DNA from: a virus
Taxonomy: Duplodnaviria; Caudoviricetes
Strand: one strand, 5' to 3'
Virus record (IMG/VR): IMGVR_UViG_2828164553_000001
Location: 32,001-96,000 of that record
DNA: 64,000 nucleotides
The notes under the pieces: model-generated
Databases searched by the model: none
Told to the model about the DNA's origin: nothing
What the model saw: the letters and a program-made list of their open reading frames with translations, nothing else
Part shown: positions 1 through 64,000 of the stretch, piece after piece
Layout of the letters: each line of letters starts with the position of its first letter
Position numbering within the stretch: position 1 is the first letter of the stretch
Translations under genes and position numbers: made by a program

Positions 1-207
1 ATCGAGATTGCGCGCGCCGCAGCGCGCTTGGGAGAGCCTGGCCCCTTGTCCACCGGAGAGGCGCTCACTGCCGCTCTGGTGCTGAATCGCCACGACTGGC
101 TGGCCGAGATGGACCACACCATTGCCGAGGCGCTGGACCGGATCGACTCCGACACCGTGCAGCATCTGCGGGATGCCGAGCGCGCATTGCGCCAGGAGGG
201 GCCATGA
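1..207 (+). CDS. Phage hypothetical protein (5'-truncated by window)
   Basis: Frame 1 is open (IEIARAAARLGEPGPLSTGEALTAALVLNRHDWL...) to TGA 205-207, overlapping the next ATG (ATGA). Confidence 0.7.
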   Translation: MEIARAAARLGEPGPLSTGEALTAALVLNRHDWLAEMDHTIAEALDRIDSDTVQHLRDAERALRQEGP

Positions 208-476
208 CGCAACGTCAGGTCAACCACGATAGTCCTTTGCCACCCTGCACGAACGGGCACTTGGCTCGCCATATGCTCGACGCCCGCCGCCCCGAGGCGG
301 GCGGGGGGCACTTTATCGAATGTGTGTGTGGGCGCACACAAAAGCACCCCAGCTTCGAGTTGGCCATGACCGAATGGCGGCGTGCTCATCGCATCCGCCC
401 CCCTCGCCAGCCACGTCCCTGCGCACAGAACGTCGTGCAGCTCGGCCTGCGCTTCACCGGCACGCGTCAACGATGA
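204..476 (+). CDS. Phage hypothetical protein, Cys/His-rich (possible Zn binding)
   Basis: GGAGG RBS, ATGA coupling, CxxGH and HFIECxC motifs. Confidence 0.7.
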   Translation: MTQRQVNHDSPLPPCTNGHLARHMLDARRPEAGGGHFIECVCGRTQKHPSFELAMTEWRRAHRIRPPRQPRPCAQNVVQLGLRFTGTRQR

Positions 477-682
477 TCGAGGGCGCAAACATGGAAGGGT
501 TTCGCAGGGCTTGCGAGGCGCGCCACTGGCTAAGGCAGGGCTACGTGGACGCGGTCAGGGTGCGAGAACTGAGGCTCCGCATAGCCGCCCAGCGCGGCTA
601 TGCGGCTGCTGACTTGCTCGTGGAGGAAATGCGCGAGCAATGGCGGCACAGGCGGCAGTGGATCAAGGGGAACGGCGCGTGA
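473..682 (+). CDS. Phage hypothetical protein
   Basis: ATGA overlap at 473; C-terminal part of ORF 320..682. Confidence 0.65.
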   Translation: MIEGANMEGFRRACEARHWLRQGYVDAVRVRELRLRIAAQRGYAAADLLVEEMREQWRHRRQWIKGNGA

Positions 683-900
683 GCAGTCCGGTCATCACGT
701 TCGAGGACCTGCGTCGCCTCTGCGCGCCGGCCGGTCCTGCCCCACGCGCATCGACGGTAGTGCGTTGGGCACGCGATCAAGGCATTCGCTACAGATACGA
801 CGGTCGCGGCGGCATTTGGACAACTGTGGACGCACTCAACGCTGCGCTTGGCCTGCATAGCGCTCAGGGAGATACGACAAATACCATGGAGCTGATCTGA
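679..900 (+). CDS. Putative excisionase / small DNA-binding protein
   Basis: GTGA overlap at 679. 73-aa protein (ITFEDLRRL...VVRWARDQGIRY) coupled to the integrase. Confidence 0.55.
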   Translation: MSSPVITFEDLRRLCAPAGPAPRASTVVRWARDQGIRYRYDGRGGIWTTVDALNAALGLHSAQGDTTNTMELI

Positions 901-2087
901 TGGGACGCGGTAGAAAACGGAAGTTCAACCCAGATATTCCGGCGCATATTGACCAGGCAGCACTCCCGAAGGGCATTTATTGGGAAGACAATCGCTGGTA
1001 TCTCTTAGAAGCTCATCCGGAGGGGGGCCGTCCGCGAAAGCGGACGGTCGCCCACGCTGATATCCGGCTTTCTGAACTCCACAGCATTGCTGAAGCCGCC
1101 GCGGGCAATGAGGTCCGAGGCACATTGGCTTACCTCGCGGAACGCTTCGAGGCGTCCACGGAATTTGCAGAGCTGTCCAGGGACACGCAACGGGATTACC
1201 GATGGTGCGCGGAGATAGCGACTGCATATGTGCTCAAGGATGGTTCGCTGCTCGGCAAGATGCAGATTGCGCGCATCAATGTGCCGGCGATGCAGCGCCT
1301 GGTCGAGACCCTAGCGGGAGGTCGGCCAGCAACCAAACTGCAGCCGGCAATCGAGCCGCGCCCGAGCAAAGCCAACCATGTGTTGCGGTACCTGCGCCGC
1401 ACTTTCGGGTGGGGCATTCGTATGGGCCTATGCGAGCACAACCCTGCCAAGGGTGTCCGCCAAGCGAAGGAGCGCGGCGAGCACAACATGCCCGAATCCG
1501 ATGTATTCGCCAGCGTGCTGACCTTCGCGCGCGAACGCGGCAGCCTCAAGGCCCACACACGTGGCAGCGTACCGCCCTACCTCCACGCGGTGATGTTGCT
1601 CGCCTACAACGTGCGCCTGCGCGGTATTGAGGTCACAGATCTAACTGATGCGCACGCGGAGGCTGAGGGCATACGGAGCAGTCGGCGCAAAGGCTCACGT
1701 GACACGGTTACTGCCTGGAACGATGACCTGCGCCACGCCTGGGCCTGGTTGGCGGCCTATCGGCAACGAACCATGAACGCCCATGGGCGCCCTGTGCACA
1801 TGAAACCGGGGCAGCGCCGGCTTCTGGTGAATCAGTCGGGCACCCCCTTAAGCAAGTCAGCGCTCGACAGTGCTTGGCAACGAATGATCTCGCTCGCCAT
1901 CAGGGATAGGGTCATCACAGCTGAACAGCGATTCAGCTTGCATGGACTGAAGCATCGTGGCATCACCGATACCGCAGGCACCCGCGCAGACAAGCAGGAG
2001 GCGGCCGGACACGCGACGCAACAAATGACCAACAGATACGCCCACGATGTGCCGCTCGTCCAACCCCCTCACCGCAAACCTAACTGA
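900..2087 (+). CDS. int: Tyrosine recombinase / phage integrase (prophage 1)
   Basis: Catalytic-type motifs VRLRGIE, RKGS, HGLKH, AGH and NRY; lies next to a tRNA 3' end. Confidence 0.9.
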   Translation: MGRGRKRKFNPDIPAHIDQAALPKGIYWEDNRWYLLEAHPEGGRPRKRTVAHADIRLSELHSIAEAAAGNEVRGTLAYLAERFEASTEFAELSRDTQRDYRWCAEIATAYVLKDGSLLGKMQIARINVPAMQRLVETLAGGRPATKLQPAIEPRPSKANHVLRYLRRTFGWGIRMGLCEHNPAKGVRQAKERGEHNMPESDVFASVLTFARERGSLKAHTRGSVPPYLHAVMLLAYNVRLRGIEVTDLTDAHAEAEGIRSSRRKGSRDTVTAWNDDLRHAWAWLAAYRQRTMNAHGRPVHMKPGQRRLLVNQSGTPLSKSALDSAWQRMISLAIRDRVITAEQRFSLHGLKHRGITDTAGTRADKQEAAGHATQQMTNRYAHDVPLVQPPHRKPN

Positions 2088-2090
2088 CCA

Positions 2091-2480
2091 TCATTTAGTG
2101 CGATAAAGGCTGTCGAGGGGTAAGGCATCAAGCCCCTCTTCACCACACATCGACTTGTAAATCGCGTAGCACTGAGCAATTTTGCTCTTCACGAGTGGGG
2201 AGTCACGTTGGTCCAGTAGAGCGACAGCGTGGCCATCCTCATCCTGAACGCCTGTGCCGGACCGCCCAATGTCATCCCAGTCTTGCTGGTTCTCGACTTC
2301 TAATTCGGTGGCTCTTGTTCGGGTACTGCCGTTGAGAGCAACGGAGCAAGCAGCTGAAAAAAGCTTCTGATGCTCTACGAGCTCCTTGTACCCCTCTTCC
2401 TGCTCACCTATGCGAAAGTCACTCGTCATAACAACTGCCTCCCGTGTAGTGACGTAATTTCCCGGCAATTTTCCCGCCAC
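2091..2480 (-). CDS. Hypothetical protein between integrase and att
   Basis: 129-aa ORF convergent with the integrase; start uncertain. Confidence 0.45.
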   Translation of the reverse strand: MAGKLPGNYVTTREAVVMTSDFRIGEQEEGYKELVEHQKLFSAACSVALNGSTRTRATELEVENQQDWDDIGRSGTGVQDEDGHAVALLDQRDSPLVKSKIAQCYAIYKSMCGEEGLDALPLDSLYRTK

Positions 2481-2517
2481 AAAGAAAAACAGCCACTTCG
2501 CTTGCGCTAAGTGGCTG
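2481..2517 (-). terminator. Rho-independent terminator downstream of tRNA-Lys
   Basis: Minus strand reads CAGCCACTT-loop-AAGTGGCTG followed by TTTTTCTTT. Confidence 0.7.
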
Positions 2518-2524
2518 CTTTAAT

Positions 2525-2600
2525 TGGTGGGCCGTCAAGGATTCGAACCTTGGACCTATTGATTAAGAGTCAACTGCTCTACCAACTGAGCTAACGGCCC
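2525..2600 (-). tRNA. tRNA-Lys(CTT)
   Basis: Reverse complement GGGCCGTTAGCTCAGTTGGTAGAGCAGTTGACTCTTAATCAATAGGTCCAAGGTTCGAATCCTTGACGGCCCACCA; 76 nt with CCA end. Confidence 0.97.
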
Positions 2601-2615
2601 TGAAACTGGTCGCAC

Positions 2616-2644
2616 ATTGTATGTGCATTTTTGCTTCGTTGCAA
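2616..2644 (-). promoter_or_regulatory. Sigma70-type promoter for tRNA-Lys
   Basis: Minus strand TTGCAA-17 nt-TACAAT, ending 15 nt before the tRNA 5' end. Confidence 0.7.
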
Positions 2645-2688
2645 CACCCCGTGACACATCGGGTCAAACATTCCTGCAATTGCTCGTC

Positions 2689-2741
2689 ATCAGTGGGGTG
2701 GCTGAGGGGACTCGAACCCCCGACATCTGGAATCACAATCC
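2689..2741. repeat. att site (left) of T7-like prophage: displaced 3' half of tRNA-His
   Basis: 53-bp exact direct repeat of 46354..46406. Confidence 0.95.
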
Positions 2742-2833
2742 CGCCCTAGCCCGTAAGCATACAACGTTTTCTCGGATTTGTGACGCCGCGGGTGACGTAA
2801 AGATGACATCCGTGGCGTCACAGGTGACGCGCC

Positions 2834-2851
2834 AATTAGTCGGGGCTATAG
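2834..2851 (+). promoter_or_regulatory. Putative phage-RNAP promoter upstream of the RNAP gene
   Basis: AATTAGTCGGGGCTATA|G has T7-like geometry (17 nt, then +1 G) and matches 15833..15850 at 16 of 18 positions. Confidence 0.7.
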
Positions 2852-2907
2852 ACCAAACGAACTCTAAGTGGGGAGGAAGCACTCCTCCCCTCTACGCCAA
2901 GACAGTT

Positions 2908-2923
2908 ATCCCACATATGGGAT
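2908..2923. promoter_or_regulatory. Palindromic operator inside a possible sigma70 promoter (AAGACA-18-TATGAT)
   Basis: ATCCCACATATGGGAT; the motif recurs several times in this prophage. Confidence 0.7.
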
Positions 2924-3033
2924 ATGATCCGACCTCACTATAGAGGAGCCACTTATAGCTCTCTTCCAGTCCTACCGGAGATGCGCTTCAAGTGACATTT
3001 CCGGCCGTGCCGGTTTCAACTGTTCAGCCAATA

Positions 3034-3060
3034 CCTCCGCCTTCGGGCGGGGGCGTTTTT
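3034..3060 (+). terminator. Intrinsic terminator/attenuator just before the RNAP gene
   Basis: CCTCCGCC-TTCG-GGCGGGGG followed by a T-tract. Confidence 0.65.
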
Positions 3061-3101
3061 CGTTTGCCCATTCAATCTCAACTTCGGGACGCATTCCTAA
3101 T

Positions 3102-5522
3102 ATGCAATCTACCGCCCAGACGCTCCATGACCGCCAGCTCCAGCTGGAGTCCGAATCAACCTCCCTCGGCATTGCCCGCTACGAGAAGGCCCGCGCCAAT
3201 TCCGACGAGGCTGACACCGGCCCCGGCAAGAAGCTGGTCATGCAGGCGGTCGCGGCCACCGGCCAAGCCATCCGTGAGTTTGTCGAGAAGGCCAAACAGG
3301 GCGGCGGTGGCCGGAGACACACGGCGGTGAAGTGGCTGGAGCATCTCGACCCCGAGGGCTGCGCCTACCTAACTGCAGTGGTATGCGTGAACGCCCTGGC
3401 TGGTGAGCAGGCCAAGTTGACCGCCGTTGCGCGCTCTGTCGGCTCTGCCATCGCACAGGACGTGAACTACAAGAAGCTGCGGGACAACCACGCAGGCCTC
3501 TATCGAGTAATCCAGCAGCAGCTCAAGAAATCCACCTCCGCGCATCACTCGACCGGAGTGATGAACCACGCCCTCGCCAAGACCGAAACCGAAATGTTCG
3601 TGTTCACGCCGGACGAAGAGGCTCTGGTCGGCATGAAGCTGATCGACCTCTTCATCGAGGCGTCTGGACTGGCCGAAATCATCCTGACCAGACCCCGCCA
3701 GAACCAAACCGTCGCGATCCTGCAGGGCACCGCAGCGATCCGCGAGTGGCTCGCCAAGGCACACGAGAGCGCCTCGATGTTCCTGCCCGTGTGGATGCCC
3801 ATGCTGGTCCCACCCAAGGACTGGACGACACCCCGCGACGGCGGCTACCTCACCGACATCGGCGGGAGAGCGGACCTCGTGCGTACGCGCAACCGCGCCT
3901 ACAAGCGGGAGCTGGAGCAGGCCGACATGCCCAACGTCTACCGGGCGGTCAACCTCATCCAATCCACCCCCTGGAAAATCAACAAACCAATCCTGGAGGT
4001 GATGCAGGACGCATGGGCCGTGGGCGGCGGCTTTGCTGACCTTCCCGACCGCGACCTCTTGGAACTTCCAGAGCAGCCCGCCTTGCTGGTCAGCGATCCC
4101 GAGTTCTACAAGGAGCACCATGCCGATGAATTCAAGGCATGGAAGCGCAGCCGCGCCGAGGTCTACGAGGAGAACGCCCGCGGCACCTCCCGCCGCCTTT
4201 CGGCTGCACAGAAGATCGCTCTGGCCGAAAAGTTCAAAGACGAGGCGGCAATCTATTTCCCGCACAACCTGGACTTCCGCGGGCGTGTGTACCCTATTCC
4301 CTCAATCCTTACCCCACAGGGCGACGACCAAGCCAAGGCTCTGCTGACCCTGGCTGAAGGCGTGCCGCTGGGAGAGGATGGCGCGTTCTGGTTGGCAGTC
4401 CATGTCGCCAACTGCTTTGGCGTCGATAAGGTCGCCTTCGCAGAGCGCGTGTCCTGGGTGAGAGCAAATGAGGAGATGATCCTCGACTCCGCGCTTAACC
4501 CGCTCGACGGCCAGCGGGCCTGGTCCAATGCCGATTCGCCCTTTTGCGCCCTCGCCGCTTGCTTCGAGTGGCTGGGCTACTCAATCAACGGTAACGAGCA
4601 CATGTCACACCTGCCGGTCGCCCTGGACGGCTCTTGCAACGGCCTGCAGAACTTCTCGGCGATGCTCCGAGATTCCGTCGGCGGCGCAGCGACCAATCTT
4701 TTGCCGCAGGACAAGCCGGCCGACATCTACACAGCCGTGATGGACGTGGCCGCCGTGCGTGTAAGGGCAGAAGCAGAGGCAGGCAACGCTTGCGCTTTGT
4801 TCTGGGATGGCGCATTGACCCGCGGCATCGTCAAACAGCCGGTGATGACACTTCCTTACGGCGTCACCAAGTCCGGCATGCGCGGCCAAGTGCAGGCCAA
4901 CGCCAAAAAGGAGGGACTCTCGCCCTCCAACGAGCAGGCCGCTTACCTCGGCGACATTCTCTGGGACTGCATCGGCGAAGTCGTGGTGGCCGCGCGCCAA
5001 GCGATGGACTGGCTGAAGGAAGCATCGAAGGTCGCATCGGCGTCCGACCTCCCAATCGCGTGGACGACGCCGGCAGGCTTTCCTGTACTGCAGGAGTATC
5101 GGGAGGACCTCGGCAAGCGCGTCACGACGCACATCGGGGGAAAGCGCGTCGAATTAATCGTGGCTATGGACGGGAGCAAACTTGACCGCCGCCGCCAGGG
5201 TCTCGGCATCTCCCCCAACTTTGTTCACTCCTGTGATGCGAGCCACCTGATGCTGACCACCTGTCTCGCGTCAGACAACGGGATCACTAGCTTCGCGATG
5301 ATTCACGACTCCTACGGAATGCATGCCGGAAACACCGGAATCCTTGCCGCCTCGTTGCGTCACGCCTTTATTGAGCAGTACGAAAGCGACGTGCTGGGTA
5401 ACTTCAGAACCGAACTGGCCGAACAACTCCCGATAAAAAACGCTGCTGACCTTCCGAAGATTCCTCCCTTCGGTGACCTGGACCTCTCCGAAGTGTTGGA
5501 GAGCAGCTATTTCTTTGCCTAA
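3102..5522 (+). CDS. T7-like single-subunit DNA-directed RNA polymerase (gp1)
   Basis: Motifs LDFRGRVY, LDGSCNGLQ, RGIVKQPVMTLPYG, PNFVHSCDA, IHDSY and C-terminal YFFA. Confidence 0.98.
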   Translation: MQSTAQTLHDRQLQLESESTSLGIARYEKARANSDEADTGPGKKLVMQAVAATGQAIREFVEKAKQGGGGRRHTAVKWLEHLDPEGCAYLTAVVCVNALAGEQAKLTAVARSVGSAIAQDVNYKKLRDNHAGLYRVIQQQLKKSTSAHHSTGVMNHALAKTETEMFVFTPDEEALVGMKLIDLFIEASGLAEIILTRPRQNQTVAILQGTAAIREWLAKAHESASMFLPVWMPMLVPPKDWTTPRDGGYLTDIGGRADLVRTRNRAYKRELEQADMPNVYRAVNLIQSTPWKINKPILEVMQDAWAVGGGFADLPDRDLLELPEQPALLVSDPEFYKEHHADEFKAWKRSRAEVYEENARGTSRRLSAAQKIALAEKFKDEAAIYFPHNLDFRGRVYPIPSILTPQGDDQAKALLTLAEGVPLGEDGAFWLAVHVANCFGVDKVAFAERVSWVRANEEMILDSALNPLDGQRAWSNADSPFCALAACFEWLGYSINGNEHMSHLPVALDGSCNGLQNFSAMLRDSVGGAATNLLPQDKPADIYTAVMDVAAVRVRAEAEAGNACALFWDGALTRGIVKQPVMTLPYGVTKSGMRGQVQANAKKEGLSPSNEQAAYLGDILWDCIGEVVVAARQAMDWLKEASKVASASDLPIAWTTPAGFPVLQEYREDLGKRVTTHIGGKRVELIVAMDGSKLDRRRQGLGISPNFVHSCDASHLMLTTCLASDNGITSFAMIHDSYGMHAGNTGILAASLRHAFIEQYESDVLGNFRTELAEQLPIKNAADLPKIPPFGDLDLSEVLESSYFFA

Positions 5523-5525
5523 TAC

Positions 5526-5541
5526 ATCCCACATTTGGGAT
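5526..5541. promoter_or_regulatory. Palindromic operator immediately after the RNAP stop codon
   Basis: ATCCCACATTTGGGAT. Confidence 0.7.
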
Positions 5542-5564
5542 TAATCCCGAGAAAGGAACAAATC

Positions 5565-5699
5565 ATGAGCATCAATTTCAACGCAAGTCTCGGCACCTAC
5601 GTCGCACTGGATGCCTACGGCCAGGTCCTCGCGATCTACAGCCCGTCCGCTCACGGAACGGTCGAGGAGTTCCGCAACGAGATGGGCCGGGCTGAGTGA
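5565..5699 (+). CDS. Small hypothetical protein (44 aa)
   Basis: AAGGA RBS; MSINFNASLGTYVALDAYGQVLAIY...; GTGA overlap with the next gene. Confidence 0.6.
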   Translation: MSINFNASLGTYVALDAYGQVLAIYSPSAHGTVEEFRNEMGRAE

Positions 5700-5986
5700 T
5701 CGAGCCTCGCCTCCGCTCGCACGTATTGCACTCCCGAAGCGCGCATGCAGCCTCCCGCGGCGCCTTCGCAGCACTCAGCGGCGTGCAAATGGTCGAGCAC
5801 CCCGCGGACCAGCTCATTGGGCTGGCCTGCGCTTTTCGATTCACCGCTGAGGAGTGCGGGTATGACCCGCTTTCACTCCTGGCACTCACCGAACGCATGG
5901 AAGCGGACTGCCGCTTCCGTGAACTCAACACCCTGTCGGCCGTCCGCAAGTACGCCCAGGAAGAACTGGCGAAGAAGCTCCCATGA
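5696..5986 (+). CDS. Phage hypothetical protein
   Basis: Translationally coupled at both ends. Confidence 0.65.
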   Translation: MIEPRLRSHVLHSRSAHAASRGAFAALSGVQMVEHPADQLIGLACAFRFTAEECGYDPLSLLALTERMEADCRFRELNTLSAVRKYAQEELAKKLP

Positions 5987-6132
5987 CACGCGAAATCGAA
6001 CGGCTGCTGGAACAGGCCGCCTTGGAAAACGAACTGTATGGAGCGGTTTTCGCCTCCACCGATGCCCGCCTTATCGAAGCCGGCTACCTCCCCGAAGAAT
6101 CAGAATTCCATGACCCAGAAGAAAGCGAATAA
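5983..6132 (+). CDS. Small acidic hypothetical protein (49 aa)
   Basis: ATGA overlap; MTREIERLLEQAALENELYGAVFASTDARLIEAGY... Confidence 0.55.
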   Translation: MTREIERLLEQAALENELYGAVFASTDARLIEAGYLPEESEFHDPEESE

Positions 6133-6787
6133 GCGATACGTGTCCCCGGCCGGTGCCGCCATCTGGCCGCGGCTGAATGCCCCCGACACCAAGTACAACG
6201 CGGACGGCGAGTTCTCCGCCAAGCTCGCGATGGAAGAGTCAGACGCCGACACCCAGGCGTTCATCAAGAAGCTGACCGCAATCCGCGACGAAGCCTTTGA
6301 GCAGTTCAAATCCGAGAACCCGAAACATAAGAAGGCCGCACTGGCGGACTTCTTCGCTTCGGAAACGGACGACGAGGGTGACGAAACTGGCAGGGTTACG
6401 TTCAACTTCAAGATGAAGCACAAGATCAAGGCGAAGAAGACCGGCAAGGTCTACACAATGGTTCCGACCATCGTGAACTCCAAGAAGGAAGTGCTGAAGA
6501 ATCCGCCGAACATTGGCGGCGGCAGCCTTCTCAAGGTGAGCTTCGAGGCCGTCCCCTACTTCGCGGCGGCGGACAAGAAGTTTGGCATTTCGCTGCGCAT
6601 GGTCGGCGTCCAGATCATCAAGCTGGTCGAGTTCGGCGGCGCCAGCCGTGCAGCCGACGACTTCGATGAGGAGGATGGCGACGACATCGCAGACGGCGCA
6701 GATCGTCCGAGCGATGACGACGACTCCGATGATTCGGAAGACGACAGCGACAGCGACGGAGATGATGGCGACGACGGCGACTACTAA
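6110..6787 (+). CDS. T7 gp2.5-like single-stranded DNA-binding protein
   Basis: WPRLNAPD, IGGGSLLKVSF, GISLRMVGVQIIKLVEF and a very acidic tail ending in an aromatic residue. Confidence 0.92.
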   Translation: MTQKKANKRYVSPAGAAIWPRLNAPDTKYNADGEFSAKLAMEESDADTQAFIKKLTAIRDEAFEQFKSENPKHKKAALADFFASETDDEGDETGRVTFNFKMKHKIKAKKTGKVYTMVPTIVNSKKEVLKNPPNIGGGSLLKVSFEAVPYFAAADKKFGISLRMVGVQIIKLVEFGGASRAADDFDEEDGDDIADGADRPSDDDDSDDSEDDSDSDGDDGDDGDY

Positions 6788-7268
6788 GCCCTCGTCCAAG
6801 GTCACGAAGGGGGCGGCGCTTGCCGCCTCTTTCATTTTTTCCATAGACCCCGTTCCGGCTTCTCGCCCCCGCGTTACGCGCTGGGGCACGTACCACCTGA
6901 AGACCTACAAGACCTGGCTTGAAGCGGCAGGCAAGTACCTCAAGGGCCTATCCCACGTCGCAGGACACGGCATCCGCCCGGATACGCCACTGATCGTTGT
7001 CGCCGAGTTCGTCTGCCGAAAGCCCAAGACGACCAAGCTGTTGACGCCGAAGGGCGACATCGACAACTACCTGAAAGCCCCGCTGGACGCGATTACACAC
7101 GCCGGCCTGTGGGGCGACGACAAGTGGATCACCACCGTCGTCGCAACCAAGCGATTCCAGGAACCCGGCGAAGAGCCGCACACCGCGTTGTCAGTGTACG
7201 AAGCTCCGCGCGAGAGCCTGTTCAATCAACTCACTCAGTTCATCCGGGGGATCTTCCGGTGCGACTGA
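6765..7268 (+). CDS. rusA: RusA-family Holliday junction resolvase
   Basis: PVPASRPR and DIDNYLKAPLDAI...WGDD motifs; GGAGA RBS. Confidence 0.85.
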   Translation: MATTATTKPSSKVTKGAALAASFIFSIDPVPASRPRVTRWGTYHLKTYKTWLEAAGKYLKGLSHVAGHGIRPDTPLIVVAEFVCRKPKTTKLLTPKGDIDNYLKAPLDAITHAGLWGDDKWITTVVATKRFQEPGEEPHTALSVYEAPRESLFNQLTQFIRGIFRCD

Positions 7269-7630
7269 AAAAGATGGCCAACCCTGACCAGCTGTTCGTA
7301 ACCGCCTCAATGACGCGGCCGGACCACTCTGTCACTGGCGCCGAACTGGCGCGCATCCACCGCTCGCAGGGCTTCTCCAAGATCGCAGTCCACTACGTCA
7401 TCGAGCGCGACGGAACCGTCTTCGACGGCCGCGGTTTGGACGAGCCGGGCTGCTTGGCCGCGCGCGCAAACGACCGATCGATCCAGGCGTGTCTGGTCGG
7501 CGGTGTCGATGACGCCCTGACACCAACCAACAACTTTTCCAAGCAACAGCGAATGGCGCTGCGGCGAGTCGTGCGTAAGCACGGTCTTCCCGTGGTGTTC
7601 GACCGCGTGTGCCCACTACAGGAAATCTAG
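7259..7630 (+). CDS. T7 lysozyme (gp3.5) homologue, catalytically degenerate
   Basis: HYVIERDGTV...GR and SIQACLVGGVDD...NFSKQQ align with T7 gp3.5, but the Zn-ligand His residues and catalytic Tyr are missing. Confidence 0.85.
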   Translation: MRLKKMANPDQLFVTASMTRPDHSVTGAELARIHRSQGFSKIAVHYVIERDGTVFDGRGLDEPGCLAARANDRSIQACLVGGVDDALTPTNNFSKQQRMALRRVVRKHGLPVVFDRVCPLQEI

Positions 7631-7632
7631 CA

Positions 7633-8013
7633 ATGAAACTGTCCCGTCAAGCCAACCTGATCGTCGATCACCTCTACAACAACCAGCACATCACCTCGTG
7701 GCAGGCTGAGGGCGTCTACCGCGTCCGCCGCCTGGCGTCGCGCATTACCGAACTGAATCGTGCCGGCTACGACATCCGCAAGGAGCGTTGCGAAGACGCG
7801 ACGGGGCAGTCCTACACGCGCTACTCCTTCACCCGAGCGCAAAAGCGTCGCAGCACGCCGGTGCACCCGCAGACCCCCGAGCAGCCGCGCTTTCTGCTGG
7901 ATCGCCTGATCGACCTTTACCGCACCTACTGCGCGAAGGAACTGGGCCTGGGTGGCGATGACCTGGACACCGAGACCGAAGACTTCCGCCGCTTCCTCCA
8001 GGAGGCCAAGTAA
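7633..8013 (+). CDS. Winged helix-turn-helix DNA-binding protein
   Basis: ITSWQAEGVYRVRRLASRITELNRAGYDI pattern. Confidence 0.7.
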   Translation: MKLSRQANLIVDHLYNNQHITSWQAEGVYRVRRLASRITELNRAGYDIRKERCEDATGQSYTRYSFTRAQKRRSTPVHPQTPEQPRFLLDRLIDLYRTYCAKELGLGGDDLDTETEDFRRFLQEAK

Positions 8014-8183
8014 TGGAAAAGGTTCAATCCGCAATGCGCCTCGCCTTCGCAAACGCCACCAAAAACGTGCTGAAGGAAGAACGCGAGCGTACCTACGCGA
8101 TGGTCCGTTCGGCTTCCAACCGCCAACTGGGCGTGACCCACCGCAAGACCATGTGGTCGGTCGAGCGTGTCAGCCGACGCTGA
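8013..8183 (+). CDS. Small hypothetical protein (56 aa)
   Basis: GGAGG RBS; TAATG overlap. Confidence 0.55.
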   Translation: MEKVQSAMRLAFANATKNVLKEERERTYAMVRSASNRQLGVTHRKTMWSVERVSRR

Positions 8184-9801
8184 GTCTCAGTTCGTCGCCA
8201 AAGAGCCGTGCCCGAAGTGTGGTAGTCGCGACAACCTCGCGCGCTACGACGACGGGCACGGCTTCTGCTTCGGGTGCTCCCACTATGAGCCGGCAGATGG
8301 TGACGCCACACGCACGCAATCAAGGCCCCGCATGTCCGACGACTTTGCTCAGGGCGAAGCATCCGCCCTGGCCGCTCGCGGTCTGCAGGAAGAAACCTGT
8401 CGCAAGTTCTCCTATTGGGTAGGAAAGAACAAAGACGGCAAAACCTGCCAGATCGCCAACTACCGCCGCGACGGTCGCACCGTCGCTCAAAAACTCCGAT
8501 TCAAAGATAAGAAGTTCGCCTTCCTAGGCGACACCAAGGAAGCAGGACTGTTCGGCCAGCACCTCTGGCAACCCACGCGGCGATTAGTCATCACCGAAGG
8601 TGAAATCGACTGCCTTAGCGTGGCGCAAGTTCTCGGCCTGAAGTGGCCCGTAGTGTCAGTCCCGAACGGTGCGCAGGGCGCAGCCAAGGCCATCAAGCGT
8701 GAACTGGAGTGGGTCGAAAAGTTCGACGAAGTGGTCATCATGTTCGACATGGATGAGCCAGGCCAGACAGCCGCTCAGGAGGTCGCTGAAATCCTTTCGC
8801 CGGGCAAGGCACGCATCGCGCAGCTGCCGCTGAAAGATCCCAACGCGATGCTCCAAGCGGGCAACGGCGAAGCCATCGTCTCGTGCATCTACGAAGCTCA
8901 GACAGTTCGTCCAGACGGCATCGTGACCTTCGGCTCAGTACGCGAAAAAGCGCTGGCGCCAGTGGTCGTAGGGATGCCTTGGCCGTGGCCTGACCTGACC
9001 AACTACACGCTTGGACGACGCTACGGCGAAATCTATGGCCTGGGCGCAGGCACGGGCATGGGCAAGTCCGATGTGTTCGACGAAATCATCGTGTTCACGG
9101 CGACCACCTGCAACGAGAAGTGCGGCGTCCTCAAGCTGGAACAGCCACCTGCGGAAACCGCAAAGCGCCTGGCTGGCAAGTACGCATCCCGCCGCTTCCA
9201 TGTGCCCGACGCAGGCTGGACACAACAGGAGTTAGAAGACGCGTTCGACATCCTGGACAGCACCGGCAACGTCGTTCTTTACGACCACTTCGGCACCACC
9301 GACTGGGATGTCATCGCCTCCAAGATGCGGCACATGGCAGTTGCAGATGGCGTCAAACATATCTTCCTAGACCATCTGACGGCGCTCGCGGCCGACGCTG
9401 AGGACGAGAAGAAAGTGTTGGAACAGGTGATGGCTGCACTCGCCAAGTTGGCGATGGAGCTGAGCGTCTGCATCTACTTCATCTCGCACCTTACGACTCC
9501 CGAGAAGGGATCGCCCCACGAGGAAGGCGGGCGCGTGACCATCCGCCAGTTCAAGGGCAGTCGCGCTATTGGCTTCTGGTCGCACTTCATGTTCGGTCTG
9601 GAGCGCGATCAACAGGCGGCAGACATCTCCGTTCGCACCACAACGACTCTCCGCGTGCTCAAGGACCGCTACACCGGTCAAGCCGCGGGCAAGTGCATCT
9701 ACCTCCGCTACGACGAGCAAACCGGGCGACTCGTGCCATGCGCAGATCCCTACGCGGACAGCGGTGACGAGAGCTACGACGAAACACCGGGCGGCTATTG
9801 A
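8167..9801 (+). CDS. T7 gp4-like DNA primase/helicase
   Basis: Cys4 zinc finger, TOPRIM motifs EGEIDCLS and FDMD, Walker A GTGMGKS, FLDHL, LKDRYTG. Confidence 0.96.
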   Translation: MSADAESQFVAKEPCPKCGSRDNLARYDDGHGFCFGCSHYEPADGDATRTQSRPRMSDDFAQGEASALAARGLQEETCRKFSYWVGKNKDGKTCQIANYRRDGRTVAQKLRFKDKKFAFLGDTKEAGLFGQHLWQPTRRLVITEGEIDCLSVAQVLGLKWPVVSVPNGAQGAAKAIKRELEWVEKFDEVVIMFDMDEPGQTAAQEVAEILSPGKARIAQLPLKDPNAMLQAGNGEAIVSCIYEAQTVRPDGIVTFGSVREKALAPVVVGMPWPWPDLTNYTLGRRYGEIYGLGAGTGMGKSDVFDEIIVFTATTCNEKCGVLKLEQPPAETAKRLAGKYASRRFHVPDAGWTQQELEDAFDILDSTGNVVLYDHFGTTDWDVIASKMRHMAVADGVKHIFLDHLTALAADAEDEKKVLEQVMAALAKLAMELSVCIYFISHLTTPEKGSPHEEGGRVTIRQFKGSRAIGFWSHFMFGLERDQQAADISVRTTTTLRVLKDRYTGQAAGKCIYLRYDEQTGRLVPCADPYADSGDESYDETPGGY

Positions 9802-9833
9802 GCCGCATCCCATCTCATCCAAGGAACAACCGC

Positions 9834-10079
9834 ATGACCCTCAAGACCACACTGCTGGCAATCCACGCCTTCCTAACTCCGGCCCCGAGCGTTGACGCCA
9901 TCTGCGCTGACCTGGATCGCACCCTGGGCAAACTGGACGCAGCCGAAGGAAAGCTGCGCGACCGCGCTGCAATCGCCGAAGCAAAGGCTGCCAAGTTGGT
10001 ACAGGAAGCCGTCGGCCACCGCTCGCGCGCCTTGCGTGCCGGTCGGGTCGCCAGTCGTATCAAGGCCATCATCGAATGA
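9834..10079 (+). CDS. Phage hypothetical coiled-coil protein
   Basis: AAGGA RBS before ATG 9834; ATGA coupling. Confidence 0.65.
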   Translation: MTLKTTLLAIHAFLTPAPSVDAICADLDRTLGKLDAAEGKLRDRAAIAEAKAAKLVQEAVGHRSRALRAGRVASRIKAIIE

Positions 10080-10696
10080 GCTACGGCGCCTACATCAAGG
10101 GCATCTTTCTGGACATGCCGGCCGCCGCACGCATCGTCTCCATCCTCGGTGGCGGCGCCCTGCGCTCGTTCTATGACGGCACTGCCGCCAAAGACTACGA
10201 CTTGTTCTTCCGTTCCTATCAGGACTACCTCGTTGCCTTCGCTGCGTTCGCGGACCAGGGCAACCGGTACAGGGAGCTGGCAGCGCCCAACGGCACCTCT
10301 CAGTTCCACGACCTGAGCACCGGCCGTCTCTTCAACTTGGTCGGCTTCCACTTCGACACGCCGCACGGCCATCGGGATGCATTCGATTTCCGCTGTTGCA
10401 TGTTCGTGGCGTGGCTGGAATTCAACCTTCCGACCACATCAGCGCACCCCGATGCTCCTGCAGACGCCGCGGCGAAGCGTCTCGTTGTGATGAACAACAA
10501 CGGCGACGAACGTACTTATGCTCGGATGCACCGCTACCGGGACTACGGCTACCGCCTCGACTTGGGTCTTGGTGAGGAACTCATCAAGCAGCCGGGTGAC
10601 GTTCCCCTGCCAAGTTTCGAGCGCGTCAAGCAGATCCTCAAAAGCTACCCCAAGGCAGCACGAGGAGTAGGCTCCGATGGCCTGGCTCGTCTTTGA
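10076..10696 (+). CDS. Nucleotidyltransferase (PolyA/CCA-head-like)
   Basis: GGGALR...KDYDLFF and FDF motifs. Confidence 0.7.
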   Translation: MSYGAYIKGIFLDMPAAARIVSILGGGALRSFYDGTAAKDYDLFFRSYQDYLVAFAAFADQGNRYRELAAPNGTSQFHDLSTGRLFNLVGFHFDTPHGHRDAFDFRCCMFVAWLEFNLPTTSAHPDAPADAAAKRLVVMNNNGDERTYARMHRYRDYGYRLDLGLGEELIKQPGDVPLPSFERVKQILKSYPKAARGVGSDGLARL

Positions 10697-12590
10697 CATT
10701 GAGACCAACGGCCTACTCGACGAACTGACCACTATTCACTGCATCTCCCTCCAGGAAGTAACTCCGGAGGGAGTACCTGTGAGTGCTGTGCTCTCAGCCA
10801 ACCGCGTGAATGGGGAGCTGACCATCGAGCAGGCCTTGGAAATGCTTCAGGGCGCGGATGCCGTGGTCGGCCACAACATCGTCAACTTCGACGTGCCTAC
10901 CATCCGCAAGCTGTACCCGAAGTTCAAGATCAAGCGCGCACTGGACACGATGTTGCTGTCCACACTTCTTTGGCCTGACCTCCGCGACCGCGACTTCAAC
11001 TTCGCCAAGAAGAACCCCGGCAAGTTGCCAGGCCAGTTCATCGGCCGGCATTCGCTGGAGTCTTGGGGCTACCGCTTGGGCGAATGGAAGGGCGACTACT
11101 CCGCCGTGATGAAGGCCAAGGGCCTCGACCCGTGGGCTGAGTGGAATCAGGAGATGGACGACTACTGCGACCAGGACGTACGCGTCACGCAGAAGCTCTT
11201 CGCCCTCCAGATGACCAAGGGCCTGTCGCAAGAAGCGATTGACCTGGAGCACGGCATCGCACCCATCCTCCAGCGTCAAACCGCCTATGGCTTCCTGTTC
11301 GATCAGAAGAAGGCCGACAAGTTGCAACGCGAATTCATGGTCACAAAGGCCAGGCTCACAGACGAGCTGACCCGTGTGTTTCAGCCCTGGCGCGAGAGCC
11401 TCGGCATGTTCGTCCCGAAGGTCAACAACGCCAAGCTCGGCTACGTCAAAGGGGTACCACACGAGAAGTTTAAGTCCTACGTCTTCAATGCCGGCTCTCG
11501 CGATCACATCGCAAAGCGCCTGAAGGCCCTGCACGGGTGGAAGCCCGCTGTGTTCACGCCGGAGGGTCGCCCAAAGATCGACGAAGAGACCCTTGCGCAC
11601 CTCAAGTACCCCGAAATTCCCATGCTGTTGCGCTACCTGACTGTGGCGAAGCGCGCCGGGCAACTTTCCGAACCTCCGCCGAAGCTCAAGAAGGACGGCA
11701 CCCCAAGCAAGTCGAAGAAGAAATCCGAAGCCTGGATCACTCAGGTTAAGAAGGATGGACGCATCCACGGGCGGGTGAATCAGAACGCAGCGGTCACCGG
11801 GCGCATGACGCACTCGGGACCGAACATGGCACAGGTCCCCAAGGTCCAGAAGTGCAACGAGGGGATTCTCTTCGGCGAGGCAGGTGGCTGGGGCTATGAG
11901 TGCCGCGAGCTGTTCACCGTGCCCAAGGGCAAGAAGCTGGTGGGCGCCGACGCCTCGGGCCTGGAGCTGCGCTGCCTGGCGCACTTCATGGCCGCCTTCG
12001 ACGGCGGCGCCTACGCGACCGTACTGCTGGAAGGCGACATCCACGCCGAGAACCAGAACGCAGCCGGCCTGCCGTCGCGCGACAACGCGAAGACCTTCAT
12101 CTACGCCTTCCTCTATGGGGCCGGCGACGAGAAGATCGGGTCGATCATCGGGAAGGGCCGCAAACACGGCAAGGCGCTTAAGGAGAAGTTCCTCCAGGGT
12201 CTTCCAGCGCTCGCCAAACTGGTCAATGGCGTCAAGAAGCGCGCCAAGGCGAAGGGCTATCTCATCGGCCTGGACGGTCGGAAGCTGCACATCCGCAGCG
12301 ACCACGCTGCACTCAACACGCTCCTGCAGTCCGCAGGCGCGCTGGTCATGAAGAAGGGACTGCACATCCTGGACGTGCGCCTGCAGGAAGCCGGCCTTGC
12401 GCCGGGAGTGAACTACGAGTTCGTCGGCAACATCCACGACGAGTGGCAGATCGAGGTGGACGAGAAACATGCCGAGTTCGTCGGACGGTCAGCGGTCGCT
12501 TCGATCCGTGCGGCAGGCGATTACTTCGGCTTTCGCTGCCCACTCGATGGCGAATACAAGATCGGCAACAACTGGGCTGAAACCCACTGA
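10677..12590 (+). CDS. T7 gp5-like family A DNA polymerase
   Basis: Exonuclease motifs FDIET, GHNIVNFD, YCDQDV; polymerase motifs DASGLELR, KTFIYAFLYG, HDE. Confidence 0.97.
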   Translation: MAWLVFDIETNGLLDELTTIHCISLQEVTPEGVPVSAVLSANRVNGELTIEQALEMLQGADAVVGHNIVNFDVPTIRKLYPKFKIKRALDTMLLSTLLWPDLRDRDFNFAKKNPGKLPGQFIGRHSLESWGYRLGEWKGDYSAVMKAKGLDPWAEWNQEMDDYCDQDVRVTQKLFALQMTKGLSQEAIDLEHGIAPILQRQTAYGFLFDQKKADKLQREFMVTKARLTDELTRVFQPWRESLGMFVPKVNNAKLGYVKGVPHEKFKSYVFNAGSRDHIAKRLKALHGWKPAVFTPEGRPKIDEETLAHLKYPEIPMLLRYLTVAKRAGQLSEPPPKLKKDGTPSKSKKKSEAWITQVKKDGRIHGRVNQNAAVTGRMTHSGPNMAQVPKVQKCNEGILFGEAGGWGYECRELFTVPKGKKLVGADASGLELRCLAHFMAAFDGGAYATVLLEGDIHAENQNAAGLPSRDNAKTFIYAFLYGAGDEKIGSIIGKGRKHGKALKEKFLQGLPALAKLVNGVKKRAKAKGYLIGLDGRKLHIRSDHAALNTLLQSAGALVMKKGLHILDVRLQEAGLAPGVNYEFVGNIHDEWQIEVDEKHAEFVGRSAVASIRAAGDYFGFRCPLDGEYKIGNNWAETH

Positions 12591-12619
12591 CCAAAGCACG
12601 CACCTCCGATCCGGCAGGT

Positions 12620-12913
12620 GTGCTCCTTCGCAGCGCCCGTAGGCGGGCACAGAAGCGCGGCCTCCCGTTCGACCTGGAAAGGGACGACATACGGATTCCG
12701 AGCTTCTGTCCCGCCCTGGGCATTCCGCTGTTCCGCTCTGTCGGACTGAAGGCGCAGGGGCCGAACTCCCCAACCTTGGATCGCATAACGCCCGAGCTGG
12801 GCTATGTGCGCGGCAACGTCCGCGTCATCTCCAGCCGCGCCAACCAAATCAAATCAGACGCCACCCCAGCAGAGCTGCTGCAGGTGGCCTGTTTCTATCA
12901 GGAGCATCAATGA
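12620..12913 (+). CDS. HNH-type endonuclease
   Basis: CP...PTLDRI...GYVRGNVRVIS..AN..K pattern; start uncertain. Confidence 0.75.
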   Translation: MLLRSARRRAQKRGLPFDLERDDIRIPSFCPALGIPLFRSVGLKAQGPNSPTLDRITPELGYVRGNVRVISSRANQIKSDATPAELLQVACFYQEHQ

Positions 12914-13248
12914 GCACCGACAAAAATCGCGAGTTCTGGTTGTCCTCCATCCAGTCCCTGGAGAACGACCTGGCGCAGGCGCGCGACCGCCTTGCCGAGT
13001 ACGACCAGGCGCCTGAGCGGTTCCAGTTCGATACCGTGGAAGACGCTTCTGGCGTACTGGGCGATGTCCTGTGGTCCCGCGCTCACGCGGACTGCGAAGG
13101 TTCGTACAACTGCGGCGACGATGAGTACCGTCAGGAGTGCTACGTGCAGGGCGTCAAGCACGTCGCCATCTTCACGGCCGACTACAACCGTCACGACAAG
13201 ACCTACTACTACATCGACTTCTGGAATTGCCGGGTCGAAGTGGTGTGA
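12910..13248 (+). CDS. Phage hypothetical protein
   Basis: AGGAG RBS; ATGA and GTGA coupling. Confidence 0.7.
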   Translation: MSTDKNREFWLSSIQSLENDLAQARDRLAEYDQAPERFQFDTVEDASGVLGDVLWSRAHADCEGSYNCGDDEYRQECYVQGVKHVAIFTADYNRHDKTYYYIDFWNCRVEVV

Positions 13249-13625
13249 CCCCCAAGCAAATCCTCCAGACCTTCGCCGCATTGGTTGTCCTCGCCGCACT
13301 CGGCGCGGGCGGCTATGCCGCCTGGTCCTATCGCTCCATGGCGGAGCGCGTCACATCGCTTGAAGCAACGGCGCGTGACTACGAAGACCTCAAGAAATCC
13401 GTGGCGACCCTCCAGCAGGAGGCCGTTCGCCGTGCCTCTTTCGACAAAGCAATCCGGGACTTGCGCGCCGAGCGCAACCGTTCCGTGGAGACCGCCGCAA
13501 ATGAAAACCCTGTTGTTGCTGGCTACCTGCACCAGCGCATTCCTGACGAGCTGCGCAACGCGCACTTCGCTGATCGAACAGTACCTTCAGCCGTGTCAGG
13601 TCGAGGGCAAGCACAGCTCCCTTGA
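13245..13625 (+). CDS. Rz: Rz-like inner-membrane spanin
   Basis: N-terminal TM helix plus coiled coil; overlapped by a lipoprotein in another frame. Confidence 0.75.
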   Translation: MTPKQILQTFAALVVLAALGAGGYAAWSYRSMAERVTSLEATARDYEDLKKSVATLQQEAVRRASFDKAIRDLRAERNRSVETAANENPVVAGYLHQRIPDELRNAHFADRTVPSAVSGRGQAQLP

Positions 13626-13755
13626 CGCGGTGATGGCCGACCCGGCTTCCGAGACATACGACCTCTACCACTTCGGCGGCAACGCCCAGGACGCCCTTGC
13701 GCGCTGCAACGCCGACAAGGAATCCATCAAGCGCCTTCAGGAGGGCAAGCGATGA
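13501..13755 (+). CDS. Rz1: Rz1-like outer-membrane lipoprotein spanin
   Basis: Lipobox LTSC, LQPC, C-terminal ALARCNADKESI; GGAG RBS. Confidence 0.78.
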   Translation: MKTLLLLATCTSAFLTSCATRTSLIEQYLQPCQVEGKHSSLDAVMADPASETYDLYHFGGNAQDALARCNADKESIKRLQEGKR

Positions 13756-13967
13756 GCCTCACCCCAATGCCGCGCTGGTCGAAGGACACCGAAGTGTTCG
13801 TCCGGCCGTCACATTTCCACGCCGGTCCCGGTGTCGTCGAAATCCACACGCGCTACAAGGACCTCAACAACGTCCAGCACGCACCCGTCGAGCACATCGC
13901 CGAGGCGACGGAGGCTGCGCTGCGCGAGCTGGCCTATGAAGTAGGGCGCCGGGCGGTGTTCGCATGA
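13752..13967 (+). CDS. Phage hypothetical protein
   Basis: ATGA coupling at both ends. Confidence 0.6.
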   Translation: MSLTPMPRWSKDTEVFVRPSHFHAGPGVVEIHTRYKDLNNVQHAPVEHIAEATEAALRELAYEVGRRAVFA

Positions 13968-14290
13968 AGCGCCTACTGATACTCGCCGTTCTCGCCCTCA
14001 CGCTGGCCGGCTGCGACACCGACTTCCGCCCGCGCGAACCACGGGCCGATTACGGCTCGTGCCTGAGCGGCCACAACGAGACCAGCACGATGCTCACTGG
14101 CGGCGGCGTGGGTGCCTACATGGGTGGCGTCCCGCTGGGGAGCGGTATGCACATGGTCACCACGACGAGCTACGTCTGCGACAGGCATGAGTACCCCAAT
14201 GGCGACAGCCCGTCCTACTTTGCGGCCTACGACCAATACCTCGTGGACCTGGCGGCGTGGTACAAGCGGCACCCCGAGAAAGCACCTTGA
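13964..14290 (+). CDS. Putative lipoprotein
   Basis: MKRLLILAVLALTLAGC lipobox. Confidence 0.7.
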   Translation: MKRLLILAVLALTLAGCDTDFRPREPRADYGSCLSGHNETSTMLTGGGVGAYMGGVPLGSGMHMVTTTSYVCDRHEYPNGDSPSYFAAYDQYLVDLAAWYKRHPEKAP

Positions 14291-15099
14291 AGAAGCGCCA
14301 GCGACCCGTCCTGCTGATCGACGCGGACGTGCTGCGGTACTACATGGCCTTCAAGAACACCAAGTGCATCGACTGGGATGGCGACGGCGACACCATGGAG
14401 GTGTATCAGCCGGAAAAGGCCAAGGTCGAGGTGGCGGAGTACATCGCGGAGCTGGTCGAGAAGTTCGACGCCGCCGACTTTGTGCTCCCTCTGTCCTGCC
14501 CGGAGCACAACTTCCGAAAGGACTTGGAGCCGACGTACAAGCAGGCACGTCACGAGAAGCCGAAGCCTGCGCTGTGGTACGCCCTGGACGAATTCATCCA
14601 CGCGGAGTACGCCGACAAGATCATCAAGCGGCACTCGCTAGAAGGCGACGACATCCTCGGAACACTAGCCACGCATCCAGAACCTAGGCGGTGCCCTGGG
14701 CCGCGCATCGTTGTGTCTATTGACAAGGATCTTCAGACGATCCCCTGCCGGCTATACAACCCCAACAAGTCGGACCTCGGCGTGCGGACCATCGACCGCT
14801 ACGACGCAGACCTGTTCTGGATGAAGCAAGCCCTGATGGGCGACACCACTGACAACTACACCGGGTGCCCCGGCATCGGCGCCAAGCGCGCTGACGACGC
14901 CCTGATGCCCGTCCACGAAGCGTACCGCGACAGCTCCCCCGAGGGGCACTTAGCGGCCCTTTGGAAGGCCGTGGTGGATGTCTACGAGAAGAAGGGACTG
15001 ACGGCGAATGACGCCCTCATCCAAGCACGTCTGGCGCGAATCCTCCGCCACGGCGACCTCAACTACAAAACGAACAAGGTGAATCTTTGGAAACCGTAA
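14287..15099 (+). CDS. T7 gp6-like 5'-3' exonuclease
   Basis: LIDAD, YK..R, EGDD, SIDKDL, GDTTDNY.GCPGIG motifs. Confidence 0.93.
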   Translation: MKKRQRPVLLIDADVLRYYMAFKNTKCIDWDGDGDTMEVYQPEKAKVEVAEYIAELVEKFDAADFVLPLSCPEHNFRKDLEPTYKQARHEKPKPALWYALDEFIHAEYADKIIKRHSLEGDDILGTLATHPEPRRCPGPRIVVSIDKDLQTIPCRLYNPNKSDLGVRTIDRYDADLFWMKQALMGDTTDNYTGCPGIGAKRADDALMPVHEAYRDSSPEGHLAALWKAVVDVYEKKGLTANDALIQARLARILRHGDLNYKTNKVNLWKP

Positions 15100-15272
15100 T
15101 GCTATTTCTGACCATCGTCGCGTGGTTCGGCGTGGCCTACTTCACGCTGGGCTGGACTGTGTTTTGGGCCTTCGTCGCTCTTGGCCTCGGGCGGCAGGTG
15201 AAGGTAAAGCTGTTCAACATCCTCGCACCCGCCATGTGCTGGTGCTGGCTGATTGCTGGATGGGTTTCTTGA
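15099..15272 (+). CDS. Small membrane protein
   Basis: TAATG overlap; two hydrophobic segments. Confidence 0.55.
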   Translation: MLFLTIVAWFGVAYFTLGWTVFWAFVALGLGRQVKVKLFNILAPAMCWCWLIAGWVS

Positions 15273-15304
15273 ACCAGATGCCTCTGTTCCCGGCAGGTGG
15301 TCCG

Positions 15305-15838
15305 ATGAAGATCGTCGGCATCTCCGGCAAGGCTGGCTCTGGCAAGGACACCCTCGCCGGTTTTCTTGTCGAGCATCAAGGCTTCGTCCGTATCGCGCTA
15401 GCCGAACCATTGCGCCGCTTTGTGTCGGACATCACCGGCCTGAGCATGGAGGACCTGACCGCAGGCCCCCTGAAAGAAGCACCGCTCGACTGGCTGGGTG
15501 GTACTTCCCCCCGCCGCCTCATGCAGACCATCGGCACCGAATGGGGTCGAGACATGATCGACGAGAGCCTTTGGCTCAAAGTCGCCGCCCGCCGCGTTGA
15601 GGAGGCCCGTGCTTTCGGTGCTGCTGGTGTCGTCATTCCTGACGTACGTTTCGAGAATGAAGCGATGCTGGTGCGAGAACTGGGCGGCAGCGTGGTCGTC
15701 GTGGATCGACCGGGCGTCGCCTCAGTCGCAGACCATGCAAGTGAACGCCCCCTGCCCTCCGGGCTGGTGGACCACACCGTGGTCAATAGCGGGACGCTGG
15801 CGCAGCTTCGAGCGGCTGCGCAGGAATTGGCGAATTAG
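15305..15838 (+). CDS. Deoxynucleoside monophosphate kinase
   Basis: GKAGSGKDT P-loop, PRRLMQTIGTEWGR, DVRFENE, HASE. Confidence 0.88.
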   Translation: MKIVGISGKAGSGKDTLAGFLVEHQGFVRIALAEPLRRFVSDITGLSMEDLTAGPLKEAPLDWLGGTSPRRLMQTIGTEWGRDMIDESLWLKVAARRVEEARAFGAAGVVIPDVRFENEAMLVRELGGSVVVVDRPGVASVADHASERPLPSGLVDHTVVNSGTLAQLRAAAQELAN

Positions 15839-15881
15839 TCGGGCCTCTAGAGGGAAAACCCACGGTTTTCCCCTTTCTAGA
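15833..15881 (+). promoter_or_regulatory. Putative late phage-RNAP promoter with T7 phi10-like 5' hairpin
   Basis: AATTAGTCGGGCCTCTA|G followed by GAGGGAAAACC-CAC-GGTTTTCCCCTTTCTAGA, ahead of the virion module. Confidence 0.75.
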
Positions 15882-15907
15882 TCCACTCTAAGTTCACCTC
15901 AAGAATC

Positions 15908-16093
15908 ATGAACATTCCCCTGACCGCCGGTGAGCTGATCGACGAGCTGGCGCGCATCTACCCCGAGGTCATTTATGACCCTGATCAGGACCGAGAGGAG
16001 TTTCTCCTCAAGTCCGGTGAGCGTCGCCTGGTGCTTCGACTTCTGGTCGCTCGCGAGCAGGAACGCGAAGAGTCCCGAGGAGGCCACCACTAA
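15908..16093 (+). CDS. T7 gp6.5-like small protein
   Basis: Genomic position and ELIDELARIYPE...GERRLV pattern. Confidence 0.6.
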   Translation: MNIPLTAGELIDELARIYPEVIYDPDQDREEFLLKSGERRLVLRLLVAREQEREESRGGHH

Positions 16094-16260
16094 TGTGCAG
16101 CTCCAAACCCAAGACTCCGAAGACGGAAACACCGGACATTCTGGTCACCGCACGTGATGGCTCCGGCCAGTCTCAATCAGCCCAGGCCAGAAAGAAGTCT
16201 GGTCTGCGCACCGACATGAACTCGCCGCTCTACCAAGGATTGACCATTCCGCGTGGCTGA
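16093..16260 (+). CDS. T7 gp6.7/7.3-like small virion protein
   Basis: GGAGG RBS; MCSSKPKTPK...GLTIP; directly before the portal gene. Confidence 0.65.
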   Translation: MCSSKPKTPKTETPDILVTARDGSGQSQSAQARKKSGLRTDMNSPLYQGLTIPRG

Positions 16261-17824
16261 TGCCAGCAAAACCCTCGTATCCGCCAAGGAACGCTACGAC
16301 GAGCTGAAGCCCAACCGAAATAGTGCCGAGACCCGCGCTAAGGCGTGCACCAAGGTCACCATCCCATCACTGTTCGTTGATCCGAAGCAGAAGTCACAGA
16401 CTTTCACCGCTCCCGTACAGGGCACAGGCGCGCGCTGCGCTAACGCAATCGCCAACGCGCTTCTGCTGGCGGTCCTACCGCCCAACATCACTCCCTTCAC
16501 CCTGAAGCCCGACCTGTCCGAATCGGACAAGCTCATGCAGGAAGCAGGTATCCAGAAGGGCGAACTTGAGACGGCACTTTCGGAAATCGAACGTGCCGTC
16601 ATGGATGAAATCGAGGCCGGCGCCCAGCTGCGTTCTGTCCTGGCCGAGGGCTTCAAGCACTCCGCCGCGGCAGGAAACTGGCTGCTATACGTACCGGATC
16701 AAGGGCCAGGCAAGCTCTACCCACTGACCTCTTACGTCGCTGACCGCGACGGCCTGGGCAACGTGCTGGAGATTGTCACCCTCGACCTCATCGCAATCCA
16801 GATGCTTCCCCAAGAGGCACGAGACGCGATCCTGGCGAAGGTCTCCGAGTCCGAACGGCTGAAGAAGCTGGCAGAAGACACCGAGCTTTACACCCGCGTG
16901 TACCGCGACGAGAACAACGAGAACTGGCTGTGCTACCAAGAGGTCGAAGGGGTAATCATCTCCGGGACCGAGGGCAGCTATCCAATCGATGCTCCGCCGT
17001 GGATTCCCGTTTCGATCCCTCGACCCACCAGCGAGGACTATGGCCGCGGCCTAATCGAGGATTACCGAGGCGAGTTCGAGACTCTTGAGGCGCTCCGGAA
17101 GGCGCTCCGAAAAGGTGCTGCAGCTGCCGCGAAGATTCTTTGGCTGCTGAAGCCAACCTCGGCGATGAAGCCCGATCAGTTGACCAAGGCTGAGTCGGGG
17201 GCCTTCATTCGCGGCGACAAGAACGACATTTCCTCCCTGACACTGGACAAGTTCCAGGACCTCTCGTTCGTAAAGAGCGAAGCCGACACCACCGCCCGTA
17301 ATCTGGAGCTGGTCTTCGGCGTCGGCACTGCGATTCAGCGCAGCGGCGACCGAGTCACCCGAGAGGAAATCCAGTATCTCGCCCGTGTGCTTGAAGACAA
17401 CCGCGCCGGCCTTTATTCCGTGCTCGGCCCCGAGCTGATGGTTCCACTCATCCGCCGCATCCTTTTCCGTCTGCAACAGAACGGGGCAATCCCGGAGCTG
17501 CCGGAAGGTCTCATCAAACCCCGCATCACGGTAGGCGTCGCAGCTCTGGGCCGCGGCCATGACTTCGAGAAGCTTGTGCGCTTTGGCGAGACCGCTAAGG
17601 GCGTCATGGGCGAGCAAGAAGCCAGCCGCCGCATCGATTGGGGCGAGTGGCTGTCCCGACTAGGCGCCGCATCCGACATCACCACGAAGGGCCTGGTGCT
17701 TGACCCTGAAGCGGTCCAGCAGAACGACCAGGCCTCCGCAATGAACGAGGCTGCTGTCCGCGCCGCACCGAACATGGTGAACGCAGCGATGGCGGGCAGC
17801 CTCACGAATCAGGTACCGCAATGA
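16253..17824 (+). CDS. Portal / head-to-tail connector (gp8)
   Basis: EDYGRGLIEDY, RVTREEI, ALGRGHD motifs; position. Confidence 0.93.
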   Translation: MADASKTLVSAKERYDELKPNRNSAETRAKACTKVTIPSLFVDPKQKSQTFTAPVQGTGARCANAIANALLLAVLPPNITPFTLKPDLSESDKLMQEAGIQKGELETALSEIERAVMDEIEAGAQLRSVLAEGFKHSAAAGNWLLYVPDQGPGKLYPLTSYVADRDGLGNVLEIVTLDLIAIQMLPQEARDAILAKVSESERLKKLAEDTELYTRVYRDENNENWLCYQEVEGVIISGTEGSYPIDAPPWIPVSIPRPTSEDYGRGLIEDYRGEFETLEALRKALRKGAAAAAKILWLLKPTSAMKPDQLTKAESGAFIRGDKNDISSLTLDKFQDLSFVKSEADTTARNLELVFGVGTAIQRSGDRVTREEIQYLARVLEDNRAGLYSVLGPELMVPLIRRILFRLQQNGAIPELPEGLIKPRITVGVAALGRGHDFEKLVRFGETAKGVMGEQEASRRIDWGEWLSRLGAASDITTKGLVLDPEAVQQNDQASAMNEAAVRAAPNMVNAAMAGSLTNQVPQ

Positions 17825-17973
17825 CCGAACAGAAGACCCCCGCAGCCGAGAAGCAGAAGACGGCGACTGCCCCCGCGAAGACGTACCCGAACGTGACCCA
17901 GAAGGGCAACGTGACGGTCACCGAATACGCTGACGGCACAACCCACTACAACGCATTGGGAACGACCAAGTGA
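17821..17973 (+). CDS. Small hypothetical protein (50 aa)
   Basis: ATGA and GTGA coupling between portal and scaffold genes. Confidence 0.6.
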   Translation: MTEQKTPAAEKQKTATAPAKTYPNVTQKGNVTVTEYADGTTHYNALGTTK

Positions 17974-18716
17974 CCGAACAGGCCACCGAGACCCAGCCGG
18001 CCCCGGTCGCCGCCGAGGGCACCGAAGGTCAGCAGACCGAACGCCTGTATGGCGGCAAGTACAAAACGGTCGAAGAGCTGGAGGCTGCCTATGCGGCTGC
18101 CGCAACTCCGGCTGACCCCGCCGGCAACGTCGGCCTGAAGGCCACGAAAGAAGCCGCGACGGTGGGAGGCGAAGGCACGGATGGCGATGCCCACGAAGCC
18201 AATACAGCCGACGCCTTAAAGGCCGCTGGCCTCGACCAGACCGTGTTCACTCAGGAGTTTGCCGAGACCGGCACCATCTCCGAAGAGAGCTTCAAGTCGC
18301 TGGAAAAGGCTGGTTTTCCGAAAGAGCTGGTGGGCGTGTATCTGGATGGCCTCAAGGCCCGCCAGTCCACTTACGAGGCTGGAATCTTCGCCCCGGCAGG
18401 CGGCAAAGATGGCTACGCGAAGCTCCTGGAGTGGGCCGGCAAGAACCTGGAGGACGCCGCCATCGACGCCTTCAATGCCGCTGTTACCTCCGGCGACGCC
18501 GCACGTGCCAAGTTGGCTGTCGCTGGCCTGGCCGCGCAAGCGAAGACCTCCGCTCCGGCTGTTCTGATTAACGGCAAGGCCTCCCCTGCCCCAGGCGTGC
18601 AGCCGTATGCCTCGCGCGCAGAGGTACAGGAAGCGATCCGCAATCCGAAGTATCGCTCCGACCCTGCATACCGCGAGCGACACATGGCGCGCCTGCGCGC
18701 CTCCGACGTGTACTGA
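17970..18716 (+). CDS. Capsid scaffolding protein (gp9)
   Basis: GKYKTVEELEAAY, LEWA, NPKYRSDPAYR motifs. Confidence 0.9.
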   Translation: MTEQATETQPAPVAAEGTEGQQTERLYGGKYKTVEELEAAYAAAATPADPAGNVGLKATKEAATVGGEGTDGDAHEANTADALKAAGLDQTVFTQEFAETGTISEESFKSLEKAGFPKELVGVYLDGLKARQSTYEAGIFAPAGGKDGYAKLLEWAGKNLEDAAIDAFNAAVTSGDAARAKLAVAGLAAQAKTSAPAVLINGKASPAPGVQPYASRAEVQEAIRNPKYRSDPAYRERHMARLRASDVY

Positions 18717-18792
18717 GTCAACCCTCTCTCAATCAATCAATCCAGCCTCGCCTGTTCCCAGGTGAAGCGTACCCGCACCCCAAGGAAACAAA

Positions 18793-19743
18793 ATGGCAGA
18801 TTCCAATCCCAGCCGCATCGGTCAGATCAACAAGCAGGGCGATGCCTGGGCGCTGTTCATGCAGAATTACATGGCCGAGGTCGATACCTCGTTCATCGAG
18901 AACTACAAGCTGGAAGGCCGCGTCATGACGCGCACGATTTCTTCCGGCAAGTCTGCATCGTTCCCGGCAATCGGCAAAGTCGGCTCGCGTTACCACATCC
19001 CCGGTACCGACATCCTGGGCCAGACCGTGGACCACAACGAGCGCATTCTGACGCTCGACCCGATGCTTATTTCGGATGTTTTCATTGCGAACATCGACGA
19101 GGCGATGAACCACTTCGACGTGCGTGGCGAGTACACCCGCCTGCAGGGCGCCGAGCTGGCTCTGCAACGCATGAAGAACGAACTGCGTTGCGCCATCCGT
19201 GCAGCCCGCATCACTGAGTCGGTGGTGGACGGTCAGCCGGGCGGCCTGCGCATCGTGAATGCCGCGATGCTGACCGACCCGGTTGTGATCGCCAAGGCGT
19301 TCCGCGCCGCGCGCCAGAACTTCGACGAAAAGGGCATCTCGGAGAATCCGCAGGAGTTCACGGGCGCCCTGCGTCCGGCTCAGTATTACCTGCTGACCGA
19401 GAACAAGGACTTGATCGACCGCGACATCAACACCGAGTCGAAGGGCAGCTACAACGAAGCTGTCATCTCGTCCATCGCCCGCATCCCGCTGCTGAAGGTC
19501 AACGCCCTGCCGGGCACCGACGAGTCGGCCGATGCGACCCTGCAGGCCAAGTACCGCGGTGACTATAGCGGCACGGCCGGCGTCATCTTCCATCGCTCTG
19601 CGGTTGGCACCCTGCAGCTGCTGGGCCTGTCCGTCGAGGACGTGTACCAGGGCAACAAGCAGGGCACCCTGATGCTGTCCAAGTACGCGCTGGGCCACGG
19701 CGAGCTGCGCGGTGACGGTGCGGTCGAGCTGGGCAGCAAGTAA
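18793..19743 (+). CDS. Major capsid protein (gp10)
   Basis: RTISSGKSASFP, DVRGEY, YALGHGELR motifs. Confidence 0.95.
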   Translation: MADSNPSRIGQINKQGDAWALFMQNYMAEVDTSFIENYKLEGRVMTRTISSGKSASFPAIGKVGSRYHIPGTDILGQTVDHNERILTLDPMLISDVFIANIDEAMNHFDVRGEYTRLQGAELALQRMKNELRCAIRAARITESVVDGQPGGLRIVNAAMLTDPVVIAKAFRAARQNFDEKGISENPQEFTGALRPAQYYLLTENKDLIDRDINTESKGSYNEAVISSIARIPLLKVNALPGTDESADATLQAKYRGDYSGTAGVIFHRSAVGTLQLLGLSVEDVYQGNKQGTLMLSKYALGHGELRGDGAVELGSK

Positions 19744-19816
19744 GCAACACCCGCACCTCTCCAAGCGTAGCCGTCCCTAGCGGAAGCCGACCACGGAGAG
19801 GTGCGGTTCTCTCCCG

Positions 19817-19853
19817 ACCGGAGGTCTCTTAACGGGGACCTCCGGTTTTTTTT
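19817..19853 (+). terminator. T7 T-phi-like terminator after the capsid gene
   Basis: ACCGGAGGTCTC-TTAACG-GGGACCTCCGGT followed by a T-tract. Confidence 0.85.
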
Positions 19854-19874
19854 CGGCCACTTTAAGAGAACCGC

Positions 19875-20468
19875 ATGGACCTGACTCCGACCACTGAGCT
19901 TGAGGCCGTCAACGAGATGCTCGCCGTGATCGGCGAACAGCCCGTAAGCGCCCTGGAAGCGGTCGGCAACACCGACGTTGCCATTGCCATTCGCACCCTT
20001 CGCGGTGTATCGCGCGAGGTGCAGACCGCCACCTGGTGGTTCAACACCGACGAGAGCTACACGTTTGTCCTTAACGCAGAGAACCGTGCCCCGCTCCCCA
20101 AACTCATTCTGAGCATTCGGCCCTTGGGCCGGGGCTCCTCCCGGATCACCCACCGCAACGGCTTCCTCTACGACCTGACCAACGCCACCGACGTGTTCGC
20201 CGAAGACGTGGCACCGTCAGCCAAGGTGGTCTGGTTCGTGGACTTCGAGCTGCTACCAGAGACTGTCCGCCGCTACATCGCCATTCGTGCAGCCCGCATC
20301 TTCCAAAAGAACGTGCTGGGCAGCGAGTCACTCAACGGTTTCACCGAGGACCACGAAGGCGCCGCGCTGGCGCTGCTGATCGACGAGTCCCATGACTTTG
20401 AGTTCGCTGCCGGCGCCAACTTTCTCAACGACGATCCCGACACTTCCGCCATCGCGAACCGCACTTGA
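19875..20468 (+). CDS. Tail tubular protein A (gp11)
   Basis: TELEAVNEMLAVIGEQPV, WWFN, LPETVRRYI.IRAARIF motifs. Confidence 0.93.
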   Translation: MDLTPTTELEAVNEMLAVIGEQPVSALEAVGNTDVAIAIRTLRGVSREVQTATWWFNTDESYTFVLNAENRAPLPKLILSIRPLGRGSSRITHRNGFLYDLTNATDVFAEDVAPSAKVVWFVDFELLPETVRRYIAIRAARIFQKNVLGSESLNGFTEDHEGAALALLIDESHDFEFAAGANFLNDDPDTSAIANRT

Positions 20469-22585
20469 GTCTGGAAACTGGCAGCTATCCGTCCTTCTTG
20501 GGCGGTGTCTCACAGCAGGACGCATCCGTCCGCAACGCAACGCAAGTCACCGACGCTCACAACACCTGGCTGCATTCTGCCATGGGCACTGGCAAGCGCC
20601 CCGCGGCGCAGTTCGTCAAAGTGCTGGGCAACGATATCGCGCCACACGCGCACTTTCATTCCATCGTCCGCGATTCCGTCGAGCACTATCTGGTGGTTGT
20701 CGAGAGCGGCAAGGTACGCGTGTTCAACCACGAGAATGGCTACGAGTACGACGTACTGATGGCCGAAGGCTCGGCCGCGTACCTGGCAACCGACAAGCAG
20801 CCTTGGTCAGTGTTCCGCACCTGCACACAGTCGGACACCACGTTCATGGTGAACACTCAGGTGACGACCAAGATGAGCACCGAAAAAGCGCCTGGTCGCA
20901 TTACCGGATCGGTGCAGACCTTCACTGATCTGCCGAAGCCCGACAAGAACGTAGCGGTGCCTTCCGGTGCCATCTACGAAGTGCTCGGTGCCAGCGGAAA
21001 CAAGTACGACAATTTCGTGGTCCAACGCGCCGGCAAGGGCGTATGGCAGGAGATTGCCCGGCCTGGTGCTTACAACACCTTCGACAAGACCACGATGCCG
21101 CATCTACTGAAGCGCGTGGTTGATCCGATTCACGGCGACGGCCTGTTCTTCAGCTTCGGCCCCATGGACTGGGATAAGCGCCTCGCTGGCGACGACACCA
21201 CCATTGGTCCGCCCAGCTTCATCGACGAGAAGATCCGCGACGTGTTCTTTCATCGCGGCCGCCTTGGCCTGATGTCCACCGAGAACACCTGCCTCTCCGA
21301 AATCGACCATCCTTTCAACTTCTGGCGCACTACGACACAGCAGCTTCTCGACTCCGACGTGATCGACTTCGCGGTCCAATCACGAGGCGTCGCTCAGCTG
21401 CAGTTTGGCGTCCCGTTCCAGTCGTCGCTCCTGATGTTCGGCGACCGTGCCAACTTCCAGATGACCGCAGATCCAATGCTGACTCCGAAGACCCCAAAGG
21501 TGGACGAGTTGGTCAACTACGAGTGCTCCCTCTACGTCCGCCCGGTTCTGTTGGGCGACACCTTGTACTTCGCGTCCGACTCAGGGGCCTTCTCCGTCCT
21601 CCGCGAATACTTCGTTGACGACGTGTCGATTACCGGCGACGCCGCTGACGTGACCGCGCATGTGCCTCGACTGATCCCCGGCAAGCTCCGCGCGATGACT
21701 GCCGTTCCGGGAGCAGACGCGTTGGTGGTGGCCCCAGTCGATTCCCCTTCGCAGCTTTACACGTACTTCGTCCGGTGGGCCGGCAACGAGAAGTCGCAAT
21801 CCTCCTGGACACGGTGGGACCTCTCCGGCATCGGCCGCGTGGTCCACCTGCACTCCACATCCGACGACCTGTACGTCACTGCCGAATCTCCGGCAGGCGG
21901 CGTTGAGTTGCTGAAGCTGAGCCTCTCGTTGGTTGCAGCGGAGGGTGACTTCACCAAGGACTACGCGTTCCTACTGGACCGCCTGGTAGTGGTTCAGCCG
22001 AACTATTACGCGTTCGGCAATTACACCGACATCAACCTCCCCTACACGCTCGCCCGCTTGGACGGCCTGGTCATCGGCAAGACCGACGACTGGGCGTCTC
22101 CCGGCGAGCTGTTGGACCTGACGGACGCAACGCTCATCAACGGCGGCATGGGCATCCGCTTCCAAGGCAACTTGGCAGCTGGGCGCCTGGCAGTGGGTGT
22201 GAGCTATGACTCTTCAGTCGAGCTAACCCGCGCCTACCTCCGCGACCAGCGGAACAACTCGATCCTCGTTGGCCGCCTCCAGGTTCGTGACATCACTGTC
22301 GCGTACAAGGATGCCGCCTACTTCGAGGTAGAGGTCATTACCCGCGGCCGCGAGAGCGACCCGCAGGCGTACCTTGCATCCCACGCAGGACTGTTCACGT
22401 CCCGCACGCTGGGCGACGAAGTGTTCCGCCTGGGCAGCCCCAATTTCCACTCCGGCGAGCGCCGATTTCCCGTGCAAGCCCGCGCCGACAACTGCCGGAT
22501 CGTCATCCGCAATCGCCTGCCGTTCCAGTGCTGGTTCCAGTCTGCGCAGTACCGCGCGCTCTTCTCTTCAAGGAGTTCCGTTTGA
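20465..22585 (+). CDS. Tail tubular protein B (gp12)
   Basis: GGVSQQ, TMPHLL, PSF...FFHRGRL, QSSWTRW motifs. Confidence 0.93.
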   Translation: MSLETGSYPSFLGGVSQQDASVRNATQVTDAHNTWLHSAMGTGKRPAAQFVKVLGNDIAPHAHFHSIVRDSVEHYLVVVESGKVRVFNHENGYEYDVLMAEGSAAYLATDKQPWSVFRTCTQSDTTFMVNTQVTTKMSTEKAPGRITGSVQTFTDLPKPDKNVAVPSGAIYEVLGASGNKYDNFVVQRAGKGVWQEIARPGAYNTFDKTTMPHLLKRVVDPIHGDGLFFSFGPMDWDKRLAGDDTTIGPPSFIDEKIRDVFFHRGRLGLMSTENTCLSEIDHPFNFWRTTTQQLLDSDVIDFAVQSRGVAQLQFGVPFQSSLLMFGDRANFQMTADPMLTPKTPKVDELVNYECSLYVRPVLLGDTLYFASDSGAFSVLREYFVDDVSITGDAADVTAHVPRLIPGKLRAMTAVPGADALVVAPVDSPSQLYTYFVRWAGNEKSQSSWTRWDLSGIGRVVHLHSTSDDLYVTAESPAGGVELLKLSLSLVAAEGDFTKDYAFLLDRLVVVQPNYYAFGNYTDINLPYTLARLDGLVIGKTDDWASPGELLDLTDATLINGGMGIRFQGNLAAGRLAVGVSYDSSVELTRAYLRDQRNNSILVGRLQVRDITVAYKDAAYFEVEVITRGRESDPQAYLASHAGLFTSRTLGDEVFRLGSPNFHSGERRFPVQARADNCRIVIRNRLPFQCWFQSAQYRALFSSRSSV

Positions 22586-23043
22586 CCGTTCTCGAATATC
22601 GTCCGCCCAGCTCGGGGGACATCCTGAGCGTGGCCGCGCGTATGCGGGACGCCGACGTTTTGGAAGTCGCTGCTGCATGCGGCGACTCGCCTCTCGAAGC
22701 TCTCCTGAAGTCCTGCAACGACGCCGATGCGGTGTTCTGCATCGTCCTTGACGGGCACCCCGAGGGCATCTTCGGGGTCTCCTACGCGGGCGGCCTGGGA
22801 GCAACCGTATGGCTCTTGGGAACCGATGCCCTGGCAAACATCCCGCGTTTGATGGTGACCGAGACACGCCGCATCACCGATGATTGGCGCGACAGATTCG
22901 CCGTCCTGCACAACTTCGTGGACGACAGCAACGAGGTATCGAAGCGATGGCTGGCCGCCGTCGGTTTCAGTTTCTCGGAGCCAGTCCCCTATGGCCCCTC
23001 GCAGGTGCCGTTCCGCTATTTCTACAAGATCGGCCATGTGTGA
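22582..23043 (+). CDS. Internal virion protein A (gp13-like)
   Basis: WLLGT, HNFVDDSN...WLAAVGF; position. Confidence 0.8.
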   Translation: MTVLEYRPPSSGDILSVAARMRDADVLEVAAACGDSPLEALLKSCNDADAVFCIVLDGHPEGIFGVSYAGGLGATVWLLGTDALANIPRLMVTETRRITDDWRDRFAVLHNFVDDSNEVSKRWLAAVGFSFSEPVPYGPSQVPFRYFYKIGHV

Positions 23044-23500
23044 CGGCGGTGTTTTCTCCGTGCCGATCGCCATGGCAGTCATCGGAGCTGGCACCGCCGT
23101 ATACCAGGGCAAGCAACAAGCCAAAGCCATCGGCGAGCAGATGCAAGCCGAGCAGAACCAGATCGACGCGAAGGCGCAGGTGGACACGCTGCAACGCATG
23201 GCTGAAGCACGGTCCCTCCGTGCAACGGCGCGCGCATCGGCCGCAGAAGCAGCCATCGGTGGCAACTCCCTGCAGGCAATCGACAACGACATCATGGCCC
23301 AGGCAGGCCGCGACGTGGCGATGATCGAGGGCAACCGTGAGCGCGGCGTCGCCGCATCTTCCGCAGATGCCGCAGCTCGTACGCGAGTCGCCAACGCCGA
23401 GATGGTCGGCGGCGTAATCAATACAGCCGCGAGCGGCGCCACCAGCGCCTACAGCACCTATCAGATCAAGAAGCGAGGCGACACCAATGGCAAGGGTTAA
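23036..23500 (+). CDS. Internal virion protein B (gp14-like)
   Basis: MC start, hydrophobic N-terminus, GGNS motif; position. Confidence 0.8.
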   Translation: MCDGGVFSVPIAMAVIGAGTAVYQGKQQAKAIGEQMQAEQNQIDAKAQVDTLQRMAEARSLRATARASAAEAAIGGNSLQAIDNDIMAQAGRDVAMIEGNRERGVAASSADAAARTRVANAEMVGGVINTAASGATSAYSTYQIKKRGDTNGKG

Positions 23501-25679
23501 TGAGCGCGGCATTCAGCGCCGTGCCGTGATCGAGTCGCGGCAATCTGCACCCGAGCAGTACCGCATCCAGGTCAGCGGCGCAGCCGCACAAAGCTACTCT
23601 GCGGTCTCCAATATCTCCGCAGGCATCCTCGGGCGCCTGTCGGCTGCGGCCAGTGGCATTCAGCAGGACCGGCAGTTCCGCCAGAACGGCGAGGATACCC
23701 TTCAGGGCCAGCAGCAACGCACTCAAGAATCCGTCGAAGGCCAGGCCGCGCAGTCGGAAGATGCACTCGCATCTTTCACTCCGGCCTTCCGCCGCGGCTA
23801 CTTCGTGACCGAGGCGTCAAACAAGATCAACGACGCCAAGCGGGGCCTGATCGCGCGCGTCGCTGCGATGGACGTGGGTGAAGACCCGCAGGCGATCATC
23901 CAGGAAACCCTGGGTGGTCTGATGCAGCAGAAGGAGTTCCAAGACCCGCAAGTCATGGCACAGCTGCAGCCCGCGATCCAGCAGATGCGCCAACAGGCGC
24001 TCGATGTCCACTCCAAGACCGAGACAGCTGAACTTCTGGAGCGACAGACCGAGAACGTCGGCGCAATGCTGCGCACTGCAGCCCTCGACGGATCGCTACT
24101 GAAGCCAGGCGCCATCGAGAACTTCGCCAAGGCGCTTGACACCGAAGAATTCGCCTTTGTGTCCCGCAATGAGTTCTACGACCAGGCCGCTGGGCAGATC
24201 GTGGACGTGCTGGCGACCGGCGAGGGAAACATCCAGGCGCTCTCCGAGTTCGCCCGGAGGACCACCGACGAGAACGGCACCTCCCTATGGGATCGCAAGC
24301 ACGGCGAGGGGACCTGGGGCGACACTTTTACCCAAGCCGCCCGCGCTGGTGCTGCAATCCAGCAACGGATGCTGGAGGAGCGGCAGGCGTCCGTGCAGGC
24401 CGAGAAAGAGGTCACATGGCAGGACCAGGCCTATGTTGGTCGCATGACCCAGGCGAGCATCAATGCCAACGCGGATGCTCTTGGCCTGTCCGGCAAGGAT
24501 CGCCACACGTTCGTCCGCCATTGGTACGACCAGAACCAAGCCGGCATACGCCGGATGGAACAGGAAGCCAAGGAGGCGGCACGCCACAAGGAAACCATCC
24601 AAGTTCTTACAGCGGGGCAAGGACTCACGCTTGAGACTCACCAGCTGCAGAAGGCGTTCTCGAAGGAGTGGACGGATGCGGTCAAGGCTGGCAACAAGCA
24701 GGCGATGGGTACCGCCCTGGCCCGTGCTACGAGAGCCGGCGTAGTCATCCCCGCTGTGCAGGACCTCATTGGCCGCACCACTTCAACGAACCTGACGCAG
24801 AACTACGCCACCTACAAGGCTATCGCCGACATCGACCCCATTACCGCCATGCGGTACGTGTCGGAAGACAACGCGATTCTCATGAACGAATACCACGAGA
24901 ACCGAACGACATTCGGCATGAGCGAGCAAGAGGCACTTCAGCATGTCACACGTCCTGAGCAGAAAGCAGTCCGTGCTGAGGTCTCCGCGCGAATTGGCCG
25001 AGCTGCTACCGCGTACTTCAAGAAGATGGATGAGATGCCTGACGGCTCGCCTATGCCGCCGTGGCTGCATGATCGCGTCCAGCGTGAGGCGACTCGACTA
25101 GCAGTTCGCAACCCTATGGCCCCACCGGACGCCGCCGTCGCCACAGCATTCAAACGCGTTCAAGGCGACTTGGCGAACGTCAACGGTCGCTGGGTGGCCC
25201 GCGGGGGAATGCGGGCAGGAGCGGAATCGGGCGTAACGGAGTTTGTCAGGCGCGCGGCGGCAGATGCTGAAAAATCCGGGGCAATACCGAAGGGAACAGC
25301 AAGCGGAGTCTTTGCTGCACCTACAGAAGATGACCCAAACGTGTTCATTCTCCACAGCCGCGACGGCTTCCCCATTTATGGAAAGGCCAGCGACGGTACT
25401 CAGCGCCCTGTGCTGTTTGATCCCAACAAAACTGCTGCTGGCGTCAATCAGTGGAAACGCGACGAAGCGGAGAAGCAGGCCCGATTCGATGCGCAGAACA
25501 AGCCCAAGCTCACTGTAATGGGGCTCGACCCCACACAGGCGGCGGCAATGCGTACTGCCAAGGGCGACCCGTCGCTGAAGCCTACGGTACTGAAGCTGGG
25601 CGACAAACCCGCTCCAGCGGGGCCGAAGCGCACGGACGCCACCGACATGCTCGACTACCTCTCAACCTTCAAGAACTAG
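23487..25679 (+). CDS. Internal virion protein C (gp15-like)
   Basis: 730-aa helical protein at the syntenic position. Confidence 0.75.
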   Translation: MARVNERGIQRRAVIESRQSAPEQYRIQVSGAAAQSYSAVSNISAGILGRLSAAASGIQQDRQFRQNGEDTLQGQQQRTQESVEGQAAQSEDALASFTPAFRRGYFVTEASNKINDAKRGLIARVAAMDVGEDPQAIIQETLGGLMQQKEFQDPQVMAQLQPAIQQMRQQALDVHSKTETAELLERQTENVGAMLRTAALDGSLLKPGAIENFAKALDTEEFAFVSRNEFYDQAAGQIVDVLATGEGNIQALSEFARRTTDENGTSLWDRKHGEGTWGDTFTQAARAGAAIQQRMLEERQASVQAEKEVTWQDQAYVGRMTQASINANADALGLSGKDRHTFVRHWYDQNQAGIRRMEQEAKEAARHKETIQVLTAGQGLTLETHQLQKAFSKEWTDAVKAGNKQAMGTALARATRAGVVIPAVQDLIGRTTSTNLTQNYATYKAIADIDPITAMRYVSEDNAILMNEYHENRTTFGMSEQEALQHVTRPEQKAVRAEVSARIGRAATAYFKKMDEMPDGSPMPPWLHDRVQREATRLAVRNPMAPPDAAVATAFKRVQGDLANVNGRWVARGGMRAGAESGVTEFVRRAAADAEKSGAIPKGTASGVFAAPTEDDPNVFILHSRDGFPIYGKASDGTQRPVLFDPNKTAAGVNQWKRDEAEKQARFDAQNKPKLTVMGLDPTQAAAMRTAKGDPSLKPTVLKLGDKPAPAGPKRTDATDMLDYLSTFKN

Positions 25680-25686
25680 GAATCTA

Positions 25687-28600
25687 ATGCCGACCAGCAT
25701 CTTTGACCTCACTGCGCCTGCGAAACCGAGAGACCTCAATGAGGTTGTCGCGGAATCGACCCGCAATAACGAGGGTGGACATGTAGCCCGCGTTATGCGC
25801 CGAAAAGAAGCCGAAGCGGCCGACCAGAAGCGCAAGGACGAGACGCCGTTCGGTGAGCTGGTCGGCGCCTCCCAAGTGCAGGGTGGAATCGGCATGATCC
25901 ACCGCGCGTACCAGGAAGACTCGGTGCTTTCCCGTGCCGATCCGGAGTGGAAACTCCCCGAGAAGTTTCAGGCGGAGATGGACCAATTCGGGATCGGCAC
26001 GGATCAGTGGGAACTTTTCAGCCGCGCAACCTCGCAGGAGCATTATGAGCTTCTTCGGGAATTTGCACTTCAAAACGAGATGGCGAAGGAGACCCGTGCG
26101 TCCTTCGGCATGCTCTCAAACTTCGCGTCGGACATGACTGATCCGGTGTTCTTCGCCGCAGACGCTGCCACGGGCGGCCTCGCCCGAGGCGCACGTGCCG
26201 GACGCTTGGCGAATTCTATCCGCGCAGGCTTGGCAGCTGGTACGACCAATGCGGCGATGACGCTCGGAAACTCCAGGTTCAACTCTGAAATCGGAAGCGC
26301 GGATGTCGCTATCTCAGCGGCAGCGGGATTCGCATTAGGCAGCGCCCTCGGAGCACGACGAGGGGAGCATTTCGCGGAATCCGTGAAGGTCGAAGACCTC
26401 GCCAGAAGGGACATCACAGGATCATCCCAAAGCTTGGGCGCGGCGCGCTTGAATGGCCTTCCCGACAACCCAACCCCAGGAATCTCAGAACGCTCTCTTT
26501 CGGATGCGATGCAGGCCCAAGTTGACCGTGGCGTGGACGAGGTATCCATTCAACCTGCCTTCGCCAACATCCGCCTTGCCTTGTCGGCGCAGATGGGGAA
26601 GCTGAAAGATCCAACCGCGCGTGGCGTCGGTCGGTGGCTGTTCCGCGACGGCGTGGGCTACGCAGATCGAAACTTGGCTGTGAAGCAATCTGCAGGTGAG
26701 TACGCCAGCGTCAATCGCGCCACGCTGGAGACCCAGCTACATCGCGGCTTCAACGCAGCCTGGACGGCAGCGCGAGCGAAGCACGGACTGTCCCGCTGGG
26801 ACCGCGGCGGTGAGCTGGCGTGGAGCCGAAAGGTGGCAGATGTACTGCGAGGCGTAAAGGCCGACGACGAGACTGCAAACCAGGCCGCAGCTGCAATTCG
26901 GCCTGTACTCGATGCAACCTACGAGCTGGGCGTTCGTTCGGGCGTCTTGGAGCCAGGAAGCAAGAACCTTGACTACTTCCCGCAGATCCAGTCCAAGCAA
27001 GCGTATCAGCGCATCTTCGGAGAGATGGGCCTGAGCGAGGACCAAGGCGTCGAGCTGTATAAGCAGGCGATCATCGCCGACATGCGCAAGAACGGCGACG
27101 CCTCCAAGCTGGAGAAGTTCGACGAGATTGCTGGCGACTACGTAGGGACCTCCGACCGTGCCCTCCGGGCGCGCGAGAAGGCCGACGACCTGGGTGCGCT
27201 GACTTCCGACAAGCAGGCCGCTGTCCGCTCCGCCGAAGAGGCGCTGAAGGAGCTGGAGGGAATGCCCGGCAAGCAGGGCGACCGTCGCCGCAACGCAGCC
27301 CAGCGCCGCCTGGAGGACACCCGCCGCAAGCTGCAGCGACATAGCGAACGCTTGGACAAGGCCAAAGCTGGCCTAAAGGATGCGCTGGAGCATGAGCAGA
27401 AGACACTACACGCGAGGAATGAAGCCAAGAAGCTCGCCGACGACGGCGGCGTAGACGAGGAACTGGCCGAGCTATATGCCCGCGCACTTATCAAACGCGG
27501 CTCCAGCCTGGTAACTGGCGACACTGGCGCCCCCGTGCGTCCGCTCAACACCGAGTCATTGCAGGAACTCACCGATGCCCTGCGAGATGCTGGGGCGAGC
27601 GACGCGAAGATTACGTCGGTTCTTGGTCGGTACACCGCCCAGATGCAGGAAGGCGCCAAAGCGGGCGCGGCGAAGAAGCGTATCCGCTTCGACCCGAACA
27701 CCGAGATGACATTCACGAACCGCTACGGAGACGATGTGACCCTCAAGGTCACCGACTTCCTCGACAGCGACACCACCCGTGTCGTGTCGTCGCATATCCG
27801 TGAAGTTGTCGGCTGGTCGGCCATGGCTCAAAAGGGAAACATTCGGAACAAAGCGGAGCTGGACGCGCTTCAGCAGCTACTCCGCGAGCAAGCCATCAAG
27901 GCGGGAGATGATCCTGAGAAGACCCTGCGAATGTTGGACATCGGCGTCAAGTCAATCATGGGGCGCTCCACGGAAGTCAACCCAAACAGCACTGCGTCGC
28001 GCTGGTCGCGCGCGCTACGTGACACCCAGTTTCTCCGAGTGATGAACCAGGTTGGCTTCACGCTCTTCACAGAACTAGGGCCAACCGTGGCACACGCGGG
28101 CTTGATGAACACCGCGCGATCAATCGCCTTCATCGGAGACTTCCTCCGCCGCGGCGCGGACGGAACTCTGAAGTCTGGCGAGGCACGCTACATCGAGGAC
28201 CTCGTTGCGACTGGCACAGAGCACCTGCGCAGCCCTGCATTTATGCGGATTGAAGATGACGCTTTCATGCCATCGGTCTACGGCGACAGCAAGTTCGGCA
28301 GAACAATGGAGAATGCCACGATGCTCGGCCAGCGATTCACCAGCATCGCCTCGGGCATGGCCCCCATGAACACTGCCCTGCAGCGCATCGCAGGACGAGC
28401 AACGCTGATGAAGCTGCTTCAGCTAGCGAACGACAAGCGCGCTCTTTCGGAAGGAATGACCCGCCGGATGCGCTCCTACGGTCTCGATCAAGAGGCCCAG
28501 GACGCACTCTTCGCATCTCTCCGGGGCATCAAGAAGGTCGAAGACATCACGGAAGCTGGCCTGAGCTTGGCCGACCGTGAGCGAGTGGCGGCCTTCATGT

Positions 28601-29310
28601 TTCGCGTCACGCGTCAGCAGGTGATCGAAGGCGACGCCAGCGACTCCATCATGCTGATGCACTCGGCGGGCGGAAAGCTGGTCACGCAATTCCGTTCGTT
28701 CATGGCCTACAGCTATGAGCGGCATCTGCTGAACTCCGCCTACCACTGGAAGGACTGGAACACCTACATGATGGTCATGCTATCCAGCTCCATCGCAGCC
28801 CTGCAATGGGCCGCGCGCACGTCACTCAATACGGCGGACGATCCGGAGAAGCGCGAGAAGCAGCTTACGATGGGCAACTTCGTGGCCGCAGGAGTGTCTC
28901 AGTCCTCCTGGGGCGGCGTCATCCAGCCCATCGTGGACACTGCGCTGCCCCTCATGGGCCAAGACCCGGTGTTCGCCAACGCCCGCTCAACGGGCATGTC
29001 GACAAACATCGTGGGCGGTATCCCGGTAGTCGACTTCGCCAACCGCGTGATGGAAGCGTCCTCTATTCCGGCGCAAGCGCTCCGCGACGACCGTGAAGTG
29101 ACCCGTAAGGAGCTGGAGAGCGCAGCCAAGCTGTTCTGGTTCCAGAACCTGACAGGATGGCAGAACATCCAGCGTATGGCGCTCAAGGAGGCGGAGAGTC
29201 GCGGCTTGATAAGCGACGGCTCCGGTGAAGCTGCCGCACGTCGCGAAGACCGAGACAACAAGGAAGACTCTTGGACCGCAAAATCTCTCTTTGGCCTGGA
29301 CACTGAATGA
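25687..29310 (+). CDS. Internal virion protein D (gp16-like)
   Basis: 1207 aa; DYFP and QFRSF motifs; syntenic position. Confidence 0.8.
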   Translation: MPTSIFDLTAPAKPRDLNEVVAESTRNNEGGHVARVMRRKEAEAADQKRKDETPFGELVGASQVQGGIGMIHRAYQEDSVLSRADPEWKLPEKFQAEMDQFGIGTDQWELFSRATSQEHYELLREFALQNEMAKETRASFGMLSNFASDMTDPVFFAADAATGGLARGARAGRLANSIRAGLAAGTTNAAMTLGNSRFNSEIGSADVAISAAAGFALGSALGARRGEHFAESVKVEDLARRDITGSSQSLGAARLNGLPDNPTPGISERSLSDAMQAQVDRGVDEVSIQPAFANIRLALSAQMGKLKDPTARGVGRWLFRDGVGYADRNLAVKQSAGEYASVNRATLETQLHRGFNAAWTAARAKHGLSRWDRGGELAWSRKVADVLRGVKADDETANQAAAAIRPVLDATYELGVRSGVLEPGSKNLDYFPQIQSKQAYQRIFGEMGLSEDQGVELYKQAIIADMRKNGDASKLEKFDEIAGDYVGTSDRALRAREKADDLGALTSDKQAAVRSAEEALKELEGMPGKQGDRRRNAAQRRLEDTRRKLQRHSERLDKAKAGLKDALEHEQKTLHARNEAKKLADDGGVDEELAELYARALIKRGSSLVTGDTGAPVRPLNTESLQELTDALRDAGASDAKITSVLGRYTAQMQEGAKAGAAKKRIRFDPNTEMTFTNRYGDDVTLKVTDFLDSDTTRVVSSHIREVVGWSAMAQKGNIRNKAELDALQQLLREQAIKAGDDPEKTLRMLDIGVKSIMGRSTEVNPNSTASRWSRALRDTQFLRVMNQVGFTLFTELGPTVAHAGLMNTARSIAFIGDFLRRGADGTLKSGEARYIEDLVATGTEHLRSPAFMRIEDDAFMPSVYGDSKFGRTMENATMLGQRFTSIASGMAPMNTALQRIAGRATLMKLLQLANDKRALSEGMTRRMRSYGLDQEAQDALFASLRGIKKVEDITEAGLSLADRERVAAFMFRVTRQQVIEGDASDSIMLMHSAGGKLVTQFRSFMAYSYERHLLNSAYHWKDWNTYMMVMLSSSIAALQWAARTSLNTADDPEKREKQLTMGNFVAAGVSQSSWGGVIQPIVDTALPLMGQDPVFANARSTGMSTNIVGGIPVVDFANRVMEASSIPAQALRDDREVTRKELESAAKLFWFQNLTGWQNIQRMALKEAESRGLISDGSGEAAARREDRDNKEDSWTAKSLFGLDTE

Positions 29311-31340
29311 TTGAACAAAACCGAGGCCTGTCCTTCGTGGCTTACACCTACGAAGGCGGGCCTCGGCGCTTCACCTGCACGTTCCCGCGACTGAAGCAGG
29401 AACACGTGCGCGTGCTTGTGGGTGACCCAAAGTCACCCCGGACGGTACTCGGCAAGTGGATCAACGCCACGACCGTCGAGATTCCCGACCAATCCGAATA
29501 CCTCGCGACGCCTTACAGCGTCCTACTGCGCCGGGTTACGCCGTTCGCAGAACAGGCGATCCTCTTTCAGGACGCCGCAACACTGCCGGCAGGCCAGCTC
29601 AACACCGCCATCCGGCAGCTTCTCTTCGTACAGCAGGAGGTTGCCGAGTTTGGCGTCGGCACCGGAAGCGTGCCAGGCAGTGGGCTGCCGGGGAACGGCG
29701 GGGGCAACCTGCCGGATATCCAGACCATCGTCGACCAGGTCGTGCAGTCGCCGGCCTACCAGATTCTCCAGCAACGCATCCCAGAGATTGACGCCAACGC
29801 CGAACTCATCATGCAGGAGCTTCTCCGCTCCAATGAGTTCTTCGACACGAAGCGCGACTACGGAGACCGCATCTCCGAAGCGTCCACCCGCATCGCCCTC
29901 ATTGAAGACGGCGACAAGGTGACTGCTGAGCAGATCACCACGCTATTGGCTAGGATGGTCAGGAATGAGACCGATGTAGCGGCCAGCTTCGATCAGATCA
30001 ACCGGGCAATCGCCACGGAGACTGAAGCGCGTGTCGAATCGCTCACCGACATGCACGCGCAGATCGCCGCGGAGACCGGAACGCTTGTTGCTCAGGCGGT
30101 CGATAGTGTGGAGGTGGTAGTCAACAAGGTCGAGTCGAGAGTCACTACGGCCGAGGGCCGGCTGGCGGTCCACGGCGAATCCATCGCGGCTACCAATGAA
30201 TCATTGGAAGTCGTCGCCAATGATGCCCAGGCAAGCACCGAGTGGCGTCAGCTGTTTGCTGCGCAGTACGGCGCCCCGGGCGCTACCGGCGCATCGGTGG
30301 CCGCCGCCGTCAAGCAGCAGATCGACACCAAGGCGACACCAGCCGAAGCACGAAGCATCGCCAACACGTCAGTGACGGCGTTCGCAAACGGCACCTTCGC
30401 GGCCCTGCAGCAGTCCTATACGGCCTATGTGAGTGCGAACGACGCCAAGTGGTCCGGCACGTGGTCCCTTCGGATCAACGGAGGCGACCCTAACAACCCA
30501 GTCGTCGCAGGTATCGCACTCAGTGCGTACCCTGGCGGATCGGACTTCGTTGTCCAGTCGGATCGCTTCGCCATCACGACCCCGACCGCGGGCTATAGCG
30601 CTCGCAAGTTCCCCTTCGTGGTCGGGACCGTGGGCGGCTTGAGCACGGTAGGAATCACCGGGCAACTGTTGGTGGATGGATCGATCACCGCGAACAAGCT
30701 GACCGTGAACTCGCTGGCCGCCATCACCGCCAACATGGGCACCGTCAACGGCGGCACGTTCAAGACACACACGCTCGATGTCAACGGCAACATCGTCAAC
30801 GCGCACGAGTTTCGCGTCGAACTGTCGAACGTTGGCACATGGCCCATCTGGGTCGGGGCCGGAGACAAGAACGAGAACAATGCCGTCTTCTGGGTAGATC
30901 GCTCGGGCAACGCAGGCTTCAAAGGCCGAGTATCTGCGCCAAACATTGTCGGCAACTTCAATCGCCTGGCCCCTGTAGATTGGACCGGATCGGTGTCGAT
31001 GAATAACACCACGGGAATCGTCAACTTCACGCTACCTGCGCCTGTGCTGCTGGGCGAATCACACACCCCGCTGATCGTACTCAGTGCAGGCGTGGACCAT
31101 GCGTCTTCGGACAATGGGCGTGCCTTCATCTACATCCAGAAGCTAGTTGGTGCGGCCTGGGTGACAGTGGATACCTACTTCATCATTCAGGGCTCGGGCC
31201 ACAAGTTCAACCATGCGCTCAATTACGTCGGAGACCCGACAACGGCGGAAGCCACCTACCGTGTGGCCATCGCCGATTCTTCGCGCGGTGACCGCTTGAT
31301 CATCACCAAGGTCCGTGGATTCATCCAAGGACTCCGATAA
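29307..31340 (+). CDS. Tail fibre: T7 gp17 N-terminal adaptor plus J-like distal domains
   Basis: FTCTFP.L...V.V, RRVTP, FQDAA..QLN..QLLFVQQE adaptor; coiled coil; SDFVVQSDRFAI and GSITANKL segments. Confidence 0.85.
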   Translation: MIEQNRGLSFVAYTYEGGPRRFTCTFPRLKQEHVRVLVGDPKSPRTVLGKWINATTVEIPDQSEYLATPYSVLLRRVTPFAEQAILFQDAATLPAGQLNTAIRQLLFVQQEVAEFGVGTGSVPGSGLPGNGGGNLPDIQTIVDQVVQSPAYQILQQRIPEIDANAELIMQELLRSNEFFDTKRDYGDRISEASTRIALIEDGDKVTAEQITTLLARMVRNETDVAASFDQINRAIATETEARVESLTDMHAQIAAETGTLVAQAVDSVEVVVNKVESRVTTAEGRLAVHGESIAATNESLEVVANDAQASTEWRQLFAAQYGAPGATGASVAAAVKQQIDTKATPAEARSIANTSVTAFANGTFAALQQSYTAYVSANDAKWSGTWSLRINGGDPNNPVVAGIALSAYPGGSDFVVQSDRFAITTPTAGYSARKFPFVVGTVGGLSTVGITGQLLVDGSITANKLTVNSLAAITANMGTVNGGTFKTHTLDVNGNIVNAHEFRVELSNVGTWPIWVGAGDKNENNAVFWVDRSGNAGFKGRVSAPNIVGNFNRLAPVDWTGSVSMNNTTGIVNFTLPAPVLLGESHTPLIVLSAGVDHASSDNGRAFIYIQKLVGAAWVTVDTYFIIQGSGHKFNHALNYVGDPTTAEATYRVAIADSSRGDRLIITKVRGFIQGLR

Positions 31341-31350
31341 CGAGGAACAA

Positions 31351-33375
31351 ATGGCAGAAACACCAGGCTACGTTTCCAATGCAAAGCTTGCAGAGCGCAT
31401 CTCGGCATTGGTAGACCGCTGGAACACGCGCGAAAATCAGATGATCGCGCTTCTGGCTCAACCCGAAGGATACGTAACGGTCACTGACGGCCTCGGCAAG
31501 GATCACGTCCTACCGTCCTTTCTGCAGCTCTCCAGGGATGTCTCGGAGCTTGTGGACGAACTTACGGGCGCCGTCAGCGGCGCTTCCGAGTTCGCCAATA
31601 CGGCCCGACTGTACGCTGAGGGCGCGCAGGCGTCTGCCAACGATGCACAAACGAGCGCTGAAGACGCAGCCGTGCAACTCGCAGACGCGACCGGGCGGGC
31701 AGAAGCAGCGGCTGCAAGTGCGACCGCAAGCGCCGCAAGCGCCTCCGCCTCAGAGTCGAGCAACCAATCGGCCGGACTACACGACAGCGCTGCATCCGCC
31801 AGCGCAGCCGATGCTGATGCTGATGCGATCCAAGCATCGAACTCCAAGGCCCAGGCCGTGGCCTCCGCAAGCGCAGCAGCGTCAAGTGAAGTCCAGGCGG
31901 CTTCCTACGCCCACCAGGCGGAAGATTGGAGCGACCAGGCACAGTCGTGGGCAAACGCTCCGGCTGGTACTGAGATTGAGCCAGGAGCGTTTTCAGCTAA
32001 ACACTGGTCCGAGCAAGCCAAGGCATCCCTCACTGGCACACTGGTCTACCGAGGCGGCTGGGACGCCGGCACTGGCGCGTTCCCATCGAGCGGTAACACT
32101 GGCGCGTTCTACAAGGTCACCGGAGGCGGCGCGATTGGCGGACGTCAGTACAACCCCGGTGACCAGATCGTCCATAACGGCTCTGGCTGGGACCACATCG
32201 ACAACACCGAACAGGTCACGTCGGTAGCCGGCAAGTCCGGGGCGGTCCAGCTGGTGCCCAGCGACATCTCCGGCCTGGGCACTCTAGCGACGCGCGACAC
32301 CGTGGACTTCAGTAGCCATGTCATAAACAAGCCAGCTTCGTATCCTCCTAGCGGACATATGCACACGAAGGGCGATGTAGGGCTTTCAAACGTGGACAAC
32401 ACCTCCGACGCGAACAAGCCAGTCAGCACCGCTCAGCAGACTTCACTGGATTTCAAAGCACCAATCGACAAGCCAGTCTTCACCGGGGGCGTAACAGTTC
32501 GGAACAACTTCCTTCGAGTAAGCGGCTGGCAATCGGTTCCCAACGATGGCGTGGTCTATTTCGGAGCGAGTGATAGCTGGCTCTTCAAGCAGGGAGATGC
32601 TTTCAGATTTCAGGTTGAAGGAAAGTTTAATGCAGTCCTGGATTCCTCTGGGACTGTCTGGACATCCGGAAACTTTAATCCGGCCTCCAAGGCCGATGTT
32701 GGCGGACAGCCGCGCTTCGCTGGCGTTTTTGTTGGCGCCAACAACGATCAATACCTCTACACTGAAGATGCGAATCAAAGCGTGGTACTGCGCTTCGGCT
32801 ATGGCACTTCTTTCAAGTACGCGAAGTGGAATGGCGTCACCGGCGCTTTCACCGCGCCCCACCTAATCGCGGGCGGAACCGGCAACGGAGCTTACGTACA
32901 GATTGGCGATGACGCGCGTTTGGTTGACATTGGCAGGAGCCACACCACTGCTATCCAAAGTACAGCGAATGGAAATATCGGATTTCTGCAGTTCGGATCG
33001 GGACCGACAATTGGCTGGGATGGCGCCACCCTGCAAGCGGCGGGACAAGAAATCAAGCATGCAGGCAATACCGGGTATTACGGTGTAAGTGGGCGGCAGC
33101 ATAGCGACTGGAATACCTGCGTCACTCAGGGCATCTGGATGGCTGTAGGCGCCACCAACTCTCCTGACAATTCCGATTGGTGGCTAGGCCACGTAACCGT
33201 ACACAACGGCGATTGGGTGCAGCAGGAGGTAATCAACTTCACCTCAAATCCGCCCAAGCAGTTCCGCCGCCAAAGGCAGGGCGGTAGCTGGGGCGCCTGG
33301 CAACAATGCGGCATGGTCATCGTATCGACCACAGACCCTGGCGGCGCCGATGGCGTCCTTTGGATTCAGCCGTAA
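31351..33375 (+). CDS. Second tail fibre protein
   Basis: GAGGA RBS; Ala-rich stalk, VGLSNVDNTSDANKPVST repeat, WGAWQ knob. Confidence 0.85.
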   Translation: MAETPGYVSNAKLAERISALVDRWNTRENQMIALLAQPEGYVTVTDGLGKDHVLPSFLQLSRDVSELVDELTGAVSGASEFANTARLYAEGAQASANDAQTSAEDAAVQLADATGRAEAAAASATASAASASASESSNQSAGLHDSAASASAADADADAIQASNSKAQAVASASAAASSEVQAASYAHQAEDWSDQAQSWANAPAGTEIEPGAFSAKHWSEQAKASLTGTLVYRGGWDAGTGAFPSSGNTGAFYKVTGGGAIGGRQYNPGDQIVHNGSGWDHIDNTEQVTSVAGKSGAVQLVPSDISGLGTLATRDTVDFSSHVINKPASYPPSGHMHTKGDVGLSNVDNTSDANKPVSTAQQTSLDFKAPIDKPVFTGGVTVRNNFLRVSGWQSVPNDGVVYFGASDSWLFKQGDAFRFQVEGKFNAVLDSSGTVWTSGNFNPASKADVGGQPRFAGVFVGANNDQYLYTEDANQSVVLRFGYGTSFKYAKWNGVTGAFTAPHLIAGGTGNGAYVQIGDDARLVDIGRSHTTAIQSTANGNIGFLQFGSGPTIGWDGATLQAAGQEIKHAGNTGYYGVSGRQHSDWNTCVTQGIWMAVGATNSPDNSDWWLGHVTVHNGDWVQQEVINFTSNPPKQFRRQRQGGSWGAWQQCGMVIVSTTDPGGADGVLWIQP

Positions 33376-33839
33376 TGAGTGGCTGGCTTATCAAATGGGG
33401 CGGTGCATATCGACAGCCGTGGATAGTGCGCCTCAAATGGGGCGGCGCGTGGATCAATCCAGCTGCCGTTCGCCTCAGATGGGGCGGCGGCTGGGTGACC
33501 GTCTACACCGCCTACACCCCACTCTCCAGCAATGCCACTGGAAGCTCCGCTCAGTACAACAACGGCAATAGCCGCACACCTATGACCCGGCAGCTAGGAG
33601 CGCGCGCGACTGTCTACACCGCAGGAGGGAACGGGAACCTCACGTACTCCTGGTTCGTGAGCAGCTCTAGCCAAGTGTCGAATGTATCGCTTGGCCCATC
33701 TGGGCCGTACTGCGATGTAAATGTCACCGCCACTCTAAACCAAAGCGGAAGCGTCACCGTGGGATGCACCGTCACTGACGGACAGAGCAGCACCACCGCC
33801 TACGCGACGACTCGCTATGACTACTACAACACCGTCTAA
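33375..33839 (+). CDS. Tail-fibre tip adhesin-like protein
   Basis: TAATG overlap; three (K/R)WGG(A/G)(Y/W) repeats, then a Ser/Thr-rich Ig-like beta domain. Confidence 0.6.
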   Translation: MSGWLIKWGGAYRQPWIVRLKWGGAWINPAAVRLRWGGGWVTVYTAYTPLSSNATGSSAQYNNGNSRTPMTRQLGARATVYTAGGNGNLTYSWFVSSSSQVSNVSLGPSGPYCDVNVTATLNQSGSVTVGCTVTDGQSSTTAYATTRYDYYNTV

Positions 33840-34119
33840 GGACTCATTGAACAAAGAAGAACTTACGCTCCTCGGCACCCTAGGTGCTGTCGGAGCGCTG
33901 ATCGGCATCGCAAAGCTGCTGGTCTCCGATGAACCCCTCAAGCCTCGCCAGGTCATCGGCCGTGCACTACTGCACGCCGGTCTGGGCGTTGCCTCAGCCG
34001 CAATCCTTGTGCTGATCCCCGGCTTGGGCACTGCCGCAATCGTCGGCATCGCCTGTGTGTTCTCCTCGCTCGGCACTTCCGCACTGGAAGCGGCCTTCAA
34101 CAAGTACCTGAAGAAGTGA
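33817..34119 (+). CDS. Holin
   Basis: Multiple TM segments, basic C-terminus, gp17.5 position. Confidence 0.75.
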   Translation: MTTTTPSKDSLNKEELTLLGTLGAVGALIGIAKLLVSDEPLKPRQVIGRALLHAGLGVASAAILVLIPGLGTAAIVGIACVFSSLGTSALEAAFNKYLKK

Positions 34120-34361
34120 GCAAGGCAAGCAAGGATTCGATGGAACGCCTGCATGGCGCCATCGCAGACAAGCTGAGCGACACCATCGAGAACATGGAGG
34201 CAGGCGACAAGGGACTGGCCGCGTTACTGAACGTGGCCCGCCAATTCCTCAAGGACAATGGCATCGACTCCGTGGCAACTGAGACCAATCCGGTTGGCAA
34301 GGTAGCCGAGGCAGTCTCGAAGCATCCCTTCGATCCCTCCGAGAGCCTGAAGCACCACTGA
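34116..34361 (+). CDS. Terminase small subunit (gp18-like)
   Basis: LH...LLNVARQFLKDNGI; precedes the large subunit. Confidence 0.85.
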   Translation: MSKASKDSMERLHGAIADKLSDTIENMEAGDKGLAALLNVARQFLKDNGIDSVATETNPVGKVAEAVSKHPFDPSESLKHH

Positions 34362-36040
34362 TGGGGGCGTCGGGGATTACTTCCCTGCACGTCATCCACC
34401 CCTGGGAGGACTTCCGTAACTTCGCGTTCGACCTCTGGACGCATCTGGCCCTGCCGTCGCCAACGCCCGTGCAGTACGACATCTGTTCGTACCTCCAGCA
34501 CGGGCCGCGGCGCCGCATGGTCCAGGCGTTCCGAGGCGTGGGCAAGTCATTCCTCACGGCTGGATACGTGTGCTGGCTTCTCTGGAAAGACCCGCAGCAC
34601 AAGATCATGGTGGTCTCGGCGAGCAAGGAGCGCGCTGACGCGTTCTCGGTGTTCGTTAAACAGATCATCGAGACCTTCGAGCCGCTGTCGCACCTGCGCC
34701 CCCGCAGCGACCAGCGCAACTCCAACCTGGCCTTCGACGTTGGCCCTGCCCTCCCCGACCAATCGCCTTCGGTGAAGTCGGTAGGCATCACAGGCCAGCT
34801 TACCGGCTCGCGCGCTAACACGATTATTCCCGATGACATCGAGGTCGTGAAGAACTCGCAGACCATCGTGCAGCGAGAGAAGCTCGCAGAACTCATCAAG
34901 GAGTTCGATGCGGTACTGAAGCCAGGTGGACAGGTGATCTACCTCGGCACGCCACAGACCGAAGAGTCGCTCTACAACAAGCTGCCGGAACGCGGGTACG
35001 ACATCCGCATTTGGCCCGCACGCTTTCCGAAGGACATGAAGCAGCGCGTCGCATACGGCGCCATGCTCGCTCCAGTGATCGCGGCGGCGTTCGACGACAA
35101 TCAGGCCCTCGCCTGGACGCCGACCGACTCCAGGCGCTTCGACGAGAAGGACCTGATGGAGCGCGAAGCGTCCTACGGACGTGCTGGTTTCGCTCTGCAG
35201 TTCATGCTGGACACCACGCTATCTGACGCTGAGAAGTATCCGCTCAAGCTGTCGGACTTCATCGTCATGGACGTTGATCGCGAGGTCGCGCCGATCCGTG
35301 TCGTGTGGTCCTCCGGTAAACAGCAGGTGGTCGAGGAATTGCCCTCCGTGGGCTTTTCGGGCGACCGCTGGCACCAGCCGATGTACGTGGCTCCCGAGAT
35401 GGAAGAGTTCACCGGATCGCTGATGACCGTCGATCCGTCCGGACGGGGCGGCGACGAGACGGGCTTCTGCGTCACCAAAGTTCTGCGCGGCATGATTTAC
35501 CTGCGCCGCTCGGGCGGCTTCAAGGGCGGCTACGAGGACTCCACGCTGGAGGGCTTAGCGCACATTGCGCGCGCAGAGAAGGTCCAGCTAATCCTTGTCG
35601 AATCAAACTTCGGCGACGGCATGTTCAACAAGCTGTTCGAGCCGGTTCTGAAGCGGATCTACCCGTGCTCCGTCGAGGAAATCAAACACTCAACGCAGAA
35701 GGAGCGCCGAATCTGCGACACCATCGAGCCGGTTTTGAACCAGCATCGCCTGGTCGTGGACAAGGCCGTAATCCGCGCCGACGCGGACACCGAAAACCAC
35801 CACTACCAACTGTTCCACCAACTCTCCCGAATGACCCGCGACCGCGGCGCCGTCAAGCACGACGACCGCGTGGAACCGCTCGCAATGGCACTCGCGTACT
35901 GGGCCGACCAGCTTGCACGCAATGTTGAAGACGAAGAGTCGCGGCGCATGGAGGAACTGCAAGAACAGGACTACCTCGACTTCATCCAATCGGTCACTGG
36001 CCGTGCGGTGGACGAGGCGAACTTCTACGACAACTACTAA
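34361..36040 (+). CDS. Terminase large subunit (gp19)
   Basis: QAFRGVGKS, GQLTGSRA, LGTPQ, VDPSGRGGDETG, HDDR motifs. Confidence 0.97.
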   Translation: MGASGITSLHVIHPWEDFRNFAFDLWTHLALPSPTPVQYDICSYLQHGPRRRMVQAFRGVGKSFLTAGYVCWLLWKDPQHKIMVVSASKERADAFSVFVKQIIETFEPLSHLRPRSDQRNSNLAFDVGPALPDQSPSVKSVGITGQLTGSRANTIIPDDIEVVKNSQTIVQREKLAELIKEFDAVLKPGGQVIYLGTPQTEESLYNKLPERGYDIRIWPARFPKDMKQRVAYGAMLAPVIAAAFDDNQALAWTPTDSRRFDEKDLMEREASYGRAGFALQFMLDTTLSDAEKYPLKLSDFIVMDVDREVAPIRVVWSSGKQQVVEELPSVGFSGDRWHQPMYVAPEMEEFTGSLMTVDPSGRGGDETGFCVTKVLRGMIYLRRSGGFKGGYEDSTLEGLAHIARAEKVQLILVESNFGDGMFNKLFEPVLKRIYPCSVEEIKHSTQKERRICDTIEPVLNQHRLVVDKAVIRADADTENHHYQLFHQLSRMTRDRGAVKHDDRVEPLAMALAYWADQLARNVEDEESRRMEELQEQDYLDFIQSVTGRAVDEANFYDNY

Positions 36041-36053
36041 CCAAGGAACCACC

Positions 36054-36209
36054 ATGACCGAGTTTTTAATCACTGCCGCCGTCTTCCTGGCGTTCGGCCT
36101 GTTTATCCGTAACCGCATCCGCAAGGCCAAGGCAGCGTCCGCATCTTCGGCCGGCGCACCTGTCGGCGGCGGCTCCACTGGCACCAAGCCGCACACGCAG
36201 GTTCGTTGA
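36054..36209 (+). CDS. Small single-TM protein
   Basis: AAGGA RBS; MTEFLITAAVFLAFGLFIRNRIRK. Confidence 0.6.
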   Translation: MTEFLITAAVFLAFGLFIRNRIRKAKAASASSAGAPVGGGSTGTKPHTQVR

Positions 36210-36655
36210 GCGAATCCATCCGCATCGCAACCCCGCTCACCAAGGTGAGCGAGGGTTTGCGCCTTCGGGCATATGTGTGCCCGGCCGGCAAGCTAACTAT
36301 CGGATGGGGCCACACCGGCACCGACGTGAAGCCAAGTATGACGATCACCCCGGAGCGCGCTGAGCAGCTCCTGGAGGCCGACTTAAAGCGCGCCCTGGCA
36401 GGCGTAAGGGAGCACGTGCGCGTGCCTCTCAAAGCGCACCAGGAGGCCGCTCTCGTGGATTTCGTATTCAATCTGGGCGCAGAGCGGCTACGCACATCTA
36501 CCCTGCTGCGTCTGCTGAACTCTGGAAACTACACGGCAGTGTCCGCACAGCTGACCCGCTGGGTGTATGGCACGGTCAACGGAAAGAGCCGCAAGCTGCC
36601 CGGGCTGATCACCCGACGCGCCGCGAACGTGGCGATGTGGGAAACCAATTCTTGA
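36206..36655 (+). CDS. Endolysin (GH24 lysozyme)
   Basis: EG.RL.AY.CPAG..TIGWGHT catalytic motif, FNLG, GLITRR. Confidence 0.92.
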   Translation: MSESIRIATPLTKVSEGLRLRAYVCPAGKLTIGWGHTGTDVKPSMTITPERAEQLLEADLKRALAGVREHVRVPLKAHQEAALVDFVFNLGAERLRTSTLLRLLNSGNYTAVSAQLTRWVYGTVNGKSRKLPGLITRRAANVAMWETNS

Positions 36656-36740
36656 AGCGCCTTATCCGCAACTTCTGCATCGAGGTGGCCTGTGGCTTCC
36701 TCGCCGCGCTTGGGATTGTGGTGGTACTGGAGCGTCTGCT

Positions 36741-37094
36741 TTGACTCTCCTGCAACTTCTGGCCGCATGCCACTCGTGGAGCGAGCTGTGCGGCACGCTA
36801 GGCGCCATCTGGGGGGCGACCCCAGCGTACCTCCAGGGTCGCTGGTTCGCCTTCTGGGCGCACTATGAGCGCGGTCTGCGTGCGTCTTATCCCGCCTACG
36901 TTTCCTTGGTCGTCTTCGTGCTCCTGCCGATAACCCTGGTGATCGCCATTGCGACTGCCATCAAGGTACTCATGGTGCACATCTGTGGAGTTCTTCCGGA
37001 ACTCTCGCCGCGCTTCTGGCGAGAGCACGTTCGACCGCGAGACCTTCAAAATGGGCAAGCGCGCAGCACAGCTGCCGAAGGACACATGAAGTGA
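36741..37094 (+). CDS. Putative membrane protein
   Basis: Hydrophobic segment; start uncertain. Confidence 0.4.
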   Translation: MTLLQLLAACHSWSELCGTLGAIWGATPAYLQGRWFAFWAHYERGLRASYPAYVSLVVFVLLPITLVIAIATAIKVLMVHICGVLPELSPRFWREHVRPRDLQNGQARSTAAEGHMK

Positions 37095-37168
37095 GATAAG
37101 CGGGCACAGGGACGTGCCTGGCAAGGCGAAGTAGACCACTCCCAAGGCATCAATCCCAAACATGGACC

Positions 37169-37198
37169 TTGACTCACAACTGGGACTTGTGCTACCCT
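37169..37198 (+). promoter_or_regulatory. Sigma70-like promoter overlapping degenerate operators
   Basis: TTGACT-18-TACCCT with TGn extension; ATCCCA and TGGGAC half-sites. Confidence 0.5.
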
Positions 37199-37304
37199 AA
37201 GTGACTTATAGAGTACCTATAGGTTCTCGGTAAGAGTTCTTCTAGTTCAAACAACAGGGGGTACTCTAAGAGAACACTTCAAGTTCTCCTCCGGTGCTCT
37301 CCCA

Positions 37305-37568
37305 GTGCTCCTTAAGTACGTTCCTGCCGTCCTATCCCTCGTCATCCTGGCTGGATGCACTCAGCGCGCACCGCAAGCGATCCCGAAGGGACTGCTGGTG
37401 ACTGCTGACGGAGGTCAGATCATCGTGGTAGGCGACGGATTCAGCTGCGGCGGGGCCACCAAGGCCCACCCCGGCGAGGATGGCCTGAAGGACGCAGTTT
37501 CCAGCTGGGTAGAGTGCAAGCCTGACGCCTCCGCCAGTGCTCCTGCAGGGCCTCCCGATGGCTCGTAG
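37305..37568 (+). CDS. Putative lipoprotein
   Basis: Signal peptide with LAGC lipobox. Confidence 0.55.
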   Translation: MLLKYVPAVLSLVILAGCTQRAPQAIPKGLLVTADGGQIIVVGDGFSCGGATKAHPGEDGLKDAVSSWVECKPDASASAPAGPPDGS

Positions 37569-37631
37569 CTACGCACGTAGCGCCCCTCGGCTTTGACGCC
37601 CGCTATGGGGCACCTGGACGCCTTCCTGCGC

Positions 37632-37835
37632 CTATTCGATACCGCGCAGGGCCTTGGCTTCAGCTAGGTAGGCGTCTTTTTCCGGCGATGGCGGCTGTTT
37701 GCGTACCAAGTTGATGGTCGCGGCAGATGCTGAAATGGCGTCAGTGGTCGAGGTTGGGCGCAGGGACTGCAAAAGACCCTTAAGTACGTCACGCTGAGCA
37801 TTGAGGCGGGCTTCCAGTTCGGTGATCGTGGGCAT
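37632..37835 (-). CDS. Hypothetical protein
   Basis: AAGGA RBS on the minus strand; 67 aa. Confidence 0.55.
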   Translation of the reverse strand: MPTITELEARLNAQRDVLKGLLQSLRPTSTTDAISASAATINLVRKQPPSPEKDAYLAEAKALRGIE

Positions 37836-37884
37836 CGGGTCGTCCTTAGGGTCGAAATGTTTGGCGGAGATTTCCTTGAGGGTA

Positions 37885-38121
37885 TCTGACTCCGAAACGT
37901 CGCGCGAATCCCCCCTCCAGGGGGTCGCAGTGTGCCGCGATTCTTCTCTTCGACGGCCTGCTGCGGCTCTGCCGTCCCTCTCTGCGTCACCTGTCGCCCT
38001 AAGCCGTTGAATTGAAGCGCCCCGCGCTGGATTCCCTATCCAGACGCCACCCAGACCTCAGGCGATAGCGCACGCCTGGTGCGCTCCAGCCGTCCGCGTG
38101 TGTTCGCGTCTGTCTTTCCCT
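37885..38121 (+). other. Predicted direct terminal repeat (single copy in the prophage)
   Basis: TA|TCTGAC...TCCCCCC-TCCA-GGGGGT at the start and TCCCT|ATCTGT at the end mirror the T7 terminal-repeat boundaries as I recall them. Confidence 0.55.
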
Positions 38122-38303
38122 ATCTGTCGTTTTGCTTCTGACCATAGGCGGACACCTGCCGAGCACTTACGGCCCTGCCCTGCCCATGCATAGCCCTTGG
38201 CGCATATCCCAGCAGCCAGCGCGCTAGATGCCCACCCATCTAACACCGACCGGCCGCGGTCAGCGCTCTACCTATTCGTGCGTTCTCTCACATATTTCGT
38301 TAT

Positions 38304-38348
38304 ATCCCGAGATTGGGACTTGACCCGATCATGGAATTGATCTAGCTT
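38304..38348 (+). promoter_or_regulatory. Early sigma70 promoter 1 with adjacent operator
   Basis: ATCCCGAGATTGGGAC (38304-19) abuts TTGACC-17-TAGCTT. Confidence 0.7.
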
Positions 38349-38354
38349 ATATCC

Positions 38355-38570
38355 CATCGGCCAGCCACACCGGCCGGCGCGATCCCTGAGCCGCCCAGCG
38401 CGGCGCTAAGAGAAGCAATCGGATTCAACCGGCCCCAGCCCGTGCAATGCGCTACTGGGGCGGCCTTCAAGGGCCTGCGACTACGCCGAGAGGCAACCGC
38501 AGGGGAACCGAAAGAGGCCAAGGCGGCTAGAGGCCGCACGGTTCCGGGGTGCTCTCAGGCATAGCCGCAA
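38355..38570 (+). ncRNA. Candidate structured non-coding RNA 1
   Basis: Closing stem CCTGAG/CTCAGG encloses several hairpins; no credible ORF. Confidence 0.5.
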
Positions 38571-38571
38571 C

Positions 38572-38622
38572 ATCCCAACATTGGGAAATAACTTGACAAC
38601 GGGACGATTCCAGATTTAGGAT
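38572..38622 (+). promoter_or_regulatory. Early sigma70 promoter 2 with two operators
   Basis: ATCCCAACATTGGGAA, TTGACA-18-TAGGAT, and ATTCCAGATTTAGGAT overlapping the -10. Confidence 0.75.
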
Positions 38623-38628
38623 ATGTCC

Positions 38629-38925
38629 CACGGTCGCTGAGGCGGCCAGCTGGCAAAGCGGGAAGCTCTCCCGTCGCATTCCGACCCTTGCACGGGGTCG
38701 TAAATAACACGGTGCGGCTGGACCAGCTAAGGCGCGATGAGGCGTCGTTGCGGGAAGTCCGGGACGGGAATGGCTATGCCTTCGCCCACCCACATGACGA
38801 CCCCTCAACGACAGCGGAGCGGCACTGGCCCGAAACCGGCACGGCCTGACAATCCTGCACACCGCAGGAGAGTCGGGCCACTCAAGCGCCTCAGCAACAC
38901 GGGGGTGTTTGAGTGGCTTGATTCA
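38629..38925 (+). ncRNA. Candidate structured non-coding RNA / leader 2
   Basis: 9-bp closing stem GCTGAGGCG/CGCCTCAGC, internal hairpins, and an alternative 16-bp hairpin before the RBS. Confidence 0.5.
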
Positions 38926-38937
38926 CTGGAGAACCCG

Positions 38938-39090
38938 ATGGAACACGATGCGATCCCCTACGTTGCACCCGACGACCGCTTGATGGACACCGTGAGGTGG
39001 GAGCTGGCGTGCTACCGGACGAGTATCGGCCGTACTGAAGCTTTGTCCATTGCATCCCACATCTGGCACAAATCCCACGAAGGAGCGTGA
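38938..39090 (+). CDS. Early small hypothetical protein
   Basis: GGAG RBS; MEHDAIPYVAPDD... Confidence 0.55.
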   Translation: MEHDAIPYVAPDDRLMDTVRWELACYRTSIGRTEALSIASHIWHKSHEGA

Positions 39091-39091
39091 C

Positions 39092-39289
39092 ATGACTAGG
39101 CATAAGGAAGCGCACCACAGAAGAGTTCAAGCCGGCATGGGGAGGCCGGCAAGAAGAGCGCAGTACACCTGCCTGCGCGTCGTTGGCCGTTGGGTGCTGC
39201 GGCACCACGGCCTTGCGGTTGGCATCTATCCAACTCTGGGCGCACTTGTGGCGGCCCGGATCGAACACGAGGGACGCACTCATGGCTGA
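39092..39289 (+). CDS. Early hypothetical protein
   Basis: AAGGAG RBS. Confidence 0.55.
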   Translation: MTRHKEAHHRRVQAGMGRPARRAQYTCLRVVGRWVLRHHGLAVGIYPTLGALVAARIEHEGRTHG

Positions 39290-39518
39290 GCACGACGGGA
39301 TCACTGAGGGGCTGGAGTGCGACAACGCCGCAGTCATGGCCGGCTTCACTCGCGAAATATTCGCCAGGACAACGACGCTCGATCTGCACCTATTGATCCG
39401 CCCCGACACTGATTTAGACGGACACTTCCGCGCCTGGTGCACTGACGAGCAGGAGTGGCTGCGGATCGGGGGGTGGAACTTCTGCATTCAGGACGTAAAC
39501 TCTGGAGCGTCCGCATGA
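39282..39518 (+). CDS. Early hypothetical protein
   Basis: GAGGG RBS; ATGA coupling. Confidence 0.6.
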   Translation: MAEHDGITEGLECDNAAVMAGFTREIFARTTTLDLHLLIRPDTDLDGHFRAWCTDEQEWLRIGGWNFCIQDVNSGASA

Positions 39519-39676
39519 TCGAGGAGGACGCTTTGAAGCTCACCAAGCTGCGCGCTGAGATTCGCAAACTCAACCGCGAGTCGGACAAGCTGATGCTTGA
39601 GACTCGCTGGTATCCGATGGTCGTCACCACGGCGCTGTTCGCAGCGGTCGCGGCGGTCATCAAGTTGTTCGGCTGA
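39515..39676 (+). CDS. Early small coiled-coil/TM protein
   Basis: GGAG RBS; C-terminal hydrophobic helix. Confidence 0.6.
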   Translation: MIEEDALKLTKLRAEIRKLNRESDKLMLETRWYPMVVTTALFAAVAAVIKLFG

Positions 39677-39821
39677 ATGCCTGAAGTACCAGCGGGAGCG
39701 CTGCCCTAGCGCTACACCGGATGGGCTGCCTACGGCCCGGTGGCTGGTGAGTAAATCCTAGCAACCAGGTAAGCACCCGCACATCACTGGACGACGCGCC
39801 GCGCTGTCCGAAAATTCCCAC

Positions 39822-39844
39822 AAGCCGCCTCCGGGCGGTTTTTT
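39822..39844 (+). terminator. Intrinsic terminator in the early region
   Basis: AAGCCGCC-TCCG-GGCGGTT followed by a T-tract. Confidence 0.75.
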
Positions 39845-39864
39845 GTTGCCCGGAGAACGGCTGC

Positions 39865-40053
39865 ATGACATCGCACCAAAGCATCATCGACCGCGATATT
39901 GAGCAATACGAAAGCGACGTAGAGCACCACTCAATGGCGCTCCTGCGCTGTCCGAACGGTCAGGAGTGGCTGCACCGCCGCCGGAGGGATGCGGCCGCGT
40001 CAGCCGCAAGCGCGCTGCGGACGTACCGCGAAGCGCTGAAGGCCACCGCATGA
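39865..40053 (+). CDS. Early hypothetical protein
   Basis: GGAG RBS; ATGA overlap with ardA. Confidence 0.55.
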   Translation: MTSHQSIIDRDIEQYESDVEHHSMALLRCPNGQEWLHRRRRDAAASAASALRTYREALKATA

Positions 40054-40676
40054 GCAATCCACGCATCTACGTGGCCTGCCTGGCCTCCTACAACAATGGC
40101 GTCCTGCATGGGCGCTGGATCGAACTGGACGGGATGGACGCCGACGACGTGCAGGCGGAGATTGCCGCGATGCTGCGCGAGTCGCCACACCCGAACGTGA
40201 CCGCGGAGTGCCCGGAGTGCGAGGGCAGCGGCGACGCCGCCCCTGATCGTCCAGCGGGAGTCCCGCCGCTGTGCGCAATATGCAACGGCACCGGCAAGGT
40301 GCCAAGCGCTGAGGAATGGGCCGTCCATGACAGCGAAGACCTGCCGACCAGCTTCCGGGACACCGAACACCCCGACCTGTCCGCTTTGATGGAACGACTG
40401 GAGGAGCTGGAAGACCTCAGTGATGACGAACGCGAAGCCTTCGATGCCTTCTGCGAGGTCGAGGGGGAAGAGGACGTGGATACGTTCCGCGAGCGTTACA
40501 TCGGCGAGTTCAACAGCTGGGCGGAGATGGCCGAGCACCACGCGGACGAAACTGCGCTTCTTGAGGACGTCCCCGAGAACCTGCGGCGCTACTTCGATTA
40601 CGAAAGCTACGGCCGTGACATGCGGGCGGGGGGCGAGGCCTACGAATCGCACGGCCACTACTTCTGGAGCCACTGA
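40050..40676 (+). CDS. ardA: ArdA antirestriction protein with inserted CxxCxGxG zinc finger
   Basis: IYVACLASYNNG.L.G.W, EEWAVHD, YFDYESYGRD motifs; highly acidic. Confidence 0.88.
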   Translation: MSNPRIYVACLASYNNGVLHGRWIELDGMDADDVQAEIAAMLRESPHPNVTAECPECEGSGDAAPDRPAGVPPLCAICNGTGKVPSAEEWAVHDSEDLPTSFRDTEHPDLSALMERLEELEDLSDDEREAFDAFCEVEGEEDVDTFRERYIGEFNSWAEMAEHHADETALLEDVPENLRRYFDYESYGRDMRAGGEAYESHGHYFWSH

Positions 40677-40677
40677 C

Positions 40678-41208
40678 ATGAGCACCATCGAGCTGCACGG
40701 CCTGACCTTCGCCGTCGAGAAGGAACACGACTACGACGCCGGCGCGCCTTGGGACAGCGAGGAGGGACACGGGCCGGTCTCTGACTGGCGACACAAGCGC
40801 ACCAAGCGCCCCGGTGAGCTGGTGTTGAATCAGCACAGCCCGATGGAAGTCCGCTTCTACGACTTCGCGGAAGCCTGCAAGATCGCCCTACGTGATGGCT
40901 GGGGATCGCGCTACGCCGAGCCGGGCATGAGCAGGCGCCAGGTCGCCGCACTGGCCGCCCGCGAGGACTACGAACACCTCAAGGCGTGGTGCCGCGATGG
41001 TTGGGGATACATCGGCGTAATCGTCACGCTGCTTGATGCGGACGGCAACAAGACCGACTACAGCGATGAACTATGGGGCGTCGCGGATGACGGTTCACAC
41101 GCTGACACGATGGCTTGCGACCTCGCACTGAGTATCGGTGCGCTGGTGAACTGGGGACCGACTATTGAGCTGCCGGCGCGCACTGTCGAGTTGCGGAGGG
41201 CCGCATAA
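40678..41208 (+). CDS. Early hypothetical protein
   Basis: GGAG RBS; 176 aa. Confidence 0.7.
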   Translation: MSTIELHGLTFAVEKEHDYDAGAPWDSEEGHGPVSDWRHKRTKRPGELVLNQHSPMEVRFYDFAEACKIALRDGWGSRYAEPGMSRRQVAALAAREDYEHLKAWCRDGWGYIGVIVTLLDADGNKTDYSDELWGVADDGSHADTMACDLALSIGALVNWGPTIELPARTVELRRAA

Positions 41209-41286
41209 GCGGCTGTCACAACCAACACGCACACGGTGCTTCTGCGACAGGCGACTCGGGGCAGGGACACATGGATTTGGCCGCCA

Positions 41287-41838
41287 CTATTTCCGAAATT
41301 TCTGAAAACGAAGATAGCGCCCGAAGGCTGATTCGACTCGCCCACGCACATCGCCAATTTTTTTCTCTACTGCCCGCAGGGTTGCCATGTCATTCAGCGT
41401 GACCGCATCTGAGAGGTCGAAAGGCGACTTGCGCTCAAGACCTGTCGCCTCTCTCCGGATCAACTCCATATCGCTCCTGATTGCATACATGAGGCTTGTC
41501 ACCTCCCTGCCGAAGAGGAAGGACGCTTCAAGGAGGCAATCGTCAAATTCTGCAAGAACGTCCGCCGGGATGTCCTCGTACGGCTTGTGGAAACAATTGC
41601 TCTTTTGTCGGTACGCCGGCCCGCGCCGCCATCGGACCTCTGCCAGTACGCAATCTAGCAACCTTATTGTGGCCTTGTAGACCCTCAACCTTCGGTCATA
41701 CGAATCAAGCCGAAGTTTGATGGTTCCAGTTCGCCACTGAGCAACTGCGACCGCCACGCCCAATGCCGCGACGGCAGGGCCGAGAGTGGCTTTCATGAAT
41801 TCAATTACATCAACCATCGAGTCCCCAGTGATCAACAT
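41287..41838 (-). CDS. Moron: N-terminal TM hypothetical protein
   Basis: Reverse orientation, lower GC, hydrophobic N-terminal helix. Confidence 0.65.
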   Translation of the reverse strand: MLITGDSMVDVIEFMKATLGPAVAALGVAVAVAQWRTGTIKLRLDSYDRRLRVYKATIRLLDCVLAEVRWRRGPAYRQKSNCFHKPYEDIPADVLAEFDDCLLEASFLFGREVTSLMYAIRSDMELIRREATGLERKSPFDLSDAVTLNDMATLRAVEKKIGDVRGRVESAFGRYLRFQKFRK

Positions 41839-41889
41839 TCGGGGCTATTGGAGCACAGCTATGCAGTTTAAAAAGCTAGGAGCGCGGCG

Positions 41890-42156
41890 TTGAACAGCTT
41901 CTTCGATCCACGCGCCGACACTGCAGTCCACGCACCAGACGGCAAGGTATTTGCCTATGGTCCCCGCATCACCCGCGGGGGCACCTTCGGCAAACCTGAG
42001 TACGCCGAGCCTCCCAACCCCGGCGAGACGCCCGACCACTGGGAGGTCCGCTGGGTGGACTACTACGACAACGCGGGCCACTTCATAGACGGCTGGATCG
42101 CGGACTGCGCGGTCGAAGCGCACGCGAAGTTGCTGGCCAAGGCACTAAGTCAGTGA
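41890..42156 (+). CDS. Early hypothetical protein
   Basis: AGGAG RBS before a TTG start. Confidence 0.6.
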   Translation: MNSFFDPRADTAVHAPDGKVFAYGPRITRGGTFGKPEYAEPPNPGETPDHWEVRWVDYYDNAGHFIDGWIADCAVEAHAKLLAKALSQ

Positions 42157-42329
42157 AGGCGGTCGCAGACTTTAGACAGCATGCTGCCTCAATTAAAGCT
42201 AAGGCCTTGGGCCATTCTTTCAATTAGTAAAAGGCCGCCGACATAGCGTCGGCGACCAATGTTAAAACAGCTTTACTCAAAAGCTCCGAGATACTTCGCT
42301 TCTCAGCATAATTTCAAAAAAATTCAAAC

Positions 42330-42581
42330 CTACTTACTAGCCCGAGTTGGCGCGATGAAGTTAAAAAACCATCTCCAAGCTGACGTCACAGTCAACAAGC
42401 ACACTAGGCCCGAGAGAGCAGCCAAGATTACCATCCAGGGCTTCAGTGCTACAGGGAACGGCGGGTTCGAAAATGCGGCAGGCGCAACAAATCCAGACCA
42501 AACGCACACGATAAACGAAACCATGAATATTGCGGCAGTCCTCCCGCGAGGATAGCTTAATCCCAACATGTAGCACCTCAT
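42330..42581 (-). CDS. Small two-TM membrane protein (moron)
   Basis: Two hydrophobic helices; lies downstream of 42604..43494. Confidence 0.55.
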   Translation of the reverse strand: MRCYMLGLSYPRGRTAAIFMVSFIVCVWSGFVAPAAFSNPPFPVALKPWMVILAALSGLVCLLTVTSAWRWFFNFIAPTRASK

Positions 42582-42603
42582 GGATGAAATTTGACTTTTA
42601 AAG

Positions 42604-43494
42604 TTAGTCGTACTTGTAATTACAGGTAGTCTCAGGCTGCCCGTTTACGGTCCCTGTGACACAGATAACTCCATTGACTTTCCTCACGGGCGCCCCTTTC
42701 TCCATATTAACACCGATGATGAAAAGCTGATTCACAAACGCTGCCACATCCGTCTGACTCGACCCTGCGAAGTTGTAAACGGTCGTAACCCCAGGATTCT
42801 TGGGCAATTGATCTTTGTTTTGCGGTATTACATTGTTCGCGTTGTCTCGATATGATCCAGGCACCGGCTTAAACGTCTGAAAATCGCGATCCCAGAAATA
42901 TCGAGCCACTCCACCATCTGCATAACGCACGATGATTGGGATTTTGATATCACGCGCTAAAACTGGATTTACACCATTAACGATCATTTGAAGCATCCCG
43001 TAGAAGGGATGGCCGAGGAGCCAATTACTAACCGCCACTTGCCTACCAGGATTATACATGTCGTCATAAGGGGTTGTCGGAAATCCCGGCTGAGCAATGA
43101 TTTCAGGCTCTGCGGATGCTGTTCGCATAGCAGCCATGTAATTACTCATCCCGGACTCTACCGGCAGAACCGTGGGTACGATTACTGGGAGACAACCAGG
43201 GCGTGGCTGAGAACTGGGAGGACAAGGCACATCGCCTTCCCAGGTTCTTTGCATTCTCCACTTAAGAGTTCGGTCGTTACTGGCGTTTACGACATATATC
43301 TCTGTGGTGGAGGGCAAAGGTTGCGTTTGGGCGTACTGCCGCGCAGCTATCTGCATAGCTCCAGGCGCGCAACCTTCGCAGGAAATGGCTACTTCCTTGA
43401 CCTGTGCTGAAACATCACCGGTATATAAAAAAGAGCATACCGCGATTACCGGCAGTAATAGGGTGACTAGCTTTCCTGTGACCTTGTCGTGCAT
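42604..43494 (-). CDS. Secreted Cys-containing hypothetical protein (moron)
   Basis: GGAG RBS, Sec signal peptide (VSA-Q), three Cys pairs, AT-rich. Confidence 0.75.
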   Translation of the reverse strand: MHDKVTGKLVTLLLPVIAVCSFLYTGDVSAQVKEVAISCEGCAPGAMQIAARQYAQTQPLPSTTEIYVVNASNDRTLKWRMQRTWEGDVPCPPSSQPRPGCLPVIVPTVLPVESGMSNYMAAMRTASAEPEIIAQPGFPTTPYDDMYNPGRQVAVSNWLLGHPFYGMLQMIVNGVNPVLARDIKIPIIVRYADGGVARYFWDRDFQTFKPVPGSYRDNANNVIPQNKDQLPKNPGVTTVYNFAGSSQTDVAAFVNQLFIIGVNMEKGAPVRKVNGVICVTGTVNGQPETTCNYKYD

Positions 43495-43707
43495 TTCTCG
43501 CTCCATGATTTTAGGTTTTGTGCAGGCCCCCTGTTGCCCACGTCCGTTTATAGCACGTGAAGAAGCTGCGTCTACTTTCTTGACGCGATTCGCAGAAGGC
43601 GCGGCCTGCAAACGAATGGTCTTGCCGCATCTATGTCCTTCAATCGTTTCGAAAAATGGCAATACCACGCCTTTGGGAGGCTAATCTTGTGAACCACGTT
43701 GTGAAAA

Positions 43708-43958
43708 TGAACGTCGACGATCTTTTCGACTACATGTCGCAAAGGTCTGCGAAAGCGGGCAAGCGCGCTTTGGAGCGGGACAAGATCACAGCAGATGTTT
43801 CTTCGCGTCCTGCTGCGGAGACGTCAAAGATTGACCTGATCCTCGACTCCAGGGGACGCCCCCTGGTCTCCATCTGTGAGATGACCGGGCGCTTTAATAG
43901 CCGCCTGCGAGACACAACGCATGACACCTACGACGACGACGAGGGGGCCGATCAATGA
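43708..43958 (+). CDS. Hypothetical protein
   Basis: ORF with acidic tail and ATGA coupling; start uncertain (possibly 43690). Confidence 0.45.
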
Positions 43959-44149
43959 GCTGCGCCGCGCGTATGGTCACGACTTCGCACAACACGGGGA
44001 ACGATCTTCTGACTGCAATTGGCGATGCACTCGCAGCGGCACGTGTGGCGGCGCCTGAGGTGCCTGTCCAACTGCACGCGATTTCAAGGGAAGGCGGAGA
44101 GTGGGAGCTGACAGTAGTGCGTCGCCCGATGCCCGAGAGCAACTCTTGA
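43955..44149 (+). CDS. Hypothetical protein
   Basis: GAGGGGG RBS; ATGA overlap. Confidence 0.45.
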   Translation: MSCAARMVTTSHNTGNDLLTAIGDALAAARVAAPEVPVQLHAISREGGEWELTVVRRPMPESNS

Positions 44150-44644
44150 AGCCGGCAGAAGCGGCGCGAGAAGCGGGCATTCTTTTCGTGAAGACAGTGT
44201 TCCTTGCCTTTCTGTGCGGAGGCGTACTTCTAACACTCCTGGCGCCATTCCTGGCCTTATTTGCCCACGCTTGATGGCAGCCATGTCGCTGCCGGCACAA
44301 GAATTGCTAGTGATACTAACTTCGCATGGCATCTGAGGTTCTCGACTGAGATCGTTCTACACCCACCACATAACCCTAATTCGCGATATGGCCTAAATTT
44401 GATACGAGAGAAAGACTCAGTGAACTTCTTGAAGAGCCTGCTTGCTCTACTTTGCCGCCGTCCAAGATTCTTCCTAATCGAGGCTACGCCCAACCAGAAA
44501 GGCTTCTGGGTGGACGTGATCAACGTCAATTGCATGTATATCGGTCTCGGGATCGGTATCATTGCAATTGAGGGACATGACCCTTAATCGCGAAGAAGGA
44601 TGGATGCGGCTTCGCGCTCACCAGGCACATACGGAGCCGTCTCC

Positions 44645-45049
44645 ATGACACAGCTGACCACCGAAGAACTCGTGCAGATTCTCCACATCGCTCTTGGCGA
44701 GCTTCGCCAGGATGTTGAACCGGGGCTATTGGCATCCAAGATTCTCTGCCTCACTGCAACCTACAACCACCCGGGAACCCTGCAGTCCGAAATTACGAAG
44801 TACGTCAAAGACCTGACGCCTTCGGCAGCGTCCCGCCACATCATGGACTGGTCGTTTCGCGGCAAGACTCTCAAGCCGGGCGATCAGCCCAGCGGCATGG
44901 AATTTATCCAGCAGCAGGCCGATCCACTGTATCCGCGCCGCAACCTCCTCCACATGACCCCTAAGGGTCTTCAATACCTCTCAAACCTCACTGATCGCGT
45001 CAACGAGGCGCTGCAGAAGCGCGCCGTGCGTTCGGCGAAATCCGCATGA
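44645..45049 (+). CDS. MarR-like winged-helix repressor candidate
   Basis: GTLQSEITK...LTPSAASRHI HTH and DP..PRRNLLHMTPKG wing; GGAG RBS; directly upstream of the integrase. Confidence 0.75.
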   Translation: MTQLTTEELVQILHIALGELRQDVEPGLLASKILCLTATYNHPGTLQSEITKYVKDLTPSAASRHIMDWSFRGKTLKPGDQPSGMEFIQQQADPLYPRRNLLHMTPKGLQYLSNLTDRVNEALQKRAVRSAKSA

Positions 45050-45059
45050 TGGAGATGCA

Positions 45060-46322
45060 ATGCCGTTACGACTTAAGGGCACAGCCCCCCGACCCGGGGA
45101 GGCTGACCGTCGCTATTACATGATCGACGTGCAGGTGGAAAAGCGCCGGGAGCGACTATCCGCCGGAACTCGCGACAAGAACCTCGCGCTCCGTAAGGAG
45201 CAGAACATCATCGACGCGCTACGTGACGATCCTGAAGTCACTACGCTGGAACTCAAACGCATCCTCCGGGGCGAGCGTCTTGCCGCCATCCAGGATCGCC
45301 GCAGCGAAGATCGGGCCTGGACGCTGAAAGAAGCGTGCGACAAGTGCCTCAAGGACCGCGAGGACGGTGGCTGGGGTGCGGCGTCCTCCAACGACACCTA
45401 CGCAACTAACTGCCGCATGATCCAGAAATTCCTGGGAGCGGACACGCCGGTTGCCTTCATCGATCAAGAAAAGATTCGCGACCTTGCAGACCATCTCCTC
45501 GACGAAGAGGAGAACGCGCCTGCCACGGTAAACCGCAAGCTCTTCGCGCTGATGCACGTCTTGGCTTACGCCAAGCAGCACAAGCAGTACCCGAAGGAGC
45601 TCCCCAAGTGGAAACCGCACAAGGAAGGCGACAACGCTCGCCAGTTCGTGCTGACCGCGGAAGACGAGCGGGTGATATTCGATGCAATCGCCAAGCTCGA
45701 CGACCGACCGGACAACCCGCTCGGCGGCAACCAGGTCTCGCGCGACGCTGCGGACTTCGTTGACTGCTTTACCTTCTTGGCGGACGTTGGCTGCCGCTTC
45801 TCTCAGGCGCTGAAAGTGCGCTGGCGGGACATCGACTGGGACCTTATGCCGGGCGTCGTAGGCATCAAGTTCTGGCGCAAGGGAGAGCAGAAAGGAGGGA
45901 GGGTTCGCACTATTCCCTGCACATCCCGCGTGGTCGATGTACTCAAGCGGCGACGGGCGCTGGGAGGAGATGGCCCATTCTCGGGACTGCGCAGGCAGCG
46001 AGGCACCGAGCTATGGAACATGGCAAAAGCAAGGACCAACCTGGCTAGGGAAGAAGAGTGCGTTCCCCACTGCTTGCGGCACACGTGCGCAACCCGCTTG
46101 CTTGCTCGTACGGGCGACCTGAAGTTGGTTCAAGAATGGCTCGGACACACCAAGATTGAGACCACGGCGGCCATCTACGCGAAGGTGTTGGTGGACACAA
46201 AAGTGCGAGCGCTGAGTGCACTGCAAGACGGGTGGAATGGCGCGTCACCTATCCCAGATGTGGGAACAATCCAGGACTGCAACCTATCCCAACATCGGGA
46301 CGACCCGACAGTAACCCAGTGA
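45060..46322 (+). CDS. int: Tyrosine integrase of the T7-like prophage
   Basis: GCR, KGG, HCLRH, LGH and IY catalytic motifs; adjacent to att. Confidence 0.95.
   Translation: MPLRLKGTAPRPGEADRRYYMIDVQVEKRRERLSAGTRDKNLALRKEQNIIDALRDDPEVTTLELKRILRGERLAAIQDRRSEDRAWTLKEACDKCLKDREDGGWGAASSNDTYATNCRMIQKFLGADTPVAFIDQEKIRDLADHLLDEEENAPATVNRKLFALMHVLAYAKQHKQYPKELPKWKPHKEGDNARQFVLTAEDERVIFDAIAKLDDRPDNPLGGNQVSRDAADFVDCFTFLADVGCRFSQALKVRWRDIDWDLMPGVVGIKFWRKGEQKGGRVRTIPCTSRVVDVLKRRRALGGDGPFSGLRRQRGTELWNMAKARTNLAREEECVPHCLRHTCATRLLARTGDLKLVQEWLGHTKIETTAAIYAKVLVDTKVRALSALQDGWNGASPIPDVGTIQDCNLSQHRDDPTVTQ
46251..46301. promoter_or_regulatory. Two palindromic operators in the integrase 3' end
   Basis: ATCCCAGATGTGGGAA (46251-66) and ATCCCAACATCGGGAC (46286-301). 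Confidence 0.65.
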
Positions 46323-46353
46323 AGCTAAAGCCTTTTCGGTCAAAACAAGGGAA

Positions 46354-46406
46354 ATCAGTGGGGTGGCTGAGGGGACTCGAACCCCCGACATCTGGAATCA
46401 CAATCC
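46354..46406. repeat. att site (right) of the T7-like prophage
   Basis: Identical to 2689..2741. Confidence 0.95.
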
Positions 46407-46436
46407 AGTACTCTAACCAGCTGAGCTACAGCCACC
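46359..46436 (-). tRNA. tRNA-His(GTG)
   Basis: Reverse complement GGTGGCTGTAGCTCAGCTGGTTAGAGTACTGGATTGTGATTCCAGATGTCGGGGGTTCGAGTCCCCTCAGCCACCCCA, including G-1. Confidence 0.97.
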
Positions 46437-46467
46437 ACTGAAAACCTGCTTCCTACCGTACCGCCGA

Positions 46468-46512
46468 TGGCGCGCCCGACAGGACTCGAACCTGTAACCG
46501 CCGGCTTAGAAG
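46468..46512 (-). repeat. 3' fragment of tRNA-Arg(TCT), att site of prophage 3
   Basis: Reverse complement CTTCTAAGCCGGCGGTTACAGGTTCGAGTCCTGTCGGGCGCGCCA; the 5' half is absent. Confidence 0.88.
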
Positions 46513-46751
46513 TCAGGACAACTAAGCCGAAAAATCAACAGCTTGCTTCAATTCTTTTTCAGGAGTGGGCGTCCCGAAAGCCGCACCACGTCGAAGCAAG
46601 TCCGCTATTTTTCAGGAGCGGCGCGAGGAATGCAAGCGTTCGTTTTCAGCATGGGATCTTGGCCTGCACCGACAGCGCTTTAACCAGGTCAGCCAACCGC
46701 CCCAGGCGAGCATGCATCAGCGCCTCGTGCGGAGTAGCACATAGCGGTCCC

Positions 46752-46976
46752 TCAGCAATCGCGGTCGGGATCCTCAAGGCCATGCCACGCCAAGATCTCA
46801 TCAACCCGCCGGAGAACAAATTGAGCATCGTCATCCGTGATGGCGCTGTCCTCGATGACATCAGCCATACCGGCGAAAGCCTGCCAGAAGTGGCAACGGT
46901 CGGGGCTGCTTTTCAGCAGTGCCGGCACCGCCGCATCGAGGTTTTCTAGATGGGTTCTAAGTGCGGCTCTGTCCAT
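46752..46976 (-). CDS. Hypothetical protein
   Basis: 74-aa ORF beside the SOS cassette. Confidence 0.6.
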   Translation of the reverse strand: MDRAALRTHLENLDAAVPALLKSSPDRCHFWQAFAGMADVIEDSAITDDDAQFVLRRVDEILAWHGLEDPDRDC

Positions 46977-47036
46977 CAGGCCAGTATCGGCCCGAGCGTC
47001 TCAATGCTTGAGACAGTGCACCGTAGACTCGCGCAC

Positions 47037-47242
47037 ATGGACGAGACACAGCCAGGAAGCCTTTTTGAGCAATTGCAGCAGCGCCTCGCAGCTGCGTCTG
47101 AACCACTCAAAGTTCTTCAGGAATTTGAAGCCGAGTTGCTATTTGCGTCTCCTACGAAGCCGCGGCCGTTGCGGAACTGATCGGTTCTTGGGGCTACCGT
47201 CTTGGCGTGCTTGAACGACAAGACCTGATTGGGTACATCTGA
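47037..47242 (+). pseudogene. Small hypothetical gene with apparent frameshift near 47154
   Basis: MDETQPGSLFEQLQQRL... continues in another frame as EAAAVAELIGSWGYRLGVL...GYI*. Confidence 0.4.
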
Positions 47243-47457
47243 TGTGCCGGGGTCGGCGCTGCTCATACGCCTCACGGGTTGAGCGGCCATCTTGGCCCCG
47301 CGCCGACACAAATAGATTGCCTGCTTCTCGCGCTCTGCGAACTCGGCTTACGCCGTTTTGCACGTAGGGGAACTCCTTTCGTGCTCGTAGGGCGGAAGAC
47401 CATCGGTCGCGGGACAGGCCTTGCGCTGAACCCGTCAGCAACTGAGAGCTCTCGTTT

Positions 47458-47473
47458 TTAGTAACTTTGCTAA
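47458..47473. promoter_or_regulatory. Xanthomonadales-type LexA (SOS) box
   Basis: TTAGTAACTTTGCTAA versus consensus TTAG-N6-TACTA; 50 nt upstream of umuD. Confidence 0.7.
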
Positions 47474-47523
47474 TTTTGCAAGCCGTCTCGACCTTTGAGA
47501 CTTAGTCCCGCGAAAGTTCGGCC

Positions 47524-48003
47524 ATGCTTTCCCTTCCACCACCTCACACCTATGCGCGCCTGCTTGGACTGGCGTGCCTTGACCCGTCGCCGCTCGGGTT
47601 GCCACTCAGCGCACTCTGCATCCAGCTTGGCTTCCCGTCACCTGCCGAAGATTTCCAGGACGACGAGATCGATCTGAACCAGGTGCTGATCCGCAATCCG
47701 CCGGCCACGTTTCTCTACCGCGCTGAGCGCTGGAGCATGCTTCTTGCGGGTGTCTGCGACGGTGACATCTTGGTGGTGGATGGCTCCGCGCGACCAATCA
47801 GTGGCGACATGGTGCTGGCCATCTGGGACGGCAATCAGCCGGTCTGCAAGATCCTGCAGGTCGCTTCCGACCACATCGAGCTGCACAGCCGCAGCCCCCA
47901 TTGCGCGCCGATCATCCTGGCGCCAGGCACGGAGGTTGAGGTGTTTGCCGTGGTTGGCGTCGTCCGCCAGGTGATCCGTACCCATGCACGCGCTGGCCGC
48001 TGA
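47524..48003 (+). CDS. umuD: UmuD-like S24 peptidase
   Basis: [12 protein letters not shown] (catalytic Ser), [11 protein letters not shown] (catalytic Lys). Confidence 0.88.
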
Positions 48004-49289
48004 TGTTTGCCTTGATCGACGGCAACAACTTCTACGCCAGCTGCGAACGGGTGTTCCAGCCCGAGCTGCGGGGCAGGCCGCTGGTAGTACTGAGCAACAA
48101 CGATGGCTGCGCGATTGCAAGGTCAGATGAGGCCAAGGCACTTGGCGTGGCCATGGGCCAGCCGATCCATAAGGTGCCAACGCCTGTGCGCCGCCGGCTC
48201 GCCCTGCACTCCGCGAACTTTGGTCTGTATGGCGACATTGCCGCCCGCATCGGCGTAGTCCTTCGCCAGGCCGTGCCGCGCGTGGAGGTCTATTCGATCG
48301 ACGAATCATTTCTCGACCTCGCAGGCATCCGCGATCGCCGGGAGCTGGCGGTCAACTTGCGCGAGCGCGTTCACCAATGGACAGGCATTCCCAACTGCAT
48401 CGGCATCGCGCCGACCAAAACGTTGGCCAAACTCGCCAACCGGCTCGCCAAGAATGCGGCACGCACGCCGGGCAGCTACCCGGCCGACCTCGCCGGCGTG
48501 TGCGATTTGGCGGCACTTAGGCCCGGCGAGTTAGATGCCGTACTGCGTGCGACCACAGTCGGCGATCTATGGGGTGTGGGGCGGTACTGGAGCGCTCGTC
48601 TGCAAGAACGTGGTGTAGCGACGGCTGCAGATCTACGTGATGCGCCTGCAGGCGACCTGTTGGCAGAGTTCGGGGTCGTCATGGCGCGAACTCAGCGCGA
48701 ACTACAGGGTCATGCCTGCCTAGAGCTCGAGGAAATTGAGCCAGACCGTCAGCAGATCATGGTCAGCCGATCATTCGGCGTCTGGGTCACGGACCTACAA
48801 GACATGGCCGAGGCGCTGGCCACCTTCGCCATGCGTGCAACAGAGAAGCCCCGTATGCGCGGCCTGACTGCCTGCGCGATCGGCATCTTTGCCGAGACTG
48901 ATTCGTTCAAGCCGGGCGTGCCTCAACACAATCCGTCGCGCACAGCCGCCCTCCCCTCAGCAACGTCTGATAGCAAGCTCGTCCTCGCGACGGTGCGAAA
49001 CCTGTTCCGTGGCTTCATGCGAGATGGGTTCACTTATAAAAAGGCAGGCGTATTCCTCGCCGACCTTGCCAAGCCGGGCGACCTGCAGGGCGACCTGTTC
49101 ACCACTGCGCGAATCGGCGACGACAAGCTGATGGACACACTGGACGCGATCAATCGCCGATTCGGGCGAGGTACTGCTGGGCTCGGGGCAAGCGGGTGGC
49201 AGTCGTCGCCGGCTTGGGCATCGCGACAGGATCTGTTATCCGTCCGTTTCACGACTTCATTAAAGGATTTACCAAGAGCAATATGTTGA
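48003..49289 (+). CDS. umuC: UmuC-like Y-family DNA polymerase
   Basis: [36 protein letters not shown] motifs. Confidence 0.95.
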
Positions 49290-49397
49290 ACTCTACAGCC
49301 CCGCGCTCCGATGGACTGAAGAGGTCCGCCGGAGCGCCACCCGCTCACGACCCGCGTATGCAATAAGCAAGATTCATTAACTGGTAAATCAGCCGAA

Positions 49398-49844
49398 TTA
49401 AACAGGCTGCAAGGGCCGCACTTCAGTACGGCCGCCCCTACTACCGCCACCTGAAGAAGATTTCCCGCCGGAGTTTGCTCCACCTGTACTTTGTCGAACG
49501 TCGCCCCGGTCATAACGACTACCTCCGTCAAGAGGAGGATAAACCACCTGCCGAGCTGGTGGACCGCCCAGCCAGCCCGCTGAGTCCGTGCGAGTATAGG
49601 TAATACAAACGTTAGAGTTGCAGAGAATTACTTTATCTCCACCTTCAGCCACGAGACTGATACCCACTTTTTGCTTTATAAGTTCGACATTACTCCAGCT
49701 CGGCTGAGGGCTTTGCAGGTCATCGGTTGTATAATATGGACCACTGACAGATGCGGCCAAGAGGATTCCCACACCAAGAGCTGCCGCGGCGACTATCAAA
49801 ATGGATAGATTCTTATTCACAACGTTCCTTATTAATGAGAACAA
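49398..49844 (-). CDS. Secreted hypothetical protein with Gly-rich tail (moron)
   Basis: Hydrophobic N-terminus, CNSNVC; AT-rich. Confidence 0.65.
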   Translation of the reverse strand: MFSLIRNVVNKNLSILIVAAAALGVGILLAASVSGPYYTTDDLQSPQPSWSNVELIKQKVGISLVAEGGDKVILCNSNVCITYTRTDSAGWLGGPPARQVVYPPLDGGSRYDRGDVRQSTGGANSGGKSSSGGGSRGGRTEVRPLQPV

Positions 49845-50671
49845 CAGTCATTTAAAATTACACTCGCTTGCTCTTCACCGGCATGCACTTCGCTAGCAGA
49901 CATCGTTGACCTCAAGCGATCCAGTGACCCCAATCTAGTCCCGGGAACTTTGGCTTGGGCGGCTTTGTAATATGCGTAAGAACTCACATCATTCTTTGGC
50001 GCTAATATCCCGTCATCATATATTTCGCCGAGCCGCATCATTGCATCAATACTCCCAGCTGACGCGGATTCCGCCAGATATGTAACAGCCTCACGCTTAT
50101 ACTTCGTTATCCGCTGAGGATCTCTGATCATGTCAGTTGCATTGCCGACGATTGCCTCAGAGTCGGTGGCGAACAGAAGGCGAGCTTGAATGCTGCCATT
50201 TCGCGCTGCGGCCGCAAGCCAATCTCCTCTATTAGATAGAGACTCTTTCGTAATACCGTGACAATCAGCGAGTTGTTTGGAAATCGCTTCCTCCAATCTC
50301 TCCGGACCGATCCCAGCAGATGCGTATGCTTTCATCTCATCGTCGGAAAGCTGATTGGACATAGCCTGGAAACACTCATTGGCCTTTAGATAAATTCCAA
50401 AAGCAGCTTCGGCGTTGCCCTCTTGCGCTGCGCCCTCAAGCCTTTTCAGAACTTGCTCATAGGAGCCAGCTGGAACTTCCACCGAATTAATCTCGATAGA
50501 CGATCCAGCCACCGGAGCATTCCTTCTAGACTTAATCAAAACCGCCGAAGGTGCTTCTGAATGTCTACCTTTTGAGCCGTCAGATCGATCGTAAAAATTC
50601 GGAATGATCAGCGCACCAATAAGAACAGCAGCAATAACGCATGCCGCTAGCAAGTATCCTTTTTTTCTCAT
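49832..50671 (-). CDS. Membrane-anchored Sel1-like repeat protein (moron)
   Basis: N-terminal TM; AAQEGNAEAA, WLAAAARNGSIQA, ASAGSIDAMMRLGEIY..G repeats. Confidence 0.75.
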   Translation of the reverse strand: MRKKGYLLAACVIAAVLIGALIIPNFYDRSDGSKGRHSEAPSAVLIKSRRNAPVAGSSIEINSVEVPAGSYEQVLKRLEGAAQEGNAEAAFGIYLKANECFQAMSNQLSDDEMKAYASAGIGPERLEEAISKQLADCHGITKESLSNRGDWLAAAARNGSIQARLLFATDSEAIVGNATDMIRDPQRITKYKREAVTYLAESASAGSIDAMMRLGEIYDDGILAPKNDVSSYAYYKAAQAKVPGTRLGSLDRLRSTMSASEVHAGEEQASVILNDCCSH

Positions 50672-50858
50672 CCTTGCCCCCTACGCCCTTCCATCGAGCA
50701 AAAAAATACATTAGTAAAAAAATTCTGGACCACGCCCCAACCGAACACGACCGCAGCATACATACAAATGGTCCGAGGACGCAATCACAGCCTGCGGACT
50801 GGGATTCGCTCGGTCATGAGTTGCATAGAAAACGCCTGACACACCCGTGTTGAAATGG

Positions 50859-51650
50859 TCAGAAGAGAACTGCCTCGCTATCGACCCAAGATTTAATGAT
50901 GAGCTCCCGCGCCAAACTGCGTGATGCATGTCCTCCAATTGTGTAATGAAGCTGGAGAGGAACGATAGAGAATTCCTCGAACGTGCTTCTAATGGCAGGA
51001 TGATCGTTTAGCGATACAACACACTTGCCGCGACACGACCGCATTAGTTCTGCCATTCGCTCGTACTCACTGAAAGGGAAATCGACACCGTATCCTTCGG
51101 TCTGCCAGTACGGTGGATCAAGGTAGAACAGCGTTTCAGGCCGATCGTAGCGAGCAACACATTCGTGCCATGGCAGCCGCTCAATGACTACATTGGCCAG
51201 GCGCAGGTGCACTGCACTCAGTTCCTCCTCAATGCGCAGCAGGTTCAGTCGCGGCCCCACACCGCTGTCCACCAAACCGAAGGTCTGCCCTTCAACCTTG
51301 CCACCGAACGCCAGCTTCTGCAGGTAGTAGAACCGGGCAGCGCGTTGGATGTCGGTCAAGGTCTCAGGTCGCTCCATCTGTGCCCACTCGAACATCTCGC
51401 GCGACACCAGCGACCAGCGGAACATACGCACGAATTCGTCGAGGTGATGCCGCACGCAGCGGTACAGGCAGACCAGATCGCTATTGATGTCGTTGAGCAC
51501 CTCCAGTGGTGCTGGACGTGGCCGCATCAAGAGCGCGGCCGCGCCGCCGGCGAAGGCTTCGACATAGGTCTGGTGGGCCGGAAAGTGGGGATAGAGGTGT
51601 TTGATCAGGCGGCGCTTGCCGCCCGGCCAGGGAATCATGGGTCGGGTCAT
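50859..51650 (-). CDS. DNA adenine methyltransferase (Dam/D12 class)
   Basis: WPGGK, EAFAGG, LNDIN, YLDPPY motifs. Confidence 0.93.
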   Translation of the reverse strand: MTRPMIPWPGGKRRLIKHLYPHFPAHQTYVEAFAGGAAALLMRPRPAPLEVLNDINSDLVCLYRCVRHHLDEFVRMFRWSLVSREMFEWAQMERPETLTDIQRAARFYYLQKLAFGGKVEGQTFGLVDSGVGPRLNLLRIEEELSAVHLRLANVVIERLPWHECVARYDRPETLFYLDPPYWQTEGYGVDFPFSEYERMAELMRSCRGKCVVSLNDHPAIRSTFEEFSIVPLQLHYTIGGHASRSLARELIIKSWVDSEAVLF

Positions 51651-51789
51651 TGGGTTCTCAGCATTTGCGATGTCGGTAGCCGACACTGCGCCCGCTCTCG
51701 CGAGGGCGCAGGGTCTAGGCCAATGCCAGGTGGTGAGAACACCTGTGTTGCGGCGCTGGACGTGCAGTGACAGCTGCACGTCCAGCGCC
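51651..51789 (-). promoter_or_regulatory. Structured 5' leader of the methyltransferase gene
   Basis: 16-bp perfect hairpin at 51752-51789, further stems, and pairing to the region just before the start codon. Confidence 0.5.
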
Positions 51790-51794
51790 CTGTT

Positions 51795-52448
51795 TTAGGC
51801 TTCTGCCAATTGCTCGGCGGGCGCAAGGCTTGCGGAAATGGCGGCGTTGGTCGCAGCCTTGATGAGTGACTGCAGCTTCCATCCCTGCAGCTTCTGTGAC
51901 GTTGGAGCGCCGGGATATTGGATCACGTATTCGGGCGCAACCAGGGCAGCGATCGATTCGGCCAAGACCCCCAGGGTAGCGCCTCGGTCCTCCACCTGGA
52001 AGGTCACATTTCCAGTGTCGTTGATTGGGTTCCAGATGATGGTGATATACCGCGCAATCGGATCCGCGTCGGGATCGGGCACCACCACGTTTGCATCGTA
52101 GGCGGTGCGCGTGGCTGCTTTGATGCCGAGCAGCAGGTGCACGCCAGGCTCGTTGACCGTTTCCCCTGGCACCTGCCCCGCCTGCCCCGTTGCGGGGTCG
52201 ACCTGAGTGGTCGAGGGCGCGGTGATGTCGTAGCTGCGACCGATCAGGTCGCTGATCTGCACGGTGAGCACGCGCAGGAAGAAACGCTCGAGCGTCTGCG
52301 TCCAGCCATCGGGGTGCGGCTTGGTTGTGATCTGCTCGAGGTGGAACTCGACCGGCCCGTCGTTGGTGGCCGGGTTCCATCGGATCTCGATGCGTGGCGA
52401 CACGATCTTGGTCTGCGTGCCAAAGGTGGTGTTCTCGTTGATGAGCAT
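51795..52448 (-). CDS. Tail-associated hypothetical protein with internal duplication
   Basis: Follows the tail-tip genes; IRWNP/IIWNP and IKAAT each occur twice. Confidence 0.65.
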   Translation of the reverse strand: MLINENTTFGTQTKIVSPRIEIRWNPATNDGPVEFHLEQITTKPHPDGWTQTLERFFLRVLTVQISDLIGRSYDITAPSTTQVDPATGQAGQVPGETVNEPGVHLLLGIKAATRTAYDANVVVPDPDADPIARYITIIWNPINDTGNVTFQVEDRGATLGVLAESIAALVAPEYVIQYPGAPTSQKLQGWKLQSLIKAATNAAISASLAPAEQLAEA

Positions 52449-52450
52449 GG

Positions 52451-53128
52451 TCAATATCCAGTGACGTCGAGGATGGGCGCGCGCACCCAGGCCTGACCGT
52501 AATTGCCAGGGGGTGGCTGCGGGGTACCGCTGGTGCCGCTGCGCAGGTCCTGGGCAGTGTCGACGGTGGCAATGGACGCGACGTTGCCGTTGATGTTGAC
52601 CACTCCCTTGCGCCACAGGACCTGCACCTGCCACTGGGGGCCGCCACCGATCACGCCGCCGATGGCCAGCATGATGTTGCCGGTGGAGCCGGCCAGCGCG
52701 GCGTAGGTGCGGCCGGCCGGCAGCGTGATCGATCCGCCCTGATTCGCATTGCCCTGCAGCAACCCACGCACCTTCATGTACTTGAGTGTTGCGTCGAACA
52801 CGATCTGATTGTTCGACGGGTTGCGCACGACAAGGTAGTTGCGCTGCCCGAAGTTGGGCTCATCGAACACATAGGCGGTGAAGCTGCCGCCGGACGTCCA
52901 TCCGGAGAACGTGAAGGTGTTGCCGCTTTGCGTGCGCTGGCCGAGTGTCGCGTTGCTCTCTCCCAAGAAGGCCAGCACGGGGTTCGTGCCGGCCACGGTA
53001 AGGCTCCACGTCTTCAGCACGCCGCTGCCGCTGGGCGTAATGGTCTGCTTCGAAGCGAGGGCTAGATTCTTCCAGTCCTCAGAGATCACCACCCTATTGG
53101 GACCGGCATTGATGCGAACGAATGCCAC
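52451..53128 (-). CDS. Tail-tip accessory protein
   Basis: Beta-rich; YVFD and VFDA..KYMKV motifs; downstream of J. Confidence 0.7.
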   Translation of the reverse strand: MAFVRINAGPNRVVISEDWKNLALASKQTITPSGSGVLKTWSLTVAGTNPVLAFLGESNATLGQRTQSGNTFTFSGWTSGGSFTAYVFDEPNFGQRNYLVVRNPSNNQIVFDATLKYMKVRGLLQGNANQGGSITLPAGRTYAALAGSTGNIMLAIGGVIGGGPQWQVQVLWRKGVVNINGNVASIATVDTAQDLRSGTSGTPQPPPGNYGQAWVRAPILDVTGY

Positions 53129-53129
53129 G

Positions 53130-53441
53130 TCAAAACCTCCCGTAGAACAACGTGCCGCCGGCCCGGGCAGTCAAGTTCGCAGACGGCGCGCTCCAGGTGA
53201 TCGTGTTGCCGTCATCCGTGATGTATGGCAGCAGCGCATTGCCTGCCCCGCTATCGGCGACAAACCAGTAATAGAGTTGGTTTGCGCTGCCGGTGATCGG
53301 TACCGCCACTGAGCCGTTGGCTCCGCTGGCAATACCGATCGCGCCCATGTGCTGGGTGAGCAAGTCCGAGTCCGGTTGATCTGTGACTTCGAGAAGCACG
53401 ACATTCGTGGCTGCGTCTCGGACGCGTAGAAACGTCGTCAT
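53130..53441 (-). CDS. Tail-tip accessory protein
   Basis: GNTITWS...FYGRF; ATGA overlap with J. Confidence 0.7.
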   Translation of the reverse strand: MTTFLRVRDAATNVVLLEVTDQPDSDLLTQHMGAIGIASGANGSVAVPITGSANQLYYWFVADSGAGNALLPYITDDGNTITWSAPSANLTARAGGTLFYGRF

Positions 53442-56400
53442 ACGCCCGCTCCCATCGCGATCACTTGCACACCATTAGGGGCGTAGCAGTAGATCTTGCC
53501 GTTGACGATCTCACTGCGACCTTGTCCTCTGTCGACGTCAATGAACCGCACCTTGTCGAATGCAAAATCCAACGTTGCGCTCGTCCCGTTGTTGACCGAA
53601 CGCCAGCCGGCCACGCGATTGTTGACGTCCAGCGCAAGCGTAGCTGAGGCCTCATAGCTCCTGACCCCGTTCTCCGCGGTGGTCACGCGCGTCTCGATCG
53701 ATTGCGTGACCTGCGCATATTTGAGGTCCAGTCCCGCAGCTGAAGGCTGCCAACTTGACGGCACCGTTTGCGCCGGGCCCAGCTCCTCTAACATCGGTCG
53801 GACAAACCAGCTGTAGAGGTATGGTGCGGATGCTTTCCCCGATGAAAGCAGCTGCATCCTCGCGAAGGCTGCGTCACTCGGCGCAACACCGCTGGCAAAG
53901 GCGCGGATGTATTCGTTAAGCGTGATGCCGCCCGCGATGGACACCCAGTGGATTGGTGCTATACCGACTTCTTGCCCAGATCTGTTAGCCCAAACCAGTC
54001 GCACGGACACCTGCTCTGCTGTATGGCTTGCCATCCAACATGAGGCGCCGTACCGCTTGCCCGGCGTCACTGGTACATCTCGGCTTTGCACGAACACGTA
54101 GCCACTGGCACCACTGCTCTTGTAGAGCTGTAGATAAGCCATTCCAATCGGCTGCCAGCTATTGTTTAGCGTGGCAACTCCGCGCTCCAGCAATGTGCCA
54201 CCCCACGGGTCACTCACGATGCCCCAGCCATCCAACGATGTGTCCCAGCCGGCGTTGTAGAGCAGGTTGGCTCCCCCTCCGGTTTGCGAGCGAACGGAGG
54301 TCAATGCCGTGCCGAGCGACGTCACCTCATTGCCCTGTTGCGTGACCTGAGTCTGCAGCGCTTGCAAAGCGGATGCGTCAGCCTTGCCGCTCAGTGCGGA
54401 TTGAACCGAACCGATGAGCTGCGACAGTGCGTTTACGCCGTTTTCTGCTTGCGTCAAACGGGTGTTCATCGCCTGCACGGCAGATGTGTCTGCCTTTCCT
54501 GCGAGGCTGGACTGCACCCCGCGCACATCCTGCGCGACGATCTGCAACTCTCGCTCGATCTGCTGCACGTCGGTGGTGACCTGCTGCATTGCCACGCCGA
54601 TCGCGCCCACCGCTTCGGCCAAGCTCGCGTACTGCCCGATGAAAGACCAATACGCCGTGTCGGTGATCGCCGTGCCCACCGGCACGTCCTGCTTGGCCAC
54701 ATAGAGCCCGCCGGCGTGCTTTACGATCGAGCCGGCCGGCCACGCTTGGTCCGCCCACTCCGGAGCCTCGACAAGCGCCTGCAGGTTCGCCAAGTCCTGC
54801 GCCTGTTGAAAGAGCTTGTCAGCGAGCTCTTGATCGCGCGCCGCCGCTTCCAGAAAACCCTGCCGGATCTCTTCGGTGGTCTGATCGATCGCCTGCTGCA
54901 TCTCCTCCTGCAGCTCCGCCAGATTCTTGCCGAGGGTCTTTGTGATGTACTTCGCCGCCACCGACAGCGTGCCGTTGGTGTTGCGCGCGCGGATCGCGAA
55001 GACCCACGTGCCCGACGCCGGGATGGGCGAGTCGAACGCACCGGTGTGGTAGCCGCTATCGCCCACGGGCGTCATGGCCTCCCACGACGGCATCGGCGCA
55101 CCCTGCTCCGGTGCCTGGGTGTAGCGGATCTCCGCGCCGGCCAAGTTGGCCGACTGGATGGTGTCGGTCCAGAAGCCCCAGGTGTAGCGCCGGATGCCGC
55201 CGCCGACCTCCTCCACGTCGAACAGGTCGTAGTTCACCGGCGGCGCATCGGCGCCGATGGTCGTGTAGATCAGCGAGGCGCCCACGCCCAGCTGCCCCTC
55301 CGGGCCGAAAGGACGCACGTTGATGGTGTAGGTGCCGGCGCGCGGGATGCGCCACCGCGCCGTGCGGGTGCGCGTCTGTGCCACCTCTACCAGCTCGCCA
55401 TTGCCGTCCGACGCCGAGGCGTACACCACCGCGTGATCGAACGGGCCGGTGATGTCGAAGGTGGCCACCAGATCGGTGGCAGTGACATCGCCGGTGGTGA
55501 TCTGGTCTTCGCTGATTGCCAGGTTGCTGACGATTGGGCGTGTGGCCAGCGACGAGCCGCTCTCCGGCGGGATGTATCGGCCGGTCTTGACGAAGGTCCA
55601 GAACTCCGGCGACTCCGGCACCACGCTGATGCTGGCGCCCTTCAGATCGCTCTCCGGCTCGATCGCCACCACGCGCACACGCAGCCCCGGCGTGGCCTTG
55701 AAATCGTAGATCCACACGGTGTCGTGGGCTGGGTTGTCCTGCCAGCCGCCCTGCACCATTGAGTCTGCATAGCCCTCGCCTGGCAGCGGTGCGTCATCCG
55801 GCCATTCCTCGACCAGCTGGATGGTGTCGGTCGCCTCGGTGAAGTTGCGCACACGGAACGTGCGATAGACCGCCTCACCCGGGATGCGCAGGCCGATAAA
55901 GGCGCTGCGCGCATCTGGCGGCGGCACAGGCTCGTCCAGTGTCAGCGTGACGGTGCCAAGTAGCGGGCTGCGCTCTGCCGCGACGATGCGCCCGCCGAAT
56001 CCCCACTGCGTGAGGTCGTGCGAGATCGACAGCATCGACATGCGACGGTAGGACAGGTACTGCAGATCTTGCGCAAAGCCGATGTCCTTGTACTGAAACA
56101 GGCTCTGGGCGAGGTGGTAGCGCGCCATCTCGGCCGCATGCGCCTCGCGGCCGATGCCCTCACCGGTGAGACGCGCCGGGTTGAGCATGGTTTCCACGCC
56201 CGGCGCCGGCACGCGTAAGGTCTCGACTTTCTTGGTGGTGCTGTCGAAATAGCTGTACTCGATGCCGTCAGCAGCGGCGGCCAGCGTGTAGTCCACGCTG
56301 AAGCTGCCCTTCTTCATCTCGGCCATGTTGACCACGCCCGAGAGCGGCTGCTCGTCGGCGGCCCACACCACCGACAGGCGACCACTGGCCCAGGTGGTCT

Positions 56401-57886
56401 GCCCCATGCCAGCAAGGGCAATCGCCTGCAGCACCTCGTCGTGGCTGCGCTCTTCGGTCAGCCAATAGTCGTAGGTGTAGCCGTTCGCTTCGCAGTGCGC
56501 CATGAAGCCCTGCAACGACTCGATGTCGGTCTCCTCGTCGCTCTTGCCCATGCCGGCGATGAGCTTGCCGGTCTTGTCGTAATAGCCGCGAACGTACTTG
56601 AGAATGTGCGCGCCGGGGTTGCTGGTCTCCTCATTTACCCAGCTGCCGTTGCGACATACCGGAATCGGCGCGGCGATGTGCTCGGCACGCAGCTCATCCG
56701 GCTGGCCGTTGAGCTGGCCGGTGGCCTTCATCAAGATGCCGGTGCGCGCAATTCCCGCATAAGTCGCAGTGTCCGCCTGCACGCTGCCCATCGTCGACCA
56801 CTGAAAGTCGTTGCGCTGGGTGTTATCGCCCTCGTAGTTTCCCTGCCCCAGGATGCGCACGCGCACGTCGTATTGGCCCTTGGCCACATCTGCCGACACC
56901 GTTGCGCGCTTGCTGACGTCCAGCTTGTCGCCGGTGTACGTCTGGGTGGCCAGCGTGGCCCAGATCCCGGTGCCCGCGGGCGCGTACTGCACTTGCACGG
57001 TCTCGGACACGTTGTACTTCTTGCCCGAGGTGCCCACGCCGCCGAGCACGTACTCCAGGTTGATCTGGATGCGCACGGTGTCGGCGCTGGTGGTGCGGGT
57101 CACGAAGTCGGCCGTGTCCGGCAGCTCCCCACCATCGACTGTGTCCACGTTGCTGTACAGCGGAATGGTCTGCTCCGGCATCTGGCTGTAGCCGGCGTGG
57201 TAGATGCTCACGCCCTCATAGCTGGAGAGCGGTGTGTCGCCGTTGCTGTACGCCTCCACGCGCCCGACGCCAATACCGGGCGTGAGCACCATGGCGAGGT
57301 ACTGATCATCACCCTCGTAAAAGGTGTAAGGCTTACTCGCAATGTCTGCCGCGATGGTCGTGCGACCAAACAGCAAGCCCAGGGGCTCATAGGGGCGCAT
57401 GCGGTTGCGCGGCGCCCCCAGGCTGTAGACGGTGCCCGCCGCGCTCTGGGCGGCTGGGCTTTCGACCTTCGGCCCGAGGGTCTTGTTGATCAGGACTGAG
57501 CCGGCCACAAAGGCTGCCGTGTACGCGACCGCCGCGCCCGTGGTACCCAGCCCGGCGGCCCACGTCGCGCCCGCGCCGCCGGTGAAGTAGATCAGCGCCG
57601 CCATCGCCACGATATACAGCGCGTTTCTGCCGACCGCGCCGCGCACCTCGATGACCTGACCATCCTTCGGATAAACGTAGGCCCACAGGTGACGCGGCAC
57701 GACGCGCCCGCCGATGGAAACCGTCCACTCGCCCTGATCCAGGTCGATCACGTGCCGGTGCAGGAAGTCGCACAGGCGCTCGCCCGGCTGCAGGTCCATT
57801 GCAATGTGGCGCTGTCCCTCCAGCGTCACTGGATGCGGCGTCAGCACCAGCTGGCCGTCGCTCGCAGGCGTGGTCATCAGACCCAT
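53438..57886 (-). CDS. Tail tip / central fibre protein J (with I-like N-terminus)
   Basis: 1482 aa; TSNP, FN3-like region, coiled coil, and a carbohydrate-binding-like NLLYNAGW domain. Confidence 0.9.
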   Translation of the reverse strand: MGLMTTPASDGQLVLTPHPVTLEGQRHIAMDLQPGERLCDFLHRHVIDLDQGEWTVSIGGRVVPRHLWAYVYPKDGQVIEVRGAVGRNALYIVAMAALIYFTGGAGATWAAGLGTTGAAVAYTAAFVAGSVLINKTLGPKVESPAAQSAAGTVYSLGAPRNRMRPYEPLGLLFGRTTIAADIASKPYTFYEGDDQYLAMVLTPGIGVGRVEAYSNGDTPLSSYEGVSIYHAGYSQMPEQTIPLYSNVDTVDGGELPDTADFVTRTTSADTVRIQINLEYVLGGVGTSGKKYNVSETVQVQYAPAGTGIWATLATQTYTGDKLDVSKRATVSADVAKGQYDVRVRILGQGNYEGDNTQRNDFQWSTMGSVQADTATYAGIARTGILMKATGQLNGQPDELRAEHIAAPIPVCRNGSWVNEETSNPGAHILKYVRGYYDKTGKLIAGMGKSDEETDIESLQGFMAHCEANGYTYDYWLTEERSHDEVLQAIALAGMGQTTWASGRLSVVWAADEQPLSGVVNMAEMKKGSFSVDYTLAAAADGIEYSYFDSTTKKVETLRVPAPGVETMLNPARLTGEGIGREAHAAEMARYHLAQSLFQYKDIGFAQDLQYLSYRRMSMLSISHDLTQWGFGGRIVAAERSPLLGTVTLTLDEPVPPPDARSAFIGLRIPGEAVYRTFRVRNFTEATDTIQLVEEWPDDAPLPGEGYADSMVQGGWQDNPAHDTVWIYDFKATPGLRVRVVAIEPESDLKGASISVVPESPEFWTFVKTGRYIPPESGSSLATRPIVSNLAISEDQITTGDVTATDLVATFDITGPFDHAVVYASASDGNGELVEVAQTRTRTARWRIPRAGTYTINVRPFGPEGQLGVGASLIYTTIGADAPPVNYDLFDVEEVGGGIRRYTWGFWTDTIQSANLAGAEIRYTQAPEQGAPMPSWEAMTPVGDSGYHTGAFDSPIPASGTWVFAIRARNTNGTLSVAAKYITKTLGKNLAELQEEMQQAIDQTTEEIRQGFLEAAARDQELADKLFQQAQDLANLQALVEAPEWADQAWPAGSIVKHAGGLYVAKQDVPVGTAITDTAYWSFIGQYASLAEAVGAIGVAMQQVTTDVQQIERELQIVAQDVRGVQSSLAGKADTSAVQAMNTRLTQAENGVNALSQLIGSVQSALSGKADASALQALQTQVTQQGNEVTSLGTALTSVRSQTGGGANLLYNAGWDTSLDGWGIVSDPWGGTLLERGVATLNNSWQPIGMAYLQLYKSSGASGYVFVQSRDVPVTPGKRYGASCWMASHTAEQVSVRLVWANRSGQEVGIAPIHWVSIAGGITLNEYIRAFASGVAPSDAAFARMQLLSSGKASAPYLYSWFVRPMLEELGPAQTVPSSWQPSAAGLDLKYAQVTQSIETRVTTAENGVRSYEASATLALDVNNRVAGWRSVNNGTSATLDFAFDKVRFIDVDRGQGRSEIVNGKIYCYAPNGVQVIAMGAGV

Positions 57887-58269
57887 GTGTAATACCCCTC
57901 GATCCGTGCGCCGTAATCCGGCAGCTCGCGCACCCGGTGCAGCCAGCTGCTACCGAGCGCGCTGGTTGTGTGAAGTACCCAGCCCTCGTGGGCCAGGTAG
58001 AAGAAGACACCGACGTGCCCGGGCCGGATTTGGCCCTTATCGAACATCAACACCAGGTCGCCGTCCGCCGGCGTGTCGGTTGGCACGGCGTACGCCTGGG
58101 ACAGCTCGCCCAGGGCTGCCTGGCCAGCAGCACCACGCGGGCGCCGCGCTGGCATCTGCACCTGGCGACCGAACAGCTGGCGCTGGACCTGCACCACCAG
58201 GTCGGCACAGTCGTAGGCGTGGGCGTCGTACGGGATGTTGAGGAACCGCTCTACCTCACTGGCCCGCAT
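57877..58269 (-). CDS. NlpC/P60 tail protein (K-like)
   Basis: PY...YDCADL, GDLVL, HVGV, LH motifs. Confidence 0.85.
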   Translation of the reverse strand: MRASEVERFLNIPYDAHAYDCADLVVQVQRQLFGRQVQMPARRPRGAAGQAALGELSQAYAVPTDTPADGDLVLMFDKGQIRPGHVGVFFYLAHEGWVLHTTSALGSSWLHRVRELPDYGARIEGYYTWV

Positions 58270-58736
58270 CAGAAGATCCCCGGCAGCGTGTGCGGGTTGG
58301 CGCGGAGCTTCACTGCCTGCTGCCGCATGAAGAAGTCCACGCCGATCTGCGCGGTGATCAGCGGGCCGGCAGCGCGCACCTGCGTCAGCGGCAGATAGAA
58401 ACGCCGCGCAATCACGTCTGGCTGCGCGCGGTCCGTGATCAGGATCCGGCACATCACCGTCTCGTTGGGCTGCACATGCTCCAGGTCATCGGTAATGCCG
58501 CGCCCAACGTTGTCCACCTCCAGCTGTGCGCGCGGCGTCTGGCCAGCAGAATCCGTAGGGGGCGTGAAGCGGAACGGATACCCGAGATACGTATTGCCAT
58601 TGCTCACCCAGTCCTGCGTGTCGTTGGCAATGCGCAACACCGCGCCGAACGATGGCGCCGTCATCTCCAGCAGCTCCAGCGGGCCGGTGGTGGCATTGTC
58701 TGTCACGCGCTGGCGGCGCTCAAGGAAGGAGCTCAT
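58269..58736 (-). CDS. Minor tail protein (DUF1833/L-like)
   Basis: YPFRFTPP...LEVDNV, PGIF end; position. Confidence 0.8.
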   Translation of the reverse strand: MSSFLERRQRVTDNATTGPLELLEMTAPSFGAVLRIANDTQDWVSNGNTYLGYPFRFTPPTDSAGQTPRAQLEVDNVGRGITDDLEHVQPNETVMCRILITDRAQPDVIARRFYLPLTQVRAAGPLITAQIGVDFFMRQQAVKLRANPHTLPGIF

Positions 58737-59089
58737 CGCAAGAACTCAACGACCACATCGCGCTGCCATGGCCGATCTGCCCCATCAGCTGGGCGCAATT
58801 CGCCGATGCTGCCGCCCTCGAAGCGCGCCTGTACGGTTAGTCCCGTCAGCGGGTGGCGGAAGTCGAACCAACCGATGCGGCCGATGTCGTCGAAATACCA
58901 GCTTTCGAAAGACACCGCGTCGACCGGCGTGGCGAAGTCCAACGTCATGGCGAGCTTCATCAGCACGCGCGTATTGAGAACGCGTTGCTTGGGCACCCCG
59001 CGCTCCATCTCGGTACGCATCACCGCAGGATCGAAAGAACTGCGCACCGTGTCGTACAGCACACCTGCAAATAGCGGGAAAGCGGCCAT
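58733..59089 (-). CDS. Distal tail protein (M-like)
   Basis: RTEMERG.PKQR, FESWY...WFDF; follows the tape-measure gene. Confidence 0.8.
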   Translation of the reverse strand: MAAFPLFAGVLYDTVRSSFDPAVMRTEMERGVPKQRVLNTRVLMKLAMTLDFATPVDAVSFESWYFDDIGRIGWFDFRHPLTGLTVQARFEGGSIGELRPADGADRPWQRDVVVEFLR

Positions 59090-61772
59090 CAGCGGCGCGT
59101 CCTCGTGTCGAACCTGCTTTCGATGGCGCCGGCCATGCGTCCACCGCTGGCGATATTTTCGGCTCCGATATCCACAATCAGCTTGCGCAGTTCGCTGCCA
59201 TCCGGCGCACGGCTGCGCTCCTCACGCTGCTGCGCTGTTTGGCCTGAATAGTTGTTGATCTCTACAGCCACCTGGCCGCCGCTGCGTCCTGTCGCAGGCA
59301 TCACCGTGGTGCCTACCAGACCACCAACCGCGTAGCCGCGCCCGCTGCGGATGGCGCCCAGCATGGACAGGAAGGCAGCCGGTCCACCGATCGACGCGAT
59401 GTCGCGCTGACTCAGCACGCCCTCGCCTTTGTGCACGACACCGGCCGGTTGAAACTTTCCGCCCGGCCCGGTATAGCCACCGGTGTCCCAGCCCTGCAGC
59501 GGAATCGCCTCGCGCTGCACGGCTCCGACTTGGCCGCCGCCGAACACGCTACCCAGCAGGCTGGTGATTCCCTTGCGCACCGTGATCCGTGCAAAGTCGG
59601 CGATGATCGAGTTGGCCATGTCTCGAAAGCTGACTTTGCCATTACCGGTCGCTTTGACCACCATGTCCTCGAATGAGGTCAGCGCCGAGGTCGTCGCGCT
59701 TTCTACCGCACCCGCCGCATTGCTGGCCCCGTCGCGATAGTTCGCCCATGCGGCTGAAACGCCCCTACCCCAATCTGCCTGCGCTTGCGACATGCGCACG
59801 TAGCCGTCGCGAATCACTTGCACGCGGCGCTCGGTTGCCGCGCGCACGGCCTGTTCTTCAGCGGCCGCGGTCTGCTCATCGATCGTGCCCACTCGCTTGA
59901 GCAGGGCCAGCTCAGTCAGCCGCTGGGCCTGCTCGCGATACACCTCATTGAGCCGCTGCTGGATCTCGAACTCGCGATCGCCGGAGCCTACACGGGCAAC
60001 CATGGCGTCCATTTCCTCGCGCAGCGCGCCCGTGCTGGCATCGAGTGCAGCCTTATAGGAGGACAGTGCGTCCTCACGTTGTTTCAGCAACTTGCGCTCG
60101 TCGGCTGCCAACACGTCCAGCTTCGCGGCACCCTCGGTGCGCACCTTCGTCAGCTGCGCCTCCATCTCGCCGACCTGCTTGCCGACGTCGATCGCATCTT
60201 TGCCTGCGACACCGCGGCCCTTGAGATAGTCGATCTGCTTCTGCAGCGACTGCGCCTCGGCGTTGGTGCCGCGCTCAGTCAGCTCGCGCAGGCGTTGGTA
60301 GTAGGTCTCGGCCGACAGCTCGCGCGCCTGGTACTGGGCCTGCAACACCTTAGTGCTGGTTGCGATCTGCGCCTGCTCGGTGGTCAGCGCATCCCGGAGT
60401 GCCTGGACCCCAGCCGATCGGCCAGACGTTGCGATGCTCGCCGCGCCCTTTGCGCTGGCTGCCGCTGCGGCGTCGCGCATTGCACGCTCGCGTTGCTGTA
60501 GCACCTTGGTGTCGGTGATTCCTGCCTGCGCGGCCAGGGTGCGCATGTCCTTGATGCGCTCTTCGAGCTGCGCCTGCTTGCTCAGATACTGCACGCCCTC
60601 TTCTTGGAACTTCGTGCGCGCCTGCTCTTGCTTGCTGTCCACCTCTGAGTAGATGCCAGCCATGATGACCTTGACCGGCTTTTTGTTGGCCGCCTTCTGC
60701 AGCTCGTCGATCTGTTGCTGGAATTGCTTGAGCAGCCTGGTGCGGTTGGCATCGCTCAGACCTTGATAGACCCCACCGCCGCGGTTAACGCCGTCGATGT
60801 TGGACTGCAGCTGCTTGATCTTCTCCGTTGCGGTGTCGGGCCGGCCAACGCCGAGCATGGTGTCCCAAGCCTCAGAGGCGGCACCTTTGACCGCGCGCCA
60901 AGCGCGTTCCATGTAGCCCAGGTTTTCCTGCACATCGGCCGCCCGATCCTTGAGCGTGTCGGCGTAGATCTTGAACGCCGCCGCGACTGCCTGGACCTGG
61001 TTGCCCTGCTCGATCAGCGTCTTGATGTTGGCCAGCTGGGTCTGGTCCAGGAAGTGCATCGTCTCGTTGAGCTCAAGCAACGCAGCGACCGGGTCGGCCT
61101 TGATCTTGGCGAATTCGGCGACCGTCTCATTCACTGCCTTGCCCGTGCCGGCGCGCATCGTCTCGGCGGCGATCGCCACGGTCTCCAGCTGCTCGGCAGT
61201 GAACTTGCCGGTGGCCGCGACCTCCGTCAGTGCCGCTGCGGCACTGGAGGTTGTCACACCGGCGATGCCATCCATCTGCGCAGCCACTTCCGCCAGGCGC
61301 GCAGCCGTCTGCCCAGATTGGTTGCCCGTCAGGATCAAGGCCTGTTGGTAGGCGGTCGCCTCATCGCTGCCCAACTTCCATGCCAGCGCCACGGCAGCGA
61401 CGGCCGCCGCAGTGATCGAGAGCGGATTGAGCATGCCCACCAAGGCAGTCGAAACGCCAGACAGTGCAGGCCCCACGCCACCGAAGCTGTCCTTGATCTG
61501 GCCACCTTGCTGCACAAGCACCGTGAACCAGGGCATGCCACCTTGGAGGCTGGTAAAGATGTCCGTGAACTGCGCCGGCAACTGGCGCATGGCATTGCTG
61601 GTTTGCCCAGCAGAAATGCCCAGCTGCTTGATCGGGTCGTTTGCAGGCAGGGGGGTGCCAGCCTGCTTGCGCACGTCGGCCAGCTGCCCGCGCAGCAATG
61701 CGAGGCCCTGCTTGATGTCGTTCACGTCCGCACTAAAATGCGAACGCGCAAGTTTGCAGAAGGTTCGGCCAT
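59089..61772 (-). pseudogene. Tape-measure protein with N-terminal frameshift (59089..61725 remains open)
   Basis: LPAQFTDIFTSL..G...QQGGQIKD lambda-H motif. ATG 61772 (MAEPSANLRVRI) is out of frame with SADVNDIKQG because of two extra T at 61735-38. Confidence 0.8.
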
Positions 61773-62075
61773 CTACCTGATCAGGTCGTTGAGGTACTTG
61801 GTAAAGGCGGCAGGCTCGGCGCCCATCGCCATGCGCACGGCCTCAGCCGTTGCGGCTTGTTGCTGGCGTTGCTGCGTGCGCTCATCACGCGCCGCAGCAG
61901 CCGCGAACGCCCTGGCTTGCGCCAGGGTGTAGGTCATGACGTCTCGGCGTTGGTGGCCGCGGGCGATGAGGAAGTGGACGATGTCGACCCACCCGGCGGT
62001 GCCTGCGTCGCCACCATCGCGGGGATCGCCTTGCCTGCTGCCTGTAGCAGGCTCGGCAGGCGTTGGCCGAAAAAA
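61773..62075 (-). CDS. Tail assembly chaperone T-like extension (-1 frame of G)
   Basis: Open -1 frame (GWVDIVHFLIARGH...MTYTLAQ...) reachable from T TTT TTC. Confidence 0.6.
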   Translation of the reverse strand, partial: FFRPTPAEPATGSRQGDPRDGGDAGTAGWVDIVHFLIARGHQRRDVMTYTLAQARAFAAAAARDERTQQRQQQAATAEAVRMAMGAEPAAFTKYLNDLIR

Positions 62076-62410
62076 TCCTGGTTGAGCTCCACCAATGCCT
62101 CCACCAGCGTGGCCGCATCGGCCAAGCTGCCACCGGCAATCCAGTCTTGCGGCTTGCCGGTGACGAGCGCACCGCCCTTCGCGAACGCTTGCCCATCCTG
62201 CTCCAGCACGTCCATCAGTAGCGCGGCCACCTCGATCGATGCGCCAGCATTCGCCAGGCTTGCGGCGATGAGCACGCGGCCGATGATCGGCCGCGTAGCA
62301 GTGATAAAGGGACCGAGCTGCGCCAACGTCAGTGGCGACAGCAGCAGTTGCTCGCCGCGGTAGGTGATCGTTTGCGTCGGCGGACTCAGCACGTCGAGGT
62401 CGTCCATCAC
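61934..62410 (-). CDS. Tail assembly chaperone G-like
   Basis: Between the major tail and tape-measure genes; LNQDFF motif. Confidence 0.75.
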   Translation of the reverse strand: MMDDLDVLSPPTQTITYRGEQLLLSPLTLAQLGPFITATRPIIGRVLIAASLANAGASIEVAALLMDVLEQDGQAFAKGGALVTGKPQDWIAGGSLADAATLVEALVELNQDFFGQRLPSLLQAAGKAIPAMVATQAPPGGSTSSTSSSPAATNAETS

Positions 62411-63162
62411 TTCTCCGCATCCCAGGTGAAGTACTGCGACACGCCAGCCGGTTTGCTGGTGTCTTTGCTGAGCGTGCCGGTGACCGTGCCAGCGCCGTAC
62501 TGCTCGCCAATCAACGCCAGCTCACCGATCACCCCGCCAGAGACCCGGTAGGCCTGGGCGCGCACCTTCTTGCCGCTGCGCGCTTCGTTGAAGCCCAGGA
62601 ACAGCAGCTCGTACTCTTCGTTGGAGTTGACCAATGCCTGCAAGCGCTCGGCCGCGCCGAAGCTGTAGGTGACCTTGATGTTGGCGGCGCCATCGACCGG
62701 GACGGCAATCTTCGAATCTGCCGGCACGTAGAGCGCGCCGTTCTTGATGTCCCAGTCCTTGCCTTTTTCGTACACCGCATCACCGGTGACCGGCTTTACC
62801 GCAGTGATGTCGGCCGCCAAATTGGCCAGCGGGGTCACGCCATCCTTGTAAGCCACAACGGCCTCATCGGCTGCATTGCCGGCCACGATGGTCGTGGCGG
62901 TGCCGCGCAACACGTCGGCGAAGTTCTCCGCGCTGAAATCGTGCATGGTGAAGCTCACCTGCACTTCGGTGATCCGATCGACCGAATTCCGGTTACCACC
63001 GCCGGGCTGCGTGCTGTCGAGCAGGTTGATGCGGTTGGTCTGCGGCGAAAAGCTGAAGGCCGAGCAGTTACCAACACCGCGGAACGGCTTGGCCGCGCCG
63101 CGCTTACGCAGATGCAGCTCGCCGCTACCCAGGTAGCTGTAGTCAGGGGAATTGATGGGCAT
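62407..63162 (-). CDS. Major tail tube protein
   Basis: YLGSG, VGNC, GFNEA motifs; GAGGAG RBS; position. Confidence 0.85.
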   Translation of the reverse strand: MPINSPDYSYLGSGELHLRKRGAAKPFRGVGNCSAFSFSPQTNRINLLDSTQPGGGNRNSVDRITEVQVSFTMHDFSAENFADVLRGTATTIVAGNAADEAVVAYKDGVTPLANLAADITAVKPVTGDAVYEKGKDWDIKNGALYVPADSKIAVPVDGAANIKVTYSFGAAERLQALVNSNEEYELLFLGFNEARSGKKVRAQAYRVSGGVIGELALIGEQYGAGTVTGTLSKDTSKPAGVSQYFTWDAEK

Positions 63163-63192
63163 GGGTGCTCCTCGTAGGTGCCGCGTGCGGCG

Positions 63193-63627
63193 TCAGGTAA
63201 TGGGGATGTGCGTTTGGTAGGTGAGCAGCGCGCCAACCCAGCTCATGCCCGCCTCGGGCTTCACCGGCTCCATGGACACGTACTGCGGGAACTGGATGCC
63301 CGGGGGATAGCGGAACTGCTGGTCGGCCATGGCCAGCTCGATGTCTGCCACCAGCGCGTCCAGCCGCGCCTGCGCGGTGTCCAGCGGCGCGGGCGCCTTA
63401 ACCACGACCACCAACGTGGTCAGGCGATGCGTGCGCGTCAGTGCGCTCTCGCTTGCGCGCTGCTGTTTGGCCACCAGCACGGTCAACACGGCATTGGCGT
63501 CTTCGTCGACCTGGCCCGGCTCCAGCGTCAAGCTGGCGCCGGCATCGGTCTGGTAGCCGTTCGCTACGCTGATGCGCTGCAGGCAGCTGCCCACCGCAGC
63601 GCGCAGGTGTTCGCGCGGGCTAGCCAT
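63193..63627 (-). CDS. Tail terminator (U-like)
   Basis: ISVANGYQTDAG, LVADIELAM; position. Confidence 0.7.
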   Translation of the reverse strand: MASPREHLRAAVGSCLQRISVANGYQTDAGASLTLEPGQVDEDANAVLTVLVAKQQRASESALTRTHRLTTLVVVVKAPAPLDTAQARLDALVADIELAMADQQFRYPPGIQFPQYVSMEPVKPEAGMSWVGALLTYQTHIPIT

Positions 63628-63943
63628 GGTCGGCCACCCACTGGCTGACGGATTCGTCCTCGCGCACCCGCTCTGCCAGCACCAGGGTCTCGTCATCCAG
63701 CAGCACCCGCCCACGTTTGGCCGGCTGCACTTCGGCACGCTGCAGCGTCACAAGCGTGTAGCCAGTGCTCACCGGTGCGAGGTCGCTACCGAAGTCGCGC
63801 ACGTCGCGGTCGATCTGCACAGTGCACGGCACCGTCTCCGCAGCACCAGGCGCTTGATAGCGCGCGCCATCAGCCAAACCGACGTCGGCAAAGGCAGCAA
63901 ATGCGGTCGCATCGAATGCCTGCATAAACTCGCGCTGGTTCAT
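63620..63943 (-). CDS. Head-tail joining protein (FII-like)
   Basis: 107-aa beta-rich protein; position. Confidence 0.7.
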   Translation of the reverse strand: MNQREFMQAFDATAFAAFADVGLADGARYQAPGAAETVPCTVQIDRDVRDFGSDLAPVSTGYTLVTLQRAEVQPAKRGRVLLDDETLVLAERVREDESVSQWVADHG

Positions 63944-64000
63944 GCCTGCACCTTCTCAATCGCGCTGCGGATCGCCTTGTCCAGCTCGCGGTTGAAGTAG
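63940..64000 (-). CDS. C-terminus of tail completion (Z-like) protein, truncated by window
   Basis: ...YFNRELDKAIRSAIEKVQA* with ATGA overlap. Confidence 0.5.
   Translation of the reverse strand, partial: YFNRELDKAIRSAIEKVQA

Follow-up and report, generated by a model that had tools for sequence, protein, structure and literature searches.

A Probable Temperate T7-Type Podophage in a tRNA-His(GTG) Gene, with a Putative MarR-Fold Repressor and Candidate Operators

Gene Content and Organisation

The window (the whole stretch of DNA analysed, 64,000 nt) carries an element bounded by two copies of a 53 bp direct repeat that lie 43,665 bp apart. Its features are listed in Table 1. PHROG and Pfam matches place the phage genes on one strand in the T7 module order, i.e., RNA polymerase (RNAP), single-stranded DNA-binding protein, primase-helicase, DNA polymerase, exonuclease, portal through to fibre, and terminase. 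The RNAP aligns over its full length with T7 gp1 (34% identity) and retains the motifs DGSC and HDS as well as FFA at the C-terminus. The hallmark ORFs are all open and of full length, none is interrupted, and two long alignment blocks with G002, a close relative, extend between them over 3102–36648. The original prediction of a T7-order replication, structural and packaging gene set with an RNAP, and of no disrupted gene, is borne out by these data. Judged by its genes, the element is a T7-like podophage in the sense of the Autographiviridae. Such phages form podovirus particles and have linear genomes with direct terminal repeats, of which a prophage would hold a single copy, here expected at about 37.1–38.3 kb.

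Table 1. Coordinates of genes, sites and candidate signals of the integrated element.
Feature	Position	Strand	Evidence or remark
attL, 53 bp core	2689..2741		displaced copy of tRNA-His 3' end; same sequence in six relatives
GTGACG repeats, P' arm	2780..2829	+	at 2780, 2792, 2824; variant 2803; inverted copy 2816–2821
Candidate phage-RNAP promoter AATTAGTCGGGSCTMTAGA	2834..2852	+	upstream of RNAP gene
Sigma-70-like promoter AAGACA-18-TATGAT	2899..2928	+	perfect candidate operator O1 (2908–2923) in spacer
Intrinsic terminator	3034..3063	+	~40 bp before RNAP start codon; kept in relatives
Single-subunit T7-type RNAP, 806 aa	3102..5522	+	T7 catalytic motifs
Second candidate phage promoter	5152..5170	+	RNAP gene 3' part; three mismatches to motif; syntenic in 4/4 relatives
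Candidate operator O2, perfect palindrome	5526..5541	+	4 nt past RNAP stop codon
gp2.5-like single-stranded DNA-binding protein	6038..6787	+	phrog_112, E 2.5e-40
RusA Holliday-junction resolvase	6765..7268	+	PF05866, E 1.6e-15; T7 gene 3 position
gp3.5 (T7 lysozyme) homologue	7259..7630	+	Amidase_2, E 7e-7
HTH_39 winged-helix DNA-binding protein	7609..8013	+	PF14090, E 1.5e-12
gp4-like primase/helicase	8167..9801	+	phrog_239, E 1.6e-186
Nucleotidyltransferase-like protein	10076..10696	+	weak match, phrog_1614, E 1.2e-9
Family A DNA polymerase	10677..12590	+	phrog_17, E 1.3e-141
Endonuclease VII-like/HNH-like nuclease	12620..12913	+	phrog_3322, E 2.9e-32
Rz-like match and two lipobox proteins	13285..14290	+	probable start near 13501; second protein 13964–14290
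gp6-like exonuclease	14257..15099	+	phrog_107, E 1.1e-50
dNMP kinase	15122..15838	+	phrog_139, E 1.6e-55; PF21448, E 9e-24
Third candidate phage promoter	15833..15851	+	head of structural module; perfect motif match; in 4/4 relatives
Portal	16253–17824	+	phrog_449
Scaffold	17970–18716	+	phrog_1052
Major capsid protein	18793–19743	+	phrog_267
Strong terminator past capsid gene	19816..19847	+	14 bp stem then T-run; T-phi position of T7
Tail tubular A and B, four internal virion proteins, two fibres	19875..33375	+	phrog_446, 457, 308, 805, 342; PF03906, PF09327
Holin, small terminase, large terminase (34361–36040), GH24 endolysin (36206–36655)	33817..36655	+	phrog_175, 891, 38, 7
Early region	38304..38622	+	sigma-70-like promoter ~38321; TTGACA-18-TAGGAT 38593–38622
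ArdA anti-restriction protein, early gene	39966..40676	+	PF07275, E 1.9e-33
Low-GC cargo gene	42604..43668	-	likely start 43506; opposite strand to phage genes
MarR-fold repressor candidate	44645..45049	+	134 aa; ORF opens 44600; conserved start 44645; adjoins int upstream
Tyrosine integrase	45060..46322	+	PF00589, E 6e-17
Two candidate operators	46251..46301	+	46251–46266 and 46286–46301; int 3' end = attP P arm
attR core (46354–46406) in reconstituted tRNA-His(GTG) gene (46359–46435)	46354..46435	-	

Among the replication genes, the start codon given for RusA is a choice among in-frame ATGs preceded by GGAG. A search of the record for T7 endonuclease I gave no match but is uninformative, since its control gave none either. 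Alignment of the gp3.5 homologue with T7 gp3.5 and LUZ100 gp17 shows an internal deletion and the loss of the Zn-ligand His17 (replaced by Thr) and the catalytic Tyr46 (replaced by Val). An HTH_39 domain like that of the next gene is also annotated in Pasto gp23. An unusual gene mix had been proposed for the element, and it is real (RusA at the gp3 position, ArdA in the place of T7 Ocr, no ligase) but only modest. The calls of RusA, ArdA and the dNMP kinase are supported by Pfam, and that of the nucleotidyltransferase-like protein weakly, by PHROG, with no Pfam match; for the ligase, also reported as unrecognisable, six-frame searching of the record gave no ATP-dependent enzyme.

In the structural module, the largest internal virion protein has 1207 aa, and one tail fibre carries the T7 N-terminal domain. 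A 730-aa ORF (23487–25679) has no family match and may be gp15-like, by position only. The endolysin matches PF00959 (E 3.7e-41). Spanins had been described as displaced, and an Rz-like match (phrog_456, E 3.5e-6) and lipobox proteins do lie at 13.3–14.3 kb, the lipoboxes being read in the translations (LPAM_1 falls below the Pfam cut-off). However, a membrane protein (36741–37094) and a lipobox protein (37305–37568) also occur 3' of the endolysin gene, which is the usual spanin location, so that the displacement is only partly upheld.

The right end of the element holds the early region, with the best sigma-70 promoter (the TTGACA type), and a cargo region (40.7–43.8 kb) that varies between the element and related proviruses. 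The cargo gene, situated in a region of GC 0.52 and followed by its own terminator (42257–42233), is absent from five relatives and unique to the present copy. Its product (P0001) has a signal-peptide-like N-terminus and is predicted to be secreted; it gave no Pfam, PHROG or PADLOC match.

Integration Site

The two repeat copies are identical, and the right copy comprises the 3' 48 nt of the tRNA-His(GTG) gene plus 5 nt. An uninterrupted tRNA-Lys/His/Arg/Pro cluster, i.e., the empty site, was found in six other Xanthomonas genomes, and in those six the flanks of the element (2458–2741 and 46354–46512) fit one contiguous cluster with an overlap of exactly 53 bp. The tRNA-Lys/His adjacency is kept in all 41 genomes of the genus, and the host is probably a Xanthomonas. 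Since the flanks join at the empty site via exactly one repeat copy, the insertion is precise and the phage is in the lysogenic (integrated) state.

In circular order, attP falls between the integrase and RNAP genes. The GTGACG repeats of the P' arm are kept even in a relative with 87% RNAP identity, and an inverted copy is present in the P arm (46239–46250); they are candidate arm-type sites of the integrase. No excisionase was recognised in the element. Taken with the full gene set and the regulator-int-attP-RNAP module, the empty-site comparison agrees with the original prediction of a complete temperate T7-like phage in tRNA-His flanked by 53 bp att repeats.

MarR-Fold Regulator and Candidate Operators

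The gene preceding the integrase had been called MarR-like, which both its modelled fold and its homology support, just as the Pfam match supports the integrase. The structure model (pLDDT 94) is a winged helix-turn-helix with N- and C-terminal dimerisation helices, and among the PDB matches listed the top ones are almost all MarR-family regulators (TM-score 0.44–0.66). Its homologues (n = 834) start at profile position 16. The regulator shares 27% identity with LUZ100 gp10 (E 4e-9), and its family profile matches LUZ100 gp10 (E 3e-40), Pasto gp7 (E 3e-17) and three metagenomic relatives, in each case encoded immediately ahead of an integrase with an RNAP after it. Pairwise BLAST against the Pasto regulator gave no similarity, word-based searching for homologues returned one cluster only, and no sequence match to solved structures was obtained. 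Among 60 family members, 30 match the Pfam family MarR_2 and 10 match MarR. As the regulator itself is not matched by any Pfam family with an E value of 0.01 or below, it is labelled here MarR-fold or MarR-like rather than as a curated family member.

MarR regulators bind palindromes of 16–20 bp and are released by a ligand or signal. A 16 bp palindrome, ATCCCA-N4-TGGGAT, occurs at nine sites against 1.85 expected, all within the prophage, a number reached in none of 100 shuffles. The sites bracket the RNAP gene, overlie the early sigma-70 promoters (at 38304, at 38572 abutting the -35 and at 38607 over the -10) and occur in the 3' end of int. Their positions, including those of the early region, are kept in relatives with a variable N4 spacer, and O1 is retained in five of six relatives though the flanking sequence varies. 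The site at 42995, within the cargo gene, is probably due to chance, and in this lineage no site was seen immediately 5' of the regulator gene.

A related provirus, G005, has a regulator with only 36% identity to that of the element, and carries a different palindrome, ATCCAC-N2-GTGGAT, at eight sites against 1.5 expected. Their positions match those of the element's sites, the O2 place and the 3' end of int being likewise occupied. The G005 RNAP has the same AT-rich loop and only two conservative changes in the specificity loop, and the AATTAGTCGGG motif is unchanged. Because the palindrome covaries with the regulator while the RNAP recognition loops stay the same, the comparison supports the palindromes as putative binding sites of the MarR-fold repressor.

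Candidate Phage Promoters

The candidate phage promoter before the RNAP gene shows a T7-like geometry: its 5' part is AT-rich, and CTATAG lies at the start. Three sites with the motif are present in the window against 0.03 expected, and these are the only candidates. They are syntenic in four relatives wherever the stretch is present, and the site at 2834 is nearly invariant where it occurs. Conservation of the second site is weaker evidence because it lies in coding sequence. An exact k-mer repeat search found no promoter. A very T7-promoter-like sequence, CCTCACTATAGAGGAG at 2933, was rejected as a general phage promoter because it is unique in the window and not kept in relatives, and motifs of the ACTCTAAG type occur at chance level.

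Relatives and Taxonomic Position

No deposited phage is close to the element. The best protein identities are 43% (RNAP), 45% (capsid) and 57% (TerL). A megablast search of the 24.3 kb left part (2742–27000) against 50,697 phage records returned fragments of at most 290 bp; the right part was judged by protein, with TerL at most 57% identical. ICTV practice sets a genome-wide nucleotide identity of 70% or more for members of a phage genus, and similarity of that level to a deposited phage was not seen (for the left 24.3 kb, at the nucleotide level).

Close proviruses (RNAP identity 87–96%) were found in seven IMG/VR records (six of isolate type, one metagenome) and in X. arboricola pv. juglandis CFBP 2528. 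CFBP 2528 and the IMG/VR proviruses G002–G005 have the same att site and architecture, and 75–90% of the prophage aligns with them at 78–95% nucleotide identity. The RNAP is 96% identical in protein and 89% in DNA to that of CFBP 2528, and 87% and 78%, respectively, to that of G005; protein identity above DNA identity suggests that the gene is under purifying selection. From pairwise identities and the shared MarR-int-RNAP module, the element appears to represent a new, roughly genus-level lineage within the known temperate T7-like phages. The suggestion of a new lineage thus stands with respect to deposited phages (43–57% in hallmark proteins), but the kind is known and proviruses 78–95% identical are already public. 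Temperate T7-like phages previously described include Pasto, LUZ100, pelagiphages and a prophage of P. putida KT2440 (PMC10134795).

Proposed Lysogeny Control and Alternatives

The element is very probably a temperate T7-type podophage of 43,665 bp, integrated in the tRNA-Lys/His/Arg/Pro cluster, at the 3' end of its tRNA-His(GTG) gene, and putatively held in lysogeny by a repressor-operator system. The free genome runs from the early sigma-70 promoters through ArdA and small early genes, repressor, int, attP and RNAP to the replication, structural, packaging and lysis genes. Insertion by the tyrosine integrase at this site separates, at attP, the RNAP gene from the early operon transcribed by the host. 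A dimer of the MarR-fold protein would bind the ATCCCA-N4-TGGGAT sites: those on the early promoters, O1 in the spacer of the weak sigma-70-like promoter that precedes the RNAP gene, O2 just past this gene, and the pair inside the int 3' end. With no polymerase made, the three AATTAGTCGGGSCTMTAGA phage promoters (before the RNAP gene, in its 3' end and before the structural genes) would be silent. Excision and the formation of particles would be expected of such a phage.

It is improbable that the element is a cryptic prophage, i.e., a site-specifically integrated and intact-looking one that can no longer excise or form particles. The failure to recognise an excisionase, the gp3.5 homologue devoid of the amidase Zn ligand and catalytic Tyr, and the family-less protein in the gp15 position would all fit such a state, but the att repeats are perfect and the hallmark genes open over their full length. 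Loss of the amidase is likely harmless given the separate GH24 endolysin. Moreover, the same site is occupied by several variants of 78–95% nucleotide identity, which carry different cargo and have diverged mainly by synonymous changes; this pattern suggests a phage still in circulation, not a relic in decay. The lack of a recognisable excisionase could also be accounted for if the repressor acted in integration and excision as well, as an architectural factor or a directionality factor, and coupled immunity to recombination. The two P-arm operators are flanked by the core on one side and a candidate arm site of the integrase on the other, a placement repeated in the heteroimmune relative with its own operator type; this extra role is put forward as a speculation of low probability.

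The palindromes could instead be promoters of the phage RNAP. T7 promoters follow the pattern TAATAC...CAC...GGGA, and by eye the stretch at 5526 contains all three parts; furthermore, two copies bracket the RNAP gene, where T7-like phages have promoters. This reading is very unlikely, as the sites are palindromic, some lie over sigma-70 -35 or -10 boxes and some inside int, and in G005 they are replaced along with the diverged regulator despite (near-)identical RNAP loops. It is the non-palindromic AATTAGTCGGG motif that remains unchanged where the RNAP does.

Temperate T7-like phages are an emerging clade, and control of their lysogeny is still at the stage of models (proposed for Pasto and LUZ100). 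The Xanthomonas lineage provides natural lysogens with exact attB/attP and a compact operator set bracketing the RNAP gene. It also includes a natural heteroimmune pair, with the same RNAP and promoter motif and a different repressor and operator. Taken together, these features open the model to direct tests. The new RNAP/promoter pair and the repressor are potential parts for synthetic circuits, and when phages are chosen for biocontrol, a T7-type phage of a plant-associated Xanthomonas is not to be presumed lytic.

Comparison with Known Systems

With T7 the element shares the RNAP and its catalytic motifs, collinear modules, the terminator past the capsid gene and a similar promoter geometry. 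T7 differs in being strictly lytic, with no integrase or repressor, and in having Ocr rather than ArdA, endonuclease I rather than RusA, a ligase and an active amidase. Within the new lineage, G005 differs from the element in its repressor and operator type.

LUZ100 (OP329100; PMC10134795) has the T7 gene order, a MarR-like regulator and tyrosine integrase operon directly upstream of the RNAP gene, a phage-specific promoter before that gene, and a terminator between int and RNAP, as in the element. The regulators and integrases are homologous and the GC content is ~61% in both, yet hallmark identities are only 40–55%. LUZ100 carries T7 endonuclease I, an amidase with its catalytic residues and tRNA genes, while the element has RusA in place of gp3, has ArdA and was found integrated (in tRNA-His); lysogenisation could not be shown for LUZ100 (PMC10134795). 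Pasto, a Rhizobium/Agrobacterium phage (MT708545), is also temperate and T7-like, and its winged-helix regulator gene immediately precedes int and RNAP, but it has endonuclease I and ~2.8 kb of genes plus a tRNA-Leu between int and RNAP. In the published Pasto model, MarR sites flank the RNAP promoter (Boeckman et al. 2022, Virology 568:86, as cited in PMC10134795). The integrase of the element is 26–30% identical (E 1e-25) to those of LUZ100 and Pasto (30% for Pasto), and its order of regulator, integrase, attP and RNAP is that of both phages.

Integration site and host

In the source of the window, a 'provirus' record of 121,172 bp in IMG/VR (bases 32001-96000), the prophage is bounded by a perfect 53 bp direct repeat with a spacing of 43,665 bp. 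The prophage RNA polymerase (RNAP) is 96% identical to one encoded by Xanthomonas arboricola pv. juglandis CFBP 2528, which makes a Xanthomonas host very probable. The tRNA-Lys/tRNA-His stretch was found in all 41 species-representative Xanthomonas genomes, and in the six best-matching genomes the tRNA-Lys, His, Arg(TCT), Pro(TGG) cluster is uninterrupted, representing the empty site. In all six, window segments 2458-2741 and 46354-46512 both map to this cluster and overlap by exactly 53 bp, the right flank being 99-100% identical. This mapping rules out a chance repeat: the prophage is a precise site-specific insertion, and the integration in tRNA-His between 53-bp att repeats that was originally predicted is borne out. 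The same tRNA-His core occurs at the left junction of all relatives in which that junction is present.

Each of three neighbouring tRNA genes in the cluster seems to host its own integrative element, the outer two in window 1-2600 and 46468-64000. Besides the T7-like prophage in tRNA-His, there is an integrase gene (900-2087) adjoining tRNA-Lys, and tRNA-Arg(TCT) is reduced to its 3' 45 nt (46468-46512), past which lie UmuD/UmuC-like genes, a methyltransferase and lambda-like siphovirus tail genes. The tRNA-Pro and the remainder of tRNA-Arg are absent from the 121-kb record.

Gene content

The plus-strand genes stand in T7 order. The replication genes (in order RNAP, gp2.5-like SSB, RusA, gp3.5 homologue, HTH_39 protein, primase/helicase, NTase-like protein, DNA polymerase, endonuclease VII-like nuclease, exonuclease and dNMP kinase) are accompanied by virion genes (portal, scaffold, capsid, tail tubular A and B, internal virion proteins, two fibres) and by those for packaging and lysis (holin, TerS, TerL, GH24 endolysin). 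Past the latter are an apparently non-coding stretch of 1.2 kb, early genes including ArdA and, to their right, an opposite-strand low-GC cargo gene, three small ORFs, the regulator and the integrase. The RNAP aligns end to end with T7 gp1 (34% identity) and retains the C-terminal foot and the motifs around T7 D537, D812, K631 and Y639. All hallmark ORFs are uninterrupted, and two long blocks of the closely related provirus G002 together cover 3102-36648, in agreement with the original reading of a T7-order set in which no disrupted gene was noticed. Of the genes it listed, RusA, ArdA and dNMP kinase are present and the NTase is a weak match; it recognised no ligase, and a six-frame search of the record found no ATP-dependent ligase. 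It also proposed displaced spanins, which an Rz-like match and two lipobox proteins at 13285-14290 support in part, but membrane and lipobox proteins are also found past the endolysin (36741-37568), the usual place.

The three lipobox proteins (start near 13501; 13964-14290; 37305-37568) and a membrane protein directly past the endolysin (36741-37094) were noted; the surplus lipoproteins could have exclusion or cargo functions. RusA occupies the position of endonuclease I in T7. Early in the RusA reading frame lies a hairpin with a T-run that resembles a strong terminator (6806-6840), and the two in-frame ATGs (6762, 6765) fall inside the end of the SSB gene; this implies either attenuation of RusA expression there or a non-canonical true start. 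In the gp3.5 (T7-lysozyme) homologue (7259-7630), alignment shows Thr replacing Zn-ligand His17, Val replacing catalytic Tyr46, and an internal deletion, whereas gp17 of Pseudomonas phage LUZ100 keeps both equivalents. As a separate GH24 endolysin is present (36206-36655), the homologue may persist solely as an RNAP inhibitor.

A low-GC insert (about 50%; 42157-43808), found only in this copy, carries a minus-strand gene with its own terminator; the product, which probably starts at 43506, is about 300 aa long and predicted to be secreted. Searches of Pfam, PHROG and PADLOC gave no hit to this protein, and five relatives lack it; lysogenic conversion is a possible role.

Relatives

When the left 24.3 kb (2742-27000) was compared with 50,697 phage records by megablast, no matching fragment was longer than 290 bp. 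The best protein identities to deposited phages (RNAP 43%, capsid 45%, TerL 57%) are far from near-identity to a characterised phage, and the top matches are mostly alpha- and betaproteobacterial phages together with LUZ100, with the integrase-encoding LUZ100 and Rhizobium/Agrobacterium phage Pasto among them. Proviruses of six isolate-type IMG/VR records encode RNAPs 95-96% identical, and one metagenome record 87%. Nucleotide identity to three full-length relatives is 89-95% across 88-90% of the prophage; for the more diverged G005 it is 78% across 75%. The lineage is sporadic in Xanthomonas, since only one of the 41 species representatives has such an RNAP. In a 79-kb provirus record (IMGVR_UViG_2599185107_000001) the RNAP match ends at residue 570 of 806; the record may hold a truncated or rearranged member of this prophage lineage.

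Regulator and putative operators

The regulator ORF (44600-45049) shows 27% identity to LUZ100 gp10 (E 4e-9). A profile search returned 834 relatives, mostly of 105-130 aa; because most begin at profile position 16, the true start is predicted to be 44645. Pfam models gave no match to the protein itself, while MarR_2 matched 30 of 60 family members. Its AlphaFold model (pLDDT 94) shows a winged helix flanked by long terminal helices, and almost all PDB matches listed at the top are MarR-family regulators. The family profile matches LUZ100 gp10, Pasto gp7 and three metagenomic relatives, in every case immediately 5' of an integrase that in turn precedes RNAP. The LUZ100 and Pasto integrases are 26-30% identical to that of the prophage. 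The originally noted pairing of a MarR-like gene with an integrase holds.

The palindrome ATCCCA-N4-TGGGAT occurs nine times in the window at two mismatches or fewer (1.85 expected; 0/100 shuffles reached nine), always within the prophage. In G002-G004 the positions and half-sites are conserved and the spacer is variable. A candidate phage-RNAP promoter, AATTAGTCGGGSCTMTAGA, is perfect at 2834 and 15833 and has three mismatches at 5152 (0.03 expected); it recurs at all three positions wherever the stretch is present in four relatives, including G005. These promoters would drive the RNAP gene itself (2834), replication genes (5152) and structural genes (15833).

Features of the prophage and its flanks (window positions)
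Feature	Position	Context
tRNA-Lys(CTT)	2525-2600	
Left repeat copy	2689-2741	displaced tRNA-His fragment, 88 bp from tRNA-Lys(CTT)
GTGACG repeats	2780-2829	P' arm; candidate integrase arm sites
Perfect palindrome	2908	in spacer of sigma-70-like promoter AAGACA-18-TATGAT
Strong terminator (predicted)	3034	just before RNAP start
Perfect palindrome	5526	4 nt past RNAP stop codon
Strong terminator (predicted)	6806	after SSB gene
Strong terminator (predicted)	19816	after capsid gene
Palindrome	38304	precedes a second TTGAC promoter
Palindrome	38572	abuts -35 of TTGACA-18-TAGGAT, best predicted sigma-70 promoter of early region
Palindrome	38607	over -10 of same promoter
Palindrome	39054	
GTGACG inverted copy	46239-46250	P arm; candidate integrase arm site
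Two palindromes	46251, 46286	3' end of int
Right repeat copy	46354-46406	3' 48 nt of tRNA-His(GTG) plus 5 nt
tRNA-His(GTG)	46359-46435	minus strand
J-like tail gene	53438-57886	lambda-like siphovirus region
Tape measure	59089-61725	lambda-like siphovirus region

The G005 regulator is only 36% identical to that of the prophage. G005 has no ATCCCA-N4-TGGGAT sites and instead carries eight ATCCAC-N2-GTGGAT palindromes (1.5 expected), located on both sides of the RNAP gene (before its start and after its stop), at the early promoter, ahead of the regulator gene and at the int 3' end. Its RNAP has an identical AT-rich loop and two conservative differences in the specificity loop. Since the regulator and palindrome differ while the RNAP loops are nearly unchanged, the palindromes appear to follow the regulator rather than the polymerase, and the two lineages look heteroimmune.

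Proposed control and comparison with known phages

After infection, host RNAP would transcribe from the early promoters through ArdA, regulator and int, across attP into the RNAP gene; phage RNAP would next amplify itself via promoter 2834 and then switch on later modules. In lysogeny the repressor would sit on the early promoters and at either end of the RNAP gene, and integration has additionally cut that gene off from its upstream operon. For this scheme we infer operator binding, repression, promoter use and inducibility.

The temperate T7-like reading was right in kind. Novelty, also suggested, stands against deposited phages (43-57% protein identity) but not for the class, as temperate T7-likes with int adjoining RNAP and a MarR-like regulator are already described in LUZ100, Pasto, pelagiphages and a P. 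putida KT2440 prophage (PMC10134795). The prophage is a new, roughly genus-level lineage within that class. The control scheme is that of the Pasto/LUZ100 model (PMC10134795), to which a complete map of putative operators and repressor-operator covariation are added here.

Follow-up and report, generated by a model that had tools for sequence, protein, structure and literature searches.

Overall organization and proposed switch

The interval upstream of the RNA polymerase (RNAP) gene of this prophage probably serves as a lysis-lysogeny control region, in which a promoter of the phage's own polymerase (phi1) would feed an attenuated RNAP loop and a MarR-like repressor would act at the operators. 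The window, the whole 64,000-nt stretch of DNA that was analysed, contains a T7-like prophage of 43.7 kb with a perfect 53-bp tRNA-His repeat at both ends. The element is a temperate T7-like (Autographiviridae) prophage in a Xanthomonas-type chromosome, and it was found integrated and intact in several Xanthomonas-type genomes. Features of the region are collected in Table 1. Transcription start at the promoter motif, the efficiency of the terminator, binding by the repressor and whatever part the integrated topology plays are predictions from sequence.

In the proposed switch, phi1 (2834) would act 5' of the RNAP gene, phi2 (5152), in the 3' end of the RNAP gene, would feed the DNA-metabolism genes, and phi3 (15833) the structural genes. 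Transcripts from phi1 would start at about G2851 and cross a structured leader of about 250 nt carrying a MarR-type operator and a terminator. Since this predicted strong intrinsic terminator sits downstream of phi1, 40 nt 5' of the RNAP start codon, the majority of transcripts from phi1 should not reach RNAP and should end as an RNA of about 210 nt; read-through alone would encode RNAP, and any feedback would thus depend on it. The outcome would be a damped (attenuated) positive-feedback loop. The MarR-like protein encoded beside int would bind ATCCCA-N4-TGGGAT sites that coincide in part with the early sigma70 promoters, stand on either side of the RNAP gene and border attP, and its binding would shut both the early genes and any entry of host polymerase into the RNAP gene in the lysogen.

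Table 1. Coordinates of the features discussed, in window positions.
Feature	Position	Strand	Basis and remarks
attL core, 3' part of tRNA-His	2689-2741	.	53-bp direct repeat, 100% identical to 46354-46406
GTGACG-type repeat cluster, from att core to promoter	2782-2830	+	kept in 6 relatives
phi1, predicted phage-RNAP promoter	2834-2851	+	+1 at G2851; pattern/PWM scans, relatives
5' leader hairpin GGGGAGGA/TCCTCCCC	2870-2890	+	folding; GAGG/CCTC core kept, loop and stem extension vary
sigma70-like promoter AAGACA-18-TATGAT	2899-2928	+	promoter scan; operator 2908-2923 in spacer; -10 absent in L010
Operator ATCCCA-N4-TGGGAT, ATCCCACATATGGGAT, perfect copy	2908-2923	.	palindrome search; only central bases vary among relatives
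Invariant leader block GGCCGTGCCGGTTTCA	3003-3018	+	complement in the early leader at 38832-38846
Intrinsic terminator: stem 3034-3053, UUCG loop, U tract	3034-3066	+	consensus scan and folding
Degenerate operator-like site just 5' of RNAP ATG	3075-3090	.	3 mismatches to consensus, read by eye
T7-type single-subunit RNAP, 806 aa, intact	3102-5522	+	Pfam RNA_pol 3.8e-116
phi2, third promoter-like site, inside RNAP gene	5152-5169	+	pattern/PWM scans, relatives
Operator, perfect copy, 4 nt past RNAP stop	5526-5541	.	kept in relatives; ATCCA-N4-TGGAT instead in L010
phi3 promoter (15833-15850), 5' leader hairpin (15852-15872) and TCTAGA, 5' of structural genes	15833-15881	+	T7 phi10 alignment
Early control region: operators 38304, 38572, 38607; sigma70-type TTGACA-18-TAGGAT at 38593-38622	38304-38622	+	sequence scans
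Inverted copy of leader block	38831-38846	-	+ strand early RNA would carry the 15-nt complement
MarR-like regulator, probable start 44645	44600-45049	+	phrog_9665 1e-6
Tyrosine integrase	45060-46322	+	Pfam Phage_integrase 6e-17
Two operators in int 3' end, adjoining att core	46251-46301	.	palindrome search
attR core inside intact tRNA-His	46354-46406	.	repeat search and tRNA call

Probable promoter of the phage RNA polymerase

The motif AATTARTCGKGSCTMTRG (18-20 bp) is very probably the promoter of the phage's own single-subunit RNAP. As the original prediction had claimed, AATTAGTCGGGGCTATAG (2834-2851) and AATTAGTCGGGCCTCTAG (15833-15850), both on the plus strand, are identical at 16/18 positions, with 0.03 such matches expected by chance. 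A degenerate pattern with up to three mismatches (<=3) finds three sites in the 64 kb against 0.03 expected from shuffles, and a PWM scan places these three at 28-32 bits and the next best site at 10. All three copies lie on the plus strand, co-oriented with the genes, and read AATTA followed at a distance by CTATAG, CTCTAG or CTATGG and then in each case by GA. The predicted T7 promoter geometry is borne out, with an AT-rich stretch from -17 to -13, a TA-rich stretch from -4 to -1 and G at +1; T7 phi10, promoter and 5' stem-loop together, can be aligned with phi3 and its leader. Upstream of RNAP, motif positions -16 to +3 are invariant in six relatives despite diverged flanks, the conservation that the original prediction required. 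In a repeat test, the phi1-phi4 promoters of LUZ100, mapped by experiment, were recovered as a positive control, and L003, L011/L014, L012, L016 and L019 each proved to have lineage-specific motifs on both sides of RNAP, upstream and downstream.

The phi2 copy falls on the longest stretch of the RNAP gene that is invariant across 8 relatives, and it contains the sole TTA among the gene's 79 Leu codons. Since phi2 lies within conserved coding sequence, its conservation in part reflects that of the protein. For a T7-like phage, three promoter copies is a low number, and this count weighs against the preferred explanation.

Other matches were discarded. CCTCACTATAGAGG at 2933-2946 shows a 10/10 match to the T7 core, but it occurs only in the window and in L005, is absent from L001/L010, has no second copy and is attributed to chance. 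An exact pattern match in L034, an unrelated phage, falls within a T4-type terminase gene; by our estimate, a collection of this size should contain a few such matches by chance.

Polymerase gene and separation of promoter from operator

The RNAP also matches RPOL_N (Pfam) and conserves the equivalents of the T7 catalytic residues D537, K631, Y639, H811 and D812, with the R756 equivalent also invariant. The gene is intact in 8 relatives, with variable columns distributed 0.15/0.08/0.67 by codon position. Reading of the relatives' alignment gave no recognisable Shine-Dalgarno sequence at the RNAP start codon, and no convincing sigma70 promoter was found between the terminator and the RNAP ATG.

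The L010 lineage distinguishes the two types of site. Its RNAP is 87% identical, with a single residue changed in the specificity loop, and L010 retains all three promoter sites; its regulator shares only 35% identity, and ATCCA-N4-TGGAT stands in place of every palindrome, position for position. Since L010 keeps the promoter while regulator and palindrome have both changed, promoter and operator are separable, and in this comparison of relatives the promoter sequence tracks the polymerase, not other regulators. The palindrome family was also considered as the phage promoter, the copy at 5526 aligning at 15/21 positions with the T7 promoter, and was rejected because in L010 the palindromes change with the regulator while RNAP and its specificity loop do not.

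Attachment sites and gene order

[quoted passage not shown] In the unintegrated relative L014, the regulator, int, a tRNA-like att, the motif and RNAP lie along one line in that order, showing the phage-form arrangement, with the regulator directly 5' of the tyrosine integrase and both 5' of RNAP. The attP site is between int and RNAP and integration is into the tRNA gene, as marked by the 53-bp tRNA-His 3' repeat at both prophage ends; the full tRNA-His lies at 46359-46435 on the minus strand. The att repeats, the positions of int and regulator, and L014 together uphold the circular order of early promoters, repressor, int, attP and RNAP in the original prediction.

With attP between int and phi1, integration puts RNAP at the prophage end far from the regulator-int operon. 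The suggested physical disconnection of RNAP from the early promoters by integration is topologically true, but its functional weight is doubtful, as other terminators already separate these promoters from RNAP. The int gene lies more than 7 kb downstream of the early promoters (38320, 38593), with a plus-strand terminator (39822-39841) in between, as well as a possible ORF on the minus strand that has a terminator of its own; given this distance and separation, integration does not obviously remove transcription feeding RNAP.

The GTGACG-type cluster probably comprises arm-type recombinase sites of attP, a function assigned from its sequence, and analogous GTGCC repeats occupy the equivalent place in L003 and L014. 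The motif at 2834 stands 93 bp from the att core, right after this cluster, which would suit a part of attP to which the integrase, a host bending protein or an excision factor binds and which only looks like a promoter. Such a role is highly improbable: the motif is also found 13 kb away, 5' of structural genes with a T7 phi10-like leader, and inside RNAP; all three copies are kept in L010 despite an integrase only 76% identical; and distant relatives show the equivalent pattern with unrelated motifs.

Structured leader and terminator

Folding confirms the hairpin at 2870-2890, and folding with a consensus scan confirms the UUCG terminator at 3034-3060. The hairpin proposed at 2975-3004 is present in the minimum-energy fold of this sequence, but a consensus fold over five relatives pairs the stretch differently. 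The terminator has 8 pairs (7 GC), a UUCG loop and T5 within the next 8 nt, the T5 tract reaching 3060. It is identical in the Xanthomonas-type set, and L010 keeps the stem through 3 compensatory changes with an interrupted U tract; since only the hairpin is kept intact there, what is conserved may be a function other than termination. Folding of the leader gives z = -3.8, with 0/200 shuffles as stable. Nine covarying pairs, 3 of them in the terminator stem, were counted against 1-2 in slid controls, the structure being derived from the same five sequences that were counted, four of which are close relatives. The claim that RNAP amplifies its own gene once triggered agrees with the position of predicted phi1 5' of the RNAP gene, but the downstream terminator argues against efficient amplification.

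Several of these features would also fit a unit of phi1 and terminator that makes a stable non-coding RNA of about 210 nt, or a primer for replication or packaging, and not RNAP mRNA. The terminator lies 183-210 nt past +1, and its tail (3059-3066) is the exact 8-nt complement of 2854-2861, the 5' end of the predicted phi1 RNA, a pairing that would close the molecule and of which a shifted version, CAGAAC/GUUUUG, is kept in L010. The stability and covariation of the fold, the 15-nt complement of the invariant 16-nt block in the conserved early leader, and the precedent of phiOL, a T7 phage promoter 5' of the early genes, also favour it. This RNA product nonetheless seems unlikely as the main function. 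In an Rfam search of 2400-3300, nothing besides the tRNA reaches the gathering score, the best leader match, ctRNA_p42d, scoring 22 bits where 50 is required; L003, a distant relative, has the motif about 75 nt 5' of the RNAP ATG, with no terminator read between them; and in LUZ100, phi1 is directly upstream of RNAP, past the terminator.

The invariant block at 3003-3018 lies 16 nt upstream of the terminator, and 38832-38846 is its 15-nt perfect complement by a longest-exact-complement test. A speculative and rather improbable extension is that a conserved early non-coding RNA (about 38629-38900), made by host polymerase from the repressor-controlled promoter at 38593, sets read-through of the phi1 attenuator in trans by pairing at 3003-3018. 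If true, pairing of the early RNA would tie the release of RNAP self-amplification to derepression in the early region, and this RNA-RNA trigger of a polymerase feedback loop would act between the prophage ends, independent of excision. When viral contigs were scanned for the 15-nt leader block, more than 100 stretches matched, and of 117 newly retrieved ones 0 encode an RNAP relative (tblastn).

Transcript archives were also searched, and all 24 RNA runs contained less than a tenth of the words. Alignment of four of these runs showed, in three studies, a contig of about 800 nt (2694/2712-3481, 37 differences) that ends at an identical foreign junction. It is a 95%-identical truncated copy from a relative, seen in stored contigs only and silent on starts, ends and levels.

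Predicted operators and MarR-like regulator

The palindrome at 2908-2923 is a real, recurrent element: ATCCCACATATGGGAT recurs at 5526, 38304, 38572, 38607, 39054, 46251 and 46286, giving 10 strand-matches against 1.0 expected. The L010 position aligned to the degenerate site at 3075-3090 carries a good copy of L010's own operator, and L041 has its own operator type at the equivalent site in the int 3' end. Predicted operators lie on both sides of phi1: those at 46251 and 46286 precede it in the phage form, and those at 2908 and 5526 follow it.

The 134-aa regulator is 27% identical to LUZ100 gp10 (E 4e-9), and its profile matches MarR-family structures (best E 1e-4). The window's regulator protein has no match in Pfam or NCBIfam, and a word-based homologue search with it returned its own cluster only. 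Its AlphaFold model (pLDDT 40) is too low in confidence for a fold search.

The original prediction cast the operator as a repressor roadblock. A predicted operator does lie between promoter and RNAP, centred about 65 nt downstream of the predicted phi1 start, but a host promoter occluded by the repressor would account for it no less well. It is possible, though the less favoured case, that RNAP is mainly switched on by host RNA polymerase from the weak sigma70-like promoter at 2899-2928, occluded by the repressor, with phi1 accessory or serving another purpose. The operator fills the spacer of AAGACA-18-TATGAT, and the early promoter at 38593-38622 shares the design of an operator over spacer and -10, with 19/23 bases in common by our count. 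The -10 is kept in four Xanthomonas-type relatives, and repressor sites flanking a promoter 5' of RNAP correspond to the model of Boeckman et al. (2022), to the extent that it is cited in PMC10134795. Conversely, the -35 is poor and variable, L010 is without such a promoter at the equivalent position, and the two sigma70-like matches in the region against 1.0 expected are not significant. Transcripts from 2899-2928 would, moreover, meet the same terminator (3034-3060).

Significance and comparison with known systems

Temperate T7-like phages have been recognised recently, and the understanding of their lysogeny control rests on one transcriptome (LUZ100) and comparative models. Here nature provides a system in which a predicted self-promoter, MarR operators, a terminator and attP between int and RNAP are all present and conserved, and in which promoter and operator can be distinguished by covariation with their proteins. 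From it come a predicted new orthogonal pair of RNAP and promoter and a candidate design for attenuated feedback, while the current picture of how temperate T7-like phages work is unchanged.

In lambda, sib retroregulation of int involves a regulatory element that att recombination joins to or separates from its target, with expression following the integration state; it acts via RNase III processing of the int mRNA 3' end, not via polymerase supply. The T7 phi10 promoter shares with the motif the AT-rich -17 to -13 stretch, the CTATAG/CTCTAG start region, the +1 G and an immediate 5' stem-loop followed by TCTAGA. The two differ from -12 to -6, which is CGACTCA in T7 and GTCGGGS in the prophage, and the equivalents of T7 specificity-loop residues N748 and Q758 are T and E in the prophage RNAP. 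T7 also differs in having no phage promoter that directly serves gene 1. HTVC019P-type pelagiphages have RNAPs about 28-30% identical to the prophage RNAP, and no promoter, operator or terminator analysis is reported for their corresponding interval.

The Rhizobium/Agrobacterium phage Pasto (GenBank record) shares the layout of HTH regulator, integrase, tRNA/att, terminator and RNAP, and an inverted-repeat motif brackets its RNAP gene like the copies at 2908 and 5526 here. Pasto differs in having several genes between int and RNAP; no self-promoter was identified in its record, and the shared motif is itself palindromic.

The closest parallel in logic is LUZ100 (Putzeys et al. 2023; PMC10134795), whose proposed model combines phi1 5' of RNAP and positive feedback with repression by MarR and read-through of a terminator. 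Both have a MarR-like regulator and a tyrosine integrase 5' of RNAP, a terminator between int and RNAP, phi1 directly 5' of RNAP, and more phage promoters right after the RNAP gene or, here, within it; they also share the proposed sequence of host-polymerase read-through, RNAP self-amplification and MarR repression (PMC10134795). The RNAPs are 40% identical and the regulators homologous, whereas the LUZ100 promoter sequences are unrelated to the prophage motif. Since this logic was already proposed for LUZ100 in 2023 (PMC10134795), the layout of self-promoter, operator and terminator is a clean natural example and not a new principle. The arrangement nevertheless differs: in LUZ100 terminator T4 precedes phi1, whereas here the sole terminator of the interval (3034-3060) follows phi1 and lies inside a 250-nt structured, covarying leader that also carries the operator. 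Finally, lysogen formation is not demonstrated for LUZ100, whereas the present element is integrated and intact in several genomes.

Prophage organization and relatives

The perfect 53-bp direct repeat, the 3' part of tRNA-His(GTG), encloses 43.7 kb with genes in T7 order, which besides the RNA polymerase (RNAP) include a gp2.5-like SSB, a primase-helicase, a family-A DNA polymerase and a portal. Among genome matches, a Xanthomonas arboricola pv. juglandis contig comes closest, its RNAP being 96% identical and its tRNA-Lys/tRNA-His site the same. RNAP identity to named phages is at most 43%, with values of 40% for LUZ100, a temperate T7-like Pseudomonas phage, and 39.6% for the temperate T7-like relative Pasto.

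Coordinates of predicted features in the window
Feature	Coordinates	Strand	Remark
Second integrase-like ORF, 395 aa	900-2087	plus	Phage_integrase E 7.5e-6, below Pfam cut-off
tRNA-Lys	2525-2600		
53-bp direct repeats	2689-2741; 46354-46406		
phi1, predicted promoter	2834-2851	plus	
Leader block	3003-3018		
Single-subunit RNA polymerase, 806 aa	3102-5522		Pfam RNA_pol 3.8e-116
phi2, predicted promoter	5152-5169	plus	inside the RNAP gene
phi3, predicted promoter	15833-15850	plus	
Early promoter	38593-38622		TTGACA-18-TAGGAT
Early leader	38630-38870		
Inverted copy of leader block	38831-38846	minus	in early leader
Terminator	39822-39841	plus	
Early gene	39966-40676		phrog_2059, 2e-30
Low-GC island	42150-44600		47-53% GC vs ~62%
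Terminator in island	42257-42233	minus	
Possible ORF in island, 354 aa	42604-43668	minus	no Pfam or PHROG match
Regulator, 149 aa	44600-45049		phrog_9665; prophage end opposite RNAP
Tyrosine integrase (int)	45060-46322		prophage end opposite RNAP
Complete tRNA-His	46359-46435	minus	

The second integrase-like ORF is external to the prophage, on the left of tRNA-Lys, and may come from another integrated element. The possible ORF of the low-GC island inside the prophage is probably a moron or cargo gene, and the early gene matching anti-restriction PHROGs replaces T7 gene 0.3 in function, not by homology. RNA-library contigs from three studies carry attL, leader and 380 nt from the 5' end of RNAP (2694-3481) at 95% identity, and all stop at one identical foreign junction, so some strains apparently carry a truncated remnant of the prophage; in this copy the phi1 motif is unaltered, and the operator differs by a single substitution (2913 A to G).

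A predicted promoter for the phage polymerase

The original prediction had matched two 18-mers as T7-like promoters, and both are present, identical at 16 of 18 positions (phi1 and phi3). Allowing 3 mismatches reveals a third site, phi2, giving three sites against 0.03 expected, and a PWM scan of the 64 kb places the three at 28-32 bits, with the next best position at 10. The palindrome ATCCCA-N4-TGGGAT proposed as operator, the hairpin at 2870-2890 and the UUCG terminator are likewise all found in the window. On four lines of evidence, the motif is very probably a promoter.

Upstream of RNAP, an alignment of six relatives spanning att core to RNAP ATG shows the motif conserved (-16 to +3 unaltered) amid a heavily substituted leader, its only varying positions being -17 (A/G) and -12 (G/A). 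Downstream of phi3 stands GGGAAAACC-CAC-GGTTTTCCC, followed by TCTAGA; the promoter, 5' stem-loop and TCTAGA of T7 phi10 align with this copy and its leader, setting +1 at G15850. Across eight relatives, the longest invariant run within the RNAP gene, 5148-5167, coincides with phi2 in an alignment where 67% of third codon positions vary overall, and the sole TTA among the 79 leucine codons of the gene falls in the same site, which together point to selection at the DNA level. The codons of phi2 spell ELIVAMD, a stretch aligned with the part of the T7 specificity loop around Q758, so the DNA for the promoter-reading loop itself looks like a promoter for the same polymerase. L010, a metagenomic relative with an 87% identical RNAP and a single residue difference in the specificity loop, keeps all three motif copies while its regulator and palindromes differ, indicating that the motif goes with the polymerase and the palindrome with the regulator.

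In other phages, 18-mers were sought that occur both in the 700 nt preceding RNAP and in the downstream sequence. LUZ100 served as positive control, and its experimentally mapped phi1, phi2, phi3 and phi4 were recovered. L003, a Comamonadaceae MAG prophage (RNAP 42%), carries CTAAACCCCGACCTTCGCT upstream of RNAP and twice downstream; the relatives L011 and L014 (RNAP 43%) repeat TAWAACCCACCTCTCGCAGA upstream and downstream in the same manner, and three others (L012, L016 and L019; RNAP 28-43%) also share a motif on both sides. From these repeats, a promoter for the phage's own polymerase before its gene looks like a common property of the integrase-bearing branch.

Structured leader and terminator

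The 251 nt from G2851 to the RNAP ATG fold with z = -3.8, and 0 of 200 shuffles are as stable. In a consensus fold over five sequences, both partners change in 9 of the 57 pairs (2.9 in shuffles; 1-2 when partners are slid), and three of the nine sit in the terminator stem; with the structure taken from the same five sequences, four of them close relatives, this covariation is supportive rather than conclusive. The first RNA bases, CAAACGAA (2854-2861), exactly complement 8 nt directly 3' of the terminator hairpin, UUCGUUUG (3059-3066), so a phi1-to-terminator transcript would close on itself as a panhandle. At the RNAP start codon (3085-3104), where the sequence reads TCCTAATATG or TCCTCATATG, no relative has a recognisable Shine-Dalgarno, and translation initiation of RNAP itself may be weak or unusual.

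The leader block, GGCCGTGCCGGTTTCA on the plus strand, is unaltered even in L010. With its inverted copy it forms the longest exact complement, 15 nt, between the leader and any plus-strand prophage sequence, a length reached by 0 of 200 shuffled leaders, and the two plus-strand RNAs, RNAP leader and early leader, would pair perfectly over these 15 nt. The L010 lineage also has the inverted copy in its early leader (3164-3178 of the relative L042), where its change would preserve a G-U pair. Downstream of the early promoter, the early leader is ~90% identical between the window and this lineage, which is unusual given RNAP genes that differ at 20% of positions; the comparison reveals no obvious codon periodicity, and the region is probably a conserved non-coding RNA or structured leader.

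For the originally proposed self-amplification of RNAP, the terminator between phi1 and the gene, present on the plus strand only and convincing in sequence, makes read-through a requirement, and the feedback is thus read as an attenuated loop. In LUZ100, by contrast, terminator T4 precedes phi1. The L010 terminator retains its stem through compensatory changes with a broken U tract, suggesting that the role of the hairpin may be wider than termination. Candidate sources of the first RNAP molecules are a weak, operator-covered host promoter or, in the unintegrated form, read-through of the regulator-int operon.

Predicted operators and the MarR-like regulator

Perfect operator copies at 2908 and 5526 stand either side of the RNAP gene, near-perfect copies lie over the early promoter and its neighbour, and two further copies fall within the last 70 nt of int. 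The copy at 2908 occupies the spacer of a sigma70-like AAGACA-18-TATGAT. L010, with a regulator only 35% identical, has ATCCA-N4-TGGAT instead at every site, the positions being unchanged (behind the RNAP stop, at the int 3' end, across an early TTGACA promoter and immediately ahead of the RNAP ATG). Homology links the regulator of the present prophage to LUZ100 gp10 (E 4e-9), assigned to the MarR family in the LUZ100 record, and a two-sequence profile matches several PDB regulators (best E 1e-4), including 2fa5, titled marR/emrR family. The other top matches, 3bpv, 3bpx, 3k0l and 2a61, are MarR-type as well.

Lac repressor is known as an efficient block to T7 RNAP only where its operator lies close to the start site. 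By this analogy the proposed operator roadblock, centred at ~+65, appears weaker than claimed, and the predicted operator would be better placed for occluding a host-type promoter than for halting an elongating phage polymerase.

Integration and disconnection from the early promoters

The gene order deduced for the circle is confirmed by L014, an unintegrated contig, which reads regulator candidate (weak MarR_2 match), integrase, a tRNA-like att that overlaps the 3' end of int, direct repeats of short length, motif, inverted repeat and RNAP. The topology behind the integration argument is correct, but disconnection as the mechanism holding lysogeny is weaker than supposed: the early promoters lie at least 6.4 kb upstream of int, with the plus-strand terminator and the low-GC island, carrying its possible minus-strand ORF and own terminator, in between. 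The most that integration takes away is read-through out of the regulator-int operon, and operators directly around the RNAP gene suggest that the phage does not depend on disconnection alone. Placement of attP between int and RNAP is a feature common to the group; in pelagiphages every attP site lies there.

Comparison with known temperate T7-like phages

The observation is accurate, with elements that are both real and conserved. Its interpretation, though reasonable, is for the most part a published model, essentially that of LUZ100, arrived at independently. In LUZ100, phi1 was mapped directly upstream of RNAP, and host-polymerase read-through of a terminator, RNAP self-amplification and MarR-like repression were proposed (Putzeys et al. 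2023, PMC10134795). For MarR sites on either side of the promoter that precedes RNAP, PMC10134795 cites Boeckman et al. 2022. The Pasto record shows this order too, a terminator preceding RNAP and the gene having an inverted-repeat motif on each side. What the present prophage adds to these systems is a natural integrated example from a plant-associated genus, a promoter ahead of the terminator inside a structured leader, an economy of three predicted promoters with one inside specificity-loop codons, and a stretch over which the early and RNAP leaders are complementary.

Follow-up and report, generated by a model that had tools for sequence, protein, structure and literature searches.

For temperate T7-like phages, control by MarR sites flanking the promoter of the RNA polymerase (RNAP) gene has been proposed (PMC10134795), and the Rhizobium/Agrobacterium phage Pasto (Boeckman et al. 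2022) is cited in that work as such a phage. Silencing of the self-amplifying RNA polymerase in temperate T7 relatives stands there as a hypothesis only. The literature covered, which excludes Boeckman et al. 2022, lists no sites at the early promoters or within the 3' end of the integrase gene. LUZ100 and Pasto, whose RNAPs are the closest among isolated phages to the one described here (~40% identity), share with our locus the order MarR-like gene, tyrosine integrase gene, tRNA-type att, terminator, phage-type promoter (here a candidate) and RNAP gene. The locus is most likely a further case of the control scheme already proposed for LUZ100-like phages, and illustrates an existing idea rather than a novel type of system.

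A T7-like prophage of Xanthomonas

The window, meaning the whole 64,000-nucleotide stretch that was analysed, contains a T7-like prophage of Xanthomonas of 43.7 kb. Its ends are an exact 53-bp att repeat at tRNA-His, present as a 100% identical direct repeat. The left copy (attL, 2689-2741) is a duplicated 3' end of tRNA-His and the right copy (attR, 46354-46406) lies within the tRNA-His gene itself (46359-46435, minus strand); att repeats and palindromes are given without strand. The genes run from the MarR-like gene (44645-45049) through the tyrosine integrase gene (45060-46322; Pfam Phage_integrase, E 6.2e-17) and att at tRNA-His to the single-subunit phage RNAP gene (3102-5522; Pfam RNA_pol, E 3.8e-116, and RPOL_N), all three on the plus strand. 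The MarR-like gene, directly 5' of the integrase gene, encodes a predicted repressor of 134 aa. Among 20 early-region ORFs, Pfam and PHROGs returned matches to ArdA and phrog_11104 only, and the sole Rfam matches were two tRNAs. Inspected by eye, the minus-strand ORFs at 43977-44562 seem not to be genuine, and small coupled ORFs on the plus strand fit better.

A 16-bp palindrome concentrated in the prophage

An earlier note on this DNA had described a prophage-wide network of palindromes, ATCCCA-N4-TGGGAT, and all eight of its sites were found where it had placed them, with the sequences it gave. Allowing up to two mismatches, the pattern occurs nine times in the window against 1.85 expected, a number reached by 0 of 100 shuffles, and all nine matches fall within the 43.7-kb prophage. 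With at most one mismatch there are four against 0.13 expected. The counts at these two thresholds rule out a chance origin. At up to three mismatches the 17 matches in the window are at chance level (18.4 expected), indicating that loose copies carry no meaning. On the whole 121-kb contig, nine of the ten matches with two mismatches or fewer lie in the prophage. The DNA adjoining the prophage, which carries other prophage-like genes, has a single weak match; the earlier note had not noticed the motif in the two neighbouring prophages.

A scan of prophage against host had also been proposed, and the motif is not equally frequent in host DNA. In the 5.1-Mb genome of an X. arboricola strain with a related prophage, four of seven matches at one mismatch or fewer are in the prophage, and the only two perfect copies bracket its RNAP gene. 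A host regulon motif is ruled out by the mere 3 copies in ~5 Mb of host DNA.

A PWM trained on the eight sites scored them at 16.6-26 bits. The next-best match, at 3075-3090, scored 13.2 bits, and anything lower is at background level, whether in the prophage or beyond it. The two degenerate copies that the earlier note had added at 37153 and 37171 belong to this background (37153 scored 9.1 bits) and are not kept in relatives. A hit at 42995 was likewise rejected as an operator, having a background-level score and lying in a low-GC insert absent from relatives. The half-site centres are 10 bp apart, and the left half is the better preserved, with 2 mismatches across the eight sites against 8 in the right half. 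Four of the eight sites have a third half-site, TCC[CA], beginning 20 nt from the start of the site, which hints at weak sites in tandem.

Sites lie on promoters, around the RNAP gene and near att

Sites at 2908, 38304, 38572 and 38607 were found on promoter elements, in promoter scans and in the sequence, in agreement with the claim that copies touch -35 and -10 boxes. The putative operator at 2908-2923, the perfect palindrome ATCCCACATATGGGAT located by motif scan, sits within the spacer of a sigma70-like promoter, AAGACA-18-TATGAT (2899-2928, plus strand; promoter scan, 9/12). All 12 of its half-site positions are invariant in four relatives whilst its flanks diverge, and the -10 of the promoter reads TATGAT, TATGAA or TAAGAT in relatives. 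In the early region, the putative operator at 38304-38319 abuts the -35 of early promoter 1, TTGACC-17-TAGCTT (TTGACC at 38320-38325, TAGCTT at 38343-38348). Early promoter 2, a sigma70 promoter of the form TTGACA-18-TAGGAT (38593-38622, plus strand; promoter scan, 10/12), is kept in relatives, including the provirus G005. One putative operator lies just 5' of its -35 (38572-38587) and another covers its spacer and -10 (38607-38622; ATTCCA/TAGGAT). All three of these early-region sites are included in the alignment with relatives.

The 2908 site and the putative operator at 5526-5541 (ATCCCACATTTGGGAT), 4 nt past the RNAP stop codon, flank 3102-5522 and so bracket the RNAP gene as first described. 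The 5526 site recurs at the corresponding position in six related proviruses, its centre being variable, and the position is also occupied in G005 and LUZ100. A weak putative operator at 3075-3090 (ATCTCAACTTCGGGAC; the 13.2-bit match) lies 12 nt before the RNAP ATG, is kept in relatives and is syntenic with a site at 1771 in G005. The putative operator at 39054-39069 (ATCCCA/TGGCAC) is 22 nt 5' of a small early ORF (ATG 39092); it is kept in four relatives and its surroundings align with those of 5526 over 41 nt at 76% identity. An AP2-like reading of that ORF was without Pfam support and was dropped.

Two putative operators lie inside the integrase gene 3' end, at 46251-46266 and, 35 bp further on, at 46286-46301. 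The former is kept in relatives, with an ATCCA-type site in its place in G005. The clustering at attP that had been reported holds in the excised circle, where 46251, 46286 and 2908 fall within ~300 bp around the att core, the first two at ~100 and 68 bp on one side and 2908 ~167 bp on the other. No recognisable promoter on the plus strand coincides with the site at 5526, 39054, 46251 or 46286.

A candidate phage-RNAP promoter, TTAGTCGGGGCTATAGAC, is located 5' of the RNAP gene (2836-2853, plus strand). At up to three mismatches the sequence has three matches (2836, 5154 and 15835) against 0.02 expected. Five related proviruses, G005 among them, have its core, GTCGGGGCTATAGAC, unchanged, and one relative has A for G just before it. 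We infer a promoter function for this candidate. In the circular form, 46251 and 46286 are upstream of it and 2908 and 3075 downstream. An intrinsic terminator found by terminator scan (3034-3060, plus strand) stands between the promoters and the RNAP start codon. It is kept in relatives; in one of them (L007) the stem has another sequence that by eye is apparently self-complementary. A de novo search for phage promoters by 13-mer counting returned GC-rich coding words only. The T7-like sequence CTCACTATAG at 2934 was rejected as a phage promoter, being unique in the window and not kept in two relatives (L004 and L006).

The product of 44645-45049 is MarR-like

The single 134-aa sequence gave no Pfam match. 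A profile of its 30-member family, however, matched solved MarR structures (3bpv best, E 4.6e-9; also SlyA, MexR and MepR), and eight of the 30 members match PF12802 MarR_2. Single-sequence folding gave a pLDDT of only 41.8 and the alignment-based AF2 model (pLDDT 93.5, pTM 0.83) was used. Its Foldseek PDB matches, among those listed, were all MarR-family regulators (TM 0.45-0.65). In the predicted fold, a winged helix-turn-helix stands between helices at the N and C termini. The protein has a ~9-residue insertion between recognition helix and wing and only one Cys. Aligned by hhalign, the family matched LUZ100 gp10 with a probability of 99.7% (E 2.8e-26). The protein had been called MarR-like from its sequence, and by profile, predicted structure and homology to gp10 it is a MarR family member. 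Too divergent a protein for direct search, it had no tblastn match in 50,697 phage records.

An autoregulatory operator was looked for 5' of the repressor gene in the window prophage and none was found. A weak candidate promoter, TTGCAA-17-TAATCG, was seen there by eye at 44562-44590.

The motif changes with the MarR-like protein

Four related proviruses each have 4-6 motif matches at syntenic places, with 0 for a reversed control pattern. The 12 half-site positions are invariant in these relatives whilst the central 4 bp and the flanks drift. With half-sites kept at syntenic positions and spacers and flanks variable, the sites appear to behave as protein-binding sites.

The provirus G005 is 86% identical to the window element in RNAP, 76% in integrase and 82% in the winged helix-turn-helix (wHTH) protein encoded at 7633, but only 35% in the MarR-like protein. 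It has one chance-level match to the window motif. A shorter palindrome, ATCCA-N4-TGGAT, occurs there seven times against 1.0 expected. Copies precede the RNAP ATG, follow its stop codon, fall between the -35 and -10 of an early TTGACA promoter, occupy the integrase 3' end and, in two instances, stand upstream of the repressor operon. The integrase pair retains its 35-bp spacing. The recognition helix reads SSRNVTSWT in G005 and ASRHIMDWS in both the window and the provirus G003, whose MarR-like protein is 60% identical and whose motif is the same. The motif is also kept in G004, with a MarR-like protein 62% identical. By contrast, the first 82 residues of the wHTH protein, within which its DNA-binding domain lies, differ between window and G005 at only 4 positions. 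Judged from these sequences, the motif changes in step with the MarR-like protein but not with the wHTH protein. This covariation is essentially one switch, that of G005, with LUZ100 and the L011 group offering looser parallels drawn by eye.

Weighing other readings of the palindromes

We give a probability of roughly 0.75 to the reading of the palindromes as operators for the MarR-like repressor that the prophage itself encodes. This reading rests on the statistics, the promoter overlap, the conservation footprint, the covariation, the MarR fold and the LUZ100 parallel. The sites might instead be operators of another phage regulator, either a small early protein (Cro-like, possibly sharing the sites) or the wHTH protein (PF14090), which the earlier note had named as the alternative. 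Many early ORFs are without family assignment, those of the window differ from those of G005, and the early region is so variable between relatives that a small early protein could co-vary with the motif too; yet no other early ORF shows a DNA-binding signature in Pfam or PHROGs. The wHTH protein has a confident DNA-binding domain, but that domain is nearly identical in G005, where the motif differs. The wHTH gene, moreover, belongs to the replication module, which follows the RNAP gene; the equivalent place is taken in Pasto by a PF14090 DNA-binding gene and in LUZ100 by gp18, annotated as a putative DNA-binding protein. So placed, the wHTH protein could not maintain lysogeny whilst RNAP is off. 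Another regulator is, on balance, unlikely. That the att-proximal copies (46251, 46286 and 2908) are arm-type or accessory sites for integrase or excisionase is less likely still, a reading to which we give little credit. Their distances from the att core are in the usual range for arm sites, and the 35-bp spacing of the integrase pair survives in G005. Arm-type sites would however be confined to ~200 bp of the att core, whereas five of the eight sites are 2.8 to 8 kb off, and such a role leaves unexplained why the motif recurs immediately past the RNAP stop and at early promoters 8 kb distant. Integrase identity does not track the motif either, being 82% in G003, where the motif is kept, and 76% in G005, where it is lost. 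The att-proximal sites may nevertheless have a dual role, as operators and arm-type sites.

Two further readings are scarcely probable. If the palindromes were promoters for the phage RNA polymerase, the 5526 copy would be the best placed: by eye it matches 15 of 23 aligned positions of the T7 promoter, it lies past the RNAP stop where LUZ100 has phi2, and T7 itself has a promoter after gene 1. From 5541 to 37153, however, the motif is absent, so that no replication or structural gene is preceded by a copy, and in three cases the sites are inside sigma70 promoter spacers. Conservation is symmetric over both half-sites, unlike an asymmetric ~20-bp T7-type promoter, and the motif changes in G005 despite 86% RNAP identity whereas 2836-2853 is unchanged. 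Equally hard to credit is a role as RNA or DNA hairpins, such as RNase III sites bracketing gene 1, or as pause sites. RNase III sites do flank gene 1 of T7 on both sides, and perfect copies could form a 6-bp stem with a 4-nt loop, but this stem is too short for RNase III. Mismatches are uncompensated, breaking pairs in 38607 (ATTCCA/TAGGAT) and 39054 (ATCCCA/TGGCAC), and relatives keep the base identity of the half-sites, not merely complementarity.

A model for repression of the RNAP gene

The MarR-like repressor would presumably bind as a dimer. In the excised phage the early sigma70 promoters stand before the early genes, ArdA among them, and these are followed by the MarR-like gene, the integrase gene and attP. 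Beyond attP come the candidate phage-RNAP promoter, the weak sigma70 promoter, the terminator, the RNAP gene and the middle and late genes. Repressor at 38304, 38572 and 38607 would shut host RNAP out of both early promoters. At 2908 it would sit in the spacer of the last promoter before the RNAP gene, ~55 bp beyond the candidate phage promoter, and the weak 3075 site is just before the RNAP start codon. These sites and the terminator together would silence the phage RNAP gene, leaving the middle and late genes, which depend on RNAP, unexpressed. The sites at 5526, 39054, 46251 and 46286 may block elongating polymerase as roadblocks, support looping or cooperative binding as anchors, or act on attP; the roadblock role that the earlier note gave to some copies is one possibility among these. 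We infer that the sites would form the immunity regulon of this prophage.

A broader proposal, which we consider rather unlikely in full, is that Xanthomonas T7-like prophages form heteroimmune groups through coordinated change of the MarR-type recognition helix and every operator (16-bp ATCCCA-N4-TGGGAT vs 14-bp ATCCA-N4-TGGAT), including the integrase-coding copies. The att-proximal operators would also let the repressor shape attP or sense integration, and integration would unplug the RNAP gene from early transcription and split the operator cluster into two distant halves.

The locus is a clean case, with eight defined putative operators and a small repressor that has a confident structural model. 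G005 provides a natural specificity variant, with another helix and another operator at the same positions, suited to work on cross-binding and heteroimmunity. Such putatively orthogonal repressor-operator pairs could be offered for controlling T7-type expression systems.

Comparison with known systems

The parallel with LUZ100 extends from gene order to the sites. Its MarR-like regulator gp10 is homologous to the window MarR-like protein, and its genome has eight matches to ATCCAC-NN-GCGCAT against 1.0 expected. Five of the eight fall in the spacers of P1 and P2, its mapped host promoters, in the interval separating phi1 from the integrase gene (two) and 5 nt past the RNAP stop, paralleling the window sites on both early host promoters, in the integrase-RNAP interval and just past the RNAP stop. 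The LUZ100 sequence is a pseudo-palindrome, whereas the window prophage has a clean 16-bp palindrome. Unlike LUZ100 and Pasto, the window element has a Xanthomonas host and is a resident prophage, in which integration separates the early operon from the RNAP gene.

With classical MarR repressors (E. coli MarR, MexR, MepR, SlyA and OhrR) the window protein shares the winged helix-turn-helix between N- and C-terminal helices, and its putative sites share with theirs, which measure 16-20 bp, the form of short palindromes or pseudo-palindromes over -35 and -10 elements, often in tandem. It differs in its small size (134 aa), its ~9-residue insertion and its one Cys, and we know of no ligand for it. 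Classical members control an efflux or stress operon, whereas the window protein is predicted to control a phage developmental switch.

As with lambda CI and its OR and OL operators, a phage repressor would act on several palindromic operators at early promoters, and operator and repressor change together among related phages, which predicts heteroimmunity. In contrast to lambda, the window prophage lacks both an S24 peptidase domain and a divergent cI/cro pair of promoters, and its genes all run in one direction. The key repressed target here would be the phage RNA polymerase gene, and integration would rewire the circuit.

Prophage layout

The window contains a T7-like prophage whose edges are an exact 53-bp direct repeat, with the left copy at 2689-2741 and the right copy (46354-46406) inside tRNA-His (46359-46435, minus strand). 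The plus strand carries all recognisable prophage genes, including those for a single-subunit RNA polymerase (RNAP; 3102-5522; Pfam RNA_pol, E 3.8e-116), a tyrosine integrase (45060-46322) and, in the early region, an ArdA anti-restriction protein (39966-40676) whose place functionally matches that of T7 gene 0.3. After closure at att, the order is early region (~38.3-44.6 kb), MarR-like gene, integrase, attP, RNAP, then replication and structural genes. An Amidase_2 (T7-lysozyme-like) ORF (7109-7630) lies immediately 5' of the wHTH gene (7633). A low-GC insert at 42259-43668 (~52% vs 61% GC), missing from all compared relatives, has on its minus strand a 354-aa ORF that matches neither Pfam nor PHROG, and may be a moron. 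Mobile DNA adjoins the prophage on both sides: 900-2087 on the left, with an integrase beside tRNA-Lys, and 46467-61725 on the right, with a UmuD/UmuC-like pair (47524-49289), a Dam-type methyltransferase (50859-51779) and the lambda-like tail genes for a GpJ-like protein (53438-57886) and a tape measure (59089-61725).

A palindromic motif concentrated in the prophage

The palindrome ATCCCA-N4-TGGGAT is real, but only under stringent matching. Matches with up to one mismatch (4 observed vs 0.13 expected) or two (9 vs 1.85) were in excess in the window, and at up to three mismatches the count was at chance level (17 vs 18.4). Of the ten matches with up to two mismatches in the whole 121-kb contig, nine fall in the 43.7-kb prophage. 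In the 5.1-Mb X. arboricola genome, four of seven copies with at most one mismatch lie inside its prophage, and the genome's only two perfect copies bracket the RNAP gene. With a position weight matrix, the eight training sites (2908, 5526, 38304, 38572, 38607, 39054, 46251 and 46286) scored 16.6-26 bits, apart from everything else; the next-best match was 3075-3090 (13.2 bits), 12 nt 5' of the RNAP start codon. Weaker matches were equally frequent inside and outside the prophage. The degenerate copies at 37153 and 37171 listed in the earlier note, which score at this background level and are not conserved in relatives, are therefore unsupported, as is an extra match at 42995, also at background level and within the low-GC insert absent from relatives.

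The 2908 site occupies the spacer of a sigma70-like promoter (AAGACA-18-TATGAT), ~55 bp 3' of the conserved sequence TTAGTCGGGGCTATAGAC (2836-2853). With two near copies (5154-5171 and 15835-15852), this sequence occurs three times vs 0.02 expected; the 2836 copy is near-invariant in five proviruses, with a single-base difference in one relative. We read it as a candidate phage-RNAP promoter, one copy of which lies ahead of the polymerase's own gene. A conserved leader (2935-3060) lies downstream of the 2899 promoter and ahead of the RNAP gene, and an intrinsic terminator (3034-3060), also conserved in relatives, closes it; in the related locus L007 the stem differs in sequence and, by eye, is apparently still self-complementary. 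Read-through seems to be needed for RNAP expression. The weak 3075 site sits between terminator and RNAP gene, and the 5526 site starts 4 nt past the RNAP stop codon.

In the early region, the 38304 site abuts the -35 of TTGACC-17-TAGCTT, the 38572 site is immediately 5' of the -35 of TTGACA-18-TAGGAT and the 38607 site covers the -10 of the latter. A small ORF begins 22 nt downstream of the 39054 site. The 46251 and 46286 sites, spaced 35 bp, fall in the 24 codons at the 3' end of the integrase gene and, in the excised circle, lie opposite 2908 across attP. Between the two early promoters, ~220 bp (38350-38570) are strongly conserved in all relatives, even the divergent provirus G005. This stretch has many self-complementary runs and neither a convincing ORF nor an Rfam match, and may specify an early non-coding RNA transcribed from the first of the operator-controlled promoters.

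Half-site conservation in related proviruses

Seven IMG/VR proviruses have RNAPs 87-96% identical to that of the window. Among records searched whole, the four that keep the motif (G001-G004) gave 4-6 matches each at corresponding places, and none for a reversed control pattern. At the site preceding the RNAP gene, none of the 12 half-site positions varied among four sequences, whilst the central four bases did (CATA, CATA, GATT, GATA) and the flanks diverged strongly. The early-promoter sites were conserved in the same way, and the site after the RNAP stop likewise had invariant half-sites and a variable centre in six proviruses. Judged from these alignments, the pattern is what a sequence-specific and probably dimeric protein would leave. 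Conserved hairpins would be an alternative, but imperfect copies show uncompensated mismatches, and half-sites are conserved while centre and flanks drift; this reading was rejected.

The MarR-like protein as the probable binder

The gene at 44645-45049 encodes a 134-aa protein, starting, as in homologues, at the second Met of the ORF. An identical protein (100%) is encoded by a provirus in Xanthomonas arboricola pv. juglandis CFBP 2528, and close relatives are otherwise almost absent. As a single sequence it has no Pfam match, and it lacks an S24 domain. Exhaustive searching recovered a family of related ~125-aa proteins, whose profile matches solved MarR, SlyA, MexR and MepR structures (best E 4.6e-9); 8 of 30 members match Pfam MarR_2. 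An alignment-based model of the 134-aa protein reached pLDDT 93.5, all Foldseek matches listed for it were MarR-family regulators, and gp10 of phage LUZ100, an annotated MarR-family regulator, aligns to the family with 99.7% probability. Together these results place the family and the 134-aa protein among the MarR regulators. The 2359-aa database protein P0003 has 40 separate stretches that match the C-terminal portion of the 134-aa protein, and is an artefact or else an unusual repeat protein.

As to which protein binds, we consider the comparison with G005 decisive. Most of its proteins resemble those of the window, among them RNAP (86%), integrase (76%) and the wHTH protein (82%), but its MarR-like protein is just 35% identical. 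The window motif has one match in G005, at chance level, and ATCCA-N4-TGGAT has seven vs 1.0 expected. These copies flank the RNAP gene, shortly 5' of the ATG and shortly 3' of the stop, lie within and next to the spacer of the early TTGACA promoter homologous to that of the window, and occur at the integrase 3' end and as a tandem pair 5' of the repressor operon; no operator was found 5' of the MarR-like gene in the window prophage. The recognition helix reads SSRNVTSWT in G005 and ASRHIMDWS in both the window and G003, which keeps the motif with a MarR-like protein 60% identical; G004 (62%) also keeps it.

The wHTH (PF14090) protein, the other binder considered in the earlier note, differs between window and G005 at only 4 of its first 82 residues, and does not track the motif. 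It is a conserved replication-module gene product, present in Rhizobium phage Pasto too, and its gene is equivalent in position to LUZ100 gp18, an annotated putative DNA-binding protein. Integrase arm sites could not be the full account, since some copies sit on promoters 8 kb away from att. The motif thus shifts with the MarR-like protein and not the wHTH protein, which favours the claim that the palindromes are putative sites of the former.

Proposed regulation and comparison with other phages

We take the sites to be putative operators of the MarR-like repressor, probably bound as a dimer. On the two early promoters and the 2899 promoter it would directly block host RNAP, and sites around the RNAP gene, together with the terminator, would hold off a self-amplifying RNAP loop. 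Integration at attP separates the early operon from the RNAP gene and so puts the latter out of range of early-promoter read-through. The 5526 and 39054 sites and the integrase-end pair may be roadblocks or, alternatively, looping anchors or have a role in recombination.

The prophage shares its gene order with Pseudomonas phage LUZ100 and Pasto; among isolated phages, these two have some of the nearest RNAPs (~40% identity). A search of the leftmost 11 kb of LUZ100 for ATCCAC-NN-GCGCAT gave eight matches vs 1.0 expected. Five of them (378, 579, 3941, 3997 and 6691) are found within the spacers of P1 and P2, which are mapped host promoters, at two points in the interval from the integrase gene to phage promoter phi1, and once 5 nt past the RNAP stop. 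This set parallels that of the window prophage at the early promoters, integrase-RNAP interval and RNAP stop. At P1 and P2 the motif overlaps a second palindrome, GCGCAT-AAG-ATGCGC, which covers the -10. A fourth lineage (L008-L011; RNAP 43% identical) has its own MarR-like gene and, by eye, TTCCACT at corresponding places. The LUZ100 paper (PMC10134795), which reports no binding data, states, citing Boeckman et al. 2022, that repression of RNAP expression by MarR-like regulators via promoter-flanking sites has been proposed. The prophage sites are thus a new, well-marked case of a control already proposed.

Follow-up and report, generated by a model that had tools for sequence, protein, structure and literature searches.

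T7 lysozyme (gp3.5) is a bifunctional protein that acts both as an amidase and as an inhibitor of T7 RNA polymerase (RNAP), the latter through the C-terminal 'foot' of the polymerase, and this inhibition underlies the pLysS, LysY, and Lemo expression strains. Its N-terminal arm is reportedly dispensable for amidase activity and needed for RNAP inhibition, based on a residue 2-5 deletion mutant in work attributed to Cheng et al. 1994, with which the length of 1LBA (146 residues) agrees. Residues 2-52 have been described as the RNAP-interaction domain, with binding away from the active site (PMC5445346). In addition, T7 lysozyme carrying the K128Y substitution has no amidase activity and displays full inhibition of T7 RNAP (PMC5732464). 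As this substitution separates the two functions, losing catalysis while keeping regulation is a demonstrated possibility. Indeed, the engineered LysY (K128Y, Lemo21(DE3)) is an amidase-negative lysozyme whose sole use is the inhibition of RNAP (PMC5732464), which is the state proposed below for a natural phage protein. Temperate T7-like phages, such as Caulobacter phage S2B and Pseudomonas phage LUZ100, possess an integrase, an RNAP, and a lysozyme-like gene too, and T7-like prophages are already known in Xanthomonas and relatives (PMC9145550). The lysozyme-like protein of S2B, encoded directly downstream of a RusA gene, keeps the motifs HCSAT, GYH, GHRD, and KEC and looks catalytically complete, as does that of LUZ100, which has been described as T7-lysozyme-like (E 3e-36).

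The stretch of DNA analysed here, further referred to as the window, is a 64,000-nucleotide part of a provirus record in IMG/VR; the phage integrated in it is T7-like. The following features were located in it:

900-2087, tyrosine integrase
2525-2600, minus strand, tRNA-Lys
2834-2852, plus strand, phage-promoter-like 19-mer upstream of the RNAP gene
3102-5522, plus strand, single-subunit T7-type RNAP of 806 aa, the presumed target (PHROG 414, 1.3e-255; 36% identity to T7 RNAP)
5152-5170, plus strand, weaker copy of the 19-mer with three mismatches, within the RNAP gene close to its 3' end and upstream of the gp3.5-like module
6038-6787, plus strand, gp2.5-like ssDNA-binding protein (SSB; PHROG 112, 2.5e-40)
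6582-7268, plus strand, RusA-type Holliday-junction resolvase, in place of T7 gene 3 (PF05866, 1.6e-15)
7247-7252, plus strand, Shine-Dalgarno-like GGGGGA, read from the sequence, 6 nt before the GTG of the gp3.5-like ORF
7259-7630, plus strand, gp3.5-like protein of 123 aa with a T7-lysozyme (Amidase_2) fold, without His17, Tyr46, His122, and Lys128, and with Cys130 kept
7633-8013, plus strand, winged-helix protein (HTH_39, 1.5e-12), directly downstream of the gp3.5-like gene
8167-9801, plus strand, T7 gp4-like primase-helicase (PHROG 239, 1.6e-186)
10677-12590, DNA polymerase (DNAP)
15833-15851, plus strand, second 19-mer copy of the exact class, preceding the late genes
33817-34119, plus strand, holin (PF04550, 5.2e-12), in the late region, which also encodes the small and large terminase
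36206-36655, plus strand, GH24 (T4-lysozyme type) endolysin, a separate lysis enzyme (PF00959, 3.7e-41)

The order of RNAP, SSB, junction resolvase, lysozyme-like protein, primase-helicase, and DNAP in the window is that of the T7 genes 1, 2.5, 3, 3.5, 4, and 5. Hence, the gp3.5-like gene, situated downstream of the RNAP gene and between those for the junction resolvase and the primase-helicase, is the positional orthologue of T7 gene 3.5. Its GTG start codon at position 7259, which results in an overlap of 10 nt with the upstream RusA gene, could be fixed because all homologues begin there with the common N-terminus M-[RK]-[LI]-K. The gp3.5-like gene contains, at its end, the ribosome-binding site (AGGAAA) of the winged-helix gene, which accompanies it in most relatives; the winged-helix protein may be a further regulator, occupying the place of T7 gene 3.8. 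On the plus strand, directly 3' of the SSB gene (6806-6833), there is a strong GC-rich hairpin of 12 bp that precedes a T-run and looks like a terminator or a processing site within the middle operon. Because of this hairpin, the true start of the RusA gene is probably located downstream of position 6833 and not at position 6582. Furthermore, four RNA-seq libraries of one study contained a contig of 12.9 kb, about 90% identical to the window, that spans the RNAP-to-replication module (2800-10000). It begins about 90 nt before position 2800, has no indel inside 7259-7630, and carries 138 other letters in place of a 136-nt stretch (2863-3000). Contigs from RNA libraries cannot show transcription, strand, or level, and this contig was not counted as evidence of expression.

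Both sequence and fold place the gp3.5-like protein in the Amidase_2/T7-lysozyme superfamily. An earlier note, made from the sequence alone, had claimed a clear similarity to gp3.5 along with a loss of the catalytic machinery, and both claims were borne out. Pfam Amidase_2 (PF01510) matched the protein at 3.6e-7 (31 bits, exceeding the cut-off of 26), PHROG 822 ('amidase') at 7e-26, and the T7 lysozyme chain 1ARO_L at 1e-15 in a phmmer search, the latter over residues 2-104, with the part equivalent to T7 residues 2-52 retained and ungapped from residue 2 onwards. An AlphaFold2 model, based on an alignment of 44 family members, reached a pLDDT of 93.9, and its top Foldseek matches were 1LBA (TM 0.86, rmsd 1.3 Å) and then 1ARO_L. 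Residues were called from alignments with T7 gp3.5 as encoded by NC_001604. In these alignments, His17 is replaced by Thr (FVHCSAT in T7 versus FVTASMT in the window), Tyr46 by Val (VGYHF versus IAVHY), and Lys128 by Arg; the His122-bearing stretch is deleted, as are the C-terminal 20 or so residues of T7 lysozyme, and Cys130-Pro is retained. The earlier note had listed the losses of His17, Tyr46, and the His122 segment, with the CP cysteine remaining, and was right in all these details. Consequently, the zinc ligands His17, His122, and Cys130 of T7 lysozyme correspond in the window protein to a Thr, a deletion, and a Cys. Judged from these residues, a protein without two of the three zinc ligands and both catalytic residues, Tyr46 and Lys128, should be unable to cleave peptidoglycan. 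Thus, the window protein resembles T7 gp3.5 (1LBA; RNAP complex 1ARO) in fold, sequence (33-36% identity), gene position, and the presence of an own single-subunit RNAP, but it is 28 residues shorter as it lacks the His122 loop and the C-terminal tail, its gene type occurs in temperate prophages with a separate endolysin, and its binding to RNAP is a presumed one.

The window protein is not alone in these losses. A word-indexed search retrieved 19 homologue clusters (51-100% identity), including entries of Xanthomonas tesorieronis and Lysobacter sp. CA199, and scans yielded seven related loci in a genome collection (from Lysobacter, Stenotrophomonas maltophilia, S. sepilia, and uncultured bacteria) and 42 in a viral contig collection. 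The ORF was intact in 50 of 50 loci, with identities ranging from 39 to 99%, and the gene order RNAP, SSB, RusA, gp3.5-like protein, (winged-helix protein), primase-helicase, and DNAP was kept wherever the flanks reached, down to 39% identity. Position 17 is occupied by T, L, V, C, M, or A in the 50 loci, and never by His; likewise, position 46 is V, C, or A in the clade, and never Tyr. Five residues occur at position 130 (C, F, Y, S, and P), the Cys being gone in most members, and the Lys128 position is variable. When 1.84 billion representatives were searched exhaustively with HMMER, the top ten or so clusters were all of this amidase-dead type, and catalytically complete HYHKC proteins followed. 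In a tree of 139 sequences, 56 dead proteins, all of which miss His17 and Tyr46, formed one clade with an SH-like support of 98, and T7, Caulobacter S2B, and 70 further complete enzymes were found on the opposite side of its branch. This topology would most simply be explained by one ancient loss, followed by long persistence. Members of the dead clade originate from prophages of Xanthomonas, Lysobacter, and Stenotrophomonas and from viral contigs, and carriers are sporadic, as two of the 301 species genomes in the order of one Stenotrophomonas carrier possessed the gene.

A collection of 50,697 cultured-phage records contained no member of the dead clade, and a megablast search of window positions 3000-12000 against cultured phages gave no match. 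The best cultured-phage matches to three different clade members were 35-48% identical, and those that were inspected, namely Caulobacter S2B and Ralstonia P-PSG-11, were catalytically complete. Full-text searches, covering few subscription journals, revealed no description of a gp3.5 lineage that is naturally devoid of catalysis, and an earlier mention is possible. The tree of 139 sequences also contained a second small clade of short Amidase_2 proteins (P0031, P0035, P0049, P0075, P0077, P0079, and P0106; support 99). Its aligned members, P0031 and P0035, have kept His17, display Tyr or Phe at position 46 and an ASMT or ATMT motif, and are without the segment of His122, Lys128, and Cys130; this clade may represent another, independent amidase-dead lineage.

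The persistence of the gene was examined by means of Nei-Gojobori estimates of dN/dS, using DNA from the related loci. The comparisons of the window with its close relatives were as follows:

window versus L012, dN 0.030, dS 0.248, dN/dS 0.12
window versus L013, dN 0.041, dS 0.360, dN/dS 0.11
window versus L015, dN 0.030, dS 0.342, dN/dS 0.09
window versus L016, dN 0.051, dS 0.319, dN/dS 0.16
window versus L017, dN 0.112, dS 0.508, dN/dS 0.22

When pooled (145 pairs, dS 0.15-1.0), the dN/dS of the gp3.5-like gene was 0.34, and with a looser filter (dS 0.1-1.5) it was 0.39 versus 0.26-0.30 for the genes of RNAP, primase-helicase, and DNAP. The values of 0.7-0.8 obtained for SSB and RusA were unreliable and remained unused, as their ORFs were cut at HSP starts and were poorly alignable. 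In addition, 19 positions were invariant among 44 family sequences. The segment matching T7 residues 2-52 was the better conserved one, with a majority fraction of 0.70 versus 0.59 and a dN/dS of 0.31 versus 0.36, which is a small difference. Its N-terminal arm [RK]-[LI]-K, aligning with Phe5-Lys6 of T7, was nearly invariant. The values of 0.09-0.22 for close pairs and 0.34 for the pooled set therefore refute neutral decay, for which the earlier note had suggested a dN/dS check among homologues. Indeed, the idea of a decaying remnant without function, to which the lost catalytic residues and the truncated C-terminus could point, is extremely improbable in view of the ORF being intact in every locus, the dN/dS of 0.09-0.34, the invariant positions, and the confidently predicted fold.

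Lysis can be assigned to other genes. The separate GH24 endolysin that had been noticed at position 36206 was confirmed by its PF00959 match, and an endolysin of this family was encoded in seven of the ten further records, complete or nearly so, that carry the dead gene. The other three were a Lysobacter-type provirus, a Stenotrophomonas-type record, and a record with terminal repeats. In the Lysobacter-type provirus G002, a 163-aa Amidase_2 protein with the full catalytic set (HCAAT, SYH, GHNE, and KACPSFD) is encoded directly after the large terminase (L054:10628-11119, minus strand), and the dead gp3.5-like copy occurs in the same record (L056:1075-1428, minus strand). With a live member of the superfamily in its lysis cassette and a dead one at the gene-3.5 position, this provirus gives the clearest indication that the two functions of T7 lysozyme may have been split between two genes. 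No Pfam-recognisable endolysin was found downstream of the terminase in the relatives G003 and G004. In a Stenotrophomonas-type relative, a protein of PHROG 3108 ('unknown function') is encoded directly after the terminase (L057:7904-8479, minus strand), without a Pfam or PDB sequence match. It contains the motif QESRF...GFWQFE, which presumably resembles a lytic-transglycosylase signature, making the protein a candidate unannotated endolysin. In two relatives, the late region has HslV-family peptidase-like genes at its far end (L057:7126-7578 and L061:667-1134, both on the minus strand; PHROG 1040, 1e-25 to 2e-27).

Taken together, the homology with T7 lysozyme, the proof that its two functions are separable in T7, and the exclusion of decay argue for a regulatory role, and the gp3.5-like protein has probably been retained for binding and damping the phage RNAP, so that the interpretation given in the earlier note is partly supported. 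According to this proposal, a pseudo-enzyme descendant of T7 lysozyme would keep the Amidase_2/PGRP fold and not catalysis, cell-wall hydrolysis having been handed to the dedicated endolysin of the late lysis cassette. It would be made together with the DNA-metabolism genes, transcribed by the phage polymerase, and would bind the single-subunit RNAP away from the active site and damp initiation. In this way, the transcription carried out by the phage RNAP would be subject to negative feedback, and this polymerase seems to have a promoter-like site of its class ahead of its own gene. Three sites of the 19-mer were found versus none expected by chance, and the copy at 5152-5170 might serve the replication module as a promoter of class-II type; a scan of 5400-8300 revealed no sigma-70 promoters. 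These promoter-like 19-mers fit co-transcription of the gp3.5-like and replication genes by the phage RNAP, and hence a negative feedback loop may be envisaged. The T7 interface is not simply transferable to this pair, as 4 of the 17 lysozyme-contact positions of T7 RNAP (taken from PMC5445346) are identical in the window RNAP, roughly the background level at an overall identity of 36%, and as these positions are not specially conserved within the family (0.70 versus 0.65 overall). All 22 family RNAPs end in YFFA (window positions 5519-5522), where T7 RNAP has FAFA; the C-terminal 'foot' does not vary in the family and is different from that of T7.

A selected function may be another one than RNAP inhibition, since purifying selection indicates that there is some function and not which. 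The dead scaffold could have been neofunctionalised as a binder of a different target, such as a host protein, a defence system, or another replication protein, and the clade indeed has invariant residues of its own that are absent from T7 (Met18, Ser40, and Gln76), besides RNAP contact positions that differ from those of T7. Such a change of partner is nevertheless rather unlikely: in all 50 loci the gene occupies the exact gene-3.5 position beside the replication genes driven by RNAP, the region comprising the N-terminal arm and helix 1, with which T7 lysozyme binds RNAP, is the best conserved one, and no fusion or neighbour suggests a different partner. The fold itself brings in a non-catalytic binder of peptidoglycan or muropeptides, acting at lysis or as a sensor in the way of animal PGRPs, as many PGRPs figured in the Foldseek list (TM 0.64-0.73). 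Non-catalytic PGRPs typically lose far fewer catalytic residues than the four of five that are gone here, Cys130 being lost too in most of the clade, and the C-terminal segment with the His122 loop and the last 20 or so residues is deleted. Moreover, the N-terminus MRLKKMANPDQ has no signal peptide, membrane segment, or hydrophobic signal stretch, so the protein must be cytoplasmic. Drosophila PGRP-SA and PGRP-LC are likewise binding proteins of this superfamily that have lost amidase activity, but they are secreted or membrane-bound, have kept the groove, and bind peptidoglycan, whereas the window protein is cytoplasmic, truncated, and phage-encoded. A role in peptidoglycan binding is thus improbable, even with non-catalytic PGRPs being an established class (PMC8124813).

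It is also very improbable that the protein is still an amidase using different catalytic residues. Databases label the homologues as N-acetylmuramoyl-L-alanine amidases, and His34, His45, and Cys78 are invariant in the clade; however, the residues of T7 lysozyme that align with them are likewise His, His, and Cys, and do not serve as zinc ligands. Positions 17 and 130 vary freely, unlike a catalytic site, and one relative carries a complete amidase in addition. The current database annotation of these homologues as active enzymes is therefore probably wrong. A role as a brake on the phage RNAP, which remains the preferred reading, would bring the window protein close to LysY; yet, the latter is the product of a single laboratory substitution, whereas the window protein is part of an ancient, naturally occurring clade in which the entire active site has been taken apart, and it would act on an RNAP that is only 36% identical to T7 RNAP.

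Judged from the residues and their distribution, the gp3.5-like clade is a naturally occurring pseudo-enzyme form of a bifunctional protein that is already known. As its enzymatic half has been dismantled while the gene has stayed under selection, it would amount to an evolutionary separation-of-function experiment, pointing out the residues on which the non-enzymatic role depends. It may also be a source of orthogonal RNAP-inhibitor pairs for synthetic biology, with polymerases that are about 36% identical to T7 RNAP. Temperance alone does not explain the loss of the amidase, because the lysozymes of S2B and LUZ100, both temperate T7-like phages, still look catalytically complete. A more speculative and somewhat doubtful idea is that of a natural counterpart of pLysS/LysY, namely a harmless, lysis-incompetent RNAP sponge that would buffer leaky prophage RNAP and set the threshold of the lytic switch, or else of a scaffold re-aimed at a new target. 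If the former were true, the amidase would have been lost by selection, since a lysogen is put at risk by an active amidase in its cytoplasm, and the dead lysozyme would make lysogeny possible for a phage with a self-activating RNAP. The clade also bears on how temperate T7-like phages may hold back a self-amplifying RNAP.
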